Assembly (NCBI GenBank): GCA_965214725.1
Contig: OZ243973.1
Span: forward strand, 1,799,705 to 1,863,704
Source of the DNA: Dehalococcoidia bacterium
GTDB lineage: Bacteria; Chloroflexota; Dehalococcoidia; UBA6926
Reading direction: 5' to 3'
Length of the DNA stretch: 64,000 nucleotides
Notes under the pieces: model-generated
Seen by the model: the letters and a program-made list of their open reading frames with translations, nothing else
Told to the model about the DNA's origin: nothing
Databases searched by the model: none
Shown here: positions 1-64,000 of the stretch, one piece after another
Position numbering within the stretch: the first letter of the stretch is position 1
Layout: each line of letters begins with the position of its first letter
Position numbers and translations under genes: made by a program

Positions 1-554
1 GATCGTGGACATCCCACGACCTGGAAGGGAATCTGCTTGCCAGAGGTGAATCGATTCTGAAGGCTGGCACCATGTTTACTCGCGTAACTATTGATGGGGC
101 CCCTTCCCAATTCAGGGATTGGGGAGTAGTGGAGGATTGGCCTGAGCCTGAGCATCTGCCATGCCTTCCTGCAGAAAGTGCAGCGTCATATGAGGCGCTA
201 CAGGTGGGGAGTGGGCGAACATTCACTCATACTATATCCCTTTCCCCACAGGAAGGCACACTGACGCGACAGTTCTGGGTTGACTCTTCCGGACGCCCGA
301 CTCGTGGACGCAGAACCTTTACACCTCCGGACTCTGTTGCGAGTAACGTTGCCGCAAGTGACACTCAAGCGAATGTATTGGTCATCGATGAAACGTACTC
401 TGGCTACGGCGAGCCAAATATCATCGTGGCGCCCATAGGAGTGTCCATCCCTACGCCAACCCCCGTACTGCCAACCGCCACGCCTGTTGGCCCCACGCCT
501 ACTCCCGTCCCGCCGACGGCCACGCCACCGCCACAATCAAAGACGTCCCCCTAG
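1..554 (+). CDS. Partial CDS with its 5' end outside the window. It is the C-terminal part of a secreted Pro/Thr-repeat protein and is a truncated paralog lacking the Calx-beta domain.
   Basis: The frame is open from the window edge. It ends in a TPTPV(L/P)[19 protein letters not shown] linker whose DNA is near-identical to the tandem repeats at 2794-2975. The last ~35 nt match the 3' end of CDS 568..3330 (TIKDVPL-D) but in a shifted frame. Confidence 0.45.
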
Positions 555-567
555 AGGACTGAAATCC

Positions 568-3330
568 ATGAGAGCAAGAATGGTATCCCTGCATGGCCGG
601 TGGCGCGGCTTCTCCTTTATCCTCTTGGCTGCCCTTGCAATGGCCCTTGTGAGCACCTTGGCCTCCACGTTCCCAAATCCACCCGCCACCAGCGGCAAGT
701 GTGATTTCGGGGATATTGAGAGGCTCGCCGTTCCGACGCCAATCGCCATACCAACTCCCTTGGGTATCATGGGCGGTCCACCATCGCTAGAGTACAAGAT
801 TGAGCGTTCTGATCGCATCGCGCGTGCCTCACTGGTTTCCGCTACCGCGACGGTCGAAACTATACGCAGTGAGGGACGTGGAGTCGCACCTACCTACCGC
901 GGAGTGCAACTCCTCCACTTCAAGATTCATGAGTACCTGAAAGGTGGTGGAGACGATCAACTCCTCATTTTCGTTAGGGATGGCCAGTACGATGTCTACA
1001 CAAGTAAGGAAAGCGCGTTCAGTGCAGCGGAGTGGCGCAACACATCATGGGATAATCATCAGGCAATCCTCTTCCTGAATGCCCCGCTGCTCGCTAATCT
1101 CGCTGGGCGCCATTGCATCCCCGCAGGGGATATCCCGACACATACGGAGAGCGGCGAACGACTGCGCGTTGCGCGATTAATGCGCATTTATGATTCCATT
1201 GCCGAACGTGGATTTCAGTACTCGGTGGAGCATATGAGCCGCGCCTGGCTGCCTGCGCAGCGGCAGCTTTCTGAGGTCGATGCAGCGTTCGCAAGTCATG
1301 AGGGTACGCTGAGGTTCTTCAGCGCGAGGGGGCCCTCCGAGACGATCACTATCGCCGAGCTGAAGAAAGAAATCCGGGATGACGAGAGCGAAGAAAGCGT
1401 AGTGCCGCCCACTGCGACTACGCCACCGTCTGAAGGAACGTCTACAGACAGCTCTTCGGTAGAGTTAAACATAGTGGATTTTGAACCCTGGAAAGGCGCC
1501 GCCGTCGCTTCCGTGGCGGAACGGATATACGCGTCAGATGTCGTGGTGAGAGCCTCGTTGGTGTCCGCGTCGGACGGCAGCCTGCGCTTCCAGGCTGTCG
1601 AGTATCTCAAGAGCTCCGGCCCCTCCGAGTTCACGGTGAGCGCTTCCACTGCCAACCGAAGTACCATTTGGGACGGACGAGAGGCCGTGCTTTTCCTTGG
1701 CGAGCCGCCAAGCGGAGGCGCATCTGATTCAGTACGTTCCACCAACTCAGCCGATTTCCATTTTGCAGACGCGACCTCCTGGAACTACTCCCCGGATCCG
1801 CTGTTCTCCCAAGTCTACTCGGGGGATCTTCCCCAGGGTTACACCGTGGACTCGCGGAACCCGGCGTGGCTGCCTGCGAAATTTGGAAGCTTAGGACCAA
1901 GTGGCTCCTCATTCATCATCGCCTCGACCGACCCAGCAGGTAACTTTCAACCCGTCATCTCTTTGGCGGATCTTCGCGCCACAATAGCGTGGATCGAGGG
2001 TGGGGAGGGCATTAGCGGGTACAACGAGTGTATTCGCGCAAGCCCTGACATCGAACGGTATCATCGGGACTGGGAAGCCTACCATGGACGCCCCTATGAA
2101 CGGTATCAAGAACCGCGTCAGATATCGTCAGGGGCGAGCGCAGGCGCAGTCGTGCATGACTACGATTTACGCAGGAGTGCGCAGTACGATATTCCCTATC
2201 TCACGGGTCCAGATTCCGACCTCTTTCGCGCTCAGAATATAGATGACGACGCATTATCATCCAATGGGTATCTTCACCGACTCGCGACTGCGCGGCCGCT
2301 GCCTGCAGCAACCTACAGTGCTATCTTTCACCTGCAGCGACCGTACGCGATACCGTGTGCCTTCCAGCCTGAGTATGGAGGGTTGGAATTTCTGACAACC
2401 GCCACCGCACCCAACGGCACCATCCATGAGGCGTTCTTTGACCCGGTTGCGCTTCCTGGCGGAAGCGTCGGAGCGGATACGTCCGGCAATGCTGGCGTGC
2501 TGAGCCCGCGCCATATGACGGTCGATGGCAAGAGTTCATCCTTGGAGAGTCTCTCATGGCAGAGCGGCAAGGTGACGCTGACCCTAACTGATGGCATCGA
2601 CTTGACTGGTCTGATCCTGGATGTCATTGATATCGATGGCAATGTCTCGCTCAGTCTCAAGGCCAATGATGGGACGGTGGATTCCACGAAGGAGACCTAT
2701 AGGTGGAGCGTGGCGAATGCGCCGTGGGCGGCGGGAGACCTGCTCATGATCCGTCTCCGTGACGCGAGTACCACTGTTACTCCCGTTACCCCCACCGCCA
2801 CGCCCGGTGGCCCCACGCCAACCCCCGTCCCGCCGACGGCCACGCCCGGTGGTCCCACGCCAACTCCCGTCCCGCCGACGGCCACGCCTGTTGGCCCCAC
2901 GCCTACTCCCGTCCCGCCGACGGCCACGCCTGTTGGCCCCACGCCTACCCCCGTCCCGCCAACGGCCACGCCGACGCCGGCGCCTGATGCCGTTGTCATC
3001 TCCGTGTCGGACGCGAGCGCCGTATCGGAGGGGGAGGTTCTCGAGTTCCGTGTCACGCTCAGCACCGATGAGTACAGCGGCGATCTCCTCGTCAATGTCG
3101 ACGCGCGTGCCGGCACGGCGACGGAGGGCCAGGATTACACTCGGTACAGCAATACGCTGCGGTTCACCAATTTCGCGACGGAGCAGATCGTGCGTGTTCG
3201 CACCTACACGGACTACGACGACGAGGAGGGGCCAGAGACCGTCCAAATCGTTCTCTCAAGCCCCATAGCCGGCGTCCTAGGAAACCACACCGCCACGGGC
3301 ACAATCAAAGACGTCCCCTTAGGAGACTAG
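568..3330 (+). CDS. Secreted Pro/Thr-repeat surface protein. It has a duplicated N-terminal domain, a 14-aa x4 PT linker and a C-terminal Calx-beta domain.
   Basis: The N-terminus [33 protein letters not shown] is a signal peptide. An internal domain duplication is visible ([15 protein letters not shown]... and [13 protein letters not shown]...). The linker is TATP(G/V)GPTPTPVPP x4. The C-terminus [26 protein letters not shown]...[57 protein letters not shown] fits the Calx-beta pattern. I place the start at the ATG at 568, downstream of the ORF-track start at 487. Confidence 0.75.
2794..2975 (+). repeat. 42-bp tandem repeat of about 4.3 copies. It is coding and encodes the PT linker TATP(G/V)GPTPTPVPP.
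   Basis: The period is visible directly in the DNA and in the translation. Confidence 0.85.
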
Positions 3331-3402
3331 TGGGCCTGCACCCCCAAGTGTGCCGCCATGCATTGCGGCGGGAACGAAAGGCCGGAGGGGCAAATAGCCG
3401 TC

Positions 3403-3422
3403 ATGCCGGCAGGGGCCGGCAT
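3403..3422 (+). terminator. GC-rich hairpin (atgccggc-aggg-gccggcat) about 70 nt downstream of the stop at 3330. It may act as a terminator.
   Basis: A perfect 8-bp stem with a 4-nt loop. There is no U-tract, so it may be an intrinsic terminator of the high-GC type or an RNA-stability element. Confidence 0.3.
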
Positions 3423-3494
3423 CCACCCTAGCGTGAAGGAGGCCGCCCTTGCCCTCCTTGCTGACTCTTCCATATCGTGCCAAAAGGCCGTACG

Positions 3495-3557
3495 GCCCGA
3501 TGGATATCCGCTTTCACGGGTATGAGGGGAAGGGCAGGTATGAGGGAGGGGGCGGGC
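3495..3557. repeat. 35-nt repeat unit cccgatggatAtccgctttcAcgggtatgagggga plus a G-rich tail. A second copy lies at 6103-6150.
   Basis: 33 of 35 positions are identical to 6103-6137. The core acccgc-tttc-gcgggt is a perfect hairpin in the second copy. Both copies are followed by a G-rich tract in which gtatgaggga recurs. Confidence 0.6.
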
Positions 3558-3798
3558 ACACTCGCCACAGCATCAGACCGTGATACCCGCCAGTGGGCGA
3601 TTCCGCGACCCGCCTAGCACCGTTCATTCGCTGGTACGGGGCGTTTCGGCCTGCGCGCCGAGGGATGGATTCTGGCCTTCGCCAGAATGACGCGCGGGGC
3701 GGCATAACAGGGGGGGGCCTCTCTTCGAAGGGGAGGGCCGGGTGGGGGTCTCCCTCATTCGCCTGAGCCAGTCGCAGGGCGGCCTCCCCTGACCTCGT

Positions 3799-5592
3799 TT
3801 ATCCTTCGATGTTGCCCGGGATGGACGGACCACCGGGCGTCGCGCTTGGTACACCGGGCGTCGTAATGGTACTTGCCTCACGGAGGCGGATCATGAGCAG
3901 ATCACCCGCCGCCCACGGCGCATCCGCCACAGGCCACGTATAGGTCTTCTTCGCGGAATTCGCCGTCCCATCATTGGCCTTGAGACTGAGGGCCGTATTC
4001 CCATTGAGACTTATGAAATCCAGGGCCAGACTACTCAAATCGATGCCATCAGTTAGTGCCAGTGTCACCCTGCCGCTCTGCCATGAAAGACTCTCCAAGG
4101 ATGAACTCTTGCCATCGACCGTCATATGGCGCGGGCTCAGCACGCCAGCATTGCCGGACTTATCCGCCCCGACCCTGCCGGCCAGCGCAACCGGGTCAAA
4201 GAACGCCTCATGGATGGTGCCCGCGGGGGCGGTCACAGTAACTATCCACTTTAGGTACTCATCTTCAGAATAGAAATTACATGGAACTGCCACGTAAAGC
4301 TGCCAATATTCATGAACGACATATTGCCCCTGAACAAGAGGACGAGACACCGTTACGACCTGACTGTAGCCGTTTTCTGCCGAGCCATCATCATCAATGC
4401 GGGTCGTTCGGAAATGTGCGGCGGAGGGGCCATCCAGCCAGTACCTGTCATATCGGGGAAATCCGTAGTTACCATCGTGGCTCCAAGCCTCACTGCCTTC
4501 CGAAGAACCTGACACTATCGCGGCTTCAAATGTTATCCCTTGCCATGGAACTGCTCGCCGCGCTCTCTCGTGAGCTACTTCAGTTATCAGGCATTCGGTG
4601 TACCCCGGCTTGCTCTCGGCGTTCTTCAGCTTAGCGGCCCAGTCTGCGATCTCTTGACGCAGACTGTTGACCACTATGCGATCACTGACAGGCGCACCAG
4701 GCTCAAAGAGAAAGTGGGTTTGCAAAGATAGAGCGATGGCTGCACGCCTTGCGTCATCCTGCGACTGCGCTGGAAGCGAGGAACCGGGAAGCCATGACCT
4801 ACTAAGAGTGGCGATCGAGTAGTCCCATGGTGTCTGCACCCCATAGTTCGACTGCTGAAGAGTGAATATGCTCACGTCCTGTCCCGCAAGAGCGGACGAG
4901 GAGGGTTCATAGCTTGGATCTGGTCTGTTCAGAAACAAGACGGCTGCGTCAGAATCCCATTGAGTATTGCGTCTGGATAGAGAGTCGTTTGCTTCCGCGA
5001 GGGCCAGAGCGCTTTGGGTGTACACATTGTCTCCTCTGACCACGACTAGAATGGAGGATGTGCCCGACCCTTTCAAATACTCGAAAACAGTGAAACGCAA
5101 CTCCTGAACCGGCCTATAGGATACCGGTCGTCCTGCTCCGTTTTCGATCTCCTCAACGTCTGCCCGAACTGAGTCCAAGGCCCCCCGCACGATGGTGCTG
5201 GAGTGCAAAATTTGCTCGTCCAAAGACGGTGGAACCAGTGAGAGGGGACTCACTCCTGCCCCCTCGTTATAGTAGCCCGTCTCTGTTGCGGCGGTATCGG
5301 CAGTAGCAGTGTTTGGCTGGTTCTCCGGTTCACTAGGTGCAGTTACGTCCGGCACGCCAACGTCGGAGGTATACCGAGCATCAGTATTTGGTTGGTTCTC
5401 TGGTGCACTGGTTGCAGTGACGGTCGCCACGTCAACAAAGGCATCATCAATTTCACCCCGCGGCATAAAGATGCAACTCACATAGAGAAGAAACAGAGTC
5501 GTCAGAATAACCAAAGCGGAGGTATAGCATCTTCGTGACCAGTCTACCTGCCTCTGTGTCGGGGGGGCCTGGTTTTGCGTAGGTCTATCCAT
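3799..5592 (-). CDS. Membrane-anchored paralog of the PT-repeat protein. It has the conserved central domain, a truncated PT tail and no Calx-beta domain.
   Basis: An N-terminal TM segment (CYTSALVILTTLFLLYVSCIF) is present. The 130-aa block [53 protein letters not shown]...[16 protein letters not shown] is about 80% identical to residues ~640-770 of CDS 568..3330. A tandem duplication of about 72 bp is present internally (5314-5420). Confidence 0.7.
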   Translation of the reverse strand: MDRPTQNQAPPTQRQVDWSRRCYTSALVILTTLFLLYVSCIFMPRGEIDDAFVDVATVTATSAPENQPNTDARYTSDVGVPDVTAPSEPENQPNTATADTAATETGYYNEGAGVSPLSLVPPSLDEQILHSSTIVRGALDSVRADVEEIENGAGRPVSYRPVQELRFTVFEYLKGSGTSSILVVVRGDNVYTQSALALAEANDSLSRRNTQWDSDAAVLFLNRPDPSYEPSSSALAGQDVSIFTLQQSNYGVQTPWDYSIATLSRSWLPGSSLPAQSQDDARRAAIALSLQTHFLFEPGAPVSDRIVVNSLRQEIADWAAKLKNAESKPGYTECLITEVAHERARRAVPWQGITFEAAIVSGSSEGSEAWSHDGNYGFPRYDRYWLDGPSAAHFRTTRIDDDGSAENGYSQVVTVSRPLVQGQYVVHEYWQLYVAVPCNFYSEDEYLKWIVTVTAPAGTIHEAFFDPVALAGRVGADKSGNAGVLSPRHMTVDGKSSSLESLSWQSGRVTLALTDGIDLSSLALDFISLNGNTALSLKANDGTANSAKKTYTWPVADAPWAAGDLLMIRLREASTITTPGVPSATPGGPSIPGNIEG

Positions 5593-6102
5593 GCCGGTCA
5601 GTGCTCTCCATATATTTCTTCGATGGCGAACTCATCTGCGCTGCCAAGACCGCACCACGGCGAGAAAAATCCGCACGGAGGCGGGACAAATCGCGCTTCA
5701 CCGTCGGGGGGACGAGAGTTGGCGTGGGAGCCGTGTGAGACTGCCCTCCTGTTCGGCATGATTCTCCTATCTTCATCCAGTGAAAAGCATGAATTGGCTG
5801 GGACTATTGGAGCGCACAACCTACACCGTGGCCACGAGGAGGAGCAGAACAATGAACGCTGCCGCAACGATGAGCCGCGCCTTTCCGTATCCTTGAACGC
5901 CGGACTGGGACCCCATGTGCTAGGCCTGCCTCTCCTGAAAGCGCGGCGGGGGGTGGGGTGGGAGCCGCCAGAATCTGCCTTTTCGGCATAATACACGCCA
6001 TGCCAACATCTACCAAATGACTGTAGCGCAACGGGCGGGACTGTTCGTCCACCGTCCGCCACCGCTCGTCCCTCGGCGCTGCTCAGGATGGATGGGCGGC
6101 AC

Positions 6103-6150
6103 GACCCGATGGATACCCGCTTTCGCGGGTATGAGGGGAGGGGGGGGCGG
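6103..6150. repeat. Second copy of the 35-nt hairpin repeat plus G-tract. It lies directly upstream of the tRNA-like repeat at 6180.
   Basis: See 3495-3557. Confidence 0.6.
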
Positions 6151-6179
6151 TGTGGCGGATAAGGGGGAGTTGGCAGGTC

Positions 6180-6227
6180 TGGTACCCCTGGGCGGACTGT
6201 ATTGCGAACCTTTGAGGTGAGGGTGGG
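6180..6227. repeat. 48-nt repeat resembling a tRNA 3' end. It forms a direct-repeat pair with 21130-21177 and is a candidate left att or boundary site of the island.
   Basis: 45 of 48 positions are identical to 21130-21177. The first 11 nt (tggtacccctg) plus the 6 nt of upstream flank are identical to the 3' end and flank of tRNA-Arg at 27254-27270. It retains a T-loop-like gttcgcaatcc on the minus strand. Confidence 0.6.
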
Positions 6228-6485
6228 GTTACCGGTGAGGACGCTCAAATGAGAATGTTGCTACTTGCCGATCCCCTGCTTGCGGACCCAGATGATGATC
6301 TTGGACCGATCGAGCGAGCATTCCAGCTCATCATGGATATGCTCCCCCATCCTCAGCAGGAAGAACTAGGCTGAGAAAGTGACAAAGCTCTTCGTCAGTC
6401 GTCCCGCCTTTGCTCCTCGTGCCCGGATAAACCAACTCTATCCGCCCAAGCTAGGTACTCATTGCAGATTGAGGTCAGGTCGCCG

Positions 6486-6514
6486 CTTGCTCTGACAATA
6501 TAGGTATGTATAAT
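6486..6514 (+). promoter_or_regulatory. Sigma70-like promoter. The -35 is TTGCTC (6486-6491), followed by a 17-nt spacer and an extended -10 TGTATAAT (6507-6514).
   Basis: A consensus -10 is rare in this GC-rich DNA. It sits 54 nt upstream of the ATG at 6568, which has a GGAG ribosome-binding site. Confidence 0.55.
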
Positions 6515-6524
6515 GCACTATAGC

Positions 6525-6537
6525 CTGACAATGTCAG
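6525..6537. promoter_or_regulatory. Perfect palindrome CTGACA-a-TGTCAG between the -10 and the RBS, a candidate operator. A related half-site CTGACAAT lies at 6492-6499.
   Basis: Seen directly in the sequence. The position is typical of a repressor operator. Confidence 0.35.
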
Positions 6538-6567
6538 ACCGAGAACCAGTGCAAGGAGAAACGCCCA

Positions 6568-7188
6568 ATGCCTGAGGGTGACCGATTCGACAAGCTGATT
6601 CGACGCGGCTGGGACGACGTCTTGGCTGGCATTGAAAGTGACGATGCAGCGCCGTATGAGATTGCGGCCCAATTGATCGTTCCCCTGACGCGAGACGTAA
6701 AGAATGGCGGCGGATTACCGGGCCTAGACAAGGTGGGCGGCATCGTAGCCGCGTGCGTGGGATCGGGCGGGATCGAGGGCGCCTTCAGTGCGCTGGATCG
6801 CGTCGTAATCGAGCATAATGGCCATCGTCACACTGTGGTGCTAGCTCGAGCTGCAAAGACTCTTCTGCTAACTCAGGAAATAGCTGTGACACTTAGCGAG
6901 CACGCGTTTGCCACTGCCAGACTCATCGAACAGACCTGTCATGACTTGGTAGACAACGTGTTCTTCGGCGTAGGACGATACCGATTGATCGAATCGGGTA
7001 GATTCTCGAGCGAAGGGGAAGCTCGAGAATTCGAGCGCCTCGTCCACGAAGCCCTGGCGCCCGCTATTCGAGGGATGGCGGTGCAGCTTATGGTCGACTC
7101 CACAGGCAAGGCAATCAAGGTGCCCAGGTCAAGAACACCCAAGCTCAGCACGCAAGACATCCTGAAGCAAGACATCAACCCAGTCTGA
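6568..7188 (+). CDS. 206-aa hypothetical protein, first gene of the QueC-like module.
   Basis: It has an RBS (aaggagaaacgcccATG) and is followed 12 nt later by the next CDS. I recognise no motif. Confidence 0.7.
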   Translation: MPEGDRFDKLIRRGWDDVLAGIESDDAAPYEIAAQLIVPLTRDVKNGGGLPGLDKVGGIVAACVGSGGIEGAFSALDRVVIEHNGHRHTVVLARAAKTLLLTQEIAVTLSEHAFATARLIEQTCHDLVDNVFFGVGRYRLIESGRFSSEGEAREFERLVHEALAPAIRGMAVQLMVDSTGKAIKVPRSRTPKLSTQDILKQDINPV

Positions 7189-7200
7189 GGAATCACGACG

Positions 7201-8553
7201 ATGACCTGCTACTTCGATTTCGCGCAAGAGTCGCCGGGAGCCATTGACGAGGCGCATTACCACCTTAGCAGCCGGCTTATTGAGGAGCCGTTCATGCAGC
7301 GCCTGACCCCTATACAGAGGGACGTATTGGACATCGCAATGGCCGCTTATACGGCAGACAGGCGCTCCCGCCGAGACCGCCGCAGGACGACTTCAACGGG
7401 ACAACGCGAGATCCACGTAAAGATGAAAGTACGAGAGCCGGATACTTGGAATAATACCGAAGTAACGATAGAGTTGCGCCAACTGTTCGAGTGGCTGAGC
7501 GGTGACCGCTGGATCATTGAACTCATCCCTGGCGAGCGCCTAAGGGCGGGAGACCCTCAGCAACACTACCTGTTTGCCGGACGGCCAAAAGCGCCTGTCG
7601 CTGTCTCACTATTCAGTGGCGGTTTGGACTCCTTGGCGGGGTCCGCAACGCTACTGGCAGGGAATGAATTTTGCTCCCATGTCCTCGTCTCAGCCTACAC
7701 AAACAGCCGCCTGAGGTCTCAGCAATCCCGACAATTTGGATTGATCAAGGAATCCCTGTGTGACGTGCCTGAGGAATACCGCACCGATTTGGAACACGTT
7801 GCTGTTCCAATGGGAATCAACAAGTATCAGGGGAAGGATCCCGAGAAGTCGCAAAGGATGCGCGCCTTAGTCTACCTGACGATCGGTATCGTAACGGCCA
7901 TCCAAGCAGGCTCAGACACGTTATATGTCCACGAGAATGGAGTTGGCGCACTCAACTTGCCGCTCAATGAGACTCAACTCGGTGTCGACAAATACCGAGG
8001 CGTCCATCCCCATTCGCTATTGATGGTACAGAAGCTCTATTCCAGAGTATTCGAGCAACAATTCCGCCTCAAAAATCTGTTCCAGTTCGCCACTAAGGCG
8101 GAGATGTGTACTGCGCTGCCGAGCGCCAGGCTGTTGAAGGCCGTACGAGAAAGTGTATCGTGCGACAAGTTTCCCCTTCGCATATCAGGGAAGCCCCAGT
8201 GCGGGGTGTGCACCTCCTGCATACTCCGGCGGCACGCTATTGAGTCTGCTGGACTCCAGGAGCATGACCCCGTATCGAGTTATCGGTACGACATTCTTGG
8301 CTCAAGAGACGGCGTCCCCGTAGATGATCGCTTTCCCATGCAAGTTATGCGAGGGCAGGCCAACCGCATTCGTGCGGCAATTGAGTCCGACGACGCTTGG
8401 GTGGAATTGGTGCGACTCTACCCCGACCTTTATGTCCACACGCAAGAAATCGCTGAGTTGAAGTGCATCTCAGTTGACTCCTCTCGGGAACAGACTCTCG
8501 ATCTGTATCGCCGATATTGTATTGAGTGGGACAACCTCACTCATACCCTCTAG
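7201..8553 (+). CDS. QueC-like PP-loop ATPase (7-cyano-7-deazaguanine synthase family) with about 130-aa N-terminal and about 100-aa C-terminal extensions.
   Basis: The PP-loop motif is VAVSLFSGGLDSLAGS at residues ~135-150. The QueC-type zinc motif is QCGVCTSCILRR (C-G-x-C-x-x-C-x-x-R). It has a gagg RBS. Confidence 0.8.
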   Translation: MTCYFDFAQESPGAIDEAHYHLSSRLIEEPFMQRLTPIQRDVLDIAMAAYTADRRSRRDRRRTTSTGQREIHVKMKVREPDTWNNTEVTIELRQLFEWLSGDRWIIELIPGERLRAGDPQQHYLFAGRPKAPVAVSLFSGGLDSLAGSATLLAGNEFCSHVLVSAYTNSRLRSQQSRQFGLIKESLCDVPEEYRTDLEHVAVPMGINKYQGKDPEKSQRMRALVYLTIGIVTAIQAGSDTLYVHENGVGALNLPLNETQLGVDKYRGVHPHSLLMVQKLYSRVFEQQFRLKNLFQFATKAEMCTALPSARLLKAVRESVSCDKFPLRISGKPQCGVCTSCILRRHAIESAGLQEHDPVSSYRYDILGSRDGVPVDDRFPMQVMRGQANRIRAAIESDDAWVELVRLYPDLYVHTQEIAELKCISVDSSREQTLDLYRRYCIEWDNLTHTL

Positions 8554-8576
8554 CGCCCCACCAGGAGGGACCGCCA

Positions 8577-9806
8577 ATGCAGAGAAGAAACGTGTTCAAC
8601 ACCTTGGATCCACGAATTATTGGCCGCCGTCTGCAAGAGGCGAGGAAGGCGCGCGGCCTTACCCAGGAGGAGGTTGCCACCGAACTGGGAACCGCGCGCA
8701 CGACTATAACTGCGATCGAGAAAGGAGAGCGGCGGGTTCAGCCCCAAGAACTGCTACGACTGTCTGAACTCTACGGCCACACTCTCGGGAATCTCATGAG
8801 AGAGCGAAAGCCGGCTGAGTCATTTGGAGTCCAATTGCGAGCCTTTTTCAAGGGAGTGGACTCACCAGTGGTCGCCCGTGACCTCCAAGAAGCCGTGAGC
8901 GAGTTTCAGGAGCTATGCGAGGACTATACGGCGCTCGAAGACTTGAGCGGGATTGAGCCCCGCCGAGACTACCCAATGGAACTCAGAGTGGGTCGATCAC
9001 GCCCGGAATTGGCGGCAGAGGAGGCTGCTGAGAGCGAACGCAACCGGCTCGGTCTTGGAGACGGCCCGCTCGATTCGCTGAGAGAGTTGCTTGAGAATGA
9101 TGTCGACCTGCGAATCTTCAGCATGCGAATGCCGTCACAAATTGCGGGAATGTTCGCCTACTCGGAGGAGTTGGGCGGGTGCATCGCCGTCAACAGCCGG
9201 CACCCTGAAGAGCGCCGTCGATGGTCAATGGCCCACGAATACGGGCATTTCTTGTCCGGGCGGTATCAAGCTGAGGTCAGCAATACTCTGCCTGCACGTA
9301 AGCCGCCGATGGAGAGATTCGCCGACACCTTTGCGCGCTTCTTCCTAATGCCTTCCGCCGGATTGCGTAGGCGATTCAACCAGGCCATTCGCGTCAGTGG
9401 AGGGCGCATTTCGGTTGCAGACTTGGTACGACTAGCCCACCACTACGCTGTGTCGGTGGAAGCAATGATACTGCGACTGGAGGAGCTACGGCTTATCTCC
9501 TTAGGAACGTGGCAACGACTCAAGGATCAGAGATTTAGAGTGAGGGAAGCGCAAGCGGAGCTTGGCCTCGAGCCGCTTTCTCAGCAAGGGAATGTGCTCC
9601 CTCGTCGGTACATGCTACTTGCTGTTCGGGCATTCGCTGACGGAAAGATCACCGAAGGTCAGTTGGCCCGCTACTTAAGGACGGATAGGGTGTCGGCGCG
9701 CGAAATTGCGGGGAGGCTATCTGAACAGGATAGCGTCGACGAACACGGCGATATCCAATCGTTCTCGCTAGATCTGTCATCGCCGGTGGTCATGCCCGGC
9801 CGATAA
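8577..9806 (+). CDS. XRE-family HTH regulator fused to an ImmA/IrrE-type zinc metallopeptidase.
   Basis: The N-terminus LTQEEVATELGTARTTITAIEKGERRVQPQELLRLSELYG is a Cro/C1 HTH. The HExxH motif is MAHEYGHFLSG. I place the start at the ATG at 8577 with an AGGAGG RBS; the ORF-track start at 8526 is probably upstream of the real start. Confidence 0.85.
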   Translation: MQRRNVFNTLDPRIIGRRLQEARKARGLTQEEVATELGTARTTITAIEKGERRVQPQELLRLSELYGHTLGNLMRERKPAESFGVQLRAFFKGVDSPVVARDLQEAVSEFQELCEDYTALEDLSGIEPRRDYPMELRVGRSRPELAAEEAAESERNRLGLGDGPLDSLRELLENDVDLRIFSMRMPSQIAGMFAYSEELGGCIAVNSRHPEERRRWSMAHEYGHFLSGRYQAEVSNTLPARKPPMERFADTFARFFLMPSAGLRRRFNQAIRVSGGRISVADLVRLAHHYAVSVEAMILRLEELRLISLGTWQRLKDQRFRVREAQAELGLEPLSQQGNVLPRRYMLLAVRAFADGKITEGQLARYLRTDRVSAREIAGRLSEQDSVDEHGDIQSFSLDLSSPVVMPGR

Positions 9807-9820
9807 GGGACGATGCAGAC

Positions 9821-10381
9821 ATGTTGGGCCATGCTCCTCCCACCCTCGTCGTCGACGCAAGTACACTGATCAACCTCTACGCGACCAGCCGGTTACGGGA
9901 GATCGCACTCGACTTGCCCCACACCATCTTTGTCTCGCGCTGTGTTTTGGAGAGAGAAAACCTATACGTCAGGGTTCAAGAAGCGGCTGGTACGATTTCG
10001 AATCGACACATCGAGTTGACCGCGCTAATCACTGATGGCCTTATTCAGCTTGTGGAAACGAGTGGTGAAGCGGAGGCGCAGCTCCTGATCGAACTAGCGA
10101 CTGAGTTGGGTGACGGCGAGGCGCAAACCGCAGCAATTGCCATTCATCGTGGCTACATAGTGGCCACAGACGACCGCAAGGCCAGAAGACTTCTAGCCGA
10201 GCACTGGCCGGGCGTGCGGGTTCTGACGACAACCGAAATCCTAAGAATCTGGTCCGAATCGAGCACGATAACGCCGCAAGAGCTGCGTGACGCATTCACA
10301 GCCATTCAGACAGGTGCCTGTTTCATCCCGCCGACAAACGATCCCGAGTACAACTGGTGGCAGAGCCTTATGCGAGAGTGA
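9821..10381 (+). CDS. PIN-like nuclease-fold protein, similar to DUF4411-type partners of ImmA/IrrE regulators.
   Basis: An N-terminal VVDASTLINL strand with an acidic residue and a downstream ATDD are consistent with a PIN fold. It is immediately downstream of the HTH-ImmA gene with a 14-nt gap. Confidence 0.6.
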   Translation: MLGHAPPTLVVDASTLINLYATSRLREIALDLPHTIFVSRCVLERENLYVRVQEAAGTISNRHIELTALITDGLIQLVETSGEAEAQLLIELATELGDGEAQTAAIAIHRGYIVATDDRKARRLLAEHWPGVRVLTTTEILRIWSESSTITPQELRDAFTAIQTGACFIPPTNDPEYNWWQSLMRE

Positions 10382-11040
10382 CTTCTCCCGTGGAAAGGCA
10401 TTCGGTTGTGGCCGTGCTAGAGTATGCCCAGGTTCGATACCGCAATTGAGATCAACAGCCCGGTGTAAAGCAAAGCGAGCAAGATCGGGGCCGACAATTC
10501 TAGGGGGCAGCTCTGTAACCTTGCCGTCTCCGGTGTTTATCCGTGCCCCGCGAGGTTGAGCAACCGAGATGCGTCAAATGCCGCAGGCTCGGGCGATTCC
10601 AATTCAGTTGCCATCTACAGTTGAACCAGTAAGCGTACCAGTCCGCGTCTTTTCTTCCGGCCCTGAAGGAACGGCTAGCCAAGTGGCAGGAAATCTGTAT
10701 CGACGGTTCAGGCCAAACACGCCAATACTGGAATTTGTTTGTCGATTCCAGTCCGTATCGTCTACGAGCAGGCTGCAATCAGAGCTACGCCACGCCCGGC
10801 CGGGGCCGCAAAGCGGCTTTTGGCGTATGTTTCGATTGGCCCGATCTCCTTAATGTTATTTCGCCGCTTGAATCAGTACCTGTCCAACTTGGCTAGCGCC
10901 GATGACTAGCACCATGTCGTCTAGCAGCATCATGCCCCCGAGGGGTGTGCTGCCCGATGCGGCAGCCTCAAGCACTTCTTGCCCGACATTCCAAGAAATG
11001 GTGACGGGGTGGACTTCAAAGGTCATTTCAGTGTCATCTG

Positions 11041-14000
11041 CTAGGATGGCCCCAACTTGCTTCCAGGTCTTTCAGTGGCAGGTGCCGGCTCGACGTAAGT
11101 TGCAAGAAAGTCCATCTCCAGGAGCCACCGGCGGAACGACTCGTTGTCACTGAACTGCTTGAACAACTCGGTGTGGTCGGCCAAGAGCTCGGTCATGGCC
11201 CGTCCCAAGGCCTTATCGTGCTCAATCCGTGCGTTCTGCCGGTCGGAGTTGGCCATTGCGTTCTGGTATGCCCTGTCGCCCGCTACCTTCGCGGGCAACT
11301 CCTCAGCGATCACCCTTTCGATCTTGTCCTGGTCCTTCCACTCGATGTTGCCAAACCGGTCATTGAACTCCCTGACGATATTCGAGAGTCGGTCCATCTC
11401 CGGTTCCGGCTTTTGTCCTCCGCCCTCGGTGGGGACGGGTTCGATCTCTGCGTCCTCGTCGGGTAGCTGGATGTCCTGCACAGCCTGCTTCTCAACCCGG
11501 TAGCTGTCCATGTCTATGGTTCCAAGAATCCCCTTGGAGAAGTCGTCCTCTACAGGAGCGGGCAGCTTGGGAACGAGGAAGGTCAGGAAGATGGAGAGCT
11601 TCTCCCATTCCGCGTAGGTGTAGGGCAGGATGGCCGCCAAGAACCCGTAGGACCGCAGGAACGCCTTCGCCTTGCCCTTGAAGTCCACCTGGCCGTCTTC
11701 GTCCAACTGCTCTCGGTAGACCGAGACGCAAGCGTCCAGGATAGGATCGAGCCGGTCGCGATCGTCTCCGGAAAGGTATCGCTCCACGAGCTTGTCAATC
11801 TGAGCCGGGCCGTAGACCTGATACCCGTCCAGAGCTGCCTTGAGGTCGTGAAGCCTGTCGGGGTCGGTCTCCTCCGCCAGAATCGTGGTCCGGTAGTAGG
11901 GGGTGAAGCCGGCCTGGATCGTGTCGGCGTCATTGGCGAAGTCCAGCACGAAGGCGTCGTGTTTCTTGGGATGCGCCCGGTTGAGACGGGAGAGCGTCTG
12001 CACTGCCTTCACTCCTGACAGCGGTTTGTCGACGTACATCGTGTGCAGCAGAGGTTCGTCGTAGCCGGTCTGGAACTTGTCGGCGCAGACCAAGAAGCGG
12101 TACGGGTCCTCCTGAATCTTGTCGGTGATCAGGTTGGACGAGAAACCGTTGAGGGACGCCTCGGTGACATGCGCGCCGCCGTACTCGTGCTCGCCGGAGA
12201 AGGCGGCGATGGCTTGGTAGGGACTCTTGCGTTCAGCCAGGTAGTCCCGGATTGCATAGAAGTAGGTGATGGCCCGCTGGACGCTGCTCGTCACCACCAT
12301 GGCCCGTGCCTGCCCGCCTATCTTCTGCAGGCCGGCCACTTGTTCGTGGAAATGGTCGACCATGATTTCTGCCTTCAGCCGAATGGCATGGTCGTTGTCC
12401 TCCACGTATCGGCGCAGCTTCTTGCCTGCTCGCTTAGTGTCGAATTCTGGGTCCCCCTCAACTGTCTTCACCAGTCGGTAGTAGCTGTTCACCGGCGCAT
12501 AGTCCTTCAGTACGTCGATGATGAACCGCTCTTGGATGGCCTGCTTCATTGTGTAGGAGTGGAATGGCGCGTGCCTCGTATTCCCGCCTTCCGAAACGGG
12601 CGTGCCGAATATCTCCAGGGTCTTGTTCTTGGGTGTGGCGGTGAAGGCGAAATAGCTGGCGTTGGCAAGGAGCTTCCGGGACTCCATCAGCCGATTGATC
12701 TTGTCCTCGGTGGTCTCGTCTTCCTCTTCGGCGCCCGCTTCTCCCAACGCCATGGACACCGACGCCGACGTCCGCCCTCCCTGACTCGAATGTGCCTCAT
12801 CAATGATGATGGCGAACTTGCGCCCGCGGTGCTCATTGCCTATGGCGTCCAGGATGAAGGGAAACTTCTGGACGGTGGTGATAACGATCCGCTTGCCTTC
12901 TTGGAGCAACCGCCGCAGGTTGCCGGAGGTTTCGGCATGGCCCACGATGGAGCCGACTTGGGCGAACTGCCTGATGGTGTCCCGTATCTGCCTGTCCAGC
13001 ACCTTGCGGTCCGTGACGACGACGGTGGTGTCGAACACTGCTGCGTCATCCCGCTCCAGCCCTATCAGCTGGTGGGCTAGCCATGCAATGGAATTGGACT
13101 TGCCGCTGCCCGCCGAGTGCTGGATCAGGTACTTGGAACCGGCTCCCTTAACAGACGCGTCAGCCAGTAGCTTCCGCACTACGTCCAGCTGGTGGTAGCG
13201 GGGCCATACTTGCTCCCGCCTCTTTCGGCCCGTCTTGTCGTCCTTGCCCTCCACGATCTGGGCATAGTTCTCGATGATGTCGGTCAGCCCATTGCGGGTG
13301 AGGACCTGCTTCCACAGGTAATCGGTCTTGAGGCCATTGGGGTTGGGCGGGTTGCCCGCGCCGTCATCCCATCCCTTGTTGAAGGGCAGGAACCAAGATG
13401 CCTTGCCACTGAGTTGCGTGCAGAACTGCACTTCGTGGTCGTCAACGGCAAAATGGGCGAGACATCTGCCCAGCTCGAAGAGCTTCTCCCGGGGATTGCG
13501 GTCTCGCTTATACTGTTCTACGGCGTCATCTACCGTCTGCTTGGTCAGGCTGTTCTTCAGCTCGAACGTTGCGACGGGCAGGCCGTTGATGAACAAGCAC
13601 AGGTCTAGGGCAAGCTGCGCGTTGTCGTTGCTGTACCGGAGCTGCTTGGTCACGCTAAAGCGGTTCTGCCCGTACAGGACGCCGGCTTTCTCATTCCCTG
13701 GCGACGGTGTGCCGTACATGAGGTTGATCTGGTGTGGGCCGTGCTTGATGCCGTTGCGGAGCACGTCAATGGTACCGCGACGGGTTATCTCTCCCTGCAG
13801 GCGGGCCAGGAATCTGCGCCTTGATGGGCTGTCCGTGCCCAAGTCCAGCGATTCGGCTGCTTTAAGTTGAGTATCGTGGAGGAAGTCCGAGAGTTGAGCG
13901 AGGTCCACGCAGTACTCCCTGTCGTAGTCTTGGGCGTCGCCGCTTATCCACCCTGCGCCATAGCTGGACGGCCGCTCGCGCACCACCCCGCCCTGCGGCG

Positions 14001-14073
14001 GGCCCCACTCAGCGCCCGTCAGAGCCTCGCAGATAAGGCTCTCCAGTCCCTTCTCGGTGGTATCGGTTGCCAC
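11041..14073 (-). CDS. hsdR: Type I restriction enzyme R subunit.
   Basis: 1010 aa. Walker A is QHSAGSGKS and the DEAH box is IIDEAHSS. The helicase motifs follow. Confidence 0.92.
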   Translation of the reverse strand: MATDTTEKGLESLICEALTGAEWGPPQGGVVRERPSSYGAGWISGDAQDYDREYCVDLAQLSDFLHDTQLKAAESLDLGTDSPSRRRFLARLQGEITRRGTIDVLRNGIKHGPHQINLMYGTPSPGNEKAGVLYGQNRFSVTKQLRYSNDNAQLALDLCLFINGLPVATFELKNSLTKQTVDDAVEQYKRDRNPREKLFELGRCLAHFAVDDHEVQFCTQLSGKASWFLPFNKGWDDGAGNPPNPNGLKTDYLWKQVLTRNGLTDIIENYAQIVEGKDDKTGRKRREQVWPRYHQLDVVRKLLADASVKGAGSKYLIQHSAGSGKSNSIAWLAHQLIGLERDDAAVFDTTVVVTDRKVLDRQIRDTIRQFAQVGSIVGHAETSGNLRRLLQEGKRIVITTVQKFPFILDAIGNEHRGRKFAIIIDEAHSSQGGRTSASVSMALGEAGAEEEDETTEDKINRLMESRKLLANASYFAFTATPKNKTLEIFGTPVSEGGNTRHAPFHSYTMKQAIQERFIIDVLKDYAPVNSYYRLVKTVEGDPEFDTKRAGKKLRRYVEDNDHAIRLKAEIMVDHFHEQVAGLQKIGGQARAMVVTSSVQRAITYFYAIRDYLAERKSPYQAIAAFSGEHEYGGAHVTEASLNGFSSNLITDKIQEDPYRFLVCADKFQTGYDEPLLHTMYVDKPLSGVKAVQTLSRLNRAHPKKHDAFVLDFANDADTIQAGFTPYYRTTILAEETDPDRLHDLKAALDGYQVYGPAQIDKLVERYLSGDDRDRLDPILDACVSVYREQLDEDGQVDFKGKAKAFLRSYGFLAAILPYTYAEWEKLSIFLTFLVPKLPAPVEDDFSKGILGTIDMDSYRVEKQAVQDIQLPDEDAEIEPVPTEGGGQKPEPEMDRLSNIVREFNDRFGNIEWKDQDKIERVIAEELPAKVAGDRAYQNAMANSDRQNARIEHDKALGRAMTELLADHTELFKQFSDNESFRRWLLEMDFLATYVEPAPATERPGSKLGPS

Positions 14074-14087
14074 GCTATGCTCGCCTC

Positions 14088-15524
14088 TCAGCCGTTCACT
14101 TCGGACGGTTGACCGTCCTCATTGTCCAGCACTGGGCCATCCTCGTCTATCGGACCCTCCTCGTCGTCCTCATCCGGCAGCTGCTCCGCCGCCGCCCGCA
14201 CGTCCAACTTGCCCGTCACCACATCCGCGATGAGCCGGGTGCGGTACTCCTCTACCAACTCCACCTGCCGCCGCGCCCGTTGGACGACCGCATCGATCCT
14301 CGCCGTCTCCCGTTCCAGATGCTCAACGATGGCGCGCTGCTCCGGGAGCTGTGGGAGAGGGAGTGGCATGTTGGCATATTTCTCTCCGTTCACGTTCTCA
14401 ATGGTCGATGAGATTGCCATCACACGCAGGAAGGCGTTGAATGCCTCCGCCTTTGTAAAGAAGAAGAGATACTTAGGGAGAATTGCCGCGCTCGGGACGA
14501 AGCGCACTAGATATCCTGCGTAGGCGCACGGTCCATGCAAGCCAGCTGCGTAAAGGAAGCTGCGCCCGACCGTTCCGCTCCGGGATAGCAAGATGTCACC
14601 ATCGCTTAGACCATATCCCTCTGCTAGCTCTGGCGGGAGAAACACGCCCTTACCAAGAAGTCTGCCATCTTCAGCAATGTCCGTGGTCCGTACGAAGCGA
14701 ATGCCCACCGCTTGATACTGAGTGGCAGCAACATTTGCCCCGTAGAGTGCGGACTCGGAGCAGACTTGCTTGAGCCGCCGCACGTCCCAATGCTCCGGCA
14801 CGTCGCCCAGCCACTCTACGCCGGAGGGTTTGAGGCGGACGTTGGGGTCGAGGCCACGGGTAACGGCTCGGTTGACGACGACCTGCTTCTCTTCCTCAAG
14901 CAGTCTGATCAGTTTCCGCTTAGCGCCAACGTACCGCCGGACGCGCCGGTCCACGTAGTCAAGGTAGCGGACGATGGCGCGCTGCTCGGGGAGGGGAGGG
15001 AGGGGCAACGACAGATACTTTAGCTGGCCACTGTAGATGTGCATAATGGTGATGCCGCGCCCCATTAGAGATTTCTGCGTCTGCGTGGCGGGGCAGTCCA
15101 GCGCGTAGCCTGCAAACTTGGGTTCAATTGGAATTGTTGGCCGAAATATGATCAAGTCTCCGCCGCAGACAATCTGAGCGTGCATCAAGTTCACGGCGGA
15201 CTTACCGATCTCTTCAATTGTCTCTCCTGAATTAGGAAAGAGAACGTCACCCCTAGTGATTGGGGTATAGGCGCTGGCCTTCTCGGGTGAGACGAAACTC
15301 CGTGTCTGGTTTATGAAGAACTTGTGAGTAGTGTAGAGGTCTCCATACCGGACACAAGGTATCCCGTCGAGGACCTCGTCATCCTTCGTTCCGCCTGTGC
15401 CTTTGGAGAAGACACCAACCCTTCCAAGCTGGACAATTTCCCAATGCTCAGGCACATCGCCGAGCCACTCGACGCTTGAGGGCTTGTAGGCGAGGTAGGG
15501 GTGGGGCTCAACTGACCGGGCCAT
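14088..15524 (-). CDS. hsdS: Type I RM specificity subunit.
   Basis: Two target-recognition domains, each preceded by the conserved repeat PSGVEWLGDVPEHW, and central and C-terminal LPPLPEQRAIV coiled-coil repeats. I place the start at the internal Met (MARSVEPH...) to reduce overlap with the upstream ORF. The ORF track gives 15602. Confidence 0.88.
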   Translation of the reverse strand: MARSVEPHPYLAYKPSSVEWLGDVPEHWEIVQLGRVGVFSKGTGGTKDDEVLDGIPCVRYGDLYTTHKFFINQTRSFVSPEKASAYTPITRGDVLFPNSGETIEEIGKSAVNLMHAQIVCGGDLIIFRPTIPIEPKFAGYALDCPATQTQKSLMGRGITIMHIYSGQLKYLSLPLPPLPEQRAIVRYLDYVDRRVRRYVGAKRKLIRLLEEEKQVVVNRAVTRGLDPNVRLKPSGVEWLGDVPEHWDVRRLKQVCSESALYGANVAATQYQAVGIRFVRTTDIAEDGRLLGKGVFLPPELAEGYGLSDGDILLSRSGTVGRSFLYAAGLHGPCAYAGYLVRFVPSAAILPKYLFFFTKAEAFNAFLRVMAISSTIENVNGEKYANMPLPLPQLPEQRAIVEHLERETARIDAVVQRARRQVELVEEYRTRLIADVVTGKLDVRAAAEQLPDEDDEEGPIDEDGPVLDNEDGQPSEVNG

Positions 15525-15930
15525 ACTGCCAACCTCGCTTGTTGGCGAATTCTGCAAGCCGCTTCGCAGTATTCCTGACACTATGCTTGGCCAGATCCCC
15601 AAAGATGATTATGCAGTGTTGAGGAAATGGATCAGGATCACTTTTCACGCTCAACTGTTGCTCTCCGCATTCCAACACGCTGACCGCCATCACGCCCATA
15701 GACCCGTAGTTAAGGCGATCCACGTAGTGATCCCATGCATCCCTGGCCGTAATCTGGTCACCGTCGTACACCGAGAGACTTTGACGGTCTTTAGGGGTAG
15801 GAGTGAACGCCTGGGATGTAACGCGCCCATCCTGAGCAAAGTTAGGATGAATCTGGCGAAGCAGAAGTGTCTGGCTATTCACGTCACCTTGCTCTGCAAC
15901 AAGTGCAGCTCGCTGCCAAGCCATGCCCAA
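15508..15930 (-). CDS. Hypothetical 140-aa protein (gene C), embedded between hsdM and hsdS.
   Basis: An intact ORF on the same strand. It overlaps the end of gene B and the start of hsdS, which suggests translational coupling. I recognise no motif. Confidence 0.55.
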   Translation of the reverse strand: MGMAWQRAALVAEQGDVNSQTLLLRQIHPNFAQDGRVTSQAFTPTPKDRQSLSVYDGDQITARDAWDHYVDRLNYGSMGVMAVSVLECGEQQLSVKSDPDPFPQHCIIIFGDLAKHSVRNTAKRLAEFANKRGWQYGPVS

Positions 15931-16679
15931 TCTTGCGGGCTCTCCAATGCCAAGTCTCGTTCATAGGATTCATTTGAGCCCAAATCGAGACAATGCCATT
16001 CGCCGGAATGGGTCTCGAGATCGATCTCTAAACTAGGCCGATATGGGCCGATGTCCCACTCAAATTGCACGGCGCCCTCTGGGGTGGGATAAACAAAAGG
16101 AACAGGCGCTCCAAAAAACCATTTGGAAACAGCATCTTGAAGCCAAGCCAAGCCCTCGGGGCTAGGGGCTTTACCGTAGCCCTCGCCCCACTCGCTCGCA
16201 GGCTGCATACCGCCCGCCCAACCATCCTCCAAATTCTTGAATCCTTGGAGCCGAGCTAGAATGCCCAAGAGGTCGTCAGACATTGGGGTGTAGGGCCATA
16301 GTGCGATATCAACTGCCAAGGAGGATAACTCTCCTGGAGTCCCGCTGCTATGATCGTAATCGCTGACTATTCCAAACTGGACTGGATCGGCGCCATAGGA
16401 ACTGGGCCAATACAACCGACGTGCTGCCCGTGGCAACTGCCCAAACTTGGGGGGCAGCTTATGGAATACCATGTGCCCTCTCAACGCAAACGGAATACGC
16501 CCAGCGATCCGTGATGAGCTCTCGCCGTACCCAATTCTTGCACCAAGCGAACTGGTAAACGGTGGTCCTTCTTCGCCGACAGCCCAAGGATATCTTTGTG
16601 CAATTTCTGAAGGTGAATCAATTCCCTGTCGCAGACGGTCTGTGCTCGCCCGGGACGTATCCACTGTTGCGCGAGTCAC
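15879..16679 (-). CDS. Hypothetical 266-aa protein (gene B), embedded in the type I RM operon.
   Basis: It is ATGA-coupled to gene A (16676-16679). It is Trp- and Gly-rich with no recognisable motif. Confidence 0.6.
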   Translation of the reverse strand: MTRATVDTSRASTDRLRQGIDSPSEIAQRYPWAVGEEGPPFTSSLGARIGYGESSSRIAGRIPFALRGHMVFHKLPPKFGQLPRAARRLYWPSSYGADPVQFGIVSDYDHSSGTPGELSSLAVDIALWPYTPMSDDLLGILARLQGFKNLEDGWAGGMQPASEWGEGYGKAPSPEGLAWLQDAVSKWFFGAPVPFVYPTPEGAVQFEWDIGPYRPSLEIDLETHSGEWHCLDLGSNESYERDLALESPQDWAWLGSELHLLQSKVT

Positions 16680-17344
16680 CGTGCCCCTCCGTCTAATCGC
16701 GCGACTATATCGTGCGCTTGGTCCCAGACAGATTCTAAGGATTGACGAACACTTCCAGCATCCGGCAATGTGTGTTCCTCCTTATGCAAATTCAGGCTCA
16801 TGAAGACTCGATCCCCATTCGGGTCATTGAAGCGTGGCTCCAGCTGAATGGTCCAGCGGCCCATTGGCGAGTCAAAGTATAGTTGCCCCATTGCCCCTAC
16901 CACGGACCAATTGGCTGGCACAAACTCGCTCTTGCCAAACAGTCTAGCCCCCAAATACTTGAGCGAAGGTGCCTCCGAAATCTGACCGAAAACCACCTCT
17001 ATATTGTAGCCGTACGCGCGGAGCGCGCGCTGTTGCGCGCCAGCCGTTTCGCTGGCCTTTTCGAGCACTTGGCCCAAGTATCGCAAGTCACTGCGTGATG
17101 GGAATTCTCGCTCGATGACCGTCCGATCCGGCAACATCTTCACGCTGATTCGTTCACGCTGCATCTCTGAACCACTCGGCAGTTCCTTCTTGCCTACGGG
17201 CACTCCAACTGTCAGGCCTACGTCATCCAGAAGCACATCGCTACCGACTCTCTCCGAGAAAGCGGAGACAGATTCGAGGTCTCGGAGTAATCCTAGCCCG
17301 ACTAGGACTACGTTTGCCTTCAATACATCGCTGACACTAGCCAC
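16676..17344 (-). CDS. Hypothetical 222-aa protein (gene A), embedded in the type I RM operon.
   Basis: It starts 170 nt downstream of hsdM on the same strand. I recognise no motif. Confidence 0.6.
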   Translation of the reverse strand: MASVSDVLKANVVLVGLGLLRDLESVSAFSERVGSDVLLDDVGLTVGVPVGKKELPSGSEMQRERISVKMLPDRTVIEREFPSRSDLRYLGQVLEKASETAGAQQRALRAYGYNIEVVFGQISEAPSLKYLGARLFGKSEFVPANWSVVGAMGQLYFDSPMGRWTIQLEPRFNDPNGDRVFMSLNLHKEEHTLPDAGSVRQSLESVWDQAHDIVARLDGGAR

Positions 17345-17514
17345 GTAGTTTTCCCTTGCTCATCCCGCTCAGTATGCCACTATGCCATAGGCTCCAAAGT
17401 ACTGTCGACGGGAAATCTGTGGCCAAGCCGCATGGAACCACGATGCCCCGTGCGCGAGGCCGGACCGATTGGAGACACCGCATGGGCCCCAACATCCCGA
17501 TTGCAGTCAAACAA

Positions 17515-19677
17515 TTACCCCACTCCCACAATCTCGCTCAGCAGCCCCTCCGTCTCCTGCTCCAACGCCAAGATGTCGGCCCGTATCTCCTCCAGCGGGC
17601 GCAGGGGCTGAGGCTTGTAGAAATGGCGGGTGAAGCTAATCTCGTAGCCCACCTTTGCACTGCTAGGCGTGTGCCAAGCATCTGGTGCGTAGGGCAGTAC
17701 CTCGCGACGGAGGAATGCCTCAATGCCGCCATCCTCGGTGAGCGGTACCTGCTCCGTATCGCGCAGGTCAGTGTCCGGTTCGTACTCAACGACGGTGGGC
17801 TTGCCCTTGACGGTGACGGAGAACAGACCACGCAGCGGGTCGGCCTCTATTCCCTTGTGGATCTTCTTGATAACCGGCGGCGCATCTTCTAATCGCTCGC
17901 CATCGTCCTTAAGCCGCTTGATTTCCTTAGCGGTGTAAGCCCGTTCCGGGTCGATTCCCCCTAGCCTCAGGGGCCTCTCCACAGTGACCTTCCAGTAGCC
18001 GAAGGCCTCGTTGGGGAATATCTTCGATTCCTCCATCTCCTCAAAGGCGAGGAAGGTGTCGCAGATGCGCCGGATGTCCTCATCGGACAACTCGCAGTTC
18101 TTGCTGCCAAGGTTCTTGCGCAGGGGTTTGAACCACTGGGTGGCGTCAATGAGCTGTACCTTGCCCCGGCGGTGCGCCGCCTTGCGGTTGCTGAGCACCC
18201 AGATGTAGGTGGCGATGCCGGTGTTGTAGAACATGTTGAGGGGCAAAGCGACGATGGCCTCCAGCCAGTCGTTCTCGATAATCCAGCGACGGATGTTGCT
18301 CTCCCCCTGCCCGGCGTCACCGGTGAAGAGAGAACTGCCGTTGTGGACCTCGGCGATGCGGCTGCCCATCGGCGTGTCCTGCTTCATCTTGCTCAGCATG
18401 TTCGCCAGGAACATCATCTGGCCGTCGCTGGACCGTGTGATCAGCGAGAAGTCGGGGTCGCTGCTGTGTTCCACGAGGAAGCGCGGGTCCTTGATGCCGG
18501 ACTTGCCACCCATGCGCTCCAGGTCGGTCTTCCAGCTCTTCCCGTAGGGTGGATTGGAGAGCATGAAGTCGAACTCTCGAGCGGGGAAGGCATCGGCAGA
18601 GAGGGTAGAACCGAACTGCGTGTTGTCGGCCTCGACGCCCTCGCCCTTCAAGATGAGGTCGGCCTTGCTGATGGCGTAGGTCTCGGGGTTCACCTCCTGG
18701 CCATATAGGTGAACGGACACCTCCTTGTCTTGCTCCTCAGCCAACTGTGTGAGCGTCTCCTCCGCGACCGTTAGCATCCCACCCGTGCCGCAAGCCCCGT
18801 CATAGACGAGGTACGTGCCGGACCTGACCTCATCGGCGACGGGTAGGAAGATGAGGCGTGACATGAGCTGCACCACGTCCCTTGGGGTGAAGTGCTCTCC
18901 GGCCTCCTCGTTATTCTCCTCGTTGAAGCGCCGGATGAGCTCCTCGAAGACCGTGCCCATGCTGTGGTTGTCCAGGCCCTCCAAGCGCACTGAACCGTCA
19001 GCGTTCAGGACGGGCTTGGGGCTGAGGTTGATTGAGGCATCAAGGAATTTCTCGATCAGGAAACCCAGCGCGTCCGCCTCCACTAACGTTGGAATCTGGT
19101 TGCGGAATTTGAACTTGTCCAGCACTTCTTGGATGTTGGGAGAGAATCCGTCGAGATATGCCTCGAAGTCGGCCCGCAAGCGTTGTGACTGGCCACGGGA
19201 TGTAAGATCGCGGAGTCTGAAGGGTGACGTGTTGTAGAAGGCCTCGCCGGATGCTTGGCGCAATGCTTGGTCTTGGTTAGTGATGCCGGCGGCGTCCAAC
19301 CGCTCTTTGGCGGCACGCACCTCGTCCTTGGTCGGTTCGAGCACGGCGTCCAGACGGCGGATCACCGTCATGGGCAGGATGACGTCACGGTACTTGCCCC
19401 GGACGTACACGTCCCGCAGCACATCGTCCGCAATGCCCCAAATGAAGCTGCTGATGTTGAGGGTGGTCATTGCTAGATGGGTTCCCTGTATGTGCTTCAG
19501 TTGATGGCGGGACCGTAGATGAGGTCCCACCTCCCCATTGTAACGATCAGAGATTGGGACGAACAACAATTCCCCGGCTAATCCCGAGCAGAGCAAGGAG
19601 TACATCTCTTCACGTTGCGAGTTCCAAAACAAAAAATGCCCACATACATGGCCAGACAGGTGGGAAGATGCAGTCAC
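17515..19677 (-). CDS. hsdM: Type I RM DNA methyltransferase M subunit (N6-adenine).
   Basis: 720 aa. Motif IV is LSNPPYG and motif I is VYDGACGTGGML. Confidence 0.92.
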   Translation of the reverse strand: MTASSHLSGHVCGHFLFWNSQREEMYSLLCSGLAGELLFVPISDRYNGEVGPHLRSRHQLKHIQGTHLAMTTLNISSFIWGIADDVLRDVYVRGKYRDVILPMTVIRRLDAVLEPTKDEVRAAKERLDAAGITNQDQALRQASGEAFYNTSPFRLRDLTSRGQSQRLRADFEAYLDGFSPNIQEVLDKFKFRNQIPTLVEADALGFLIEKFLDASINLSPKPVLNADGSVRLEGLDNHSMGTVFEELIRRFNEENNEEAGEHFTPRDVVQLMSRLIFLPVADEVRSGTYLVYDGACGTGGMLTVAEETLTQLAEEQDKEVSVHLYGQEVNPETYAISKADLILKGEGVEADNTQFGSTLSADAFPAREFDFMLSNPPYGKSWKTDLERMGGKSGIKDPRFLVEHSSDPDFSLITRSSDGQMMFLANMLSKMKQDTPMGSRIAEVHNGSSLFTGDAGQGESNIRRWIIENDWLEAIVALPLNMFYNTGIATYIWVLSNRKAAHRRGKVQLIDATQWFKPLRKNLGSKNCELSDEDIRRICDTFLAFEEMEESKIFPNEAFGYWKVTVERPLRLGGIDPERAYTAKEIKRLKDDGERLEDAPPVIKKIHKGIEADPLRGLFSVTVKGKPTVVEYEPDTDLRDTEQVPLTEDGGIEAFLRREVLPYAPDAWHTPSSAKVGYEISFTRHFYKPQPLRPLEEIRADILALEQETEGLLSEIVGVG

Positions 19678-19731
19678 TGACCTACATCCTTCCCACCTGT
19701 GGAACTCGTTGCGTTAGAACCCTTTAGCGGC

Positions 19732-20274
19732 CTACGCCGGTACTGCCACCTTCTCTTCCGAATGCCCGTTCTCCATTGCCACTGCCCATTCGAAGAGGGA
19801 GATGGACGGTTGGAGTTTGTGGGAGCGGCTCTTCTTCTTGTGGGCCGTCTCGGTCATGAACTCCGCCCAGGAGAAGAGCGCGCGTTGTGGCTCGTCAGTC
19901 GTGGGCTCCGCGCTGGTGGCGACCCGAAGAGAGCGCTTGGCTTCCTCCGTGGGCTGGATCTCCACGATGACGGGTGCAATCGGCTCGGTCACCTGCCATT
20001 CGTCGTCCACCAAGTAGGATTCAGACTCAGTCTCGGCGGTGCGGGCTTGGGCGAAGACAGCTTCGACGGTGTCCGCCGCGTCGTCATCGTCAGCGCCGTT
20101 GACGAGCTTGCGGGCGAGGGCCAGCATGAGGTCATCGCCATCGTCGCCGTAGGCGGCGAGGCCGTCCTCGGGGAGTTCGCCCTCAACCGCCAGCGACGAT
20201 TGGAGTTTCTTGGCGACCAGTTTGAGTGCGTCGGCTTGCAGGGTATTCCGGTAGGCCATGAAGATGACCTTCAC
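19732..20274 (-). CDS. Hypothetical acidic 180-aa protein between vapC and hsdM.
   Basis: It directly follows the vapC stop and lies 55 nt upstream of hsdM on the same strand. It has Asp/Glu-rich tracts. Confidence 0.45.
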   Translation of the reverse strand: MKVIFMAYRNTLQADALKLVAKKLQSSLAVEGELPEDGLAAYGDDGDDLMLALARKLVNGADDDDAADTVEAVFAQARTAETESESYLVDDEWQVTEPIAPVIVEIQPTEEAKRSLRVATSAEPTTDEPQRALFSWAEFMTETAHKKKSRSHKLQPSISLFEWAVAMENGHSEEKVAVPA

Positions 20275-20732
20275 GGGCCGGGTCTGGCCGATGCGCCCTC
20301 GTCAAACTCTCCAATCCACCGAACGTTGCCCCCGATCGTTTCCGCCGCTCGGAGGAATTTCTTGTCGGCAGTCCAGAGTTCGCAGTCCAAGGTCTCCGAC
20401 AGAGCAAGGTAGTGGGCGTCGTAAACAGCTCCTTGTTGGAGAACGCTTGCGAGCGTCAATGCCCTGGCGTGAAGCTCCGGGAATTCGTGAAGTTCGACTC
20501 CGACGGCCATCAGATCTTGGAGGAGACGTGTCGCCATTCCAACGCTGAGGTGCCCTCTCAATACGCGCTGGTGGAGCACGTTGGCAACCTCCGTGGGCAT
20601 CAGGTAGGGAGCCGCAAGCCGCGTTCCCTCACTGTCCAAGCGCCGCACCAAGGCAGTGGCCTTGTCAGAGTGCTCCTCTTCGATTAGCCACTTGACCGCC
20701 AAGCTGGCATCCACGACAGCGGAGCCGTTCAC
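20271..20732 (-). CDS. vapC: PIN-domain toxin VapC.
   Basis: The N-terminus AVVDASLAVKWLIEEEHS is the PIN strand-1 with an acidic residue. It has an ATGA overlap with the upstream antitoxin. Confidence 0.8.
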   Translation of the reverse strand: MNGSAVVDASLAVKWLIEEEHSDKATALVRRLDSEGTRLAAPYLMPTEVANVLHQRVLRGHLSVGMATRLLQDLMAVGVELHEFPELHARALTLASVLQQGAVYDAHYLALSETLDCELWTADKKFLRAAETIGGNVRWIGEFDEGASARPGP

Positions 20733-21022
20733 AGCGTATTCTTCGTCTCTCGCGCCTCCCGAAGCAGCTCAACCGAGTCTTCGGGCAGGGGCTGACCGCC
20801 GAAGAGTTCGCCTCGATGGCCCACGAGCCGCTCGAATGCCTCACGATTGAAGTGTTGCTCTGGAATGCCGTCAACTGCGTCCCTGGCCAACTCCTTGTTT
20901 ATGGCCGTTTGGCAGTACTGGCGCATGGTGACCCCTTTGAGCGCTGCAACGACCTTCAAGCGTCGCTGTACAGAAGCGTCTATATCCAGCGTGAGCCTCT
21001 TCCTCTCGGCGTCCATATACAC
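20729..21022 (-). CDS. vapB: Ribbon-helix-helix antitoxin (VapB/CopG-like).
   Basis: RLTLDIDASVQRRLKVVAALKGVTMRQY is the RHH signature. An AAGGAG RBS precedes it. Confidence 0.75.
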   Translation of the reverse strand: MYMDAERKRLTLDIDASVQRRLKVVAALKGVTMRQYCQTAINKELARDAVDGIPEQHFNREAFERLVGHRGELFGGQPLPEDSVELLREARETKNTL

Positions 21023-21129
21023 AATGCTCCTTGCCAGAATCCTATTGGAACAAGATTACTGCAAATGCAGAAACCCTTCAATGCGCGTGCGGTGAACCCG
21101 GCAACAAAAGGGGGGCACACTCGGCCAGA

Positions 21130-21177
21130 TGGTACCCCTGGGCGGACTGGATTGCGAACTTTTGAGGTGAGAGTGGA
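21130..21177. repeat. Second copy of the tRNA-3'-like 48-nt direct repeat, an internal att-like junction between the two islets.
   Basis: See 6180-6227. Confidence 0.6.
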
Positions 21178-21264
21178 GCAGACGGTGGTTGCCTTCTGGC
21201 CACTATGAACAGTTCTAGATGCTAGGTCATAGGCATCACGCAGTGTCTTGGTCGGCTAGCATCC

Positions 21265-21294
21265 TTGACACAAGAACGTTCGTTCTTTTACTCT
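21265..21294 (+). promoter_or_regulatory. Promoter with -35 TTGACA (21265-21270), an 18-nt spacer and -10 TACTCT (21289-21294). A LexA/Cheo-type SOS box AGAACGTTCGTTCT (21273-21286) is embedded in it.
   Basis: GAAC-N4-GTTC with palindromic flanks sits between the -35 and the -10, the classic repression geometry. It lies upstream of imuB. Confidence 0.6.
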
Positions 21295-21328
21295 GCCCTC
21301 TACCAATCTAGTGACGGTGGGGGAAACG

Positions 21329-22774
21329 ATGCGGGTTGCCTGTGTGCTCATTACGCATCTGAGGGCAAAGATCGAGATGCGGCGACGGCCGGATGTGGCA
21401 AACCGCCCCGCCGTGATCGTCGCGCGTGGACAGAAGAAGCCCGTTGTTGTCGACCACTCGCCCGCCACCTCTCGTATCAGAATCGGTATGACGCCGGAAC
21501 AGGCACTCTCGCAGCAGGCAGATACGCTGATGCTTGAGGCGGATGAGTCGACATATCGCAGCGTGTTTCGGCAGACGCTCACCGCTCTGCAAGAGGTCAG
21601 TGACCAGGTTGAGGACGCAGAGCTCGGGACGGCCTACGTGCGGGTGGCTGGGTTGGACGAGATGCACGGCGGCGCGGAGGCCCTTGTTGCCGCGCTGCAT
21701 GGCGCGATTCCGCGCTATCTGCAGGCGCGGATTGGCATCGGCGAGGGAAAGTTTGCCGCTTTCGCTGCGGCCGTTGCAAGCCCACCACTCGGCGTTGCGA
21801 CCGTTCCGCCGAATGCAGCTGAGTTCCTATCCCCGCGTTCCATTGATCTTCTGCCGATAAAGCAAGAAATGCGCCTCGCTCTCCGCCGTTTCGGACTCCG
21901 CACCCTGGGTGATGCGGCGGCGCTGTCTGAAGCCACGCTCATAGACCAGTTCGGCGCGGACGGGAGCGCGGCGTGGCGGCTCTCGCACGGCATCGACGAC
22001 AGCCCTCTCATTCCGCTCGCCTACGAGGAATCTATCTCGGAGCGCATGTCACTGCCGTTCGCGTCAAGCTCCCTGCAGCTTGTCACCATCACCGTGGACA
22101 CCCTCCTTAAACGCGCGTACGCCATGCCGCGAATGCGTGGCCGCTACGCCGGCGCCGTCACAATCCATTGCCTGCTGCTCAACGCGCCCGCGTGGGAGCG
22201 AACCTTGAGATTCAAGCGACCCGCCGGTTCATGGGAGCGTGCATCTGAGATTATCGCACCACAGATGGAGCAGGACCATCCGCTCGCGCCTGTCGAGGAA
22301 ATCAGCGTGACATTGAGCGAATTGAGCGGTGACGCAGGGATGCAGATGGGCCTATTGCGTAATCAACGCCGCGACCGGCACGAGCGGCTGCTGGAGGCAG
22401 ACAGGGGACTCCGCGCCCATCTCAAAGGGCGCAGCGCTCTCTACCAGGTCTTGGATGTCGCGCCGTGGCATCCCGCGCCGGAGATGCGCGCCCTCCGCGT
22501 CCCCATTGATGCCTCCACAGGCGATGACGCGACACCGCTGGCGCTGCCGACAGCGTTGGCCGTCCAAGAAGGTCCCAGCCGTCAGCCGTTGGCTGTGCAA
22601 CTCGGCAAGAAATGGCACAAGATCGCGCAGATCGAGGATTGGTGGAGCTTCGATCTCTGGTGGCTGCCACAGCCGCTTACGCGGACCTATTACCGTGTGA
22701 GTCGAGAGGACGGTCCGGAGCTCATCCTCTTCAGAGACCGGCATGACGATTGCTGGTATCAGCATGTGCCCTGA
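21329..22774 (+). CDS. imuB: ImuB-like Y-family polymerase paralog, the mutasome accessory subunit.
   Basis: It has a UmuC/DinB-like fold (ACVLITHL...VIVA...VVVDHSPATSRIRIGMT) but no obvious catalytic acidic triad. It directly precedes dnaE2. The start is at 21329, an ATG with a GGTGGGGGA RBS. The ORF-track start at 21311 is a GTG. Confidence 0.75.
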   Translation: MRVACVLITHLRAKIEMRRRPDVANRPAVIVARGQKKPVVVDHSPATSRIRIGMTPEQALSQQADTLMLEADESTYRSVFRQTLTALQEVSDQVEDAELGTAYVRVAGLDEMHGGAEALVAALHGAIPRYLQARIGIGEGKFAAFAAAVASPPLGVATVPPNAAEFLSPRSIDLLPIKQEMRLALRRFGLRTLGDAAALSEATLIDQFGADGSAAWRLSHGIDDSPLIPLAYEESISERMSLPFASSSLQLVTITVDTLLKRAYAMPRMRGRYAGAVTIHCLLLNAPAWERTLRFKRPAGSWERASEIIAPQMEQDHPLAPVEEISVTLSELSGDAGMQMGLLRNQRRDRHERLLEADRGLRAHLKGRSALYQVLDVAPWHPAPEMRALRVPIDASTGDDATPLALPTALAVQEGPSRQPLAVQLGKKWHKIAQIEDWWSFDLWWLPQPLTRTYYRVSREDGPELILFRDRHDDCWYQHVP

Positions 22775-22777
22775 GGT

Positions 22778-25700
22778 ATGGATGGCACAATGACGTCCCC
22801 ATATGTTGAGTTGCACGCCAAGAGCTTCTACTCCTTCGGAGAGGGAGCGTCCCACGTCCATGAATTGCTGGCGCAGGCAAAGGAATACGGCTATGAGGCG
22901 CTCGCCCTGACGGACACGAACCTGTGCGGCGCGCTGGAATTCGCACGGCTGGCCAAGAGCCTCGGTATCAAGCCGATTACGGGCGGCGAATTGACCATGC
23001 TGGACGGCTCCCGCATCACTCTGCTGGCCAAGAGCAGACAGGGCTACGCCAACATCTCACGCCTGTTTACGCTCGCCAACTCCATCGACCGCCGAGAGCC
23101 GCGCCTTGACCCGATCCATCTGCCCGACCATGCGGAAGGCGTCGTGCTCATCACGGGTGGGCGTGACGGCCAACTCTCCCGCCTTGCAATGAGCGGCCGG
23201 CATGACGACGCTCAAAGACTCCTGCGTGACTACATGGGCTGGTTTGGGCCGGACTCTGTATTTGTGGAGTTGCAGCAGAATCATATTCGCGGAGACACGG
23301 GGCGGAATCGTGAACTTGCCCGCCTGGCCAGGGACGCAGGCGTCGGCCTCGTTCCCACCAATGATGTCCACTATCATGCGCCGGAGCGGTACCAGCTCCA
23401 GCACGCGCTCGTCGCCGCCAAGCACAACGCCACTATCGATCAGGCACTCCCGCACATCCGCCCCAATCATCACTTCCACCTAAAGCCCGCTGAGGCGATG
23501 GCACGGCTCTTTGAGGGGGAATACCCGGGGATCATCGATGCTACACGCCGCATCGCAGAGCAATGCGATTTCAATCTGGCTGACAGCATCAACTACGAGC
23601 TGCCGGAGCCGGATGTGCCGACGGGCTACACAACGGATAGCTACCTGCAACGACTCTGTTTTGAGGCGGCATTGCGCCGATATGGCGGCATCTCGGAACG
23701 CGTCCGTGAACGACTTGATGAGGAGTTCAGACTCGTCAAGCGGCACGGTATTGCCGGATTCCTTCTGCTGTATCGGGATATCGTACTTTTGGCACAGCAG
23801 ATCATGGAGGAGCGCGGGCTGGCACCGCCCGAGATCCCGTTGGAAGAGAGGCCGCCAGGCAGGGGACGTGGGTCATCCGTCGCGCTGTTGGTCGGTTACC
23901 TCATCGGCATCAGCCACATCGACCCGATCAAGTGGGATCTGACGCTGGAGCGGTTCATCTCCGAGGACATGTCCATGCTACCGGACATTGACCTTGATTT
24001 TCCGCGCGGACTTCGGGATGAGCTCATCAGCCGCATTCACCAACGGTACGGCCCGGACTATGCGGCACTGACGGGCGCGATCAGCACCTACTCCGTCAAG
24101 GGCATCATCCAAGACATCGGTAAGGCGCTTGGCCTCCCCAAAGAGGACCTCACGCTCCTCTCCAAGCAGCTTCACTCCCACCACGCGGTTGACCTCAAAG
24201 AGGAGATGCTGCGCCTGCCCGCATACAAGGACCGTGTTGAGTCGCAAGGTTGGCGTGAATTGCTTGAACTTGCACCACATCTCATGGACGCCCCCCGCAG
24301 CCTTGGCCAGCACGTCGGCGGCATGATCCTCAGCAGCTCGCCCATCTCGGAGATGGCACCCATCCGTGAGGGGGCGATCGCAGGGCGCTACATTATCGAC
24401 TGGAACAAGGACACCATCGCCGATGCCAACGTGGCCAAGATTGATCTGCTTTCTTTGCCGGTACTGGACCAGCTGGAACAGTCACTCGATCTCATCGAAC
24501 AGCGGACAGGCAGTCGCCCCGACCTCAGCCGTGTGGAGCCGGACGACGACAACGTCTACGACATGATCAACGAGGGGCGTGCTAAGGGTGTCTTCCTGCT
24601 GCAATCACCGGCCCAGCTCAAGATGGCGCAACGACTCCGCTCCCGGAACCTACTTGATCTCGCATACCAGGTCGCCCTTATCCGCCCCAGTGTGGGTGTG
24701 CAGGGGAGTTCCGTCAGCCAATTCGTGGAACGCTATCGGCATGGCGTGGAGTGGGACTACGACCACCCATTAGAAAGGCGTGCTTTGGAGCGTGGCTACG
24801 GCATCATCATCTGGCAGGAGCAGGTGGTACAGCTGCTGTCAGATGTTGCGGGGGTGACAACGGCAGAAGCGGACGAGATACGCCGCGCCTTTGGTCGCCC
24901 CAATAACGCCGCCCTGCTTGAAATGCACCGGCAGCGATTCTTGGAGGGCGCTCAGCAAAACGGCGTGCCCGATGAAACGGCTCACAAGATCTTCGGCAAG
25001 GTCAACGGCCACTACATGTTCCCTGAGAGCCACAGCCATGCCTTCGCCATCACTGCCTACCAAGCCGCTTGGCTCAAATACTATTATCCGATGGAGTTCT
25101 TTGTGACCCTCATCAACAACCAGCCGATGGGTTTCTACCCGATGGAGACGCTCAAACAGGACGCGCGGCACTGCGGCGTCCCGTTCCTCAATCCTTGCGT
25201 CAATAGGAGTCAGGCGCTGTGCGTGCCGGAAGATGGTGCAGTGCGTCTTGGACTCGGCCTCGTTAGGGATGTTGGCGAGGCGGCGGCGCGAGCCATCGTG
25301 GAAGAACGAGAGGCGCGGGGCAGATATGGCAGCCCCGCCGACCTCGTGAGCCGAACAGGAATCACGCCCGGGGCTGCGACGTCACTCGTCATGGCGGGCG
25401 CGTTTGATGATCTTGCGCCCAACCGCAGGCAATCCCTGTGGGACGTTGGCCTTGCCAATCGCCCACTCAGGAGCGGTCAACGTACTCTCCCCACGTCTAA
25501 TGACCACGCCACACCTCAGTTCAAGGACTTCTCGGACTACGAGAAGATGGTGAGTGAGTATCGCGTCATGGGCACCTACCCGCGCGGCCACGTCATGGAA
25601 TTCGTACGCCCCACCCTGAGCGACCGTGTTCTGCGCACGTCCGAGGTGTACGGCATGCCTGAAAACCGAGAGGTGATTGTTGCCGGTTGGCCGATTGCAC

Positions 25701-25939
25701 GGCAGCATCCTCGCGGGCGAGACGGCACCGTCTTCGTCACCATTGAGGACGAGTGCGGCGACGTGCAGCTCATCCTCTGGAAGGACGTGTTCGCACGGTC
25801 GCGCCGCGCGTTGCGCAACCGCGTCATCATGGTGCGCGGCATCATCTCTCGCTGGGATGGCACAACGAATATCATTGCCTCCGAGATTCGTGCCATCAAC
25901 ACCGATGTCCCTATGCCGAGTGCCCACGATTGGCATTGA
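22778..25939 (+). CDS. dnaE2: Error-prone DNA polymerase III alpha paralog.
   Basis: 1053 aa. An N-terminal PHP domain (YVELHAKSFYSFGEGASHVHELL) and a Pol III alpha core are present, with no tau or beta-binding tail. It sits in the imuB-dnaE2 arrangement. Confidence 0.88.
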   Translation: MDGTMTSPYVELHAKSFYSFGEGASHVHELLAQAKEYGYEALALTDTNLCGALEFARLAKSLGIKPITGGELTMLDGSRITLLAKSRQGYANISRLFTLANSIDRREPRLDPIHLPDHAEGVVLITGGRDGQLSRLAMSGRHDDAQRLLRDYMGWFGPDSVFVELQQNHIRGDTGRNRELARLARDAGVGLVPTNDVHYHAPERYQLQHALVAAKHNATIDQALPHIRPNHHFHLKPAEAMARLFEGEYPGIIDATRRIAEQCDFNLADSINYELPEPDVPTGYTTDSYLQRLCFEAALRRYGGISERVRERLDEEFRLVKRHGIAGFLLLYRDIVLLAQQIMEERGLAPPEIPLEERPPGRGRGSSVALLVGYLIGISHIDPIKWDLTLERFISEDMSMLPDIDLDFPRGLRDELISRIHQRYGPDYAALTGAISTYSVKGIIQDIGKALGLPKEDLTLLSKQLHSHHAVDLKEEMLRLPAYKDRVESQGWRELLELAPHLMDAPRSLGQHVGGMILSSSPISEMAPIREGAIAGRYIIDWNKDTIADANVAKIDLLSLPVLDQLEQSLDLIEQRTGSRPDLSRVEPDDDNVYDMINEGRAKGVFLLQSPAQLKMAQRLRSRNLLDLAYQVALIRPSVGVQGSSVSQFVERYRHGVEWDYDHPLERRALERGYGIIIWQEQVVQLLSDVAGVTTAEADEIRRAFGRPNNAALLEMHRQRFLEGAQQNGVPDETAHKIFGKVNGHYMFPESHSHAFAITAYQAAWLKYYYPMEFFVTLINNQPMGFYPMETLKQDARHCGVPFLNPCVNRSQALCVPEDGAVRLGLGLVRDVGEAAARAIVEEREARGRYGSPADLVSRTGITPGAATSLVMAGAFDDLAPNRRQSLWDVGLANRPLRSGQRTLPTSNDHATPQFKDFSDYEKMVSEYRVMGTYPRGHVMEFVRPTLSDRVLRTSEVYGMPENREVIVAGWPIARQHPRGRDGTVFVTIEDECGDVQLILWKDVFARSRRALRNRVIMVRGIISRWDGTTNIIASEIRAINTDVPMPSAHDWH

Positions 25940-25999
25940 GCCGCGGTAGACTGTCTCAACGAGAGGCCGGAAGAATGCCATGATGGCGGGGGCAGCACA

Positions 26000-26668
26000 A
26001 TGTGCGGACGATACAGCCTGATCAGCGACCTGACTGCCTTACAGTCGCGATTTGACTTCGAGAATCCCGTCAACGACCATGCGCCCCGCTTCAACATTGC
26101 GCCGACGCAGAGCGTCCTCGCGGTGCGTTGGGAGGACGGGCATAACGTAGCGGAACACATGCGATGGGGGCTGATACCCTCGTGGGCGAAGGATATGTCG
26201 ATCGGCAACCGTGCCATCAACGCCCGAGCAGAGACCCTGGCGGAGAGACCCATGTTCCGCGCAGCGCTGCGCCGGCGCCGCTGTCTCATCCTCGCCGATG
26301 GATTCTATGAGTGGACGGGTACAGGCAAGGCGAGACAGCCCATGCGTATTCTGTTGACGACGGGCGAGCCATTCGCGTTTGCGGGTCTATGGGAGACTTG
26401 GACTAAACCAGAGGGCGAGATGGTCAACTCCTGTACGATCATCACCACAACACCGAACGATGTGATGCGCCCTATCCATGATCGGATGCCCGTTATCCTG
26501 CCACAGGAACACGAAGTCGCTTGGTTAAACCCCAAGAACAATGATTCAGCCGCAGTGCGTGAAATGCTGGTCCCGTATCCGGCGGACACGATGCACGCAT
26601 ACCGCGTGTCGACTCTCGTCAACTCGCCCGCCAATGACACGCCGGACGTGGTAATCAGGTCTGTTTAG
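26000..26668 (+). CDS. yedK: SOS-response-associated peptidase (SRAP/YedK/HMCES family).
   Basis: The N-terminus MCGRYSL carries the catalytic Cys2. Conserved WGL and the later motifs are present. Confidence 0.85.
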   Translation: MCGRYSLISDLTALQSRFDFENPVNDHAPRFNIAPTQSVLAVRWEDGHNVAEHMRWGLIPSWAKDMSIGNRAINARAETLAERPMFRAALRRRRCLILADGFYEWTGTGKARQPMRILLTTGEPFAFAGLWETWTKPEGEMVNSCTIITTTPNDVMRPIHDRMPVILPQEHEVAWLNPKNNDSAAVREMLVPYPADTMHAYRVSTLVNSPANDTPDVVIRSV

Positions 26669-26696
26669 GCGCTTCCAACCGCCTTGACGCTGACCT

Positions 26697-26725
26697 ACAC
26701 CATACGTACAAATGTTTGTTACGTA
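26697..26725. repeat. Inverted repeat catacgtacaaa-tg-tttgttacgtatg. It is a candidate recombinase site or a terminator.
   Basis: Arms of about 12 bp, AT-rich against a GC-rich background. It lies between the yedK stop and the recombinase remnant. Confidence 0.35.
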
Positions 26726-26776
26726 TGTGAGCCATGTTCTACACCTTGCGGACCGATACCAGAATAGGGATGCACA

Positions 26777-27257
26777 ATGACAGAAACTCATACAGCCTCC
26801 AAAGTGGCGCTCTTGCCCGTGTTTCAAGCGAGAGGCAGGCGTTGATCTCTCCGTAGCGGCCAGCTGCGGGCGCTCAGAGATTACGCGTCAAAGAACGACT
26901 ACATCGTCGCACGTGAGTATATCGACGAGGCCGAAAGTGGCCGTACTTCCGAGCGTCCCGAGTTCCGGTGGATGATTGACGATGCCACCGGGCCGGATGC
27001 CCCATTCAAGGAGATTCTCGTCTGGAAATTCAGCAGATTCACCCGCAAGCGGGAGCATGCTGTCGCCTTCAAGTCGATGCTCCGGCGGGCGGGGCATCAG
27101 GGTGTTCTCAATCACGGAGCATGCTGATGACTCACCGATGGGCAAACTCATGGAGGCCATCATTTCCTACACGGTTCCAATGCCGGAAGATAACCCCATC
27201 GGCAGTGTGAGGGTCGGCACAATCGACTTCGAGGCGAAATTTCGCAATACAGACAGG
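26777..27257 (+). pseudogene. Decayed serine recombinase (resolvase/invertase catalytic domain).
   Basis: It reads MTETHTASKVALLPVFQARGRR*SLRSGQLRALRDYASKNDYIVAREYIDEAESGRTSERPEF...ILVWKFSRFTRK, compared with the canonical VAIYARVSTDEQ..SLEAQ..LREYA...G..IV.EY.D.G.SG..RP.L. The catalytic YARVS motif is mutated and there is an in-frame TGA at 26843. A frameshift near 27090-27125 leads into ...SITEHADDSPMGKLMEAIISYTV. The ORF runs into the tRNA. Confidence 0.55.
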
Positions 27258-27259
27258 TC

Positions 27260-27334
27260 TGGTACCCCTGCCGGGACTCGAACCCGGGCCACCAGCTCCG
27301 GAGGCTGGTGCTCTATCCACTGAGCTACAGGGGC
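27260..27334 (-). tRNA. tRNA-Arg (anticodon CCG) with an encoded CCA.
   Basis: The minus-strand sequence is GCCCCTGTAGCTCAGTGGATAGAGCACCAGCCTCCGGAGCTGGTGGCCCGGGTTCGAGTCCCGGCAGGGGTACCA. It has a D-loop with AGCTCAGTGGATAGAGC, an anticodon loop CTCCGGA and a T-arm with GGTTCGAGTCC. Confidence 0.9.
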
Positions 27335-27397
27335 GTGATCGGCGTCGTTAGCGCTCCACCATGATACATACCTTCACCCCACCCACGCCCGTGCCGA

Positions 27398-28882
27398 TCA
27401 GGCGCTGTTCTGTGGCTGCGGCTCCTCGTGCTGCTCGGTCTCGCCGCGCCGGCCCGGCAGGTTGTTGCGGAACGCCGGCACGAGCACGGCCGGCGCGATA
27501 AGCGTTGTTGCGATCGTCATCAGGATCGCCACGCCGAAGAGGTCTTGGCCGATCAGCCCTTCCGAGACGCCGATGCCGGCTACAATCAACCCCACCTCGC
27601 CGCGTGGCGCCATGCCCACGCCCACGCGCCATGCGCCGATGCGGGTGAACCCCGCCGCCAGCGCGGGGATGCCGGAGCCGGCCACCTTGCCGATGATGGC
27701 GAGAACAACAACGACCAGCCCAAACAGCAGGGCCTCCCGCATCGCCTCGATGTTCACCATCGTCCCCATAACCACAAAGAACACGGGAACCATCGCATGG
27801 TACAGACCGTTCAGCGGCTCATGGAGTTGGTTGCGGAGTTGTGTTTGAGAGAGCGCAAGACCCACGGAGTACGCACCGATGATCATCGCTAGTCCGAACA
27901 TCTCCGCCAGCGCCGCCGCAAAAAGGGCTATGCCAAAGACGATGGCGATTGCAGCGCCCTCAACCCGAACACTGTTGATTGCCCGAACAATGTACTTGGC
28001 GCCAAAGATGCCACCGACGGTGAGGACCAGCCAGAATCCGATGGCCTTTGCGCCGACAATCGCAACCTCGCCCCAGTCAAAGGACGCGGCGTCCGCGGCC
28101 GCTCCCACCTCTCCGCTTGCCGTCACGCCCACGACGACGGTCAAGATAAGGATGCCGAGTACATCATCCACAACTGCCGCGCCCAGAATCGTCACACCCT
28201 CCGGTGAGTCAAGGCGCCGCAGATCATCCAACACGCGAGCCGTGATGCCGACGGATGTCGCCGTCATGATTGTTCCGACGAACAGGGCGGGCGCCGTGAA
28301 GAAGGAGTCGGCAAATCCGAATAGAACCGTCGCGTACGCGCCGAGGGCGAATGGGACAACAACGCCGCCGATTGCGACGAGGCTGGCCTGCGGCGCGTAG
28401 CGCAGAAAGGCCTTGAGATCGGTATTCAGGCCTGTTTCAAGGAGCAGGATAATGGCGGCAACCTGTCCTACAACGAACAGCGTCTTGGGGACCGGGATGA
28501 CGGCCCCCTCGGCCGGCTCCTCAAAGAGCGGGCCGATCTGCTCAATGGGACCGATGCCGGCGAGTGCGATCCCACCTAAAGCGAATGGGCCGATGATGAT
28601 GCCGGCAACGAGTTCCCCAATGACTGCAGGCTGTCTGAGAATGCGCTCAGTGAACTCACCTGCCAGCTTTGCGACCACAATAATGATGCCAAGCTGCATC
28701 GCGAGTATCACGGCCGCATGGGTAAAGTCCTCGCCCAAAAGTGTCCTCCAGGCCGCATGTGGCGGAACGGCCACACTATTATACGTGAGCGAGGGGGGAT
28801 TGCGTTGTGACAAGGAAGCACGGAAATGAACCGGGGCCAACAACGCGCTCTCGCCGTGGGCTCCACGCGCAGAGCCTCGCAC
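27398..28882 (-). CDS. Monovalent cation:proton antiporter (CPA2/KefB-like).
   Basis: 494 aa and polytopic. Conserved GEFAF-like and LLFxIGLE-like segments are present (GEVGLIVAGIGV, LLETGLNTDL). Confidence 0.8.
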   Translation of the reverse strand: MRGSARGAHGESALLAPVHFRASLSQRNPPSLTYNSVAVPPHAAWRTLLGEDFTHAAVILAMQLGIIIVVAKLAGEFTERILRQPAVIGELVAGIIIGPFALGGIALAGIGPIEQIGPLFEEPAEGAVIPVPKTLFVVGQVAAIILLLETGLNTDLKAFLRYAPQASLVAIGGVVVPFALGAYATVLFGFADSFFTAPALFVGTIMTATSVGITARVLDDLRRLDSPEGVTILGAAVVDDVLGILILTVVVGVTASGEVGAAADAASFDWGEVAIVGAKAIGFWLVLTVGGIFGAKYIVRAINSVRVEGAAIAIVFGIALFAAALAEMFGLAMIIGAYSVGLALSQTQLRNQLHEPLNGLYHAMVPVFFVVMGTMVNIEAMREALLFGLVVVVLAIIGKVAGSGIPALAAGFTRIGAWRVGVGMAPRGEVGLIVAGIGVSEGLIGQDLFGVAILMTIATTLIAPAVLVPAFRNNLPGRRGETEQHEEPQPQNSA

Positions 28883-29211
28883 GCCGCCGCCTTGAATCTG
28901 AGGGATTCCGCACGCTGGAGGAGAATGTGCGATTCCGCGCCGGCGAGCTGGATATCGTTGGCATCATCGATGGCGCGCTCACGGCCGTGGAGGTGCGGAG
29001 CCGCTCCACCTCCCACATCGGCAGCCCTGAGGAGTCGATTACACCGGCCAAGTCTGCCCGCCTTGCAACGCTCATTGAAATATACCGTCAAAGGCATGAG
29101 GGGGAGGACTTGCCGGAGGACACGCGGATTGATGTGGTTGCCGTTGTCTTTGATTGGCGGGGCAGGGTACTCCGCCTAACCTGGCACAAGAACGCCGTGC
29201 ATGCCTCCTGA
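28807..29211 (+). CDS. yraN: YraN-family (UPF0102) endonuclease-like protein. The start is uncertain.
   Basis: ESEGFRTLEENVRFRAGELDIVGI...AVEVRSRS matches the YraN core. Confidence 0.6.
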   Translation: MTRKHGNEPGPTTRSRRGLHAQSLARRRLESEGFRTLEENVRFRAGELDIVGIIDGALTAVEVRSRSTSHIGSPEESITPAKSARLATLIEIYRQRHEGEDLPEDTRIDVVAVVFDWRGRVLRLTWHKNAVHAS

Positions 29212-29248
29212 CTGCGGAGTGAGGCGCCGCTCTGCTAGACTGTCAGTC

Positions 29249-29512
29249 ATGCCCATCTATGAATTCAGGTGCGAGGGGTGTGGACGGGATACCAGCGTTT
29301 TCACCCGCTCCGTGTCCGCTCCCATTGGCGATCCGACATGCCACCACTGCGGCGGCACATCTCTGCGCAGAAAAGTGTCCCGCGTCTCCGTTGTGCGTTC
29401 ACGGCAAGACCTGTACCGGGACTATGATCGGCTCTCGGCTTTTGATGACGCGCCGAGTGATGATGATTACGATGGGATGGACGACGGGTATTTCAATGAT
29501 GGGTTTGACTAG
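29249..29512 (+). CDS. FmdB-family zinc-ribbon regulatory protein.
   Basis: It begins MPIYEFRCEGCG and has a CHHCG pair. Confidence 0.7.
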   Translation: MPIYEFRCEGCGRDTSVFTRSVSAPIGDPTCHHCGGTSLRRKVSRVSVVRSRQDLYRDYDRLSAFDDAPSDDDYDGMDDGYFNDGFD

Positions 29513-29550
29513 CGGCGCCATGGTCGCGCGGCAGGGAGGGCGGTGACGCG

Positions 29551-29907
29551 ATGCCGATATATGAGTTCACCTGCACCGAGTGCGGCAAGCGCTCCAGTTC
29601 CTTTTATAAGGTGATACCGGCTGAAATGCCCACAAACCAGGAATGTGCCCACTGCGGCTCCACCAAGACCGAGAAGGTGATCTCCCGCGCCGCCTATGTT
29701 CGCTCGACCGCCTCCCGCCATGAGGCGTCCGGCGATCCGGATGCTCCCGGTTATGACTATTGGCGCGACCCGTCAAACATCGGCCGTTGGGCGGAAAAGA
29801 GGATGGATGAGGCGGGCATTGAGATGCCGGACAGGGTCAAGGAGATGATCGGGCAGGCGCGCGAGGGTGAGGTCGACAAGATTCTGGACAAGCGCGGCCT
29901 GGACTGA
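29551..29907 (+). CDS. FmdB-family zinc-ribbon protein, a tandem paralog of the previous gene.
   Basis: It begins MPIYEFTCTECGK and has a CAHCGS pair. Confidence 0.7.
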   Translation: MPIYEFTCTECGKRSSSFYKVIPAEMPTNQECAHCGSTKTEKVISRAAYVRSTASRHEASGDPDAPGYDYWRDPSNIGRWAEKRMDEAGIEMPDRVKEMIGQAREGEVDKILDKRGLD

Positions 29908-29938
29908 TCCAGTGACTATCGAGCCAAGCCTGACAGAC

Positions 29939-31234
29939 ATGAACACCATCGTGTCGCTTGCGAAGCGGCGCGGGTTCGTGTTTCCGGCCAGTGAGATATA
30001 TGGCGGCATCGGGTCATCGTGGGATTATGGACCGCTGGGTGTTGAGCTCAAGCGAAACGTGCGGGATGCGTGGTGGCGTGCCATCGTCCAGGAACGGGAT
30101 GATGTTGTTGGCCTGGACAGTGCAATCATCCAGAGCCCACTCGTGTGGGAGGCGAGCGGCCATGTGGCGGGCTTTTCCGATCCGCTCGTTGAGTGCCGCA
30201 GCTGCCACCGCCGCCAGCGCGCCGATCATATCGAGAGCGATACGTGTCCGGATTGCGGCGCGGTCGGGACATTCACGGAGCCGCGGCAATTCAACCTCAT
30301 GTTCAAGACCTTTATGGGGCCGGTGGAGGATGATGCGGCTGTGGCGTACCTGCGGCCGGAAACGGCGCAGGGGATCTTCACGAATTTTGACAATGTCCGC
30401 ACCGCAACCCGCAAGAAAATCCCCTTCGGCATCGCGCAGACCGGGAAATCGTTTCGGAATGAGATCACAACCGGTAATTTCATCTTCCGCACCCGTGAAT
30501 TTGAGCAGATGGAGATGGAGTACTTTGTCAGGCCTGAGGACGGGTTCGCCTCTCTCGAGTACTGGCGGGGTGAGCGTATGCGCTGGTACACGGACCTCGG
30601 CATCAATCCGGAGCGGCTCAGATTCCGGCAGCATGAGCAGGACGAGCTTGCCCATTATGCGGCCGCCGTCTATGACATTGAGTATCTCTTTCCCATCGGG
30701 TGGTCGGAGCTGGAAGGCATCGCGTACCGTGGCGACTTTGATCTGACACAGCATCAAAACGGATCCGGCCGCAAGCTGGAATACTTTGATGATGAACGGC
30801 AAGAGCGGTTCATACCCCATGTCGTTGAGCCGGCAAGCGGTGTGGACAGATGCCTGCTCGCCTTTCTCGTGGATGCCTACACGAATGAGGAGGTGAATGG
30901 GGAATCACGCACCGTCCTCCGCCTGCACCGCGAGCTTGCACCCTATAAGGTTGCCGTTCTCCCGCTTTCCCGCAACGAAAAACTCCTGCCCAAGGCCCGT
31001 GAGGTTTTTGACATCGTGCGGCGCCGCTGGATGACTGAGTATGACGATTCGCAGTCCATCGGGCGCCGTTACCGCAGGCAGGACGAGATCGGCACGCCCT
31101 ACTGCGTCACCATCGATTTCCAGACCGTTGAGGAGGATGACGCCGTCACCGTCCGTGACCGGGACACCATGGAGCAGGTCCGTGTGCCGATAGCGGAGCT
31201 TGGCGCTCTCCTTGCGGACAGGCTTGCGGGGTAG
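29939..31234 (+). CDS. glyQS: Glycine--tRNA ligase (single-chain alpha2 type).
   Basis: The N-terminus MNTIVSLAKRRGFVFPASEIYGGIGSSWDYGPLG is the class II GlyRS N-terminus. An insertion zinc motif CRSCHRRQRADH...CPDCG is present. I prefer the internal Met start. Confidence 0.9.
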   Translation: MNTIVSLAKRRGFVFPASEIYGGIGSSWDYGPLGVELKRNVRDAWWRAIVQERDDVVGLDSAIIQSPLVWEASGHVAGFSDPLVECRSCHRRQRADHIESDTCPDCGAVGTFTEPRQFNLMFKTFMGPVEDDAAVAYLRPETAQGIFTNFDNVRTATRKKIPFGIAQTGKSFRNEITTGNFIFRTREFEQMEMEYFVRPEDGFASLEYWRGERMRWYTDLGINPERLRFRQHEQDELAHYAAAVYDIEYLFPIGWSELEGIAYRGDFDLTQHQNGSGRKLEYFDDERQERFIPHVVEPASGVDRCLLAFLVDAYTNEEVNGESRTVLRLHRELAPYKVAVLPLSRNEKLLPKAREVFDIVRRRWMTEYDDSQSIGRRYRRQDEIGTPYCVTIDFQTVEEDDAVTVRDRDTMEQVRVPIAELGALLADRLAG

Positions 31235-31266
31235 ACAGATCCCAGCACGCAGCCGGGGGTGGCACA

Positions 31267-32595
31267 ATGCGGGTTATCCACTTTGCGGACGCACACATCG
31301 GCGTTGAGAGGCACAGCCGCCCTGTGACGGCCGCCGAACTTGATTCCCTGCCCGAATCCTTCGCTCCCGGTGTCAACCGTTCCGTCTATGTCGGGATGAG
31401 GTCTCGCTTCATCGACTCCCTCCGCGCGTTCGATGAGCTTGTCGATTTCGCCATGTCGGAGCCTCGCGCCGATCTTGTCGTGTTTGCGGGGGATGCCTAC
31501 CGGACGCAAGATCCGTCACCGACGCACCAACGAGAATTCGCGCGTCGAGTCAGCCGCCTCGCCGTTGCGGGCATTCCCGTCTTTCTCTTGACGGGGAATC
31601 ATGACGTACCCAATACGGAGGGGATGGCGACGGCGCTCGATGTCTTTGACGCGCTCGCCGTTGAGAGGGTCACAGTTGCATCCCGACCGGGCGTTCATCA
31701 CATCGACACCCCGTCCGGCCCCGTGCAGATACTTGCTGTCCCGTGGCTGCGACGGAGCTCGGTTGCGGCGCTTGCTGATGTGCACGGCAAGAGCCGCACA
31801 GAGGTTAATGAGTGGATGCAGGATTATCTGTCCACAGAGATCAACCGCATGGCCGGGGAGCTTGACCCGGCTGTGCCGTCCATCCTGACGTCACACGTGA
31901 CAGTGACAACCGCCACTGTCGGAAATGAGCGGAGCATGATGATGGGTGACGATTATCTGCTGCTGCCGAGCGTATTCCAGGCTGCTCCCATCGATTACGC
32001 CGCGCTTGGTCACATTCACCGCCATCAACTCATTGCTGAGTCACCCCCGGTTGTCTATGCCGGCAGCCTCCATCGTGTTGATTTCTCTGAGGAAGATGAC
32101 GCCAAGGGCTTTTGTGTTGTGGATATCAATCCCGATGCCTTGCCGGGCCGCCGCGCAACATGGTCGTTCCACCAGGTGTGGTCGCGTCCGTTCAAGACGA
32201 TTCGCATTAGGCTCCGCGACGCTGATGGTGATGATGCCGCGGGCGTAATTGCCGCCCGCCTGCAGGATGAGGATGTGCGTGACGCTGTGGTCCGCGTGGA
32301 GATCCAGCGCCCGGCTGAAATCGCCGGTGAGATTGATAGGGTAGGGATCTCTAGGACGTTGATGCAGGCAGGCGCGCATGTTGTCTCAGGTGTGAGTGAC
32401 GAATTGGACACGCCTGACCAGACGCGCAGCCGGCTTGATCGTGGAACGTCGATAGAATCACTGACCGCTGAGCAGGCCTTAACGATGTATCTGGAGAAAA
32501 CGTCTGTCGCGCCGGAACGGCGGGCTGAACTGATTGCGGCTGCGCGTGAGATCATCGGCGGTGAGGCCGGGGAGCAACAGGACGCAGCGACCTAA
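31267..32595 (+). CDS. sbcD: SbcD/Mre11-like DNA repair exonuclease (calcineurin-like phosphoesterase).
   Basis: MRVIHFADAHIG, GDAYRTQD and LTGNHD are metallophosphatase motifs. No sbcC partner is adjacent. Confidence 0.75.
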   Translation: MRVIHFADAHIGVERHSRPVTAAELDSLPESFAPGVNRSVYVGMRSRFIDSLRAFDELVDFAMSEPRADLVVFAGDAYRTQDPSPTHQREFARRVSRLAVAGIPVFLLTGNHDVPNTEGMATALDVFDALAVERVTVASRPGVHHIDTPSGPVQILAVPWLRRSSVAALADVHGKSRTEVNEWMQDYLSTEINRMAGELDPAVPSILTSHVTVTTATVGNERSMMMGDDYLLLPSVFQAAPIDYAALGHIHRHQLIAESPPVVYAGSLHRVDFSEEDDAKGFCVVDINPDALPGRRATWSFHQVWSRPFKTIRIRLRDADGDDAAGVIAARLQDEDVRDAVVRVEIQRPAEIAGEIDRVGISRTLMQAGAHVVSGVSDELDTPDQTRSRLDRGTSIESLTAEQALTMYLEKTSVAPERRAELIAAAREIIGGEAGEQQDAAT

Positions 32596-32616
32596 CTAGC
32601 GACCTAATTTAGGAAC

Positions 32617-33330
32617 CTATCCGGCGCCCCGCAGCCACTCTGAGCCGCCGTCCCACACTTCACGTTTCCAGACGGGAGCCAGTGCTTTGACCTTCTCGAC
32701 CGCCTCGCGGCATGCGTCAAAGGCGGCGCGGCGATGGGGCGATGCCACGGCGACAACAAGCGACGTTTCCCCAATTTCAAGCCGCCCTGTGCGGTGCCAC
32801 AGGGCAATTGCGCTGATGTCAAAATCCTCAAGTGTCTCGCGACCGATACGCCGCAGAACCCTCTCGGCCATCTCCGGGTATGCCTCGTACTCGAGGAACA
32901 GCACCTGCCGCCCCAGGTTGTTGTCACGCACGATCCCCTCAAAGGTGAGCGTCGCCCCGTCAGTCGATTCCTTGAGACCATCGACAATTGCGGCGGCGTG
33001 CAGCGGATCAGGTGTCACACCGACCTGCACCGACTCCGCCTCTGAAATGGCCCCACCGCTCACCGGCGGAATGAACGCCACCTCATCCCCGGCGGAGATG
33101 GATGTTGACGGATCGACGTATTCCCTATTGACCGCAACCACGACGCCGTCACAGCGGCTCGCCAACTCAGGGAACTGTCGCTGCGCCTCGCCCAAGAGGC
33201 TCGAGACGGACGCGCCCTCTGCCAGCGTCACGCTGATTTCCGATGCGCCGGCCGCCTCTCGCAGCCCCGCAAACAACCGCACGTGGACTTCCATAAATCC
33301 ATTATAAGTCGCGATTGTGATGCTTGACAC
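32617..33330 (-). CDS. moaDE: Molybdopterin synthase MoaD-MoaE fusion (MoaX-like).
   Basis: The N-terminal ThiS/MoaD fold ends ...AFIPPVSGG, followed by the MoaE domain (FEGIVRDNN...VLFLEYEAYPEMAE...LWHRTGRLEIGETSLVVAVASPHR). Confidence 0.8.
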   Translation of the reverse strand: MSSITIATYNGFMEVHVRLFAGLREAAGASEISVTLAEGASVSSLLGEAQRQFPELASRCDGVVVAVNREYVDPSTSISAGDEVAFIPPVSGGAISEAESVQVGVTPDPLHAAAIVDGLKESTDGATLTFEGIVRDNNLGRQVLFLEYEAYPEMAERVLRRIGRETLEDFDISAIALWHRTGRLEIGETSLVVAVASPHRRAAFDACREAVEKVKALAPVWKREVWDGGSEWLRGAG

Positions 33331-33353
33331 AAAATCGCGTCGACAGATAGAAT
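33324..33353 (+). promoter_or_regulatory. Promoter with -35 TTGACA (33324-33329), an 18-nt spacer and -10 TAGAAT (33348-33353). The ATG at 33360 lies about 6 nt after the -10, so the coxB mRNA is probably leaderless.
   Basis: Consensus hexamers are seen directly in the sequence. There is no room for a Shine-Dalgarno sequence. Confidence 0.45.
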
Positions 33354-33359
33354 CGCGCC

Positions 33360-34487
33360 ATGGGCAAGGGCACTCAACTTATCGGAGCGCTGACGGTTCT
33401 GATGGCCGTCGTGCTCATGTCAGGCTGCCAGCTGGCGTTGCCACAGAGCACGCTCAATCCGGCTGGTGACGTTGCACAGAGTCAACAAGACCTGTTCGTC
33501 TTCATCTTCTGGATCGCCGTCATCATCTTCATCGGCGTTCAGGGCTTCCTGACCATTGCCGTGCTCAAGTACCGCGCCAGGCGTGGGCGTGAAAGTGATA
33601 TCCCACCCCAGACGCACGGCAACACGCCCCTTGAAATTGGCTGGACAATCGCCCCGTCCCTTATCGTTATCGCCATCACCATCCCCACCGTCGCAGGCAT
33701 TGGCGCAACATATGACGCCCCCGCCGAGTACGATGACGATCCCTCAATGACCATTGAGGTTGTAGGACACCAGTGGTGGTGGGAATATCGCTACCTTGAT
33801 GAGAATGGCGACCTTGATTTCATCACCGCCAACGAGCTCCACATACCAGTCGATACAGTCATCAATCTCAAGCTCTCCTCGGTTGATGTCATCCACAGCT
33901 TCTCGGTGCCACGGCTCGCCGGCGCTCGCGATGTGGTTCCCGGCCGCATCAACCGTATGTGGTTGAACGCGACCGAGACAGGTGTCTACGCGGGGCAGTG
34001 TAAGGAGTTCTGTGGAGACTCACATGCGCTGATGCGGACGGTGGCGTTCGCGCGTGAGCAGGCCGATTATGAGAGCTGGGCAGAGAATGAGCGCAAACCG
34101 GCTGTGACCATGACGGATGCGATGGAGCCGGGTTGGGTGGTATTCCAGCAGAACGCTTGCCGCGGCTGCCACACGATTGAGGGGGCGGACGAAAGCCAAT
34201 ATGACCTGGCAATCGGCACTACCGGCCCCAACCTCTCACACTTTGGTTCCCGCGTGACCATCGCGGCCAATACACTGCACAAGGGACCGGCGGACATGAC
34301 AATGGGCGCATTCTTTGAGGATGTGCCAACTGATCCTGATGCCATGCTGCGCGATCCGGCGAATGAGAACCTCAAGAGGTGGCTCAACAATGCGCCTGAC
34401 GTAAAGCCCGGCACTGAAATGCCGGACTTGGACCTGAGCGAGCAAGAATTGAATGATCTCGTCTTTTTCCTGGAAAGCCTGAAGTAA
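33360..34487 (+). CDS. coxB: Cytochrome c oxidase subunit II with a fused C-terminal cytochrome c domain (caa3-type).
   Basis: The CuA motifs are HSFSVP and CKEFCGDSHALM. The C-terminal haem c motif is CRGCH. Confidence 0.9.
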   Translation: MGKGTQLIGALTVLMAVVLMSGCQLALPQSTLNPAGDVAQSQQDLFVFIFWIAVIIFIGVQGFLTIAVLKYRARRGRESDIPPQTHGNTPLEIGWTIAPSLIVIAITIPTVAGIGATYDAPAEYDDDPSMTIEVVGHQWWWEYRYLDENGDLDFITANELHIPVDTVINLKLSSVDVIHSFSVPRLAGARDVVPGRINRMWLNATETGVYAGQCKEFCGDSHALMRTVAFAREQADYESWAENERKPAVTMTDAMEPGWVVFQQNACRGCHTIEGADESQYDLAIGTTGPNLSHFGSRVTIAANTLHKGPADMTMGAFFEDVPTDPDAMLRDPANENLKRWLNNAPDVKPGTEMPDLDLSEQELNDLVFFLESLK

Positions 34488-34516
34488 CGGGCTGCAGGAC
34501 GGAGGAATAAGCGACG

Positions 34517-36373
34517 ATGGCTATGCTAAGTGGCGTACTCGAGAGGCCCACCGGGACAACCGGTCTCTGGAGCTGGTTTACGACGATCGATCACAAGCGG
34601 ATCGGTACGCTGTACCTCGTCACGGCCTTCGCCTTCTTTATCCTTGGTGGCATTGAGGCGAGCCTCATGCGATTGCAGCTCGCCCTACCAGATTCGTCCC
34701 TGATCAGCGCGAATGTGTTCAGCCAGCTCTTTACGATGCATGCGCTGACCATGATCTTCCTTGCCATCATGCCCCTCAGCGTTGCGTTCTTTAACTGGAT
34801 TGTCCCGCTGCAGATTGGGGCGCGGGATGTCGCCTTCCCCCGCCTGAACGCCCTCAGCTACTGGGTGTATCTCGGCGGCGCGATTATCCTCAACCTCGGT
34901 TGGTTCACCATGACAGCCCCGGCGGCCGGCTGGTTCGCGTACGCCAACCTCACCAACACGACGTTCTCGCCCACGAACGGCATGGACTTCTATGTGCTTG
35001 GCCTGCTGGTGCTGGGAACATCCTCCCTGCTTGGCTCCTTCAACTTCATCGTCACCATCATCAATCTGCGCGCCCCCGGCATGTCGCTCATGCGAATGCC
35101 GATATTCACCTGGATGGCGTTCATCACGTCATTCCTGTTGGCGCTGGCCATGCCGGTGATAACCATCGGTCTGGTGGAGCTGGGATTTGACCGCTTCTTC
35201 GATACCAACTTTTTCGTGTTTGAGCGCGGCGGTGATGTCCTCCTCTGGCAGCACCTGTTCTGGGTGTTTGGCCATCCCGAGGTCTACATCCTCATCCTGC
35301 CTGCAATGGGCATTGTGTCTGAGATCTTGCCGACGTTCTCCCGCAAGCCGCTCTTCGGATTCCCCGTCGTCGTCTTCTCCGGCTTGACCATCGCATTCCT
35401 CGGATGGTCGGTCTGGGCGCACCACATGTTCGCTGCCGGGCTGGGGCCGGTGCCGGATGCTGTCTTTGCAACGACAACCATGGCAATTGCGATCCCGACA
35501 GGCGTCAAGGTGTTCAATTGGTTAGCCACGCTCTGGGGCGGGAATATTCAGCTCAAAACGCCGATGTACTTTGCTATCGGATTTATCGCGCTCTTCACCA
35601 TTGGCGGCCTGAGCGGCATGACGCACGCCGCCGCCCCGTCTGACCTTCAGCAGACGGACACGTACTACATCGTTGCTCACATTCATTACGTGCTCTTTGG
35701 CGGCGCCATCATGGCTATCCTCGGTGGGATTTTCTACTGGTTCCCCAAGATGACAGGCCGCATGATGAGCGAATATCAAGGCAAGTGGAGCTTCTGGCTC
35801 ATCTTCATCGGCATGAACATGACATTCGGCCCGATGCACTATCTCGGCTTGGTTGGCATGCCGCGCCGAAACTTCACCTTCCCGGAGGGGATGGGCTGGG
35901 ACGTCTGGAACTTGGTTGCATCCCTTAGCGTGCTATTCATGATTTTCGGTGTCGGCATGTTCGCATGGAACGCGCTCCGCAGCGCCCGCAAGGGTAAGGT
36001 GGCAGGCGCCGATCCATGGGACGCCCGCACACTTGAATGGGCGATACCGTCCCCGCCGCCGCACTACAACTTTGTTGAACTCCCCGTCGTTCATAGTCGT
36101 GATGCCCTTTGGGAGCAGAAATACCCGGAGGTTGAGCATGACGCGCCGCGTCCCGTCCCGGCGGGCGGCGCGGATGATGAGGACGAGCACCATGACATCC
36201 ACATGCCGAGCCCCTCATATTTCCCGTTCATTTGCGCGCTCGGTATCTTCGCCCTCGGCCTGACACTCTTGCTCTATCAGGCATCTGAAGCCCTCGGTAT
36301 TGGCGCCGGCGCGGTGGGACTCATCCTGTTGCTGTGGGGCTCATATGGCTGGATATTCGAGCCGACGGACTGA
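34517..36373 (+). CDS. coxA: Cytochrome c oxidase subunit I.
   Basis: 618 aa. It has 12 or more TM segments and the conserved His ligands (WVFGHPEVYILILP, HHMF, VAHIHYV). Confidence 0.93.
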   Translation: MAMLSGVLERPTGTTGLWSWFTTIDHKRIGTLYLVTAFAFFILGGIEASLMRLQLALPDSSLISANVFSQLFTMHALTMIFLAIMPLSVAFFNWIVPLQIGARDVAFPRLNALSYWVYLGGAIILNLGWFTMTAPAAGWFAYANLTNTTFSPTNGMDFYVLGLLVLGTSSLLGSFNFIVTIINLRAPGMSLMRMPIFTWMAFITSFLLALAMPVITIGLVELGFDRFFDTNFFVFERGGDVLLWQHLFWVFGHPEVYILILPAMGIVSEILPTFSRKPLFGFPVVVFSGLTIAFLGWSVWAHHMFAAGLGPVPDAVFATTTMAIAIPTGVKVFNWLATLWGGNIQLKTPMYFAIGFIALFTIGGLSGMTHAAAPSDLQQTDTYYIVAHIHYVLFGGAIMAILGGIFYWFPKMTGRMMSEYQGKWSFWLIFIGMNMTFGPMHYLGLVGMPRRNFTFPEGMGWDVWNLVASLSVLFMIFGVGMFAWNALRSARKGKVAGADPWDARTLEWAIPSPPPHYNFVELPVVHSRDALWEQKYPEVEHDAPRPVPAGGADDEDEHHDIHMPSPSYFPFICALGIFALGLTLLLYQASEALGIGAGAVGLILLLWGSYGWIFEPTD

Positions 36374-36426
36374 TGACGAACTGACGAGAGACAGAGACGA
36401 CGAAACGGTCATAGAGGATAGTAGAC

Positions 36427-37029
36427 GTGGCACATGACGCGGCGCTAGGACAGGCTGAGGCCCATCACACGACGACGGGCCTTGACCATCGGAAGATCCT
36501 CATGTGGGTCTTCCTCGCATCAGACTGCCTCTTCTTTGGCGCCCTGATCTCCACGTATATGGTCTACCGGAGCAACGTGCCGGTTGGACCGGGGCCGGCG
36601 GACCTCTTTGACATTCCCTACACCTCCGTCAGCGCCTTCGTCCTCCTGATGAGCTCCCTGACAATGGTGCTCGCCCTGGCCGCTCTGCAGAGAGGCAACT
36701 CTCGGCAGGCGCGGTGGTGGCTGTTGGCGACGGCGCTCCAGGGCGCAGTCTTCCTCGGCGGTCAGTTCTATGAATTCAACCTCTTCGTTGATGAGGGCCT
36801 GACCATCACCACAAGCGTCTTTGGCACCAGTTTCTTTGTGCTGACCGGTTTCCACGGGACTCACGTGGCCATCGGCGTGTTCATGCTGCTCACGCTTGTG
36901 GGGGCGTCATATATGGGGCGTCTCAAGCCGAAGCATCATCTGACGGTAGAACTTGTGGGGCTGTACTGGCACTTCGTCGATATCGTCTGGATTGTCATCT
37001 TTACGGTGGTGTACCTCATCCCGTCATAG
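36427..37029 (+). CDS. coxC: Cytochrome c oxidase subunit III.
   Basis: FFVLTGFHGTHVAIGV is the subunit III signature. It has a GTG start. Confidence 0.85.
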   Translation: MAHDAALGQAEAHHTTTGLDHRKILMWVFLASDCLFFGALISTYMVYRSNVPVGPGPADLFDIPYTSVSAFVLLMSSLTMVLALAALQRGNSRQARWWLLATALQGAVFLGGQFYEFNLFVDEGLTITTSVFGTSFFVLTGFHGTHVAIGVFMLLTLVGASYMGRLKPKHHLTVELVGLYWHFVDIVWIVIFTVVYLIPS

Positions 37030-37060
37030 GGAGGATGAGGGCCAAAGCGAGGAACGCATC

Positions 37061-37372
37061 ATGGCGGCAACAGAACAACAAGCGCACACGGAGGATCATC
37101 CGACTCCCCGCACCTACGTGCAGATCGCGATCATCCTGACGATCATCACGATCATCGAGGTGGCCATCGTCATTGTTGATGTGCCGGCTGTGATTCTGGT
37201 CACGTCACTCCTGGGGCTGTCCGCCGTGAAATTTGCCTTTGTTGTTGGATGGTTCATGCATCTCAAATTTGACGCGAAGTTGTACCAAGCCCTTTTCCTT
37301 GGCGGGCTATTCCTAGCCATAGCAGTTCTCCTGGCGCTGGTCGCGCTCTTTGAGAACTTCACGCTTCCATGA
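37061..37372 (+). CDS. coxD: Cytochrome c oxidase subunit IV (bacterial caa3 small subunit).
   Basis: About 100 aa with 3 TM segments. VKFAFVVGWFMHLKFD is the CoxD-family motif. Confidence 0.7.
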   Translation: MAATEQQAHTEDHPTPRTYVQIAIILTIITIIEVAIVIVDVPAVILVTSLLGLSAVKFAFVVGWFMHLKFDAKLYQALFLGGLFLAIAVLLALVALFENFTLP

Positions 37373-37392
37373 GAGACGGCACACAAGACTGA

Positions 37393-37704
37393 GTGAAGGA
37401 CACAGACAAAGGCAAAGCAGGCATGGCTCACCACGACGACCATACACAAACGAACAACGTGATGGACCGGCTCATTGTGCCGATTCTCTTGCCGGTAGGC
37501 GCGCTTGTCGTCACCGTCGCGCTGATAATTGGCATTGGCCAACTCCTGTACGCCGTAATTCCGCACGACTATGTGACGCTGGCCGGTGAGAAGGTCTACT
37601 ATTCCGTGCCCGCCGCGCTTGGCCTCGCGCTCGCTTTCCTTATTCTGTTCACGATTCTCTCGTGGCTCTCGCCGGACGACGATAGCGGCGATTCCCACCA
37701 GTAG
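37393..37704 (+). CDS. Small two-TM membrane protein in the cox operon.
   Basis: An ORF with an RBS-like aaggacacagacaaaggcaaagcaggcATG context. It has a His-rich N-terminus and two hydrophobic helices. Confidence 0.5.
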   Translation: MKDTDKGKAGMAHHDDHTQTNNVMDRLIVPILLPVGALVVTVALIIGIGQLLYAVIPHDYVTLAGEKVYYSVPAALGLALAFLILFTILSWLSPDDDSGDSHQ

Positions 37705-37804
37705 CACGCTGCCGCCGGAGACGCGGCGTGCTCGTGTGTTGATTCCATTGATAGGCCCCCGCATGCCCATACCGGAAATGGGCGCCGACGCGTAGAGTTG
37801 TGGT

Positions 37805-38698
37805 ATGAATGATGCCGCCGATTACATCCTCGCCTGGTCATGGGAACCGCTCACGCTGTTCTTTGTCGCCCTGCTCGGGCTTGCCTATGTGCGAGGACTG
37901 CGCAGACTGAAGCCACTCAAGGTTCGTGTCGTCACCGGGTGGCGCGCCGCGTCCTTTGCCGGTGGACTGCTGATCTTGCTTCTTGCTCTTATATCACCGA
38001 TAGACACCTTGGGCGCTCGGCTCTTCGCATTTCACATGACGCAGCACATGCTCATTACGCACGTTGCCGTCCCCCTCATCCTGCTCGGCGCGCCGGTGCT
38101 GCCGATAGCGCGCGGAATGGGGTATGGCATCCGGCGCCTCACCGTCGTCAAGTTTGGGCGCTCTCAGTTCGCACGCCACATCTTTCATATCCTCATCCAC
38201 CCACTCTTCAGCCTGGCCGCGTTTGTGGGGACCATTTGGGCGTGGCACGTGCCGGCGGCCTACACCTCCGCTGTCACGAATGATGTGTGGCACATCGCCC
38301 AGCACACCAGCTTCATCATCGCCGCCACGATATTTTGGTGGTCAATCATTGACCCCACCCCCATACAGGGCAGGGTTCCGTACCTCGGCAGGCTTGTCGT
38401 CGTTGTCATGGCGCTGTCGCTGACGTTCCCGCTCGCCGCGATGCTGACATTTGCGGCAGTCCCCTGGTATGAGCCATACATCGGACAAGAACAACTATGG
38501 GGCCTTGATCCGAAGACGGATCAGCAGATTGGCGGCCTCATTATGTGGGTTGGCGGCATCGCGCCCTATTTCCTGGCGATTGCCGGGCTCTTTATTGTTG
38601 CCGTACGCCGTGATGAAGAGGATACACTGAAGTCTCGCGCGAGATTGCAGGGCAGGATGGCAGAGCACGCGCCACAGGAATCAGTGACCACTCCATGA
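37805..38698 (+). CDS. ctaG: Cytochrome c oxidase assembly factor (CtaG/Caa3-type).
   Basis: A polytopic membrane protein located between coxD and ctaA-ctaB. The FHMTQHML and WHVPAAY motifs are typical of the Caa3_CtaG family. Confidence 0.6.
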   Translation: MNDAADYILAWSWEPLTLFFVALLGLAYVRGLRRLKPLKVRVVTGWRAASFAGGLLILLLALISPIDTLGARLFAFHMTQHMLITHVAVPLILLGAPVLPIARGMGYGIRRLTVVKFGRSQFARHIFHILIHPLFSLAAFVGTIWAWHVPAAYTSAVTNDVWHIAQHTSFIIAATIFWWSIIDPTPIQGRVPYLGRLVVVVMALSLTFPLAAMLTFAAVPWYEPYIGQEQLWGLDPKTDQQIGGLIMWVGGIAPYFLAIAGLFIVAVRRDEEDTLKSRARLQGRMAEHAPQESVTTP

Positions 38699-40599
38699 AT
38701 AACACATCGAGCCAGGACGTCCGGTACGGCAAGACACTGCTGTCGCTTGCGCTCGCGGCGGCAATTGCAACCGTCTTCCTCATCAGTTTGGGGAGTTTTG
38801 TGCGCGTCACGGGTTCCGGCCTCGCCTGCCCGGACTGGCCCCTCTGCCATGGCAGCATCATTCCGCCATTTGAGTACCACGTCCTCATCGAGTACTCCCA
38901 CAGACTCACCGCTGCGATTGTCGGGCTGATTGTGGCGGCAATGTTCGTTGTGGTGTTTCTCGCTCGGCGTGCCGATGAATACCCGACACGGCGGGCGTTT
39001 CTACCTGCCGCCGCGACCCTCGTGGTCATGCTCACGCAGGCAGGACTGGGCGGGGTTGCTGTCCTCACAGAACTCCCCCCGCCTGTTGTGACCCTCCATC
39101 TCTTTCTTGCGGAGGCGATCCTCGCGCTGCTCATCGTGACGATGATGGCGGCCGTGCCCCAAGCAAGACCGTCACCGGACGGAGGAGGCCTGACATTGGG
39201 TGATGCCCGCCGGCTCTCCGTGTGGGCCACCATCGCCGCCGTGTCGATTCTGGTGATGATTCTGTCCGGCTCCTACGTTGTGGCCGAGGAGGCGACACTT
39301 TCCTGCGGCAGCGGATTCTCCGCCTGGCCTCTCTGTGACGGCGACATCATGCCGAGTGGATTTGATCCAAATATCCATATGGGACACCGGTACATGGTTC
39401 TTCTTGGAACCCTGACCACCGGCTATGCGGCATTCCTCTCGTGGCGGCAAAAGGGGCGCAACCGAATGATCAGCCGAGTGGGGCAGGCGACGCTGCACCT
39501 GCTTGCCGTGCAGATCATCATTGGCGCGCTGGTTCCGTGGACGGAGTTTCACCATGCGACGCGTGTGGCGCACATCACACTCGCCTCGTTGACGTGGGCC
39601 GCCGCAGTCCTGCTCGTCATCCTTGCTGTTCGAGCACGCCGTGAGGCCACTGAGGGCGAGACGGCGCGCGGCCCGGAGCCGCAGATACCGACCGCGCCCG
39701 CCGGTGGATCAGGCATCGCGCCACCCGCCACCCTCAAAGGGACAGCATCAGATTTCTTCTGGTTGACCAAGCCTCGCGTCATGGTTCTCCTGCTCCTGAC
39801 AGCGCTGGGCGGCATGGTGCTCGCCGCGCAGGGCCTCCCATCGATGATCGTCGCGGTGGCCGTCCTCCTCGGCGGCGCGTTGGCGTCAGGTGGAGCCGGC
39901 GCAATCAATCACGGCCTTGAGGGTCGGATCGATTCCGCAATGCTGCGGACGCGGCACCGGCCGGTCGCCAGCGGGCGAGTCAGCCCACGGACAGCAATCA
40001 CATACGGCATCGTTCTCAACGTGCTCGCATTTGCCGTGCTAACGGGTGGGGCGAACGTGCTCGCCGCATCAATCACGCTGGCCGGGTCACTGTTCTACGT
40101 CTTCGTGTACACCATGTGGCTGAAACAGACGACGGTCCAAAATATCGTCATTGGCGGCGCGGCGGGCGCGGTGCCGCCGCTTGTCGGGTGGGCGGGCGTG
40201 ACGGGTGAGCTGGGCTTGCCCGCGTTCTACCTGTTCCTGATCATCTTCTTCTGGACGCCACCCCATTTCTGGGCGCTCGCGTTGATGATCAAGGACGATT
40301 ATGAGCGCGCCAGCGTGCCGATGATGCCGGTTGTCCTCGGTGAGGAAAGCACGCGAACCAGCATCTTCCTGTATACGATCCTGCTGAACATCCTCGCCGT
40401 GCTGCTGTATATTTCTACACCGCAGCTGACTGCGGTGTATGTGGCGGGCGCAGTGGCGCTTGGGGGACTCTTTACGTATTACGCGTACCGCCTGCTGCAG
40501 GAGAAGGACCGCGCGGCAGCCCTGAGGCTCTACAAGTTCTCGCTGTTGTACCTGTCGCTGCTATTCTTGGTCATCATGATCGATCAGGTGATGGTGTAG
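38695..40599 (+). CDS. ctaAB: Heme A synthase (CtaA/COX15) fused to protoheme IX farnesyltransferase (CtaB, UbiA family).
   Basis: The N-terminal half carries CPDWPLCHG plus a second His-rich TM pair. The C-terminal half has FWLTKPRVM...NHGLEGRIDSAMLRTRHRPVASG plus UbiA-type TM helices. Its start overlaps the ctaG stop. Confidence 0.85.
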   Translation: MNNTSSQDVRYGKTLLSLALAAAIATVFLISLGSFVRVTGSGLACPDWPLCHGSIIPPFEYHVLIEYSHRLTAAIVGLIVAAMFVVVFLARRADEYPTRRAFLPAAATLVVMLTQAGLGGVAVLTELPPPVVTLHLFLAEAILALLIVTMMAAVPQARPSPDGGGLTLGDARRLSVWATIAAVSILVMILSGSYVVAEEATLSCGSGFSAWPLCDGDIMPSGFDPNIHMGHRYMVLLGTLTTGYAAFLSWRQKGRNRMISRVGQATLHLLAVQIIIGALVPWTEFHHATRVAHITLASLTWAAAVLLVILAVRARREATEGETARGPEPQIPTAPAGGSGIAPPATLKGTASDFFWLTKPRVMVLLLLTALGGMVLAAQGLPSMIVAVAVLLGGALASGGAGAINHGLEGRIDSAMLRTRHRPVASGRVSPRTAITYGIVLNVLAFAVLTGGANVLAASITLAGSLFYVFVYTMWLKQTTVQNIVIGGAAGAVPPLVGWAGVTGELGLPAFYLFLIIFFWTPPHFWALALMIKDDYERASVPMMPVVLGEESTRTSIFLYTILLNILAVLLYISTPQLTAVYVAGAVALGGLFTYYAYRLLQEKDRAAALRLYKFSLLYLSLLFLVIMIDQVMV

Positions 40600-40799
40600 C
40601 GGGACGGTCATTCCCGGTCCGTGTCGTTCTCACTGCTCGTTGACTCTTTCAGCGCGTCGATCTGGGATGTAATATCGGCCTGCCGGCGCGCCAGGAAATA
40701 CAGGTACGCAAAGAAGGCGACCCATACGATTGCGTATGCCGCAAAGACAAAGACCGGACTGAAATCCCCGAAGTCGTTCTCCACTGTCGCTTTGCCCCC

Positions 40800-41501
40800 C
40801 TAAGAACTCTCATGCGCGGCGCGCAGCTCGTCCAGTTCACGCTGTGATGTCTCCACAGTGACGCGGAAAGACATCAGGTACGCGTACAGAAGCGTGAACG
40901 CCAACATTCCGAATAAGAACGGCAACAAGATTGATTCCTCCGGCCTGTCTGTGGAGGACTGCAGCGTCGGCACAGGATGGAGGACGTTGGTCCAGAGCCA
41001 GATGGAGAAATAGGAGAGCGGCACACTGATGACCCCCAAGATGCCGATAACGGCCGCAGAACGGGATGTGCCTGGGCCGCGGTCACTGAGCGAGCGGAAC
41101 ATCAGGTACGCCACATAGACCAGCCACATGACGAGCGATGTCACCAGGCGCGCGTCCGACCAATCCCACCACGCCCCCCATACCGGCCGGCCCCATATTG
41201 AACCGGTCACCAACATGAGCGTGGTGAAGAGAACGCCCAACTCGGCTGACGCGAGGGCGATACGGTCCCACCGCTCCGTCCGTTTCAGCACGTACATGAC
41301 GCTGGCAAAGGCGACGACACCGAATGCGATGTAGCCGACCAACGCTGTCGGCACGTGAATATAGAAGATCTTCTGATGGATGCCCTGGACGCGCTCAATC
41401 GGCGATTCGACCAACGCAAGGTACAGAGCGACAAGCATAACCGCGAAAGCGGCAATGCCAAGAGCATCTGTGATTGTGAATCGTCGACCGGTGAAACTCA
41501 C
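40800..41501 (-). CDS. ccmC: Heme exporter protein C.
   Basis: WGRPVWGAWWDWSDARL is the WWD domain. Confidence 0.88.
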   Translation of the reverse strand: MSFTGRRFTITDALGIAAFAVMLVALYLALVESPIERVQGIHQKIFYIHVPTALVGYIAFGVVAFASVMYVLKRTERWDRIALASAELGVLFTTLMLVTGSIWGRPVWGAWWDWSDARLVTSLVMWLVYVAYLMFRSLSDRGPGTSRSAAVIGILGVISVPLSYFSIWLWTNVLHPVPTLQSSTDRPEESILLPFLFGMLAFTLLYAYLMSFRVTVETSQRELDELRAAHESS

Positions 41502-42211
41502 TTTTCAACCGTAACATAGAAGAGGAACGAGGACACGCTCAAGAAGATGAGGTCATATGCTGCCAGGATGGCCAGCCACGGCTGCATCTCGTCCCATCCC
41601 CTGCCGTCGATAGCGAGGCCGGTGGCGCGCACCGCGCCAATGATGACTGGCGCTAGCAGCGGCAAGAGCATGATGGGCAGCAGCGCCTCTTTGGATCGCG
41701 CCCGTGTCGCGATGGCGGACAGAATTGTTCCTACGCTCGCAATGCCGATGTTTCCCAAGAGCAGCGTCAGGAGCAGGGCAGGCTCGAACAGTTGGAGGTT
41801 GAACAGGGCGGACGATAACGGCACAATCACCGCCTCCAACACGATGAGCAGGATGACGTTGGCCGTTACCTTGGCCAAGTAGAGCGCCCCCGGGTCGATT
41901 GGGCTCGCAAGCAGGCCGTCCAGTGAGCCGCGCTCAACCTCCCGTGAAAAGGAGCGCCCCAATGCGAGCAGGCTGGCAAAGATGATGGCCACCCATAAGA
42001 CGCCGGGCGCAACAAGGCTCAGCGTGCCGCCCCGCAGATCAAACGAGAATTGAAAGGCGATGAGCGCAGCCGCTGCAAAGACTGCCATGGGGACGGCCGT
42101 CTCTCGAGAACGAATCTCAACGGCAATCTCCTTGTGAACAAGCACCCGGAACTGAGACAACCAGGATGGTGGCCGGTTTGGGGTGAGAGTTCTGTGTGGA
42201 GGGGACTGCAT
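41498..42211 (-). CDS. ccmB: Heme exporter permease.
   Basis: A 6-TM ABC permease between ccmA and ccmC. I prefer the internal Met start, which gives a 1-nt overlap with the ccmA stop. Confidence 0.75.
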   Translation of the reverse strand: MQSPPHRTLTPNRPPSWLSQFRVLVHKEIAVEIRSRETAVPMAVFAAAALIAFQFSFDLRGGTLSLVAPGVLWVAIIFASLLALGRSFSREVERGSLDGLLASPIDPGALYLAKVTANVILLIVLEAVIVPLSSALFNLQLFEPALLLTLLLGNIGIASVGTILSAIATRARSKEALLPIMLLPLLAPVIIGAVRATGLAIDGRGWDEMQPWLAILAAYDLIFLSVSSFLFYVTVEK

Positions 42212-42212
42212 G

Positions 42213-42968
42213 TTATCGGCCCTCTCCCACCCTATGGCCAAGATGGGCCGCCACCAGGGCGCGCCGCTGCGCCTCATCTATGACCGCGTCAGTGACAGTG
42301 GCGGAGTCATGGATGATCGTCCCATTTCGCAGCACAAGATCGCGCGTTGTCAGCGCAACTCCCAGCTCAATGTTGTGCGTTGCCAGAATGACGGTCACCC
42401 CTGCGCCTTGCCGCGTGATGTGAGCGGCGAGCATATCCCGGGATGTGGCATCGAGGCCGGTTTCCGGCTCGTCAAGCAGGAGCATGGCTGGATCATGAAT
42501 CAGCGCACGAATCAGTGACACGCGCTGAGTCATTCCACGCGAAAGCGTTCGCACCGGGTCGGCGCGCCGGCCGGTCAGGCCAAATTCGGCGATCAACGCA
42601 TCCGCTCGCGCCGGTGCGTCCGGAACGCCGTAGAGCCTGCCAAAGAGGGTGAGATTCTCGCGCGCGGACAGCTCCTCATAGAGATGGCTCTGATGGTCGA
42701 GCGTGCCGATCTGCGCCCGCGCAAGGGCGCCCGCGCGCCCCCACGGCTGCCCGCCAAAGACTCGGATATCTCCGCCGCTTGGCCGCAAGAGACCGGACAT
42801 GAGCTGCAGGAGCGTCGACTTTCCGGCCCCATTGTCACCAAAGAGAGCGACGCGCTCCCCAACGCCAATCATCACGTCCATGTTGCGGATGGCCGGACGT
42901 TGTCCATAGGACTTTTCGAGGCCGGACGTATGGACGGCAGCACGCGGGAGAGCGGGGGCGGAGGTCAT
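42213..42968 (-). CDS. ccmA: Heme exporter ATP-binding protein.
   Basis: Walker A is GDNGAGKST. The ABC signature is LSRGMTQR and Walker B is LLLDEP. Confidence 0.88.
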   Translation of the reverse strand: MTSAPALPRAAVHTSGLEKSYGQRPAIRNMDVMIGVGERVALFGDNGAGKSTLLQLMSGLLRPSGGDIRVFGGQPWGRAGALARAQIGTLDHQSHLYEELSARENLTLFGRLYGVPDAPARADALIAEFGLTGRRADPVRTLSRGMTQRVSLIRALIHDPAMLLLDEPETGLDATSRDMLAAHITRQGAGVTVILATHNIELGVALTTRDLVLRNGTIIHDSATVTDAVIDEAQRRALVAAHLGHRVGEGR

Positions 42969-44209
42969 TGATTGCGCTCCCTGTCGAGCATGCGCCGCAG
43001 GTGGTCGCGGTGCTGAGCGGAGGCCCGCTCATATTCCTCCTCGCTGAGATTGCCAGCGTCGCGCTCATCCTCCAGGCGCGCAAGCTCGGAAATGGCCGCA
43101 TCCATGTCAGCCTGCCCGGGTTCTTCGTTGTCCGTCTCAGATAAGGCCTGCCTCCTCCGATTCCTGAGGCGGCTCCACCAGAGAGCAAAGCCGGCTACGA
43201 TGATGAGCGCAGCGGCCACCACCCCAAGCGCGGCGTTCTGAAGCGTCCGTTCAAGACTGCGGCTCCGTGAGCCGGCGCTTGGCGGCAAGTCCGCAATGAC
43301 ACCGGTGACAGTTTCTCCGGCGAGGACTGGTCGCATCTCAAAGCGAGCATAGTCGACGCCGGACACCTCTGAGTCACCCATGAGCAGCCACTCGGAGCCG
43401 GGCCGGAAAGAGAGATCTTTGGGAATCAACAGCCGCGCCAGCTCTGTCGGATAGCGATAGGTCTTGCTCCAAGCGAACACATCCGTTGTGTAGAGCACGC
43501 CATAGGTCACGATCTGCTCAAAGTCGCCTGGCATAACCGGCACAATGGAATAGACCTCGCGGCTGTCCGGGGCCAACACGAGGCTGCCCGGGCTGTGGAC
43601 AGACTCAAGGTCAAAGGCCATGGCCGGCAAGGGCAGCTGAAGAGTGAGGCGTGTGTTGAACGGATCATTGCCGACGAATGCGTGATCGCTGGTATTCTCA
43701 AACGTCGTCACTTGAAGAACACGCAGGACACCTGAATCATCATCCGGAGGTGTAATGGCGGAGCTATCGCCGATGATGCGGATTACAGATGGGTCGGGTG
43801 TCATCTCGAAGACCGTGAGTTCAAGGGGGCCGTCACGCTCAATGCTTGACATGTAGACGTCACTGAAAAAGCGGATGCCGTTGTAGTCTGCGGATATGGT
43901 GTACGTCACCGCTCTGTCCGCGATGACGTCACCAAACACGGCCACCCCGTCCGCCTCCGTTTCAGCCTCGAGTCGTTGCAGTTCAGTGTCCTCGTCCTCA
44001 AGAGCGAACACCTGCAGCGTGACAATCAGCCCCTCCGGCACCGTTACGCCCTCTGTGCCGTTTCTGACGACGGCCTCAAGCGCCACGAGGCTTTCACCAT
44101 CAGTCGAGGTTGGCGCACCCTCCTGCGCCAGGGCGGAATGGGTGTGCGGCACGGCAAGCGACATGGCCAGAACAAATCCGAGCAGCGCGACCGAGGCAAG
44201 GGATTTCAT
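42965..44209 (-). CDS. Secreted/membrane-anchored 414-aa protein with a C-terminal cytoplasmic SHOCT-like helix, inside the ccm operon.
   Basis: It has a signal peptide (MKSLASVALLGFVLAMSLAVP), a large extracytoplasmic domain, a TM segment (AALGVVAAALIIVAGFALWW) and a tail ISELARLEDERDAGNLSEEEYERASAQ. Confidence 0.6.
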   Translation of the reverse strand: MKSLASVALLGFVLAMSLAVPHTHSALAQEGAPTSTDGESLVALEAVVRNGTEGVTVPEGLIVTLQVFALEDEDTELQRLEAETEADGVAVFGDVIADRAVTYTISADYNGIRFFSDVYMSSIERDGPLELTVFEMTPDPSVIRIIGDSSAITPPDDDSGVLRVLQVTTFENTSDHAFVGNDPFNTRLTLQLPLPAMAFDLESVHSPGSLVLAPDSREVYSIVPVMPGDFEQIVTYGVLYTTDVFAWSKTYRYPTELARLLIPKDLSFRPGSEWLLMGDSEVSGVDYARFEMRPVLAGETVTGVIADLPPSAGSRSRSLERTLQNAALGVVAAALIIVAGFALWWSRLRNRRRQALSETDNEEPGQADMDAAISELARLEDERDAGNLSEEEYERASAQHRDHLRRMLDRERNQ

Positions 44210-44574
44210 GGCTCGTCCTCCTGCTCCGGCTGTTGCGGCTGTCGGCGCAGCCTGACTGCCCGTTCAATTTCCTCGTCGAGAACGTGCTCGCGGCCGTCAA
44301 TCTCGCGGATGAGGGACGCGGCGCGGCGTACCAGAGGCACACGCATGGCGCGGTGTTCAGCGGGTAAGATGTTGCCGCGTTCCAGGTCATCATCCAGGTC
44401 CATGATTGCAGTGAGGACCTCATTGCGCGCCTCCCGCAACAGTCCGAGGTCGGAGAGGGCATTCTCCCGGCCGGTCGCGTTATCGGCGTTGCGCGTTCGA
44501 ATCAGCGGGAGCGCGATTCCCATGACGGTCACGATGACGGCCACCAGTGTCAATGCAATTGGTACGAGGTCCAC
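44206..44574 (-). CDS. Small single-TM protein with a SHOCT-like tail, in the ccm operon.
   Basis: It has a TM segment (LVPIALTLVAVIVTVMGIAL) followed by ...LTAIMDLDDDLERGNILPAEHRAMR. Confidence 0.5.
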   Translation of the reverse strand: MDLVPIALTLVAVIVTVMGIALPLIRTRNADNATGRENALSDLGLLREARNEVLTAIMDLDDDLERGNILPAEHRAMRVPLVRRAASLIREIDGREHVLDEEIERAVRLRRQPQQPEQEDEP

Positions 44575-44581
44575 CCGCGCC

Positions 44582-45139
44582 TCAATTCCTGTGGTCCGTC
44601 ATGCGTCCGATTTCCCGCGTGACGATGTCGTCATCCTCTGCCAGTGAGGGGGTGGCGGGGCGAGGAGGCGGGGCCTCAGTGCGCCGACGTCGGCCGCCGC
44701 GCAGGCCAATGACAATGATGGCGATTCCGAATACGGCGATGATGGGCGGGGCCAGCCACACCCCCCATCCGATTCCCTCAGGGCGCGGCTCCCTCAAGAC
44801 GGCAGGACCATAGCGGTCCACAAAGAAGTCAAGGATCTCATCCTCGCTCGCGCCATCGTCAACAAGCTGCTGAACGCGAGCGCGCATTTGGCGGGCTATT
44901 GTGGCGTTGGATTCTGTGATTGGCTGTCCATCACATACGGGGCACTGAAGCTTGTGTGCAATGGCTCGCGCCTGCGGCGAGAGTGCCAGCATTTCAAGTT
45001 CCTGCCGTGAGAACTCATCCGCATCCGTTGTTTGTGCAAGCGCCGGTGTCATGCTCGAGACGGTGATCCACAGTGCCAATAGCAGCGCGAGGGTGGCCGC
45101 TGCGCGCGGCAATGTTCTCTGATAAAGCAATTGCGCCAT
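44582..45139 (-). CDS. ccmH: Cytochrome c-type biogenesis protein CcmH/CycL.
   Basis: LQCPVCDGQPITESNATIARQMRARVQQLVDDGASEDEILDFFVDRYGPAVLREP matches the CcmH LRCPVC...RYG..VL motif. It has a signal peptide and a C-terminal TM segment. Confidence 0.85.
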   Translation of the reverse strand: MAQLLYQRTLPRAAATLALLLALWITVSSMTPALAQTTDADEFSRQELEMLALSPQARAIAHKLQCPVCDGQPITESNATIARQMRARVQQLVDDGASEDEILDFFVDRYGPAVLREPRPEGIGWGVWLAPPIIAVFGIAIIVIGLRGGRRRRTEAPPPRPATPSLAEDDDIVTREIGRMTDHRN

Positions 45140-45167
45140 GGGGAGAATCTCGTGCCGCCTTTTCTGC

Positions 45168-47168
45168 TCAGGACTGACGCGGCGCGGCGGCGCCGGCTGA
45201 GCCGATTGGCTCCCACACAGGTCTCAGCGCAGGCGCCCGCCCCGGCCACAGGGTGATGAGCAAGGCCACAAAGATCAGTGAGCTGCCCGCCCACACGAGG
45301 GTCATCAACGGGTTTATGAAGATCGCGAACGTGGCGGACTCATCATCGAAGCCCGCCTGAAACACGTATAGGTCATGCTGCCATGTGGATCGCACGGCGA
45401 CGCGATTCGTCGGCTGTGTCTCGAAATTGCGATAGACCTGTGTTTCCGGAAAGAGCTGCCCCACAGTCGCCCCATCCTGCTGTATGAGCAGTTGCGAGGC
45501 AAAGACCTGCCGGTTCGTCTCCTGGATCGATGCCGTTCCGGCGTAGGTGATGGTGTAGTCGTCGATCACGACTGACTCCCCGCGTTGGAGATTGACCTCC
45601 GTTGCGGACTGGAATGCGGTGGAACTGATGAGGCCGATGCCGAGAACGATGACGGCAACATGAATGAGATAGCCGCCATAGCGACGGCGGTCTCGCGAAA
45701 CGAGCCCGGTTACCGCCGCCGGAATGGATTCCCGCGTGCTTGTGCGCCTCAGGCGAATGCCACGCGCATATTCCTGCGCGATGGTTGTCAGCACAAAGGC
45801 GCATGCCCCGAATGCCAGCGGGGAGATGACGTCTCGCAGGAGCGGAATCAGCACGACCGCGGTCCCCACGCCAACCGCCAACGGTATCCGGAGGTTGCGC
45901 CAGAGCGATTGCCCGGTCGATTTTCGCCAGGCGAGCAGTGGGCCCACACCCATCAGCAAGACCAACGCAAGGAGGAGCGGCCCGTTGACCTTGAGATAGA
46001 AGGGGGCGCCTACGGTCAGGCGCTGGTTGCCGAACGCCTCGGACACCATGGGATAGACCGTTCCCCAGAAGGTGGCAAAAGCGATGCTGAACAGCAGGAG
46101 ATTGTTGAACAGGAAACCGGACTCTCGCGAGAGCACGGCCTCAAATCCCTCCTCGTCTCGAATGCGGGGCAGCCGCCAGAGCAGCAGGATAAGCGCTAGC
46201 GCCATCGTCGCCGCAAAGTACCCGAGAAAGAGTCCGCCAACATCTGACTCCGCAAAGTTGTGGACGGAGCTCAGTATGCCGCTGCGGACGATGAAGGTTC
46301 CGAAAATTGCCAGCAGATACGTCGTCAAGACGAGGCTCAATGTCCACACCTTGAGCTTTCCTCTGCGCTCGACAACCATGACGGAATGGAGGAATGCGGT
46401 GCCGGTGAGCCACGGGAGCAGCGCGACGTTTTCCACCGGGTCCCACCCCCAGTAACCGCCCCATCCCAAGACGTGATATGCCCACCAGCCGCCCAGGATG
46501 AGCCCGGCGGTCTGAATGGTCCACGCGGTCAGGGCAGGGACGCGCATCGCGCGTGTCCACTCAACGCCTACGCGCCCTGTTGCGAGCGCGGCAACAGCGA
46601 TGGCAAATGGGAGTGTCCAACTCATATACCCGGCCAGGAGCATGGGAGGGTGCACCAACATCCCCGGATCCTGAAGAAGGGGGTTGAGCCCGACGCCATC
46701 CGGCATGACGGCGGGGAGGCGGGACATGGGGCTGGCGAAGAACACGAGCACGATGAGAAAGAAAGAGAGGTTCGCCAGGATCACGGCGTTTGCGTACCCC
46801 ATCAGCGCGGGGTAGCGCCGCCCCAGTACGAAGACCATCACACTGCCGAAGATGGCCAACAGCGTCGACCAATACAGCAGTGACCCCTCTTGCCCTGCGT
46901 AGAAGGCGGACAGGGTGTAGTACCAGGGCATCGCCGTGCTTGAATGGAGCGTCACGTAGCGCAGGCCAAAATCCTGCGTAATGAAGGAGTAGACGAGTAT
47001 CGACGCCGTGATGGTGAGCAGAAACGCAACGACATAGGTGGCGTTGCGTCCGCTGACTGACAACGGCGTGATGGAGAGGCGGGCCCCCACGGTGGATGCG
47101 GCGGCGCCATACAAGGCGGCGCCAAGCGCGAGTATCAGAGCAATGTAGCCGGCGTCAGAAAGCTGCAT
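45168..47168 (-). CDS. ccmF: Cytochrome c heme lyase subunit CcmF.
   Basis: 666 aa and polytopic. It has a WGGYWGWDPVEN WWD-like motif. Confidence 0.9.
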   Translation of the reverse strand: MQLSDAGYIALILALGAALYGAAASTVGARLSITPLSVSGRNATYVVAFLLTITASILVYSFITQDFGLRYVTLHSSTAMPWYYTLSAFYAGQEGSLLYWSTLLAIFGSVMVFVLGRRYPALMGYANAVILANLSFFLIVLVFFASPMSRLPAVMPDGVGLNPLLQDPGMLVHPPMLLAGYMSWTLPFAIAVAALATGRVGVEWTRAMRVPALTAWTIQTAGLILGGWWAYHVLGWGGYWGWDPVENVALLPWLTGTAFLHSVMVVERRGKLKVWTLSLVLTTYLLAIFGTFIVRSGILSSVHNFAESDVGGLFLGYFAATMALALILLLWRLPRIRDEEGFEAVLSRESGFLFNNLLLFSIAFATFWGTVYPMVSEAFGNQRLTVGAPFYLKVNGPLLLALVLLMGVGPLLAWRKSTGQSLWRNLRIPLAVGVGTAVVLIPLLRDVISPLAFGACAFVLTTIAQEYARGIRLRRTSTRESIPAAVTGLVSRDRRRYGGYLIHVAVIVLGIGLISSTAFQSATEVNLQRGESVVIDDYTITYAGTASIQETNRQVFASQLLIQQDGATVGQLFPETQVYRNFETQPTNRVAVRSTWQHDLYVFQAGFDDESATFAIFINPLMTLVWAGSSLIFVALLITLWPGRAPALRPVWEPIGSAGAAAPRQS

Positions 47169-47183
47169 GATGGCGTTGATCGC

Positions 47184-47657
47184 CTAGCCGTAATCCGGTT
47201 CGTAGTTGGGTGCCGTGGCTCCGGCGGGCAGGGGCTCCATCGTGTCCGGGTGGCGGGTCAGCAGGAGATCAGCATTGAATGTACCGCCCGGCGTGTAATA
47301 GCCCTCAACAAAGACGACGGCATTGTCACCGAAGATATCCGGCGGGGCGCCCCGGTAGCTTACAGGAATCGTGGACTCCTCGCCGTGAACCTCAAACTCG
47401 AAAAGGAGACCGTCTCCGCGCATAATAGAACCTGCCGTGACTGTTCCGCCAACACGGAGCCGTCGATCATCAGTAATGTCTTGGGACGCCGCCAGCTCGT
47501 CTACGTTCATGTACGCTGCGGTGGCGGCATCAAGCGAGAGGAAGATGAGATACGCGACGACAAGCCCGATGACGCCGGCGCCCATGAGCAGGCGGATATT
47601 GAAACGCCCGCGTCGGGAGCGTTCATGCTCACTGAAGATGGAGTCGAATTCTGTCAA
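47184..47657 (-). CDS. ccmE: Heme chaperone CcmE.
   Basis: It has an N-terminal TM segment and an OB-fold (LRVGGTVTAGSI...FEFEVHGE...VSYRGAPPDIF...VVFVEGYY). Confidence 0.82.
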   Translation of the reverse strand: MTEFDSIFSEHERSRRGRFNIRLLMGAGVIGLVVAYLIFLSLDAATAAYMNVDELAASQDITDDRRLRVGGTVTAGSIMRGDGLLFEFEVHGEESTIPVSYRGAPPDIFGDNAVVFVEGYYTPGGTFNADLLLTRHPDTMEPLPAGATAPNYEPDYG

Positions 47658-47910
47658 GGGAACCTCTTGCCGGCCATGCGCTCTGAAAGCGAATCACTCA
47701 GTGTCTCGCAGAACAATCGTATTGAGACAGGAAGGCTCCGTCAACGATGATGGCAGGAGGCCCAGAGGGGCGGCGGGGGGATTTGGTGGATTCTTGGGGT
47801 GAGACTGTCGCGCATATTTGCCCAATAGGGCTATACTGTGGTTTAGTAATGTCGCACACTAGATTCCAACCCTTCCGACATCGTGATGCTACATAGATGA
47901 TAGGGGAAAT

Positions 47911-48159
47911 ATGCTGCGTATTCGCCTGACCCGAAAGGGCTTCAGAAAGCAACCGCACTATCGTGTCGTGGTGGCCGATCAACGGGCCCCACGGGACGGA
48001 GCGTTCGTCGAGATCCTGGGGCACTATGACCCGCGCACCGGCCCCGACTCCCTTCACATTGACCACGCTAAAGCGCAGGAGTGGCTGAGCAAAGGCGCTC
48101 AGCCAAGTGAAGCCGTCACCAAGCTCTTTCGTCGGCAGGGGATAATCGCGTCGGCATGA
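47911..48159 (+). CDS. rpsP: 30S ribosomal protein S16.
   Basis: MLRIRLTRKGFRKQPHYRVVVADQRAPRDGAFVEILGHYDP. Confidence 0.93.
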   Translation: MLRIRLTRKGFRKQPHYRVVVADQRAPRDGAFVEILGHYDPRTGPDSLHIDHAKAQEWLSKGAQPSEAVTKLFRRQGIIASA

Positions 48160-48425
48160 AGTATGCGCCATTCAATGGCAGTTGGGACGTGATCGTGAAG
48201 GAGCTCGTTGAATTCATCGCCATGAGCATTGTCGAAAACAAGGACGCCGTTCGCGTCAGCGAAAGCGTCGAGGAAGACGGCAGAGTGCTGATTAGGCTTG
48301 AAGTTGCTGAGGGTGACAAAGGCAAGGTCATTGGCCGTGGAGGCCGCGTTGCCGAGGCCATTCGGACAGTGCTGAGAATCGCGGCGATCAGGCGGGGTGT
48401 GAAGGCCAGTTTAGAGATCGTCTAG
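48156..48425 (+). CDS. KH-domain RNA-binding protein (YlqC-like).
   Basis: GKVIGRGGRVAEAIRTVL is a GXXG KH motif. It sits in the rpsP-KH-rimM arrangement. Confidence 0.85.
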   Translation: MKYAPFNGSWDVIVKELVEFIAMSIVENKDAVRVSESVEEDGRVLIRLEVAEGDKGKVIGRGGRVAEAIRTVLRIAAIRRGVKASLEIV

Positions 48426-48438
48426 AGCCGCCAAGCCC

Positions 48439-49035
48439 GTGGATTCCCCCTCAACACCGGATCGCTACATCGCCGTCGGACGCATCTCCGGCCCCTTTGG
48501 CATTAAGGGCGAACTGAAGGTTGATGTTCTGACCGACTTTCCACAGCGCTTTGAGCCGGGCAGCATGCTCTTCCTCACGGACAAGCCCGTCACTGTCCAA
48601 AGCGCTCGGGTTAGTGGGCGTAATCGCCTTATCGTTCAGCTTGAGCAGGTGCGCTCGCGTACGGAAGCGGAGACCATCCCACGCGGCGCAACCCTGGATG
48701 TCCGTGAAGAGGATGTCATCCCGCTGCCGGATGGCGCCTACTATCGCTTTCAACTCCTCGGCCTGCCCGCCGTTTCAGACGATAGTCGGGAGCCCATCGG
48801 CACCGTCGCCGACATACTCGAGACTGGCGTGAACGACGTTCTGGTGGTGCGGGCTGATGGGCAGCCTGAGGCGCTCATCCCGAATACAAGCGAGGTAGTG
48901 ACCGTTGATCTTGAGGCGGGCCTCATCCTCGTGAAGCCGATTGAGGGCTTGCTGCCCTCCCCGCCAGCAGACACTGTGCAGGAGCAAGACCAACAACCGG
49001 CGCAGAAACGCCGACGGCGCCGACGCCGGCGCTAG
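48439..49035 (+). CDS. rimM: Ribosome maturation factor RimM.
   Basis: The N-terminus reads IAVGRISGPFGIKGELKV. It has a C-terminal PRC barrel and a basic tail. Confidence 0.88.
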   Translation: MDSPSTPDRYIAVGRISGPFGIKGELKVDVLTDFPQRFEPGSMLFLTDKPVTVQSARVSGRNRLIVQLEQVRSRTEAETIPRGATLDVREEDVIPLPDGAYYRFQLLGLPAVSDDSREPIGTVADILETGVNDVLVVRADGQPEALIPNTSEVVTVDLEAGLILVKPIEGLLPSPPADTVQEQDQQPAQKRRRRRRRR

Positions 49036-49121
49036 TTCACGCTCACCTCCAAACTGCGCGGGCGGCGGCGCGGCCGGCCTGTCTTGACAGCATCCATTTG
49101 CCCATGCCGTAAAATATAGAT

Positions 49122-49877
49122 ATGTCAGGTCATTCTCATTGGTCAACGATCCAGCGGCAGAAGGGCGCGAATGATGCCAAACGCGCCAAGCTGTTCACAA
49201 AACTCTCTCGTGAGATTTCCACGGCGGCGCGGGACGGCGGCGTCAACCCTGAGTTCAATCCGCGCCTGCGCCTCGCCGTGCAGCGTGCAAAGGACTCGGG
49301 AATGCCGAACGACAACATTGACAGGACCCTCAAGAAGATTGCCGGCGGGGACAACGGAGATTCGCTCGAGGAGATCTGGTATGAGGGCTATGGAGCCGGC
49401 GGAGCGGCGGTGCTCGTCCATACCCTGACGGACAATCGCAACCGCACCTCGAATGAAGTACGGTCAACATTCGGACGGCAAGGTGGCAACATCGGTGAGG
49501 TTGGCAGCGTCAACTGGATCTTTGACAATACCGGCACAATCGTCGTTGAGGGCTCCGCCGACGAGCTCGAGGAGATTGCGCTGACGGCCATCGACGCCGG
49601 CGCAGACGATGTGGGCGACCCCGATGCGGGTCAGCTGGAGGTGTACACATCCCCCGGACAGCTGGAGACTGTGCGCGCCGCGTTGGTACAGCAGGGAGCA
49701 CAGGTCGTTCTGGCGGAGATGACCATGCGCCCCAAGACGCAGGTGGAATTGGAGGTCTCTGCGGCCAAGCAGAATCTGCGCCTCCTGGAACGCCTGGATG
49801 AGCTTGACGATGTTCAGCAGGTGTACACCAACGCCAATTTCCCGGCAGAAGTCCTCGAAAACGCCGCAGCCGGCTAG
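49122..49877 (+). CDS. yebC: YebC/PmpR-family transcriptional regulator.
   Basis: MSGHSHWSTIQRQKGANDAKRAKLFTKLSREI. Confidence 0.92.
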   Translation: MSGHSHWSTIQRQKGANDAKRAKLFTKLSREISTAARDGGVNPEFNPRLRLAVQRAKDSGMPNDNIDRTLKKIAGGDNGDSLEEIWYEGYGAGGAAVLVHTLTDNRNRTSNEVRSTFGRQGGNIGEVGSVNWIFDNTGTIVVEGSADELEEIALTAIDAGADDVGDPDAGQLEVYTSPGQLETVRAALVQQGAQVVLAEMTMRPKTQVELEVSAAKQNLRLLERLDELDDVQQVYTNANFPAEVLENAAAG

Positions 49878-49900
49878 CGCGCCTGATCTGGCAGCCCACG

Positions 49901-50413
49901 ATGGCGCGCGTCCTTGGTATCGACCCCGGAACACTCATTGCGGGCTATGGCGCGCTGGATGTTCGCGATGATGGCAGCCCGCACGAGTTCGTTGAGTGTG
50001 GTGTGATCCGCCTCAAACGCGCAGACCCTCTTGAGCTGAGGCTCCTGCGACTGCGTGAAAGCTTGCTCGAGATTGTAGAGCGCGTCCGCCCGGACGCCGT
50101 CGCCGTTGAGAGCCCGTTTGTGGGCCGGAACGTGAAAGCGGCGTTCTCCATCGGAGAGGCGCGTGGTGTCGCGCTCGTTGTTGCCGCGGAGCGCAGTATC
50201 CCTGTCCGGCAGTATGCCCCCGCAGCAATCAAGAGCAGCGTCGCCGGTCATGGACGTGCAACCAAGCAGGACGTTGAGAGGCTGCTGCGGCTTCAGGTTG
50301 CCATGCCGGAGGGCAACGTGCCCGCCGATGCCACGGATGCGCTCGCCGTCGCGATGTGTGATGCGATCCATTCCTCATCTGCCCTGTCGCGCGCAACGAC
50401 TCTGGTACGCTAA
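49901..50413 (+). CDS. ruvC: Holliday junction resolvase RuvC.
   Basis: The N-terminus MARVLGIDPGTLIAGYGAL carries the catalytic Asp. It overlaps the acdh ORF-track start, and I moved the acdh start to 50460. Confidence 0.9.
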   Translation: MARVLGIDPGTLIAGYGALDVRDDGSPHEFVECGVIRLKRADPLELRLLRLRESLLEIVERVRPDAVAVESPFVGRNVKAAFSIGEARGVALVVAAERSIPVRQYAPAAIKSSVAGHGRATKQDVERLLRLQVAMPEGNVPADATDALAVAMCDAIHSSSALSRATTLVR

Positions 50414-50459
50414 CCTGAGAAAAGACTGTTGCGTACATGAAGAGGGTAGGGGGACACTG

Positions 50460-51668
50460 ATGGACTTTCGATTGTCATCAGAGGCTGAGCAATTCCGTGG
50501 CGAACTCCGCTCATTCCTTAAAGATAACTGGGACGCGAAGGGCTTTGACGCGTATTCCATCAACGTCCGCTCCTATGACTTCGCCAACGCCGAGTCACGG
50601 CAGCATGAACATGAATTCATCATGAAACTCGTGGATAAGGGCTGGTACACCATGCACTGGCCGGCGGAATACGGCGGGCAGGACGCTCCGTTCGAGAAGC
50701 AGTTTGTGTACATGGAGGAGCTGGGGTACGCCGGCGCGCCCGAAGGCTCTCCGTCCGCCAATATCACCGGCGTCCTGATGATTCACGGCACGGATTGGCT
50801 GAAAGAACAATTCCTGCCACGCATGGCGCGGGCGGAGATTGATTGGGCACAGGGATACAGTGAACCGAATGCCGGGACAGACCTTGCCAGCTTGCAGACG
50901 CGCGGGGTGGAGGATGGCGACGATATCGTCGTGACCGGCCAGAAGATCTGGTCATCCGGCTCCCACTTCTCCAACTGGTATCACATCCTTGTTCGCACCG
51001 ACCCGAGCGCGCCCAAGCACCGCGGAATTACCTACCTCGCCATGCAGCTCACAGATGATGATGGAAAAATGATGCCCGGCATCACGCTGCGTCCGCTGAT
51101 CGACTTCTTTGGCACGCGACGCTGGAATGAGGTGTTCATGGATGAGGTTCGCGTGCCGAAACGCTACATGATTGGTGAGATGAATCGCGGATGGTATGCG
51201 GCAATGACCACGCTGAATTTTGAGCGCACGGGCATCGACAACGCCTCACGGCAGATCGGCGTCTATGACAGGTTTATCGCCATGGCGCGAGATCTGAAAT
51301 TCAACGGGGAGCCGATTCTGGCCAATCCGGTCACACGGCACCAACTTGCAGATCTGCGCGTGACGTTGGAGATTGACCGCATGTTGGCGTATCGCGTGGC
51401 GGCAATGCAGGCGGCCGGAGAGGTTCCGCAGGCTGAGGGCGCCATGTCCGGTTGGCGCATCCTGCACACATCCAAGTACTGGATCTGGCCCACCTTCGCT
51501 CGCGCTCTCGGCCCCTACGTGGCTCTGCTCAAGGGAGAGGGCCGCGCGCCCGGCAACGGTGTGTATGGGACGAACTACATGCTGTCACAGAACGAATCGG
51601 GCGGTGGCGGCGGCATTGCTCTTGGCGCCAACATCATCGCTTGGCGTGGGCTTGGCCTGCCGCGCTGA
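50460..51668 (+). CDS. Acyl-CoA dehydrogenase family protein.
   Basis: GAPEGSPSANITGV, YSEPNAGTDLASL and the C-terminal helical domain are present. The start is at the ATG at 50460 with a GAGGGTAGGGGGA RBS. Confidence 0.8.
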   Translation: MDFRLSSEAEQFRGELRSFLKDNWDAKGFDAYSINVRSYDFANAESRQHEHEFIMKLVDKGWYTMHWPAEYGGQDAPFEKQFVYMEELGYAGAPEGSPSANITGVLMIHGTDWLKEQFLPRMARAEIDWAQGYSEPNAGTDLASLQTRGVEDGDDIVVTGQKIWSSGSHFSNWYHILVRTDPSAPKHRGITYLAMQLTDDDGKMMPGITLRPLIDFFGTRRWNEVFMDEVRVPKRYMIGEMNRGWYAAMTTLNFERTGIDNASRQIGVYDRFIAMARDLKFNGEPILANPVTRHQLADLRVTLEIDRMLAYRVAAMQAAGEVPQAEGAMSGWRILHTSKYWIWPTFARALGPYVALLKGEGRAPGNGVYGTNYMLSQNESGGGGGIALGANIIAWRGLGLPR

Positions 51669-51686
51669 GCAGGCGTGCAGCAGGCG

Positions 51687-52082
51687 CTAAACGTGCCGCA
51701 GCTCAGGAAAGTACTTCTCGAAGTAGCCGCGGTCTCTGGTCAGGAATGAGTCCGCGTGAATGAGCGCATGGGCGCCGATCAGGAAATCTGTAAGCATGCG
51801 ATTCCGAGGACCGCCCCTCCGCCGATAGAGCTCCCAGCGGGCGCCCGCCTCAAAGGCAACGTCTGTATCGATTCCGGAGGGTGTGGCGCCGAGTGCCCTG
51901 AGCGTGTCATCCAGCTGGGCCCTGCTCCGAAAGAGAGGCACAAGCTCGGAATAGACAATGTCGCATACCAGGATGGCCCCGGCGTCATAAGCCTCGCGCA
52001 GCCACTGCCGGGCCTGTTCATTGTGCTCAGAGTCCGAGAGGAAGAGATCGATAAGGACGTTGGTGTCAACGGCTGTTATCAC
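51687..52082 (-). CDS. vapC: PIN-domain toxin VapC.
   Basis: The N-terminus MITAVDTNVLIDLF is present. It has an ATGA overlap with the upstream antitoxin. Confidence 0.8.
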   Translation of the reverse strand: MITAVDTNVLIDLFLSDSEHNEQARQWLREAYDAGAILVCDIVYSELVPLFRSRAQLDDTLRALGATPSGIDTDVAFEAGARWELYRRRGGPRNRMLTDFLIGAHALIHADSFLTRDRGYFEKYFPELRHV

Positions 52083-52297
52083 CGCCCACGAATCTCCTCA
52101 ATGTATTGATCAACGTCAAGGTCCAAGCCGTCCAGAGCCCCGGCGATGCGATCAACGGGGTGGCCATACGCGGCGCTCTTCTGGATCAGCAGACCGTACT
52201 CAGTGGCGGTAGCCTGAACCTCCACGCCCTGGTACAGCCCCAGTTGATCACGGATCATCTTCGGAATGGTAACCTGACCACGTTCACCTATACGCAT
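52079..52297 (-). CDS. vapB: AbrB/MazE-type (SpoVT_AbrB) antitoxin.
   Basis: MRIGERGQVTIPKMIRDQLGL is a swapped-hairpin motif. Confidence 0.72.
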   Translation of the reverse strand: MRIGERGQVTIPKMIRDQLGLYQGVEVQATATEYGLLIQKSAAYGHPVDRIAGALDGLDLDVDQYIEEIRGR

Positions 52298-52403
52298 GGT
52301 TCCTCCGGTACGCTACTCCTTGCAGCAGTATGATTTCCATATGCATATTATCATACCATTCTCACCCGAACAACCCAGCCCATTCTCTGGTACCCTGTGA
52401 ACG

Positions 52404-53009
52404 ATGATCTCCAACATTCAGGGCATTCTTGAGGCGCGTGGCGACGGCTGGGTTGACGTTGCTATTGGCGGCGTCAGCATCCGTGTTCAGGCGCCTGTGT
52501 CTGCCGTGGGCGCTCTCGGGCCCGTAGGCGCTCCTGTCCGGCTGTTCACACACCTCATGATACGAGACGAGAGCATTATCCTGTACGGTTTCCGCAGCGC
52601 AGAAGAGAAGGCTGCTTTCACGGCCTTGCTGGGTGTCTCCGGCATTGGACCGCGCCTCGGCCTGGTCATCCTGTCTGTTCTGTCCCCCGCGGACCTGGTT
52701 GAGGCAATAGAGCAGGGCGACGCCGCCGCCCTGTCACGCGCGCCGGGTGTTGGCAAGCGGAGCGCATCCCGCGTCATTGTTGAACTCAAAGGCAAACTGG
52801 ATGAGCTGGACATTGCCGGACTCACTGCCGGCACAGCGGGAACTCCCACCGTGCTGGATGCCGAACTGACGGCCGTGCTGCAATCATTAGGCTATACGGC
52901 GCAGGAGATTCGCCTTGCGGTATCCGCCGTCATGAATGCAGATACAGAGCCGCCACCGCTTGATGAGCGGGTCCGGCTTGCTCTGGCGACACTCAGTGGA
53001 GGGATGTGA
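52404..53009 (+). CDS. ruvA: Holliday junction helicase subunit RuvA.
   Basis: The N-terminus MISNIQGILE is present, with two HhH motifs (GIGPRLGLVIL, GVGKRSASRVIVEL) and a C-terminal domain III. Confidence 0.9.
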   Translation: MISNIQGILEARGDGWVDVAIGGVSIRVQAPVSAVGALGPVGAPVRLFTHLMIRDESIILYGFRSAEEKAAFTALLGVSGIGPRLGLVILSVLSPADLVEAIEQGDAAALSRAPGVGKRSASRVIVELKGKLDELDIAGLTAGTAGTPTVLDAELTAVLQSLGYTAQEIRLAVSAVMNADTEPPPLDERVRLALATLSGGM

Positions 53010-53013
53010 GCGC

Positions 53014-53472
53014 ATGCTGGAGAGCTTCTTCGTCATCATGGCCCTGATCAGCTTGCTGTGCTCATGGATCCTCTACACGGGAGGGCGATACGGCTCTGCA
53101 ACGTCAAACCCATGGTGGGCTGCCATTGGCCTCATGGCCGTCCTTCTCAACCTGCACGTCATCGGGCTGCTCTTGCCCGGTTTCCCCGCCCTCGCGTGGG
53201 CTATGATCGCCATCGCCATCGGAGCAAGCCTCCTTGCTGCGCTGCGTGAGATTTCCTTCTGGAACGCAGGTCTACTCAAGCGCCCCGGAAACCGGGAACT
53301 CCTGATGGAGGTCATCCTGATTGTCGTCAGCATCTATGCCGCCACCACTGTGGATCCGGAGCTGCCGGATGTCGGGCGCGGACCAATCATCGCCGCCATT
53401 ATCACCCCCCTGTTGATGGTGCGGTGGGCCATGACGCGCATGTTGACCCAACGCCCGGACAAGTATCTGTAG
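53014..53472 (+). CDS. Hypothetical 4-TM membrane protein.
   Basis: A GGAGGG RBS precedes it. The helices are hydrophobic. Confidence 0.5.
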   Translation: MLESFFVIMALISLLCSWILYTGGRYGSATSNPWWAAIGLMAVLLNLHVIGLLLPGFPALAWAMIAIAIGASLLAALREISFWNAGLLKRPGNRELLMEVILIVVSIYAATTVDPELPDVGRGPIIAAIITPLLMVRWAMTRMLTQRPDKYL

Positions 53473-53521
53473 CCGCGTCAACGGCCGCACGTATGGCTGC
53501 TGACTGCCGTAGAACGCTGCC

Positions 53522-53950
53522 GTGAGAGTGATCATCGACACGAATCTCCTTGTGGGCGCGCTTGCGCGGCGTGGTGGCTCCGCAAGTCAGATCCTTGAAC
53601 TGTGGCGTGCCGGCGGCTTTGACCATGTGGCATCGCTGGAAACACTGCGTGAGGCGGAGCTGATTGTGGGATCGCGGTGGGTGGAGCGGCTCAGCGGCAA
53701 GCCGGAGCGGGACACGCTCTTGCGTGATCTCAGGCAGAAATCACTCATTGTTGACGCGCCCATTATCGATGAATTGACCCTGAAAGACGCAGGGGATCGG
53801 CGGCTCGTGGAGGCGGCGCACGCCGGGAATGCGCGCTATCTTGTGACGGCAGATAGGGAGGTCCTTAGGATGTGGGGGTATGGCGGCGTGGAATTCGTCA
53901 CGTCCGCGGAATTCCTGAGGGCGCTGAATCAGCAGGACGCCCGGACGTAG
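53522..53950 (+). CDS. Orphan PIN-domain protein (VapC-like) with a GTG start.
   Basis: The N-terminus MRVIIDTNLLVGAL is present with later acidic residues (VTADRE). No adjacent antitoxin ORF is seen. Confidence 0.6.
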   Translation: MRVIIDTNLLVGALARRGGSASQILELWRAGGFDHVASLETLREAELIVGSRWVERLSGKPERDTLLRDLRQKSLIVDAPIIDELTLKDAGDRRLVEAAHAGNARYLVTADREVLRMWGYGGVEFVTSAEFLRALNQQDART

Positions 53951-54034
53951 AGCAAGCGCGACCTTCAGGGCAAACCCTTGTTACACTAGGGTATCGGGAT
54001 CACCGAAGGGGAAGGGCGATAGACGGATCAACGA

Positions 54035-56038
54035 ATGGCAACCGCGGAATACTCAGTTGCGGATCAGCGCTTTGAACTTGTTGCCCCATTCCATATGATG
54101 GGCGACCAGCCCAATGCCGTCGGCACGGTTGTTGACGGTCTTGCGGATGGCCGTCGCTATCAGACACTCAAGGGTGTCACCGGCAGCGGCAAGACGTTCA
54201 CTATGGCGAATATCGTCGCCCAAGCCCAACGCCCCGCTCTCGTTATCGCCCACAACAAGACCCTAGCCGCGCAGCTGGCAATGGAGTTTCGCGATTTCTT
54301 TCCCAACAACGCCGTCGAGTACTTCGTCTCCTACTATGACTACTACCAGCCGGAGGCATACGTTCCGCGCTCTGATACCTACATCGAAAAAGACGCGCAG
54401 ATCAACGATGAGATTGACCGATTGCGCCATGCCGCGACAAAGGCGCTCTGGGAGCGGCGTGATGTCCTGATTGTTGCATCCGTCTCCTGCATCTATGGGC
54501 TCGGCGCGCCTGATGAGTATGCATCGTTCATCCTCATGCTTGAGCGCGGCGCGCGGCATCAACGCAATGATGTTATTCGGCGCCTGATTGATATGCAGTA
54601 TGCGCGGAACGATTTTGACTTCACGCGTGGGCGTTTTCGCGTCAATGGTGACACCATCGAATTGCAGCCCGCGTATGAGGAGACCGCTGTCCGCATTGAG
54701 TTCTTTGGCGATGAGATCGAGCGGATTGTCACCGTCGACACAACAACCGGCCATGTGCTGGGAGAGCGGACAAAGGTGGCCATCTATCCCGCCAAACACT
54801 GGGTCACCGGCGATGAGAAATTGCGCGCCGCCGCGGTTGATATCGAGGCGGAACTGGAGGAACGCGCCGCATGGTTCAGAGAGCAGGGGAAACTGGTAGA
54901 GGCTCAACGCCTTGAACAGCGCACGCGCTATGACCTCGACATGCTGCGAGAGGCCGGATACTGCTCCGGAGTTGAGAATTACTCACGCCATCTGCAGCGC
55001 CGTGAGCCGCGCAGCCGCCCCTGGACACTCCTCGATTACTTTCCGAAGGACTACCTGATATTCATCGATGAGTCCCACATGACGATCCCGCAGCTGCGTG
55101 GGATGTTCCACGGGGATATTGCCCGAAAACAGGTGCTCGTTGATTACGGTTTCCGCCTGCCCTCCGCCCTCGACAATCGTCCCCTCAACTACACGGAATT
55201 CGAGAGCCTCTTTGGGCAAATCGTCTTTGTCTCTGCCACCCCGAGCGCCTATGAGCTTGAGGTGAGCAACAGCGTTGTTGAGCAGATCATCCGGCCAACA
55301 GGCCTTCTTGATCCAACCGTTGAGGTCAAACAGACCCAAGGTCAGGTGGATGACTTGCTTGCCCAGATTAAGGAGCGCGTGGACCGTGGGGAGCGCGCCC
55401 TGGTGACGACGCTGACCAAGCGAATGGCGGAGCAGCTCGCGGACTACCTGCAGGAGATGGGTGTCAAGACACACTACATTCATGCGGACGTGAAGACACT
55501 GGAACGCAGTGAGATACTGAGCGACCTTCGCCGTGGCATCTATGACGTGGTTGTCGGAATCAACCTCCTGCGTGAGGGCCTGGATCTGCCGGAAGTGAGT
55601 CTGGTTGCCGTCCTTGATGCCGACAAAGAGGGTTATCTGCGCTCAGGAACATCACTGATTCAGACCGTTGGCCGGGCTGCTCGGCATGTGAACGGCCACG
55701 TCATCATGTACGCGGATCGGATGACTGACTCCATGCACAATGCCATCTCAGAAACGTATCGCCGTCGTGACGTGCAGGAAGAATACAACACACGGCACGG
55801 CATTGTGCCGGCCGGCATCCTAAAGGACGTGCGTGACATCACCGAGCGGGTCAGACAGGTGGCCGAGGCCCCAGCCACCTACGGATCGGTTCCGAGCGAG
55901 ATCGATTTTGAGAATCTTGCGTCGGCAGTCCGTGAACTGGAAAAGCAGATGAAGCAGGCGGCGCGCAACCTGGAATTCGAAAAGGCTGCCGCCCTGCGCG
56001 ATGAAGTGGTGTCTCTCCGCCGGATGATGATCGAGTGA
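54035..56038 (+). CDS. uvrB: Excinuclease ABC subunit B.
   Basis: Walker A is [10 protein letters not shown]. The DEAH-like box is IDESH. The C-terminal UVR domain is [16 protein letters not shown]. Confidence 0.95.
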
Positions 56039-56041
56039 GCT

Positions 56042-57061
56042 ATGCATGCCGCACTCACATCCTCTCGCCGCGTCCGCATTCTGCCCGCCACGCTCCTCGC
56101 TCTCGTGGCAATCCTTCTCTTGGGGTGCGTTGAACGACTAGACGGCGCCGGCGTCCCGGGGGTGCCCGATGGTTTCGGCGAGCGTGTTCCCGACATGCCG
56201 CTCAGCGGGTATATCTATGTCAGGCCCCCCGGCGATGATGCAGTCGTCAGCATCAACACGAACCTACGCCAGCGTGACGGCTCAACCATCCCCTGGACGG
56301 CTGAGGCACGCTCGGTCTCCTTATGGATTGGTCTGGAAGATCCGCAGCAGGACTCCATGACAACGACGGTTCGGTTTTCCTTTGACGATGAGCGGGATGC
56401 GCTGTCCGCATACGAGGCGCTCTCCCAAGTCGACGCGGGCGGCGCCGCGTGGGCGCGTCGTGACGGGCGCCATGCAGAGATTGTCATCGGCGAGCAGACG
56501 CAGGTCGATGCCATGCGCGGCGTCCTGAATGAGAACCGCTTTGTGCCGGATCAAGGGCTTGCCCGGACAGGGATGTGGCGCAATGCCCTCAAACTCCCGC
56601 AGGCGCCCCCCAAGCCGGTTGTCGCGGCTGGATTCACGCAGGCTCCGCCCGAGCGCATGAGCGAGATCCTGCAGTGGCTGGCAGGGCAGGGCATTATCGA
56701 CCTTACGCAATTCAGTGGGATGTTCGAGACAATGCAGCTCGATAATGCCGTCTTTGCCGTGTACGGCGACTCCATCCCGCCGCTGAGCGACGACACAACC
56801 CCGCGAGAATTGGCAGACCATGGCCTCACGGGACTGGCTATCGTCCGCACAGGCATTCCTGCCCCCCTCGTCTCGTGGGGATTCAATGTTGAGGCTCTTC
56901 GGGCCGGCCTGGATCGCGTTGAATCTCCGAACGGACGCTATTTCCGCTACGAGAGCGAGGATGCCGTTGTGCTCGCTCAGGTCAGGCGGGGTGATATACA
57001 GGTTGCTGCGTCGGCCAGCCCCGAAGAGGCAATCCACATCCTTGAACTGATACCAAACTGA
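56042..57061 (+). CDS. Hypothetical lipoprotein.
   Basis: A signal peptide plus an LLGC lipobox (LLALVAILLLGC) are present. Confidence 0.55.
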   Translation: MHAALTSSRRVRILPATLLALVAILLLGCVERLDGAGVPGVPDGFGERVPDMPLSGYIYVRPPGDDAVVSINTNLRQRDGSTIPWTAEARSVSLWIGLEDPQQDSMTTTVRFSFDDERDALSAYEALSQVDAGGAAWARRDGRHAEIVIGEQTQVDAMRGVLNENRFVPDQGLARTGMWRNALKLPQAPPKPVVAAGFTQAPPERMSEILQWLAGQGIIDLTQFSGMFETMQLDNAVFAVYGDSIPPLSDDTTPRELADHGLTGLAIVRTGIPAPLVSWGFNVEALRAGLDRVESPNGRYFRYESEDAVVLAQVRRGDIQVAASASPEEAIHILELIPN

Positions 57062-57076
57062 TACTCGCGTGGGGGC

Positions 57077-58009
57077 GTGGCCGTTCAAGTGCGCGCCACA
57101 AAACCGCTAGAATGGACGGGTGGCGATGCGACGCTCCGACCCGCATCACTGACCAGCATGGGAGAGGGGAGAATAGTGACTCAGCCCGAAATGAATGACC
57201 AGGCCCGCGCTCGGCTCGGCTCCATGATGAAAACGTGGGAACGCCGCAAGAAAATCGCCGAGCATCTCAACCAAATTCAGTATCGCGTCGCCGTGTACAG
57301 CGGCAAGGGCGGGGTTGGCAAGACGACCGTCGCCGTGAACTTGGCCGTTGCCCTCGCTCAGATGGGGCACTCTGTTGGCCTGCTAGATGCAGATATCGAC
57401 TGCCCGAACGCCGACAAACTCCTCGGTGTGACGGAGCGTCCACGCTATGTGGATGGGGTTCTACATCCGCCGCAGCGCGCCGGCGTGAAAACCATCTCCA
57501 TGGCCTCCTTCCAGGAGAACGAGGAAGAGGCCATCATCTGGCGCGGGCCGATGGTGACCAATGCCATCAACCAGTTTCTTGAGATGACTGAGTGGGGCGA
57601 CCTCGAATATCTGGTTGTCGATCTCCCGCCCGGCACGTCTGACGCGCCGCTCACAATCATGCAGACGCTTCAGCTGCACGGGTTCGTTGTCGTGACAACA
57701 CCGCAGGATCTGGCCGTCATGGACGCCAAGCGCTCCATCAACATGATCAAGAAGATGAACATTGATATCCTCGGCGTTGTTGAGAACATGTCCGGGGACA
57801 TCTTTGGCAAAGGCGGCGGCGAGCATCTCGCGAGTGATCTGGACGTTCCGTTCCTCGGCAGACTTGAACTCTCGCGGGATTTCAGTGACATCGGCGCAGA
57901 CCTTGCCGTGATCAAGCACAAGAAGGCGCAGAAGCGGTATCAGGAGATTGCGGGGGGCATGATCAGCCGCGTGCAGGAAGTGACGCCGGCAGCCCAGATC
58001 GCCTCCTGA
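57077..58009 (+). CDS. mrp: Mrp/ApbC-family Fe-S cluster carrier ATPase. The start is uncertain.
   Basis: VAVYSGKGGVGKTTVAVNLA is a deviant Walker A. A CPNAD-like Cys is present. Confidence 0.82.
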   Translation: MAVQVRATKPLEWTGGDATLRPASLTSMGEGRIVTQPEMNDQARARLGSMMKTWERRKKIAEHLNQIQYRVAVYSGKGGVGKTTVAVNLAVALAQMGHSVGLLDADIDCPNADKLLGVTERPRYVDGVLHPPQRAGVKTISMASFQENEEEAIIWRGPMVTNAINQFLEMTEWGDLEYLVVDLPPGTSDAPLTIMQTLQLHGFVVVTTPQDLAVMDAKRSINMIKKMNIDILGVVENMSGDIFGKGGGEHLASDLDVPFLGRLELSRDFSDIGADLAVIKHKKAQKRYQEIAGGMISRVQEVTPAAQIAS

Positions 58010-58032
58010 TCGGGTTGACCAGCGCGGGGTGA

Positions 58033-61002
58033 TCAGGCGTCGTCCAACTCGTCTGATGCGTCGCTTCGCGTGCGTCTGATACCACGCCCGGCCGTCTCTG
58101 CCGGCGCATTTGGAATCTCCGCCCCGGCCAGCCCCTCTTCAACGAGCCTGTCACGCAGCCGGGCCGCCCGCGGGTAGCCGATTCCGAGCCGCCTCTGCAA
58201 CAGGGACGTCGAGACCTTACCCTTATAGATGTCTGCAAGCTCACGGGCCTGCTCCATGATGTCATCCCCGCCGGAGCCGTTGCGCCGTGTGCCGTTCATT
58301 TCACCCGCGCCGTCCGTGCCATTGCGCCCGCGTGACTGCAGGCCGATGTCCTCCGGCTGCACAAGCTCAGGCAGCTCCGGCGGCACATAGCCCCTTGATT
58401 GGGCCCGCCATGCATCCACCACGGCGTCAGACTCATGCGACGAGATGAACGCGCTCTGGATCCGAACAGGGCGGGCCGCATCCTGTGGCAGGTAGAGCAT
58501 ATCGCCACGTCCGAGCAGTTTCTCTGCCCCGGCGCCGTCCAAGATGGTCCGTGAATCGACCAGTGATGTCACCATGAAACTGACGCGCGTCGGGAAATTC
58601 GCCTTGATCAGGCCTGTGATGACATTCACTGATGGGCGCTGTGTTGCGACAACCAGGTGGATGCCCGTTGCTCGCCCCATCTGTGCCAGCCGGACGAGGC
58701 CTGTTTCCACAGTCTTGCCTGATGTCATCATCAGGTCTGCCAACTCATCAACAATCACAACCAGATAGGGCATACGCTTGCCCTCGCCTGCGCGCTCGTT
58801 GTATGACGTGATGTCACGCGCCCCCTCCTGTGCGAGCAGTTCCAGGCGGTCCTCCATCTGCTGTACCGACCATTGGAGGGCGTTGACGACCCGCTGTGTG
58901 TCAACAATGACGGGGGTAATGAGGTGGGGGATGCCGTTATAGATGGTCAACTCGACGCGCTTTGGATCGATCATGACAAACCGGAGATCCTCCGGCGTCG
59001 CGTGGGTAATCAAGCTCGTAATGAGGCTGTTGACGAAAACACTCTTGCCGCTGCCGGTTGAGCCGGCCACCAGCAGGTGTGGCATACGGGCAAGGTCCGC
59101 AACGACGGCCTCGCCGCCGCTCCCCTTGCCGAGCGGGAACGCCAGCTTGCTCTTGCCGCGCGCCTTGAGGTACGGCTCGCTCTCGAGTTGCGGGCGCATG
59201 TAGACGGTTTCCGGGGTCAGATTCGGAACCTCAACGCCCACCAGGTTCGTGCCGGGGATCGGCTCAATGCGCACGCTGGCCGCCTTGAGTTGGAGTGCGA
59301 GATCGTCATCGAGTTTCGCAATTGCATCCACCTTGACGCGCGTTCGCCCAACCTCCTGGCGCTTGGTGACAAACTCGCCGTCCTCATTGCGCTCCCGAAC
59401 GCTGCGGTAACGCCTGTCCCAGCCGGGGCGCACACCATACAGCGTGACGGTCGGGCCGGGCCGCACCTCTGTGACTTCAACCTCGATGCCGTACTCCTGC
59501 AGGGTTTCCTGAATTGCCTCCGCCGTTTCCAGATGAGATTCGGTGTCCACCTCGGTTGGCGGCTGTTCATCAAATAGCTTGAATGAGGGGAATTTCCATG
59601 ACACTTTCGGGAGACCCGCGAACGGATCAAGCGAGTTGAGCAGGGCGCTGGCACTGCGTGGGAGTGCAGGATCGACAGGCTCGTCATCCTGGTCCTCGTC
59701 CTCGGACGCGCTTTCCTCAACGTCCGCCGGCTCATCCACCGTGGAATCCCAGGTGGGTGTGGCGCTGACTATTGTGTCACTCGCGTCTGCCTCAAACTCA
59801 TCCTCAGGCTGCTCAAACTCCTCAGTCTCCACGCTGAAATCGTCGTCTTCTGCGCCGTCATCGATGATGGCGAGCGGGTCGCGCATCAACATCTCGTCGA
59901 GTTCATCGGAATCGATTCCCGCGCCCTCGCCGTGCATGTCTGTATTGGCAGGAAAGTGCGCTGCGTAGTCCTCACTCGTGCTCAGCCCGGGAGGCGGAAC
60001 GGGGAGGATTGGCCGCTCCTCGACGGCTGTTGCGCTGTCGTGCCCGTGATCTCCGACAGATTCAGTTTCCGCGGGGCGGTCAAGGACCTCGGTTGTTGCG
60101 GCTCCTCCGCCGACGTAGCGCTGGCGCAGTGCGCGGGTTGCGTTGTCCACGTCGGCGTCCGCCGGAACACCGGGCATGATAATGCGGGGACGCTGTCCCG
60201 CCGCCTCTTTCGTGGCTTGCCTCTCCTGCTCGAGCCGGCGCTGCTGATCGCGTACAACACCAACCGGCTCCGGATACGTTGGCCGCGCGGCCCCGCGTGT
60301 CGGTTCCGGCACAAAGATGCGTGTGCGCGGAACGGGGGGATCATCCAATCGAATCGGGTCCGGCTCGCGCACCGGAGCCTCATCGAGGGGCTCATCAGTG
60401 CCGTCAAGGCCTGCATCGGCACCTCGCGTCAGCTCGTCGAACGGGTCAATACCGGTGCCGGCGAAACGCGGCTTTGCGCGTTCGCTGTCTGACAGCATCC
60501 CCGTGAGAACGCCATATGGAAGAACAAGCGCGATGGCGATGATCATGAGGCCGGCCATCAGTCCAATCAGCATCAGATCCGAGAAACCGCCGAGGTATCG
60601 GGACAGCTCGTTCTCCACCGGGATGCCCTGAATCTCTGTGACGTCCAAGAGGAGTAGAGTTGTCTGTGCCGCGCCCGCCCCCATCAGCGCCGCGAGCGCC
60701 CATCTCCAGATCCACAGGTTGGCGAGCCCAAAGATGCGGAACGCGACATACAGCGCAAGCAGGAGGGTAGGGGCGACGACGAGCCACAGGCCACCGTACT
60801 CCCACACAGGCGCAAGCCACTCTGTTAGGAGCGAGGGTTGCCAGACGGCCAGTGCGATAGCGCCGCCCGCGATTCCCAGCAGCACAACGAACGCAAGGAA
60901 ACGGAGTTTCCCGGACGTGTTGCTGGAGCTGGCGGCAGCCTCTTCAATATCGGCTGCGCTCGGTCTCTTGTAGGCGCGCCGAGGGACAGTTGTCTCAGCC
61001 AT
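58033..61002 (-). CDS. ftsK: DNA translocase FtsK/SpoIIIE.
   Basis: 989 aa. It has N-terminal TM segments and an acidic linker. The motor domain has Walker A GSTGSGKS. The C-terminal gamma wHTH (SLLQRRLGIGYPRAARLRDRL) is present. Confidence 0.93.
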   Translation of the reverse strand: MAETTVPRRAYKRPSAADIEEAAASSSNTSGKLRFLAFVVLLGIAGGAIALAVWQPSLLTEWLAPVWEYGGLWLVVAPTLLLALYVAFRIFGLANLWIWRWALAALMGAGAAQTTLLLLDVTEIQGIPVENELSRYLGGFSDLMLIGLMAGLMIIAIALVLPYGVLTGMLSDSERAKPRFAGTGIDPFDELTRGADAGLDGTDEPLDEAPVREPDPIRLDDPPVPRTRIFVPEPTRGAARPTYPEPVGVVRDQQRRLEQERQATKEAAGQRPRIIMPGVPADADVDNATRALRQRYVGGGAATTEVLDRPAETESVGDHGHDSATAVEERPILPVPPPGLSTSEDYAAHFPANTDMHGEGAGIDSDELDEMLMRDPLAIIDDGAEDDDFSVETEEFEQPEDEFEADASDTIVSATPTWDSTVDEPADVEESASEDEDQDDEPVDPALPRSASALLNSLDPFAGLPKVSWKFPSFKLFDEQPPTEVDTESHLETAEAIQETLQEYGIEVEVTEVRPGPTVTLYGVRPGWDRRYRSVRERNEDGEFVTKRQEVGRTRVKVDAIAKLDDDLALQLKAASVRIEPIPGTNLVGVEVPNLTPETVYMRPQLESEPYLKARGKSKLAFPLGKGSGGEAVVADLARMPHLLVAGSTGSGKSVFVNSLITSLITHATPEDLRFVMIDPKRVELTIYNGIPHLITPVIVDTQRVVNALQWSVQQMEDRLELLAQEGARDITSYNERAGEGKRMPYLVVIVDELADLMMTSGKTVETGLVRLAQMGRATGIHLVVATQRPSVNVITGLIKANFPTRVSFMVTSLVDSRTILDGAGAEKLLGRGDMLYLPQDAARPVRIQSAFISSHESDAVVDAWRAQSRGYVPPELPELVQPEDIGLQSRGRNGTDGAGEMNGTRRNGSGGDDIMEQARELADIYKGKVSTSLLQRRLGIGYPRAARLRDRLVEEGLAGAEIPNAPAETAGRGIRRTRSDASDELDDA

Positions 61003-61057
61003 AGCGCAGTTATTTTAGACCAATTTCGAAAAATCGTCCAATTGTGGCCGAATGACG

Positions 61058-62017
61058 TCATTCGGTGGCGGCGTTGGAGAGGGCCTCCTCGAGGATCGCG
61101 CGCGCCTGCTCCGCCATGTCCGGCCGCCGCAGCGCAAACGCCGCTGCCGCCCGCAGATGTCCCAGCGGGGTGCCGGCATCGTAGCGGACTCCATCAAAGG
61201 CGAATGCGAATGTGGGGACACCCTCCCTGCGCAGAATCTCCATCGCATCGGTAACCTGGATCTCATTCTTTGCGCCCGGGGGCGTCCGCCGGATCGCATC
61301 AAAGAGCGTCGGCAGAAAGATGTAGCGACCAACAATGCCGAGGTCAGACGGCGCGTCGGCAGGGGCCGGTTTCTCGACCAATCCACGCACCGGAAAGAGA
61401 TTGCCGCTTCCCGGCACGGCAGGGTCAACGTCGACAACACCATACGCGGAGATGGCATCTCCCTCCACGCGCTCCACGCCGACGTGCGTTCCGGGATGGC
61501 TGTGAAACGCGGCTGCCATCTGTGCGAGGACGGGCGTGTCGGCTTGAACGATGTCGTCAGGCAGGATAACGGCGAACGGCTCATCACCCACGGCATCCGC
61601 CGCCTGAAGGATAGCGTGTCCGAGACCGAGCGGCTCCGTCTGGTGCGTGATGGTAATAGAGAGGGAGTCCATGAGCTGCCGGATCTGCGGCGCGGCAGGG
61701 TGATCTCCAAGCGCCAAGGCAAGCTCTTCGCCGCGCAGTGTCACATAGTTTTCCATGACTGCCTTGCCGGGGGCGCTGACGAGAATGACCTCCGTCAACC
61801 CGGAGTTGGCAGCCTCCTCTAGCGCAAAGAACAGCATGGGGCGGTCGAGTATCGGCAGGATCTCTTTGGGCATGGCGAGGGTGGCAGGCAGGAATCTGGT
61901 TCCTCGTCCGCCCGCGACGATGACTGCCTTTCGCAGCGTCCCGTGTTGTTGGTTCATTTCCGCCTCCCGACTCCCATCCGCTCCTGCGCCCTCACTACCT
62001 GCAATGTATTCAGACAA
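61058..62017 (-). CDS. galU: UTP--glucose-1-phosphate uridylyltransferase.
   Basis: KAVIVAGGRGTRFLPATLAMPKEILPI. Confidence 0.88.
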   Translation of the reverse strand: MSEYIAGSEGAGADGSREAEMNQQHGTLRKAVIVAGGRGTRFLPATLAMPKEILPILDRPMLFFALEEAANSGLTEVILVSAPGKAVMENYVTLRGEELALALGDHPAAPQIRQLMDSLSITITHQTEPLGLGHAILQAADAVGDEPFAVILPDDIVQADTPVLAQMAAAFHSHPGTHVGVERVEGDAISAYGVVDVDPAVPGSGNLFPVRGLVEKPAPADAPSDLGIVGRYIFLPTLFDAIRRTPPGAKNEIQVTDAMEILRREGVPTFAFAFDGVRYDAGTPLGHLRAAAAFALRRPDMAEQARAILEEALSNAATE

Positions 62018-62261
62018 AGCAAAGGGGGCTCAGCCAAAGCCGAGCCCCCTTTCCCAGTCGCCAAGTCAACACCATGGCGCCTGGCGCTGGGTTAGCCTCT
62101 GCTCACCTCATCAATTGAACTAAGCTCCGGCTGTTTAGGTAAAGACATGCGTCAAGCCACCTCCTTTCGCCTCAAGATGCTCTCAGTATATAACACGTTT
62201 CAGGGCAGCGCGGCGCGTTATGGCAGGCGGCGGAGACTCGGGTAACGGGCGAGGTGAGGGC

Positions 62262-63599
62262 TTAGTCCTCCGCGGCCGGCGCTCCGCCCACAAATCTCAG
62301 GAGGGAATAGCCGATGATGGCCGCCGCCACGGACGCGCCGAATATCCCCATCTTGGCCTGTGTGACCAAAGCGGGGTCGTCAAATGCGATGCCTGAAATA
62401 AAGATCGCCACCGTGAATCCGATGCCAGCCAGGAAAGCAGCGCCAAGGATGTGTGGCCACGTGACGTTTGGCGGGAGCTGTCCGATGCCAACCCTCACCG
62501 CAACCCACGTGACACTCAAAATGCCGAGCGAGTTGCCCACCAAAAGGCCGAGAACGATGCCGATGGTGATGCTGCTCTCAAATGCCGCCGAGAGGGTGTC
62601 CGATGTGATGGTGATGCCTGCGTTGGCAAGCGCAAAGAGTGGGAGAATCGCAAGGCTCACCCATGGATGCACCTTCGTTTCGAATCGCTCCATCGGCGAC
62701 TCCATGCTCTGGGTGAGCCTCTCGGTTTCCTCAAGGACAACCTCGACGTGCTCTTCATCACCGTTCTCGACTGCAAGGGCGTAATCATGTGACAGATTCT
62801 CCATCGAGGTGGCGTAGTCGCTGCGACTGAGTCGTGAGCCGGCAGGCACGAGCGCGGCGAGCAGGACGCCGGCGATGGTGGCGTGGACGCCCGACTCCAG
62901 GAAGAGATACCACACGAGGAAACCGAGGGAGATATAGAGAAGCAGGGACCGAATTCCGACACGGAGGCAGACCGCCATGACAGCCAGAAGAGCCATTGCC
63001 ATGCCGAGGCTTTCCCAATGGATGGAGTCTGTGTAGAACACGGCAATCACCGTGATTGCGCCCAGGTCATCAACGACGGCGAGTCCAAGCAGGAAGACCC
63101 TGAGTTCGCTCGGAATGCGCTTTCCGAGTAGGGCGAGAACGCCGAGCGCAAAGGCGATATCGGTCGCCATCGGGATGCCCCACCCGACGGTGCCATCCCC
63201 GGAGGAATTGAGCGCAAAATAGATGAGCGCGGGTGTTGCCATGCCGCCCGCCGCGGCCATGATGGGGAGGGAGGCGCGCCTGACGCCGGACAACTCGCCG
63301 TGGAGCAGTTCCCGCTTAATCTCAAGGCCCACCACAAAGAAAAAGATGGCCATAAGGCCGTCATTCACCAGATGCTTTAGGTCCTCTGAGATGGTGATGA
63401 TTGGCGTTTCAAGGAGGAGCTTGGTGTGCCAGAAACTATCGTATGAATCCGACCACGGTGAATTGACCCAGATGAGGGCGGCGGCCGCCGCCGCCAAGAG
63501 GATGAGTGCGCCAACCTCTTCCGTATGGATGAAACGCTGAACGGGCCCGTGTAGTTGGTAAACCCGATAGGGCAACGAGCGCGTTGATTCTGACGACAT
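62262..63599 (-). CDS. nhaA: Na+/H+ antiporter NhaA.
   Basis: 445 aa and polytopic. NhaA-family motifs are present (PMATDIAFALGVLALLG, LLGLAVVDDLGAI). Confidence 0.88.
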   Translation of the reverse strand: MSSESTRSLPYRVYQLHGPVQRFIHTEEVGALILLAAAAAALIWVNSPWSDSYDSFWHTKLLLETPIITISEDLKHLVNDGLMAIFFFVVGLEIKRELLHGELSGVRRASLPIMAAAGGMATPALIYFALNSSGDGTVGWGIPMATDIAFALGVLALLGKRIPSELRVFLLGLAVVDDLGAITVIAVFYTDSIHWESLGMAMALLAVMAVCLRVGIRSLLLYISLGFLVWYLFLESGVHATIAGVLLAALVPAGSRLSRSDYATSMENLSHDYALAVENGDEEHVEVVLEETERLTQSMESPMERFETKVHPWVSLAILPLFALANAGITITSDTLSAAFESSITIGIVLGLLVGNSLGILSVTWVAVRVGIGQLPPNVTWPHILGAAFLAGIGFTVAIFISGIAFDDPALVTQAKMGIFGASVAAAIIGYSLLRFVGGAPAAED

Positions 63600-63628
63600 T
63601 CCTTAATCTAGCACTTTGTACGGCCCGC

Positions 63629-64000
63629 CTATGTCAAACCGTCTGAGCAGACGATGCGTATGACTTCGACTGCGGGTGTGGGGGTAGGTTCCGCGATGTC
63701 CGGTGGGTTGAGACGGTAGCGCTCCCGCAGCGCGTGAAGCCTAGTTAGCAGCGCGTCCCCCTGTAGGCCCAGGGTCTGAATATCGGACAGGGCGGTCTGA
63801 ACTTGGGGTGAGACGTTGGAGGTGAAAATACGCCGCAGCACGCCAATCTCCGTGAGTCTCTGCTGGTCATCCGGTGATTCCTTGGACAGTATGGTGAACT
63901 GGCGAGACACGTAGCGCCGCGTGCGCGTGTCCCGAGGACGCCTCGCCCTGCCCAGACGTTGAGCGAACTCTGTTCGAAACCGATCAAATGCGGCCATCAC
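63629..64000 (-). CDS. Hypothetical protein. Its N-terminus is at the window edge and may continue beyond it.
   Basis: The frame is open to the last base of the window. It is basic with no motif. Confidence 0.4.
   Translation of the reverse strand: MMAAFDRFRTEFAQRLGRARRPRDTRTRRYVSRQFTILSKESPDDQQRLTEIGVLRRIFTSNVSPQVQTALSDIQTLGLQGDALLTRLHALRERYRLNPPDIAEPTPTPAVEVIRIVCSDGLT

Follow-up and report, generated by a model that had tools for sequence, protein, structure and literature searches.

Tandem gene islands behind a tRNA-Arg gene bounded by repeats that resemble the attachment sites of a large serine recombinase

What kind of enzyme placed two small gene islands in tandem behind a single tRNA-Arg gene, and are these islands fixed? 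The observation itself, made in a first-pass annotation of the window (the whole 64-kb stretch of DNA analysed), is real. Two discrete segments, here called B (next to the tRNA gene) and A (farther out), lie downstream of tRNA-Arg(CCG), the single tRNA that ARAGORN and Rfam detected in the window, and the repeats that bound them are of attachment type (Table 1). The earlier interpretation held in part: the tandem segments and the dead serine recombinase stand, whereas the repeats as tRNA relics and the fixation of A do not. The best explanation, which we consider probable, is that the repeats are P arms of the attachment site of a large serine recombinase (LSR), that B was integrated by this now-dead LSR, and that A lies at the outer att site of B.

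Table 1. Features of the tRNA-Arg locus in window coordinates
Feature	Coordinates	Strand	Evidence
Distal repeat, candidate outermost attR-type site	6174..6237	+	Repeat search; left flank to ~6150 collinear with A-less strains
Island A, recombinase-less defence cassette, 14.9 kb	6228..21129	.	Pfam, PADLOC; absent from L082, L090, L091
Hypothetical gene, island A	6568-7188		
QatC-like gene, island A	7201-8553		
HTH+M78 gene, island A	8526-9806		
PIN-like gene, island A	9821-10381		
HsdR, island A	11041-14073	-	
HsdS, island A	14088-15602	-	
PDC-M32A-like gene, island A	15879-16679	-	
Hypothetical gene, island A	16676-17344	-	
HsdM, island A	17515-19677	-	
Hypothetical gene, island A	19732-20274	-	
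PIN gene, island A	20271-20732	-	
ParD-like gene, island A	20729-21022	-	
Middle repeat, candidate outer (attR-type) site of island B	21130..21187	+	Repeat search; collinearity with A-less strains
LexA-box-like palindrome AGAACGTTCGTTCT	21273..21286	+	Just upstream of imuB
imuB-like (Y-family fold) gene	21311..22774	+	Pfam IMS, E = 1.7e-11
DnaE2-type error-prone polymerase alpha-subunit gene	22778..25939	+	Pfam PHP, DNA_pol3_alpha, finger, HHH_6, OB
SRAP (SOS-response-associated peptidase) gene	26000..26668	+	Pfam SRAP, E = 9e-79
LSR pseudogene	26777..27262	+	Six-frame translation; Pfam Resolvase E = 2e-22; tblastx against L081
Candidate attL: P' arm, inner half-site and tRNA 3' end	27241..27270	+	12-mer search; identity to L081 site
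tRNA-Arg(CCG), integration target	27260..27334	-	ARAGORN; Rfam tRNA, 71.3 bits

The repeats and the reconstructed attachment site

A repeat search of the window paired 6180-6237 with 21130-21187 (58 nt, 86% identity). As first reported, the two copies are in direct orientation and identical at 45 of their first 48 nt; they share a perfect block of 20 nt, and a 30-nt consensus matches at just these two places in the window, where shuffles expect 0. The distal copy consists of CAGGTC, the core TGGTACCCCTG, GGCGGA, the P-arm 12-mer CTGTATTGCGAA (6197-6208) and a conserved tail, and the middle copy of the core, GGCGGA, the P-arm 12-mer CTGGATTGCGAA (21147-21158) and the conserved tail. Both copies were said to begin with the last 11 nt of the tRNA and 6 nt of its flank. 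This is true of the distal copy, where 6174-6198 matches 27254-27278 at 22 of 25 positions, including 17 exact bases (CAGGTC+TGGTACCCCTG) that correspond to these 11 nt and the 6-nt flank, but the middle copy has the 11 nt only, with GCCAGA replacing CAGGTC. Similarly, both copies carry the T-loop-like GTTCGCAAT(A/C)C on their complementary strand, but its meaning is another one: it belongs to the outer arm of an inverted repeat, the partner of which lies inverted beside the tRNA.

This partner is the 12-mer TTCGCAATACAG, which has three matches in the window versus 0.19 expected. At 27241-27252 it is the inverted complement of 6197-6208 and 21147-21158, and in both repeats the 12-mer has the direct orientation and is separated from the 11-nt core by 6 or 7 nt. 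The candidate attL thus reads P' arm (27241-27252, under the 3' end of the LSR pseudogene), inner half-site ACAGGTC (27253-27259) and tRNA 3' end (27260-27270), which places the last 11 nt of the tRNA inside the recombination site. When the two arms are joined they give TTCGCAATACAG-N24-CTGTATTGCGAA, and exactly this site is intact on an unrelated contig (L081), directly at the 3' end of an LSR gene. The left 25 nt of the L081 site are identical to window 27241-27265 (25/25), and another 16 nt (CGGACTGTATTGCGAAC) are identical to the P arm of the window. The original attP of the element can be reconstructed as TTCGCAATACAG-ACAGGTCTGGTA|CCCCTGGGCGGA-CTGTATTGCGAAC, with two 12-nt inverted arms around a 24-nt spacer that includes the last 11 nt of tRNA-Arg(CCG). 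Just right of the centre, the L081 site deviates from this reconstruction in 4 of 7 positions, which makes it the site of a relative with a different attP. These comparisons indicate that the 48-58-nt repeats are P arms of the attP of a CcrB-like LSR, and not relics of the parental tRNA: apart from the 11-17 nt that they have in common with the tRNA, they consist of P arm.

In both attR-type sites the left half is similar to the P' inner half-site, a likeness expected only if the native flank was already similar. L086 speaks for this, as the sequence that natively follows its tRNA (TACCAGCCCCGA) agrees with the inner half-site at 9 of 12 positions when read by eye, but L084 and L085 give no such support. 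The four strains carry two alleles of the attL spacer (ACAGGTCTGG and GCAGGGAAAG), and a single ancestral integration leaves this variation unexplained.

The recombinase remnant and the two islands

The degenerate serine recombinase gene that had been noticed against the tRNA is dead, and its frameshifted remnant indeed runs up to the tRNA. Its N-terminal catalytic part (26777 to ~27164) has at least three frameshifts, and an internal deletion of ~1.08 kb fuses this part to the last ~35 codons (~27165-27262), which cross attL. In tblastx, window 26855-27164 corresponds to nt 103-411 (N-terminus) of the L081 LSR gene and 27153-27266 to nt 1487-1600 (C-terminal coding end), and the DNA alignment with the end of that gene scores 93. 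The L081 LSR gene is 77% identical to that of the window and, stitched across its own frameshifts, contains Resolvase, Recombinase and Zn_ribbon_recom domains; its nearest curated family is CcrB, at 105 bits far below the 900-bit cut-off. The 3' end of the LSR gene overlaps the attachment site, and as the integrase ORF runs across attP, integration would replace its last ~20 codons. Since the repeats appear to be P arms of an LSR attP that are joined intact in L081, the mechanism would be of the serine-integrase type, rather than the classic tyrosine-integrase tDNA type whose signature had been claimed.

The cargo of both segments was assigned correctly. The proximal segment carries the SOS genes imuB (imuB-like), dnaE2 and SRAP. 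In relatives the imuB start is called at the equivalent of 21329, and the product has 481 aa in L082, L090 and L091. The palindrome upstream of it is the sole match to AGAAC-N4-GTTCT in the 64 kb versus 0.01 expected, and it is kept in L082. The limits of B are probably the attL beside the tRNA (tRNA body, P' arm and LSR gene end) and the attR-type site at 21130 (core and P arm); the P and P' arms are in the correct orientation, exactly at both ends of the 6.1-kb segment. As GC and GC3 of B are the same as those of the core, composition gives no independent sign that B is foreign. At the syntenic locus in genus-level relatives (L084, L085 and L086; CPA2 antiporter 79-90% identical), CPA2, tRNA-Arg and the core flank on the GlyRS side are kept, B is missing, and unrelated genes lie downstream of the tRNA, with no imuB, dnaE2, SRAP or LSR gene among them. 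The tRNA gene follows the CPA2 gene in these three and in L082, L090 and L091. L082 has the same LSR deletion as the window, and the whole region of L090 and L091 is collinear with it with very few gaps. From the att arms, the L081 site, the A-less strains and the B-less relatives, we infer that B is an LSR element that integrated at the tRNA 3' end and was immobilised by the ~1.1-kb recombinase deletion.

The distal segment carries defence genes, with QatC-like, HTH-M78 and PIN genes, HsdR/S/M of a type I R-M system and a ParD/PIN toxin-antitoxin pair; its GC is 0.579 versus 0.605 in the core. The co-occurring strains L082, L090 and L091, with 97.8-98.4% identity to the window in B and the core, lack 6228-21129 and have one repeat copy each at the empty site. 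Their collinear sequence begins exactly at window 21130 (L082 4354; L090/L091 3731, reverse-complemented). The proposal that both islands are fixed thus fails for A, as just one of the four closely related strains has it. Serial integration at one tRNA is supported for B only: neither a P' arm nor an LSR remnant occurs at the right end of A, which is therefore not a standard LSR element. Recombination between two attR-type sites is not expected of canonical serine integrases. A is a recombinase-less defence cassette stacked at the outer site of B and is still polymorphic.

Known systems and rival explanations

Among known systems, the locus is most like the Dehalococcoides ssrA islands and tandem SCC cassettes. 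The ssrA islands are LSR-driven tandem islands at the tmRNA 3' end, with the serine recombinase DsiB (McMurdie et al. 2011, PMC3146451). They share with our locus the host phylum (Chloroflexota), several tandem islands downstream of one small-RNA gene, boundaries of direct repeats that combine the RNA-gene 3' end with an adjacent conserved non-matching motif, and a CcrB-like LSR gene that adjoins the RNA gene and points towards it. Some of them lack an integration module, and for these either mobilisation in cis or trans or fixation was proposed (PMC3146451); such islands are also found in the array here. However, our locus has a true tRNA gene, tRNA-Arg(CCG), as its target instead of tmRNA, the target identity is 11-17 nt instead of 20 bp, DsiA, ParB, Mom and tRNA-Gly-like integration-module genes are absent, and the islands carry an SOS mutagenesis cassette and defence genes instead of reductive dehalogenases. 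Ccr recombinases mobilise tandem recombinase-less SCC-like defence cassettes (Hossain et al. 2024, PMC11470126). Like our locus, SCC/SCCmec (CcrAB/CcrC) involves large serine recombinases (CcrB being the family nearest to the L081 homologue), integration at the 3' end of a conserved housekeeping gene, arrays with short direct repeats between the cassettes, and recombinase-less cassettes rich in anti-phage defence, which in SCC are moved by a neighbour's recombinases. Unlike our locus, the staphylococcal target is rlmH, not a tRNA; the CcrB match is far under the family cut-off, and we only infer trans-mobilisation of A, the resident recombinase being dead.

Integrases of the phiC31, Bxb1 and A118/LI type use an attP of ~48-50 bp, in which inverted-repeat half-sites flank a central crossover. 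Integration by large serine integrases of phages and ICEs yields hybrid attL and attR, and the integrase gene adjoins attP. The attP length and half-sites, the hybrid sites and the integrase beside attP all have counterparts here, but here the integrase ORF itself crosses attP, and known serine integrases target mostly protein-coding genes. The GGTTCG motif is ~6 bp nearer the crossover in the tRNA, where it is the real T-loop, than in the P arm, a shift that may resemble the known displacement of the zinc-ribbon motif by ~5 bp between attB and attP of serine integrases. With Islander-type tyrosine tDNA islands the locus shares a tRNA gene at one end and a 3'-end direct repeat at the far end, but its recombinase is of the serine family, there is no tyrosine integrase, and its repeat, which has an inverted partner, is for most of its length not tRNA sequence.

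Classical tDNA islands would each have had a tyrosine integrase, with decayed tRNA-Arg 3' fragments as repeats and the serine recombinase remnant as a passenger. A tRNA with direct repeats that start with its last 11 nt is the layout this predicts, but no sizeable ORF in 1-27 kb has a tyrosine integrase domain, the repeats do not match the tRNA beyond 11-17 nt and contain no tRNA fragment (ARAGORN, Rfam), and their non-tRNA part together with the tRNA-side sequence is the site that is intact behind the L081 LSR gene, whose own 3' end overlaps it. We regard this explanation as highly improbable and already close to refuted. Least credible is that the repeats are a dispersed short element (MITE/REP) or a shared promoter or operator of two plus-strand operons, with a coincidental likeness to the tRNA. 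Both copies are upstream of plus-strand gene clusters (starts 6568 and 21311), and a separate REP-like hairpin is indeed repeated nearby (3486-3534 and 6095-6143), but the inverted partner at the tRNA and the intact L081 site are left unexplained. The repeat occurs just twice in 64 kb and at no other place in the loci of relatives examined, exact-pattern scans of genome, metagenome and viral collections gave no match, and no promoter-like or terminator-like sites were found around the middle repeat. It is also quite unlikely that only the recombinase remnant is foreign, that imuB-dnaE2-SRAP is old chromosomal sequence and that the P arm upstream of imuB stems from an unrelated earlier event. 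The core-like GC and GC3 of B, its presence in four of four strains of the species and the frequent chromosomal location of imuB-dnaE2 cassettes would agree with this, but not the rightly oriented arms at both its ends, nor the absence of the whole segment at this place in genus-level relatives whose gene order on the other side of the tRNA is conserved.

A possible but rather doubtful alternative is that A and B are both ancestral, A being the older, outer island, and that homologous recombination or slippage between the direct repeats removed A from the A-less strains, with no site-specific step. The length of these repeats, their perfect block and the exactly one copy at each empty site are in line with such loss, as are the lack of a recombinase or P' arm in A and the logic of SCC and ssrA islands, where newcomers normally enter beside the regenerated target and push older islands outward (PMC3146451). 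However, as A is found in just one of four strains, either loss in three strains or one loss followed by spread is required. Had A come first, the A/B junction should hold its P' arm and recombinase remnant, neither of which is there. The repeat variants are polymorphic among strains, which makes the exchange point unmappable either way.

Proposed history of the locus

In the explanation that we prefer, integration of B by an LSR, a crossover with the tRNA 3' end, at the spacer centre or close to it, would have inserted an island of ~7.2 kb, containing the LSR gene and the imuB-dnaE2-SRAP cassette preceded by the LexA box. An internal deletion and frameshifts destroyed the LSR gene, and as the recombinase is dead, B is probably no longer self-mobile. 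A may have been inserted at the outer att site of B, or excised from it, most likely by a related LSR acting in trans, as Ccr does with tandem SCC-like defence cassettes, or alternatively by homologous exchange between the repeats. The island type is a familiar one; its builder is a large serine recombinase, a member of an enzyme family that seldom uses tRNA genes.

The repeats and the recombinase remnant beside tRNA-Arg

The window contains a single tRNA gene, a tRNA-Arg(CCG), and no tmRNA gene. It also contains two 58-nt direct repeats, a distal and a middle copy, with 86% identity; over the first 48 nt they agree at 45 positions, as the first-pass annotation had described. A 30-nt repeat consensus matches only these two copies in the window (0 expected). 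Each copy starts with the 11 nt TGGTACCCCTG, the complement of the tRNA 3' end with CCA included. A further identity to 6 nt of tRNA flank had been claimed for both copies. It holds for the distal copy, which shares 17 exact bases with the tRNA end (22/25 overall), but the middle copy has only the 11 nt in common. Coordinates of all features are collected in the table.

Positions of the features discussed, in the window and on the compared contigs
Feature	Sequence	Position (nt)	Remarks
Two convergent surface-type genes	window	487-5592	large proteins (947-aa Calx-beta; 597-aa)
Inverted repeat shared by both genes	window	2460-2813 / 3827-4180	354 nt, 85%
Pro/Thr-rich tandem repeats	window	2769-2978	42-nt repeats, in the 947-aa Calx-beta gene
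REP-like hairpin CCCGATGGATAYCCGCTTTCRCGGGTATGAGGGGA	window	3486-3534, 6095-6143	ends of two genes
G-rich GGGTATGAGGGGA-type array	window	6140-6173	just left of the distal att site
Distal repeat	window	6180-6237	attR-type
Reverse complement of TTCGCAATACAG, distal repeat	window	6197-6208	exact
Island A	window	6228-21129	
QatC-like, then HTH+M78 (RmrA/CapP-like), then PIN-like gene	window	6568-10381	QatC-like: PADLOC, E = 9e-48
HsdR gene	window	11041-14073	
Middle repeat	window	21130-21187	attR-type
Reverse complement of TTCGCAATACAG, middle repeat	window	21147-21158	one mismatch
Serine-recombinase catalytic domain	window	within 26640-27340	at least 3 frameshifts (six-frame translation); Pfam Resolvase, E = 2e-22
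LSR ORF across its attP	window	27165-27323	
12-mer TTCGCAATACAG	window	27241-27252	7 nt off the tRNA end
attL	window	27241-27270	
attL spacer	window	27253-27262	
tRNA-Arg(CCG)	window	27260-27334	minus strand
VirB4/TraG-like, coupling-protein-like and relaxase-like genes	L081	1-9900	directly upstream of the LSR gene
LSR ORF across its attP	L081	11480-11690	
Intact att site TTCGCAATACAG-N24-CTGTATTGCGAA	L081	11575-11622	at the LSR gene 3' end
attL spacer	L082	10479-10488	equivalents in L090 and L091
CTGTATTGCGAA behind tRNA-Arg	L084	11481-11502	no island
15-nt palindrome GAGTTCGCAGTACAG-N24-CTGTATTGCGAACTC	L087	8616-8669	
Inspected 157-aa ORFs	L083	10001-12000	
	L089	10001-12012	
	L088	608-3490	

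Outside the tRNA gene lies the 12-mer TTCGCAATACAG, whose reverse complement recurs in each repeat at a distance of 6 nt from the 11-nt core, giving three matches in the window against 0.19 expected. One such 12-nt arm stands at either end of island B, the segment between the middle repeat and the tRNA gene, and the two are in inverted orientation. Joining the tRNA side to the repeat over their common core yields TTCGCAATACAG-ACAGGTCTGGTACCCCTGGGCGGA-CTGTATTGCGAAC. This 48-nt site, in which two perfect inverted arms of 12 nt enclose a 24-nt spacer, has the attP architecture of a serine integrase. The same arrangement is intact in L081, an unrelated contig, at the 3' end of a large serine recombinase (LSR) gene. 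The left 25 nt of the L081 site match window 27241-27265 without a difference, and 16 nt are identical to the window P arm, the outer arm in each repeat; just right of the centre, four of seven positions differ from the reconstructed attP. As the reconstruction was made without knowledge of the L081 site, this site confirms it independently.

Given this architecture and the intact arrangement in L081, the repeats are P arms, that is, attR-type sites of an LSR, and not the tRNA relics that they were first taken for; the T-loop-like motif is then the outer arm of a recombinase site. Nor do they resemble a MITE or REP element dispersed over many unrelated loci, as the window has two copies and each relative locus a single one, and exact-pattern scans of genome, viral and metagenome collections gave no match. 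A tDNA island of the tyrosine-integrase type was rejected, as the first 27 kb hold no such integrase gene: no ORF scanned between 487 and 27323 matched Phage_integrase.

A degenerate serine recombinase had been reported to end at the tRNA gene, and a frameshifted LSR remnant is indeed found there. All that survives of it in the window is the N-terminal Resolvase remnant and the final ~35 codons. In a tblastx comparison with the L081 LSR gene, window 26855-27164 matches nt 103-411 and 27153-27266 matches nt 1487-1600. This correspondence to the N- and C-terminal parts of the L081 gene shows that the window gene is an LSR gene with a ~1.08 kb internal deletion and both ends kept. The L081 gene is full-length, 77% identical and frameshifted in its assembly; when stitched, it encodes Resolvase, Recombinase and Zn_ribbon_recom domains. 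The natural 3' end of the window gene runs into the tRNA junction, and in both sequences the LSR ORF crosses its own attP. The attP form would end ~20 codons into the P arm (...DRSGTPGRTVLRTFEV...), and in the integrated form this tail is replaced by tRNA-antisense codons. This means that integration would alter the C-terminal tail of the enzyme.

The best public homologues of the remnant are 70–88% identical. Genes typical of transfer stand directly upstream of the L081 LSR gene (see table), and L081 may be a conjugative or mobilisable element in unintegrated form. Viral LSR relatives are only 36–48% identical, too distant for att-site comparison, and the intact attP pattern matched no viral contig. 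In metagenomes it matched one AT-rich contig, L087, in a palindrome with the same arms and spacing. Judged by ORF length alone, no LSR-size ORF adjoins this palindrome. We treated it as unrelated; it could be a chance match or a distant att site.

Around 30 of the 120 best-scoring homologues listed (of 1135 matches) have an ORF length of exactly 157 aa. In the cases inspected, the ORF breaks off directly behind a conserved ...DEFYSENL, and it abuts and overlaps a convergent LSR gene of 537–555 aa, often with a small RHH gene upstream. We rejected the idea that their tails are tRNA-encoded, as the tail in L083 and L089 overlaps the 3' end of the 537-aa LSR gene convergent to it, at a place without a tRNA. 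The arrangement looks as if one LSR element had a second LSR family as its specific target and inserted where the catalytic domain is encoded.

Island B and its locus in related genomes

Island B encodes an imuB-like protein, DnaE2, an SRAP protein and the recombinase remnant, which agrees with the SOS mutagenesis genes first assigned to the proximal islet. Between SRAP and the tRNA gene lies the LSR remnant only, and no imuA-like ORF was found between the middle repeat and imuB. The palindrome AGAACGTTCGTTCT (AGAAC-N4-GTTCT), unique in the window, is a candidate LexA-type box 25 nt upstream of the imuB-like gene. To the right of the tRNA gene lies the core chromosome, with genes for a CPA2 antiporter, GlyRS, SbcD, cytochrome oxidase, UvrB and FtsK.

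A GlyRS-based synteny search of GTDB representative genomes reached a nearest relative of 76% identity in which the tRNA synteny was not kept. Three genus-level relatives (L084, L085 and L086, with CPA2 proteins 79–90% identical) keep tRNA-Arg and the entire core-side synteny. On the 3' side of the tRNA, each carries different, unrelated genes, without imuB, dnaE2, SRAP or LSR. As these genomes keep the tRNA and the core side and are without the B genes, island B appears to be an insertion at the tRNA-Arg locus, on a longer time scale than A. No B-less genome was found within the species. The region behind tRNA-Arg is a hotspot. One of the three, L084, has no island and carries CTGTATTGCGAA behind tRNA-Arg, likewise 12 nt away from the presumed crossover, i.e., the P' 12-mer at the right spacing; this copy may be an attL-like scar or a native motif.

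The events at this locus would begin with a ~7.2-kb LSR element that had an SOS mutagenesis module as cargo and integrated at the tRNA-Arg 3' end. The crossover would lie near the spacer centre, which falls in the 17-nt block common to the tRNA; the point is placed by site symmetry alone. The element would then have lost its recombinase by internal deletion. L082, one of three strains ~98% identical to the window, has the same deletion, and the other two (L090 and L091) most probably share it, as both align collinearly to the window throughout this region and show very few gaps. The motif GGTTCG lies ~6 bp nearer the presumed crossover in the tRNA, where it is the real T-loop, than in the P arm. 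On a sequence reading, this shift is similar to the one known in serine integrases, where the zinc-ribbon motif is offset in attB relative to attP.

Island A among closely related strains

Island A, the segment between the two repeats, holds QatC-like, HTH-M78 and PIN-like genes, a complete type I restriction-modification (R-M) system (HSDR_N/ResIII/T1R_D3, N6_Mtase/HsdM_N and Methylase_S in Pfam) and a toxin-antitoxin-type ParD/PIN pair, in keeping with the defence role first given to the distal islet. A QatABCD system was rejected because only QatC is present: no QatA, QatB or QatD is recognisable beside it, and the neighbours match RmrA/CapP-like HTH-M78 or PIN-like proteins, or nothing. 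These genes may form an undescribed QatC-containing defence module. Homologues of the HsdR protein, 85–91% identical, occur in very many genomes of varied size, and in L088 the same R-M system lies in an island rich in LSRs with a relaxase, which suggests that it travels on LSR-mobilised elements. When A-like islands were sought through HsdR homologues, the best match (91% identical) lay in a different LSR-rich island.

The three closely related strains were reached through the recombinase homologue P0010 (L082) and its CPA2 protein cluster (L090 and L091). Their identity to the window is 97.8–98.4% from 21130 rightwards, a stretch that spans B, the tRNA and the core, and 92–96% in the left flank up to ~6150. 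In all three, 6228-21129 is wholly missing and a single repeat copy stands at the junction. This reveals a clean presence/absence polymorphism of A within effectively one species, with A in one of four strains and the three A-less strains all from a single sample. The islets had both been regarded as fixed; A is polymorphic. The comparison with related genomes proposed by the first-pass annotation yielded A-less empty sites in three strains and three genus-level relatives without B. The layout first described, with tandem islets at tRNA-Arg, att repeats as their bounds and a dead serine recombinase, was right in outline. Composition was less telling: B is core-like, with no foreign signal, and A is only weakly marked.

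As A has no recombinase and nothing in its right end scored above shuffled controls in a scan for a P' arm or LSR remnant, it has the look of a cassette flanked by a pair of attR-type sites. The serial integration first proposed is therefore borne out for B but not for A. Several histories of A are possible. A related LSR may have inserted it in trans into the attR of B, it may be the older of the two islands and later have been lost from three strains, or it may have been exchanged through homologous recombination of the repeats. Mapping the A crossover by the variable repeat positions was abandoned, as L090 and L091 show these positions to be polymorphic among the single-copy strains.

Among the four ~98%-identical strains, the attL spacer occurs as two alleles: ACAGGTCTGG in the window and L091, with the tRNA CCA encoded, and GCAGGGAAAG in L082 and L090, with the CCA not encoded. 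The left flank of attR also has two alleles, one of which carries a 9-nt GTACCCCTG duplication. The four strains show all four attL/attR combinations, which suggests that recombination has recurred, either at these sites or between strains. Further left, the flank with the two surface-type genes is clearly more diverged between strains (92–96%) than the core (98%), and the G-rich array differs in length among strains, being longer in L082.

Relation to known systems and significance

The closest described system is that of the Dehalococcoides ssrA islands, which follow one another downstream of the tmRNA gene and have as their boundary a copy of its 3' end with an adjacent conserved non-ssrA motif; a CcrB-like LSR stands beside the RNA gene and is read towards it, and some islands have no integration module (PMC3146451). 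The nearest named relative of their recombinase DsiB is CcrB (PMC3146451), which is also the top NCBIfam match of the L081 LSR. The second analogue is SCC arrays, in which Ccr recombinases move tandem recombinase-less defence cassettes (PMC11470126). However, the ssrA islands target ssrA instead of tRNA-Arg(CCG) and carry a six-gene module (DsiB, DsiA, RecF-like, ParB-like, Mom-like and others) beside attL, where this locus has the LSR remnant only, and the CcrB match of the L081 LSR (105 bits) falls far below the cut-off of 900. With a different target, no integration module and so low a CcrB score, the locus would work like ssrA islands and SCC arrays while being a member of neither. According to a standard resource paper, no serine-family integrase with a tRNA-gene target was known (PMC4383910), and a non-exhaustive literature search found no later paper on one.

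A bolder joint reading, which we consider unlikely to hold as a whole, is that a widespread family of CcrB-like LSRs in soil Chloroflexota is specialised on tRNA 3' ends. It links three proposals. The attP would imitate the acceptor end, with its T-loop-like GGTTCG offset by ~6 bp, and the zinc-ribbon domain could read the tRNA T-loop as an attB motif. Integration and excision would swap the C-terminal tail of the LSR, which could be a built-in directionality or expression switch. Finally, these LSRs would also shuffle recombinase-less defence cassettes between strains through attR-type sites.

At the sequence level, this locus is a clear case of a serine-family integrase with a tRNA gene as target, and it extends the mechanism of the Dehalococcoides tmRNA islands to tRNA genes and to another Chloroflexota lineage. 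Candidates for new integration tools are the attP/attB pair as reconstructed here and the intact homologues, which are abundant. As the sole cargo of the element beside the tRNA is an SOS-type imuB-dnaE2-SRAP module with its own putative LexA-type box, it provides a concrete route by which such modules may move between genomes. The defence cassette, stacked onto it in a single strain of the four, illustrates in nature how defence genes turn over at a hotspot that a recombinase defines.

Follow-up and report, generated by a model that had tools for sequence, protein, structure and literature searches.

A four-gene operon conserved across phyla

Positions 6487 to 10381 of the window (the whole 64,000-nucleotide stretch of DNA that was analyzed) hold one operon of four genes, which encode a small partner protein, a QatC-like enzyme, a fusion of an HTH domain to an M78 metalloprotease (HTH-M78), and a PIN-domain nuclease. 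Its features are as follows:

6487..6514, + strand: putative sigma-70 promoter, read from the sequence (-35 TTGCTC at 6487-6492, 16-nt spacer, -10 TATAAT at 6509-6514)
6492..6497, no strand: putative operator half-site CTGACA; TGACA lies ~33 nt 5' of the palindrome in most cassette loci
6525..6537, no strand: putative operator palindrome CTGACAaTGTCAG, perfect, with the core TGACA-W-TGTCA at 6526-6536
6568..7188, + strand: partner protein, 206 aa, all-alpha, with the N-terminus MPEGDRF and Trp15; QatB analogue by gene position
7201..8553, + strand: QatC-family PP-loop ATP pyrophosphatase, 450 aa, with SGGLDS, a four-Cys zinc site, a QatC-type N-terminal extension and a clade-specific C-terminus
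8577..9806, + strand: XRE-type HTH and M78 (ImmA/IrrE) metalloprotease fusion, 409 aa, with HEYGH (Pfam HTH_3, 2e-14; Peptidase_M78, 3e-18)
9821..10381, + strand: PIN-domain (VapC-like, DUF3368-type) nuclease, 186 aa, whose C-terminal extension is conserved and rich in Trp

The first two open reading frames (ORFs) and the 12-nt gap between them agree with a preliminary description of this DNA, which had read them as a two-gene module, possibly a minimal or novel variant, and had treated the XRE/ImmA regulator as a mere downstream neighbor. Comparison with other loci replaced that reading. The order of all four genes was kept in 73 of 80 genomic loci (71 with all four genes recognized by HMMs and two with a variant partner recognized by eye), and contig ends cut four more; these 80 were the best of at least 551 genomic relatives. 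Five additional loci, the window among them, carry the same cassette. The unit is thus four genes long with the regulator as a member, and because it includes the HTH-M78 and PIN proteins it is not a "minimal" system. It occurs in at least seven phyla (Chloroflexota, Acidobacteriota, Gemmatimonadota, Verrucomicrobiota, Actinomycetota, Cyanobacteria, and Deferribacteres), with the nearest relatives of the window proteins coming from Chloroflexota MAGs, and enzyme identity across the loci that keep the order falls to ~30%. Spacing is tight as well: the partner stop and enzyme start overlap by 4 nt in 34 of 79 loci, and the gap between the M78 and PIN genes lies between -4 and +30 nt in 66 of 80.

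A fifth gene was considered and rejected, since the flanks of the 80 genomic loci are unrelated and no family recurs in them. In the window the cassette adjoins a type I restriction-modification system, in keeping with the location first reported. Neighbors at other loci include RES, HicB, AbiEi and Fic genes, or TIR, GmrSD and Eco57I genes, or an integrase; some copies adjoin integrase, AlpA, DnaB-like or IS genes, and one lies on an IMG/VR viral contig. As the preliminary description had stated for QatA, QatD, a CD-NTase and que genes, no gene for a KAP NTPase, TatD, a CD-NTase or queuosine synthesis adjoins the window cassette. KAP-family NTPase and TatD genes were likewise absent at the four loci with precomputed Pfam annotation, and both were there at the canonical Qat loci, taken from plasmids, that served as controls. 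A scan of IMG/VR with a fragment of Pseudomonas aeruginosa QatC gave no match.

The 450-aa protein is a QatC-family enzyme

Judged by its sequence, the 450-aa enzyme is a member of the QatC family and, as the preliminary description had held, not a housekeeping QueC. Its sole PADLOC label was QatC (9e-48), and the solved QatC structures 9zee_B and 9vlk_A matched it in the PDB at E~1e-23, with alignments beginning at residue 35-42. The source annotations label it a queuosine synthase; the Pfam QueC model (PF06508) scored 21.1 bits, below its cut-off of 22, and the QueC model TIGR00364 did not match it. The SGGxDS and zinc motifs already reported were located at residues 137-148 (LFSGGLDSLAGS, the PP-loop) and 333-344 (QCGVCTSCILRR). 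A PP-loop near residue 140 and a length twice that of QueC, which had been taken as unusual, are the ordinary architecture of the QatC family (PMC13279940), and canonical QatC fails to complement a queC deletion (PMC13329287).

The enzyme nevertheless stands apart from canonical QatC. Against the NCBIfam QatC model (NF041925, cut-off 280 bits) it scored 182.5 bits over model positions 11-328 of 398 and other cassette enzymes scored 154-179 bits, versus 528 bits over positions 2-398 for a canonical plasmid QatC. An alignment of the clade retains the QatC motifs SGGxDS, RxRxxxF/Y, HP, and the four-Cys zinc site CGxCxxCxxRR, with SGGLDS present in 80 of 85 cassette enzymes and the zinc motif in 78; the P(x)4TK motif reads NLFQFATK in the window, with Leu for Pro. 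Thr278 and Thr280 of the QatC substrate site, both invariant and essential (PMC13279940), are Tyr and Gly in the window enzyme, so that Thr-Arg-Thr is replaced by Tyr-Arg-Gly. The cassette family as a whole has [Y/T/S/A]-R-[G/A/S] at this site (YRG 37, TRA 14, SRG 10, and others), compared with TRT in 9 of 9 canonical QatC proteins. Tyr-Arg-Gly was considered as a family hallmark and rejected, because it is confined to the Chloroflexota clade and the triplet begins with Thr, Ser or Ala elsewhere in the family.

The partner protein has a near-invariant N-terminus

The partner gene has AAGGAGA 8 nt 5' of its ATG, and its product matched nothing in Pfam, PADLOC, NCBIfam, PHROGs, or PDB sequences. 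Ten close homologues were found, and a profile search extended the family to at least 319 clusters, almost all of them with MP[DE]xD at the N-terminus, which upholds the earlier expectation that the ORF would be conserved next to QatC-like genes. The N-terminus and Trp15 are near-invariant; the first residue after Met removal would be Pro, or Ala, Val or Thr in some members. Two outcomes had been named in advance as counting against the preliminary description, namely end-to-end alignment with housekeeping QueC together with que genes beside it in related genomes, and a 206-aa ORF not conserved next to QueC-like genes; neither was observed.

An AlphaFold2 (AF2) model of the partner (pLDDT 81) begins a helix at residue 3, albeit with low confidence there, and gave no significant fold match. 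Comparisons with QatB were not significant by hhalign (probability 17%), Foldseek (E 3.9, TM 0.35), phmmer against the PDB, or reciprocal hmmsearch. The NCBIfam QatB model (NF041924) gave canonical QatB proteins 65-207 bits and matched none of the three partners scanned (window, L039, and L083). MGTS opens each of the nine canonical QatB proteins from plasmids; the partner has neither this start nor the 30- to 90-residue disordered tail of QatB. Given an N-terminus that is not Gly and no disordered tail, its chemistry may differ from that of QatB. A further partner type, starting MGH at locus L072, has no PDB relative. From their sequences, QatC-family enzymes are accompanied by at least three partner types (MGTS, MGHxRLG, and MP[DE]xD).

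Residue 3 of the partner varies together with the active site of the enzyme: Tyr in the enzyme goes with Glu in the partner in 35 of 35 pairs, and Thr, Ser or Ala goes with Asp in 33 of 33, a correspondence that is confounded by phylogeny. The same switch is also seen within the Dehalococcoidia.

A repressor-protease and a PIN nuclease complete the cassette

The HTH-M78 gene has AGGAGG 8 nt 5' of its ATG at 8577, homologues of its product are 408-409 aa long, and HExxH is present in 80 of 83 of these proteins. Among PADLOC models, the best match was to RmrA at 5e-27 (4.9e-27, the best of 16 matching RmrA models), with CapP at 9e-20 and CapH at 6e-7; in NCBIfam it matched the spr1629 repressor/antitoxin. 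By analogy with these relatives, we presume that the HTH-M78 protein is an operator-binding repressor and an antitoxin.

The AF2 model of the PIN protein (pLDDT 93.5) had PIN, VapC, Nob1, and HARP structures as its top PDB matches in Foldseek (E 6e-4, probability 1.0). Residues D12, E46, and T116-D117-D118 are invariant and E100 is at least 90% conserved. The protein carries a precomputed PF11848 annotation, matches PF01850 and PF20698 weakly, and did not match any RmrT model in PADLOC. By the same kind of analogy it is presumably a toxin or an effector. Current annotation overlooks the cassette: the PADLOC, NCBIfam, Pfam, and PHROGs libraries used in the analysis recognize only single components of it (QatC-like and RmrA-like), and neither the partner nor the PIN protein is covered by a model.

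A conserved palindrome precedes the first gene

The sequence led us to place the putative promoter at 6487-6514, and the closest relative (L002) has an identical promoter layout. The preliminary description had called this a near-consensus extended -10 promoter. The -10 hexamer TATAAT is indeed perfect; the TG, however, abuts it directly (TGTATAAT), so the site is not a canonical extended -10 (TGnTATAAT). The -35 hexamer TTGCTC matches the consensus at only 3 of 6 positions, which is why a consensus promoter scan found no + strand site. Across loci, the promoter consensus is TTGACA, a 17-nt spacer and tAnnnT, a pattern that the TTGACA arm of the palindrome fits. As the -35 of the window promoter this arm was rejected because AGTGCA stands at the -10 position there, and the TATAAT promoter lying 5' is preferred.

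The palindrome, correctly described as perfect, is probably an operator in view of its conservation. The motif TGACANTGTCA, that is TGACA(A/T)TGTCA, was found in 64 of the 97 loci fetched: 63 of them have a single copy and L082 has two side by side; in all 64 it lies just 5' of the partner gene and nowhere else. Among cassette loci with a placeable partner start, 57 of 69 have it, typically ~45 nt 5' of the start codon. Information is near-maximal at all 10 specified positions of the TGACA/TGTCA arms, and the center is A or T. Its significance comes from this conservation across loci and not from its count within the window, which has one exact copy and, allowing up to one mismatch, two matches against 0.84 expected, not beyond chance; over the fetched loci, ~1 chance match is expected in ~1.3 Mb, as estimated from locus lengths. 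No exact palindrome was found before the HTH-M78 gene in the fetched loci.

Relation to known systems

QatABCD was described by Gao et al. (2020) and its QatBC core more recently (PMC13279940, PMC13376578, PMC13639016). The cassette shares with it a QatC-family enzyme of ~450 aa that has an N-terminal extension, a four-Cys zinc site, and the motifs SGGxDS, RxRxxxY, HP, and TK; a small all-alpha partner encoded directly 5', whose extreme N-terminus is highly conserved and is followed by a Trp at about residue 15-18; a nuclease gene within the operon; and a defense-island setting. In Qat, the essential MGTS...P16/W18 tail of QatB inserts into QatC (PMC13279940, PMC13639016, PMC13376578), QatBC alone protects against lambda-vir, and the nuclease QatD is a further binding partner of QatB (PMC13279940, PMC13639016). 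The cassette differs in that its partner starts MP[DE]xD instead of MGTS and is without the long disordered tail, in the Thr278/Thr280 substitutions, and in that the QatB-binding C-terminal extension of QatC does not align with the cassette enzyme. In addition, it has HTH-M78 and PIN proteins and its own conserved putative operator in place of the KAP ATPase and TatD.

In type IV CBASS (Cap9-CdnD; bioRxiv 10.1101/2025.04.06.647259), a QueC-family enzyme is likewise thought to act on the N-terminus of a neighboring protein, and Cap9 and QueC have, as the window enzyme does, a Tyr at the position that stacks on the deazaguanine. Cap9, however, is a minimal enzyme of ~185 aa, compared with 450 aa for the QatC-like cassette enzyme; its nucleobase-edge Asp is Gly in the window enzyme, and the acceptor would be Pro rather than the Gly2 that is essential in both QatB and CdnD. 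Type IV CBASS is further marked by a CD-NTase that starts MGGS, a TGT-like Cap10, and YxQ and YxDC motifs in Cap9. The cassette has no CD-NTase, Cap10 or Cap11, and PADLOC found no CBASS component among the four cassette proteins except the CapP/CapH-like regulator.

The second half of the cassette resembles RosmerTA, a two-gene unit in which RmrA, an HTH and ImmA/M78 antitoxin, neutralizes the toxin RmrT (PMC10440598): an RmrA-like protein is followed by a PIN toxin-like gene. An ImmA-HTH antitoxin with a PIN toxin is a known Rosmer-like type in the NetFlax network, and RosmerTA defends against phage (PMC10440598). Unlike these, the cassette pair is joined 3' of a QatC-like enzyme and its partner under a common promoter and putative operator. 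CapH/CapP, ImmR/ImmA, and DdrO/IrrE also combine an XRE-type HTH repressor with an M78 protease, and the cassette protein would similarly be a defense-operon repressor relieved by proteolysis; in the cassette, both functions are fused in one 409-aa protein in the operon, with a toxin-like gene next to it. The PIN protein shares its fold (Foldseek matches 1y82, 1v8p, and VapC4 5h4g) and conserved Asp/Glu/Asp-Asp residues with VapC-type toxins, differing in a C-terminal extension of ~60 residues that contains invariant Trp and Pro residues and in having an HTH-M78 gene, not vapB, 5' of it.

Our searches of the literature on QueC/M78/PIN, QatC-like proteins, and deazaguanylation found no account of this four-gene architecture, and the QatC cluster in the neighborhood table of PMC13329287 lists KAP_NTPase and TatD only. 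The cassette probably represents a so far undescribed relative of the Qat anti-phage system.

A proposed mechanism

The best explanation, to which as a whole we give a probability of about 0.6, is that 6487-10381 is a self-contained, mobile four-gene operon, an autorepressed cassette whose enzyme would act on the N-terminus of the partner and control a Rosmer-like HTH-protease/PIN toxin pair. Its defense function, toxicity, operator binding, and protein modification are all inferences. An HTH-M78 dimer on the TGACA-W-TGTCA palindrome and the 5' half-site would repress the operon, and HTH-M78 would also restrain the PIN nuclease, as in Rosmer-type toxin-antitoxin pairs. The enzyme and partner would form a complex with the invariant N-terminal peptide of the partner (Pro-[Glu/Asp]-x-Asp after loss of Met) in the active site and Trp15 as an anchor. 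Cap9-CdnD and QatC-QatB suggest by analogy that the enzyme may adenylate a carboxylate, possibly 7-carboxy-7-deazaguanine, and transfer it to the partner N-terminus. Phage infection or DNA damage would alter this state, M78 would cut its own HTH/antitoxin module and derepress the operon, and the freed PIN nuclease would degrade RNA and abort the infection. On this view PIN would stand in for the TatD nuclease QatD, and HTH-M78 would fill the regulatory or sensing role of the KAP ATPase QatA. More speculatively, a new modification (nucleobase or other carboxylate-derived) on the partner Pro or the adjacent invariant acidic residues could itself be the signal that switches M78 and frees PIN, which we regard as conceivable and rather doubtful.

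Two other readings are contradicted by the data. It could be a housekeeping QueC for preQ0/queuosine synthesis with extra domains, as its SGGxDS PP-loop, CxxCxxC zinc motif, and weak Pfam QueC match might suggest, but this is extremely improbable: the QueC scores are below threshold or nil, QatC structures match best and do so with the N-terminal extension included, no que genes adjoin it in the window or at the other loci inspected, and the protein has 450 aa where QueC has ~220. That the cassette is a canonical QatABCD that lost qatA and qatD is also very improbable. A small protein of unassigned function does precede a QatC-family enzyme without KAP or TatD nearby; the QatB model, though, misses all three partners scanned, the cassette enzymes score 150-185 bits where QatC reaches 528, the N-terminal motif differs, Thr-x-Thr is lost, and an alternative four-gene layout is kept across phyla.

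The two halves might instead be separate systems that merely move as a unit, one a minimal defense pair of the QatBC type and the other a Rosmer-like toxin-antitoxin pair, with no biochemical link. The HTH-M78 and PIN genes do stand alone as a pair among metabolic genes (L094-L097), so that the two halves need not be functionally coupled; QatB and QatC suffice against lambda-vir (PMC13279940), and an ImmA-type antitoxin with a PIN toxin is an established type in its own right (PMC10440598). We nonetheless think this unlikely, because order and tight spacing persist in 73 of 80 loci over at least seven phyla at enzyme identities down to ~30%, and because the exact palindrome occurs only 5' of gene 1 and not at the stand-alone pairs. 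Moreover, only three of the 80 genomic loci have the enzyme without M78 and PIN: L035, where a transposase-like ORF replaces the partner, and L072 and L084, whose enzymes belong to a different QatC subfamily. Quite unlikely, too, is a module that controls maintenance or induction of a mobile element, ImmR/ImmA-like with an addiction toxin and not anti-phage, in which the QatC-like pair would regulate the element. The combination of HTH and M78 is known from ImmR/ImmA, which governs the induction of ICEs and prophages (PMC10440598), there is a match at 1.6e-38 to PHROG 2439, a family of phage transcriptional regulators, and some copies lie beside mobile-element genes or, in one case, on a viral contig. 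Against this, the flanking genes are unconserved, so no particular element is associated; many copies lie among restriction-modification, TIR, GmrSD, and toxin-antitoxin genes outside recognizable elements; and the nearest characterized relatives of both halves are defense systems.

Why the cassette matters

The chemistry of QatC, and how modified QatB stops phage, were left open in several 2026 papers, three of them with QatBC structures (PMC13279940). The cassette is a natural relative of QatBC whose output should be easier to interpret, with a repressor-protease and a PIN nuclease for the KAP ATPase and TatD, and it offers an acceptor N-terminus that is Pro-acidic, not Gly, and a highly conserved putative operator as a handle on regulation. 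If a modified partner were indeed the signal that switches M78, the cassette would be a modification-gated toxin-antitoxin immune pathway and give a direct readout of what a QatBC-type enzyme makes. The three or more partner types of the QatC family suggest that protein modification directed at the N-terminus forms a general class in bacterial immunity. The cassette is found in the cultured strains Nitrolancea hollandica Lb, Propionicicella superfundia DSM 22317, Nonomuraea sp. B19D2, and Spirillospora sp. NPDC052242, which makes the hypothesis directly testable.

A four-gene cassette with a QatC-like enzyme

The preliminary description had proposed a two-gene module. Its pair of open reading frames is real, but the unit consists of four genes, as in every inspected context an HTH_3 plus Peptidase_M78 protein of ~409 aa (HTH-M78) and then a ~190-aa protein follow:
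6568-7188: partner protein, 206 aa (MPEGDRF...), 12 nt before the enzyme gene
7201-8553: QatC-like enzyme, 450 aa
8577-9806: HTH-M78; start placed from an AGGAGG 8 nt upstream and from homologue length
9821-10381: fourth gene (PIN)

Scanning 185,579 species genomes for the enzyme gave at least 551 relatives, of which we examined the best 80, scoring the gene content of each locus with HMMs built here for the four cassette proteins. All four genes were present in the same order in 71/80 of these best-matching loci, and 2 more had a variant partner. Contig ends cut 4/80, a transposase-like ORF stood in place of the partner in one (L035), and two (L072 and L084) belonged to a different subfamily. 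Carriers among the best 80 relatives included Chloroflexota (Dehalococcoidia, Caldilineaceae, Ktedonobacterales, and Nitrolancea), Gemmatimonadota, Acidobacteriota, Verrucomicrobiota, and Actinomycetota, as well as one Synechococcus MAG and one Deferribacteres MAG. The partner stop overlapped the enzyme start by 4 nt in 34/79 loci, and the gap between the M78 and PIN genes was -4 to +30 nt in 66/80. No flanking gene family recurred, any one family being common to at most 4 loci; therefore, the cassette is self-contained and mobile. Its neighbors are often defense or mobile-element genes. Some copies are decayed or interrupted: the ORF replacing the partner in L035 (5389-6672) encodes 427 aa, the HTH-M78 gene of L028 (8360-11312) is broken by a ~1.7-kb insertion, and partner genes are frameshifted in L005 (6113-6983) and L030 (6346-6983).

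Both motifs reported earlier for the enzyme are present, the PP-loop LFSGGLDSLAGS at residues 137-148 and the zinc-knuckle sequence QCGVCTSCILRR at residues 333-344. The enzyme scored 21.1 bits against Pfam QueC, under the gathering threshold of 22 bits, and matched QatC models from PADLOC (9e-48) and NCBIfam (1.2e-53) as well as two QatC chains of solved structure, 9zee_B and 9vlk_A (E of ~1e-23). Judged by these matches, its real relatives are QatC proteins, not QueC. The alignments to these chains begin at residues 35 to 42, within the QatC-specific N-terminal extension, and therefore a PP-loop near residue 140 and a doubled length, which had been considered unusual, are normal for this family (PMC13279940).

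By the same comparisons, however, the enzyme is not a canonical QatC. It reached 182 bits against the NCBIfam cutoff of 280 and covered only model positions 11 to 328 of 398, whereas a plasmid QatC control scored 528 bits end to end. The unaligned region is the C-terminal extension, the QatB-binding element in QatC crystal structures. In addition, the invariant, essential T278 and T280 of QatC (STRTTHP) are replaced by Tyr and Gly (KYRGVHP); the site reads [Y/T/S/A]-R-[G/A/S] across the enzyme's wider family, compared to TRT in 9/9 canonical QatC proteins.

Comparison with Pfam, PADLOC, NCBIfam, PHROGs, and PDB sequences gave no match for the partner. Only 10 relatives emerged from a word-indexed search of 5.8 billion proteins; each starts MPEGDRF, including at an overall identity of 33%. 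Profile searching across 1.84 billion representatives yielded 319 clusters (162 at E ≤ 1e-10) of ~200 aa. Nearly all begin M-P-[D/E]-x-D-[R/I/V]-[F/I/L]; a verrucomicrobial variant begins MPTDGxDF. The helical core of the partner is followed by a conserved C-terminal tail at residues 174-203 (L174, a P178 equivalent, P186, R/K184, T195, and L199), predicted to be mostly unstructured apart from a short helix at its end. The tail could serve as a motif for docking or for recognition by a protease.

A Rosmer-like module under a shared operator

HTH-M78 carries HEYGH, and HExxH occurs in 80/83 sequences. Its PADLOC matches were RmrA, the RosmerTA antitoxin (5e-27), CapP (9e-20), and CapH (6e-7), and it also matched the NCBIfam spr1629 repressor/antitoxin model. 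The fourth protein is a predicted PIN nuclease: the best Foldseek PDB matches of its AF2 model (pLDDT of 93.5) were PIN/VapC/Nob1/HARP proteins (E of 6e-4, probability of 1.0), and D12, E46, and T116-D117-D118 are invariant. The pairing of PIN toxins with ImmA-type antitoxins is an established Rosmer-like arrangement, and RosmerTA systems provide phage defense (PMC10440598). An HTH-M78 plus PIN (DUF3368) pair also occurs alone among metabolic genes (L094, 4793-6546; L095; L096, 4767-6546; L097). Given this Rosmer-like pair and its separate existence, the cassette looks like a QatBC-like module placed ahead of a Rosmer-like toxin-antitoxin module under one operator.

The reported palindrome, CTGACAaTGTCAG, lies at 6525-6537. 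By itself it is within chance expectation inside the window. Across loci, TGACA[A/T]TGTCA preceded the partner gene in 57/69 with a placeable start, typically ~45 nt before the start codon, with a TGACA half-site ~33 nt farther upstream. TGACANTGTCA was present in 64/97 fetched loci (63 loci with one copy and one locus with two copies side by side), in each case only upstream of the partner gene, compared to ~1 match expected by chance in the ~1.3 Mb scanned, as estimated from locus lengths. Conservation does not extend to the intergenic sequence around the palindrome. HTH-M78 is the obvious candidate to bind the palindrome, because its HTH region is highly conserved among the five sequences compared. 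The exact palindrome was not found at the stand-alone pairs L094 to L097, which have upstream TGACA/TGTCA-like half-sites at a spacing unlike that of the cassette operator. The core with one mismatch (TGACAATGTCC) also occurs far from the cassette at 30388-30398, consistent with chance.

The near-consensus promoter described previously was borne out in its perfect TATAAT (6509-6514) but not as a canonical extended -10, because the TG abuts TATAAT. The best -35 is TTGCTC (3/6 match), and a consensus scan called no promoter on the plus strand. Two further elements were read from the window:
6492-6497: additional CTGACA
8 nt before the partner ATG: AAGGAGA

In many loci the left palindrome arm can be read as part of a promoter (TTGACA and tAnnnT separated by 17 nt). 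For the window, a promoter using the upstream TATAAT is a better fit than this arm-based one, which would place the palindrome around the transcription start.

Proposed mechanism and relation to known systems

In Qat and type IV CBASS, the active site of the QueC-family enzyme holds the partner N terminus, Gly2 is indispensable, and an N-terminal QatB peptide carrying the NDG modification has been detected (PMC13279940, PMC13376578, PMC13639016, bioRxiv 10.1101/2025.04.06.647259). P16 and W18 are conserved in QatB; the cassette partner has a near-invariant extreme N terminus and a Trp ~15 residues in. The enzyme residue equivalent to T278 also covaries with partner residue 3 (loci L005 to L084), Tyr with Glu in 35/35 and Thr/Ser/Ala with Asp in 33/33; the Tyr enzymes read YRG or YKG. 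The same switch occurs inside Dehalococcoidia, where three loci combine SRG with MPD. This covariation fits a direct enzyme-partner contact, although it is confounded by phylogeny.

Because of the Qat/CBASS parallel, the partner N terminus and Trp, and this covariation, we propose that the enzyme would act on the partner N terminus, where Pro would be first after Met removal. Palindrome-bound HTH-M78 would repress the operon and also restrain PIN; upon infection or DNA damage, protease-dependent loss of HTH-M78 would derepress the operon and release PIN. The QatBCD complex suggests, by analogy, that the nuclease may be bound by the partner (PMC13639016).

We found no description of the four-gene architecture in the literature searched, and in a recent QueC-family survey KAP_NTPase and TatD are the only neighbors given for the QatC cluster (PMC13329287). 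The cassette lacks several defining features of QatABCD (an equivalog score, Thr-x-Thr, an MGTS QatB, QatA, and QatD), yet it is clearly of the same kind.

A third QatC-family architecture appears to be undescribed. Here, a ~260-aa partner starting MGH-x-R-L-G is directly followed by a QatC-like protein of 600 to 720 aa, whose C-terminal 250 to 300 residues matched no Pfam family:
L072, 6066-8812
L084, 4691-7404
~50 of the IMG/VR loci L099-L168, e.g., L101, 1269-3948

The four HMMs detected no adjoining HTH-M78 or PIN, and usually no sizeable ORF lies directly downstream. This architecture dominates the matches on predicted viral or prophage contigs.

Other features of the window

11041-19677, minus strand: type I RM system directly after the cassette (hsdR 11041-14073, hsdS 14088-15602, hsdM 17515-19677)
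21311-25939, plus strand: ImuB-like (IMS family) gene, then a DnaE2-type error-prone polymerase alpha subunit
487-3330, plus strand, and 3799-5592, minus strand: two large paralogous proteins, convergent

Three ORFs between hsdS and hsdM (15508-15930, 15879-16679, and 16676-17344) had no Pfam match. The 21311-25939 genes form an SOS mutagenesis cassette. The ~900 nt upstream of the four-gene cassette (5593-6486) contain only overlapping, spurious-looking ORFs and no tRNA, the sole tRNA of the window being tRNA-Arg(CCG) at 27260-27334 on the minus strand. One of the convergent paralogues has a Calx-beta domain and the other no Pfam match; they share long near-identical stretches (e.g., ...FFDPVAL...) and Pro/Thr-rich repeats.
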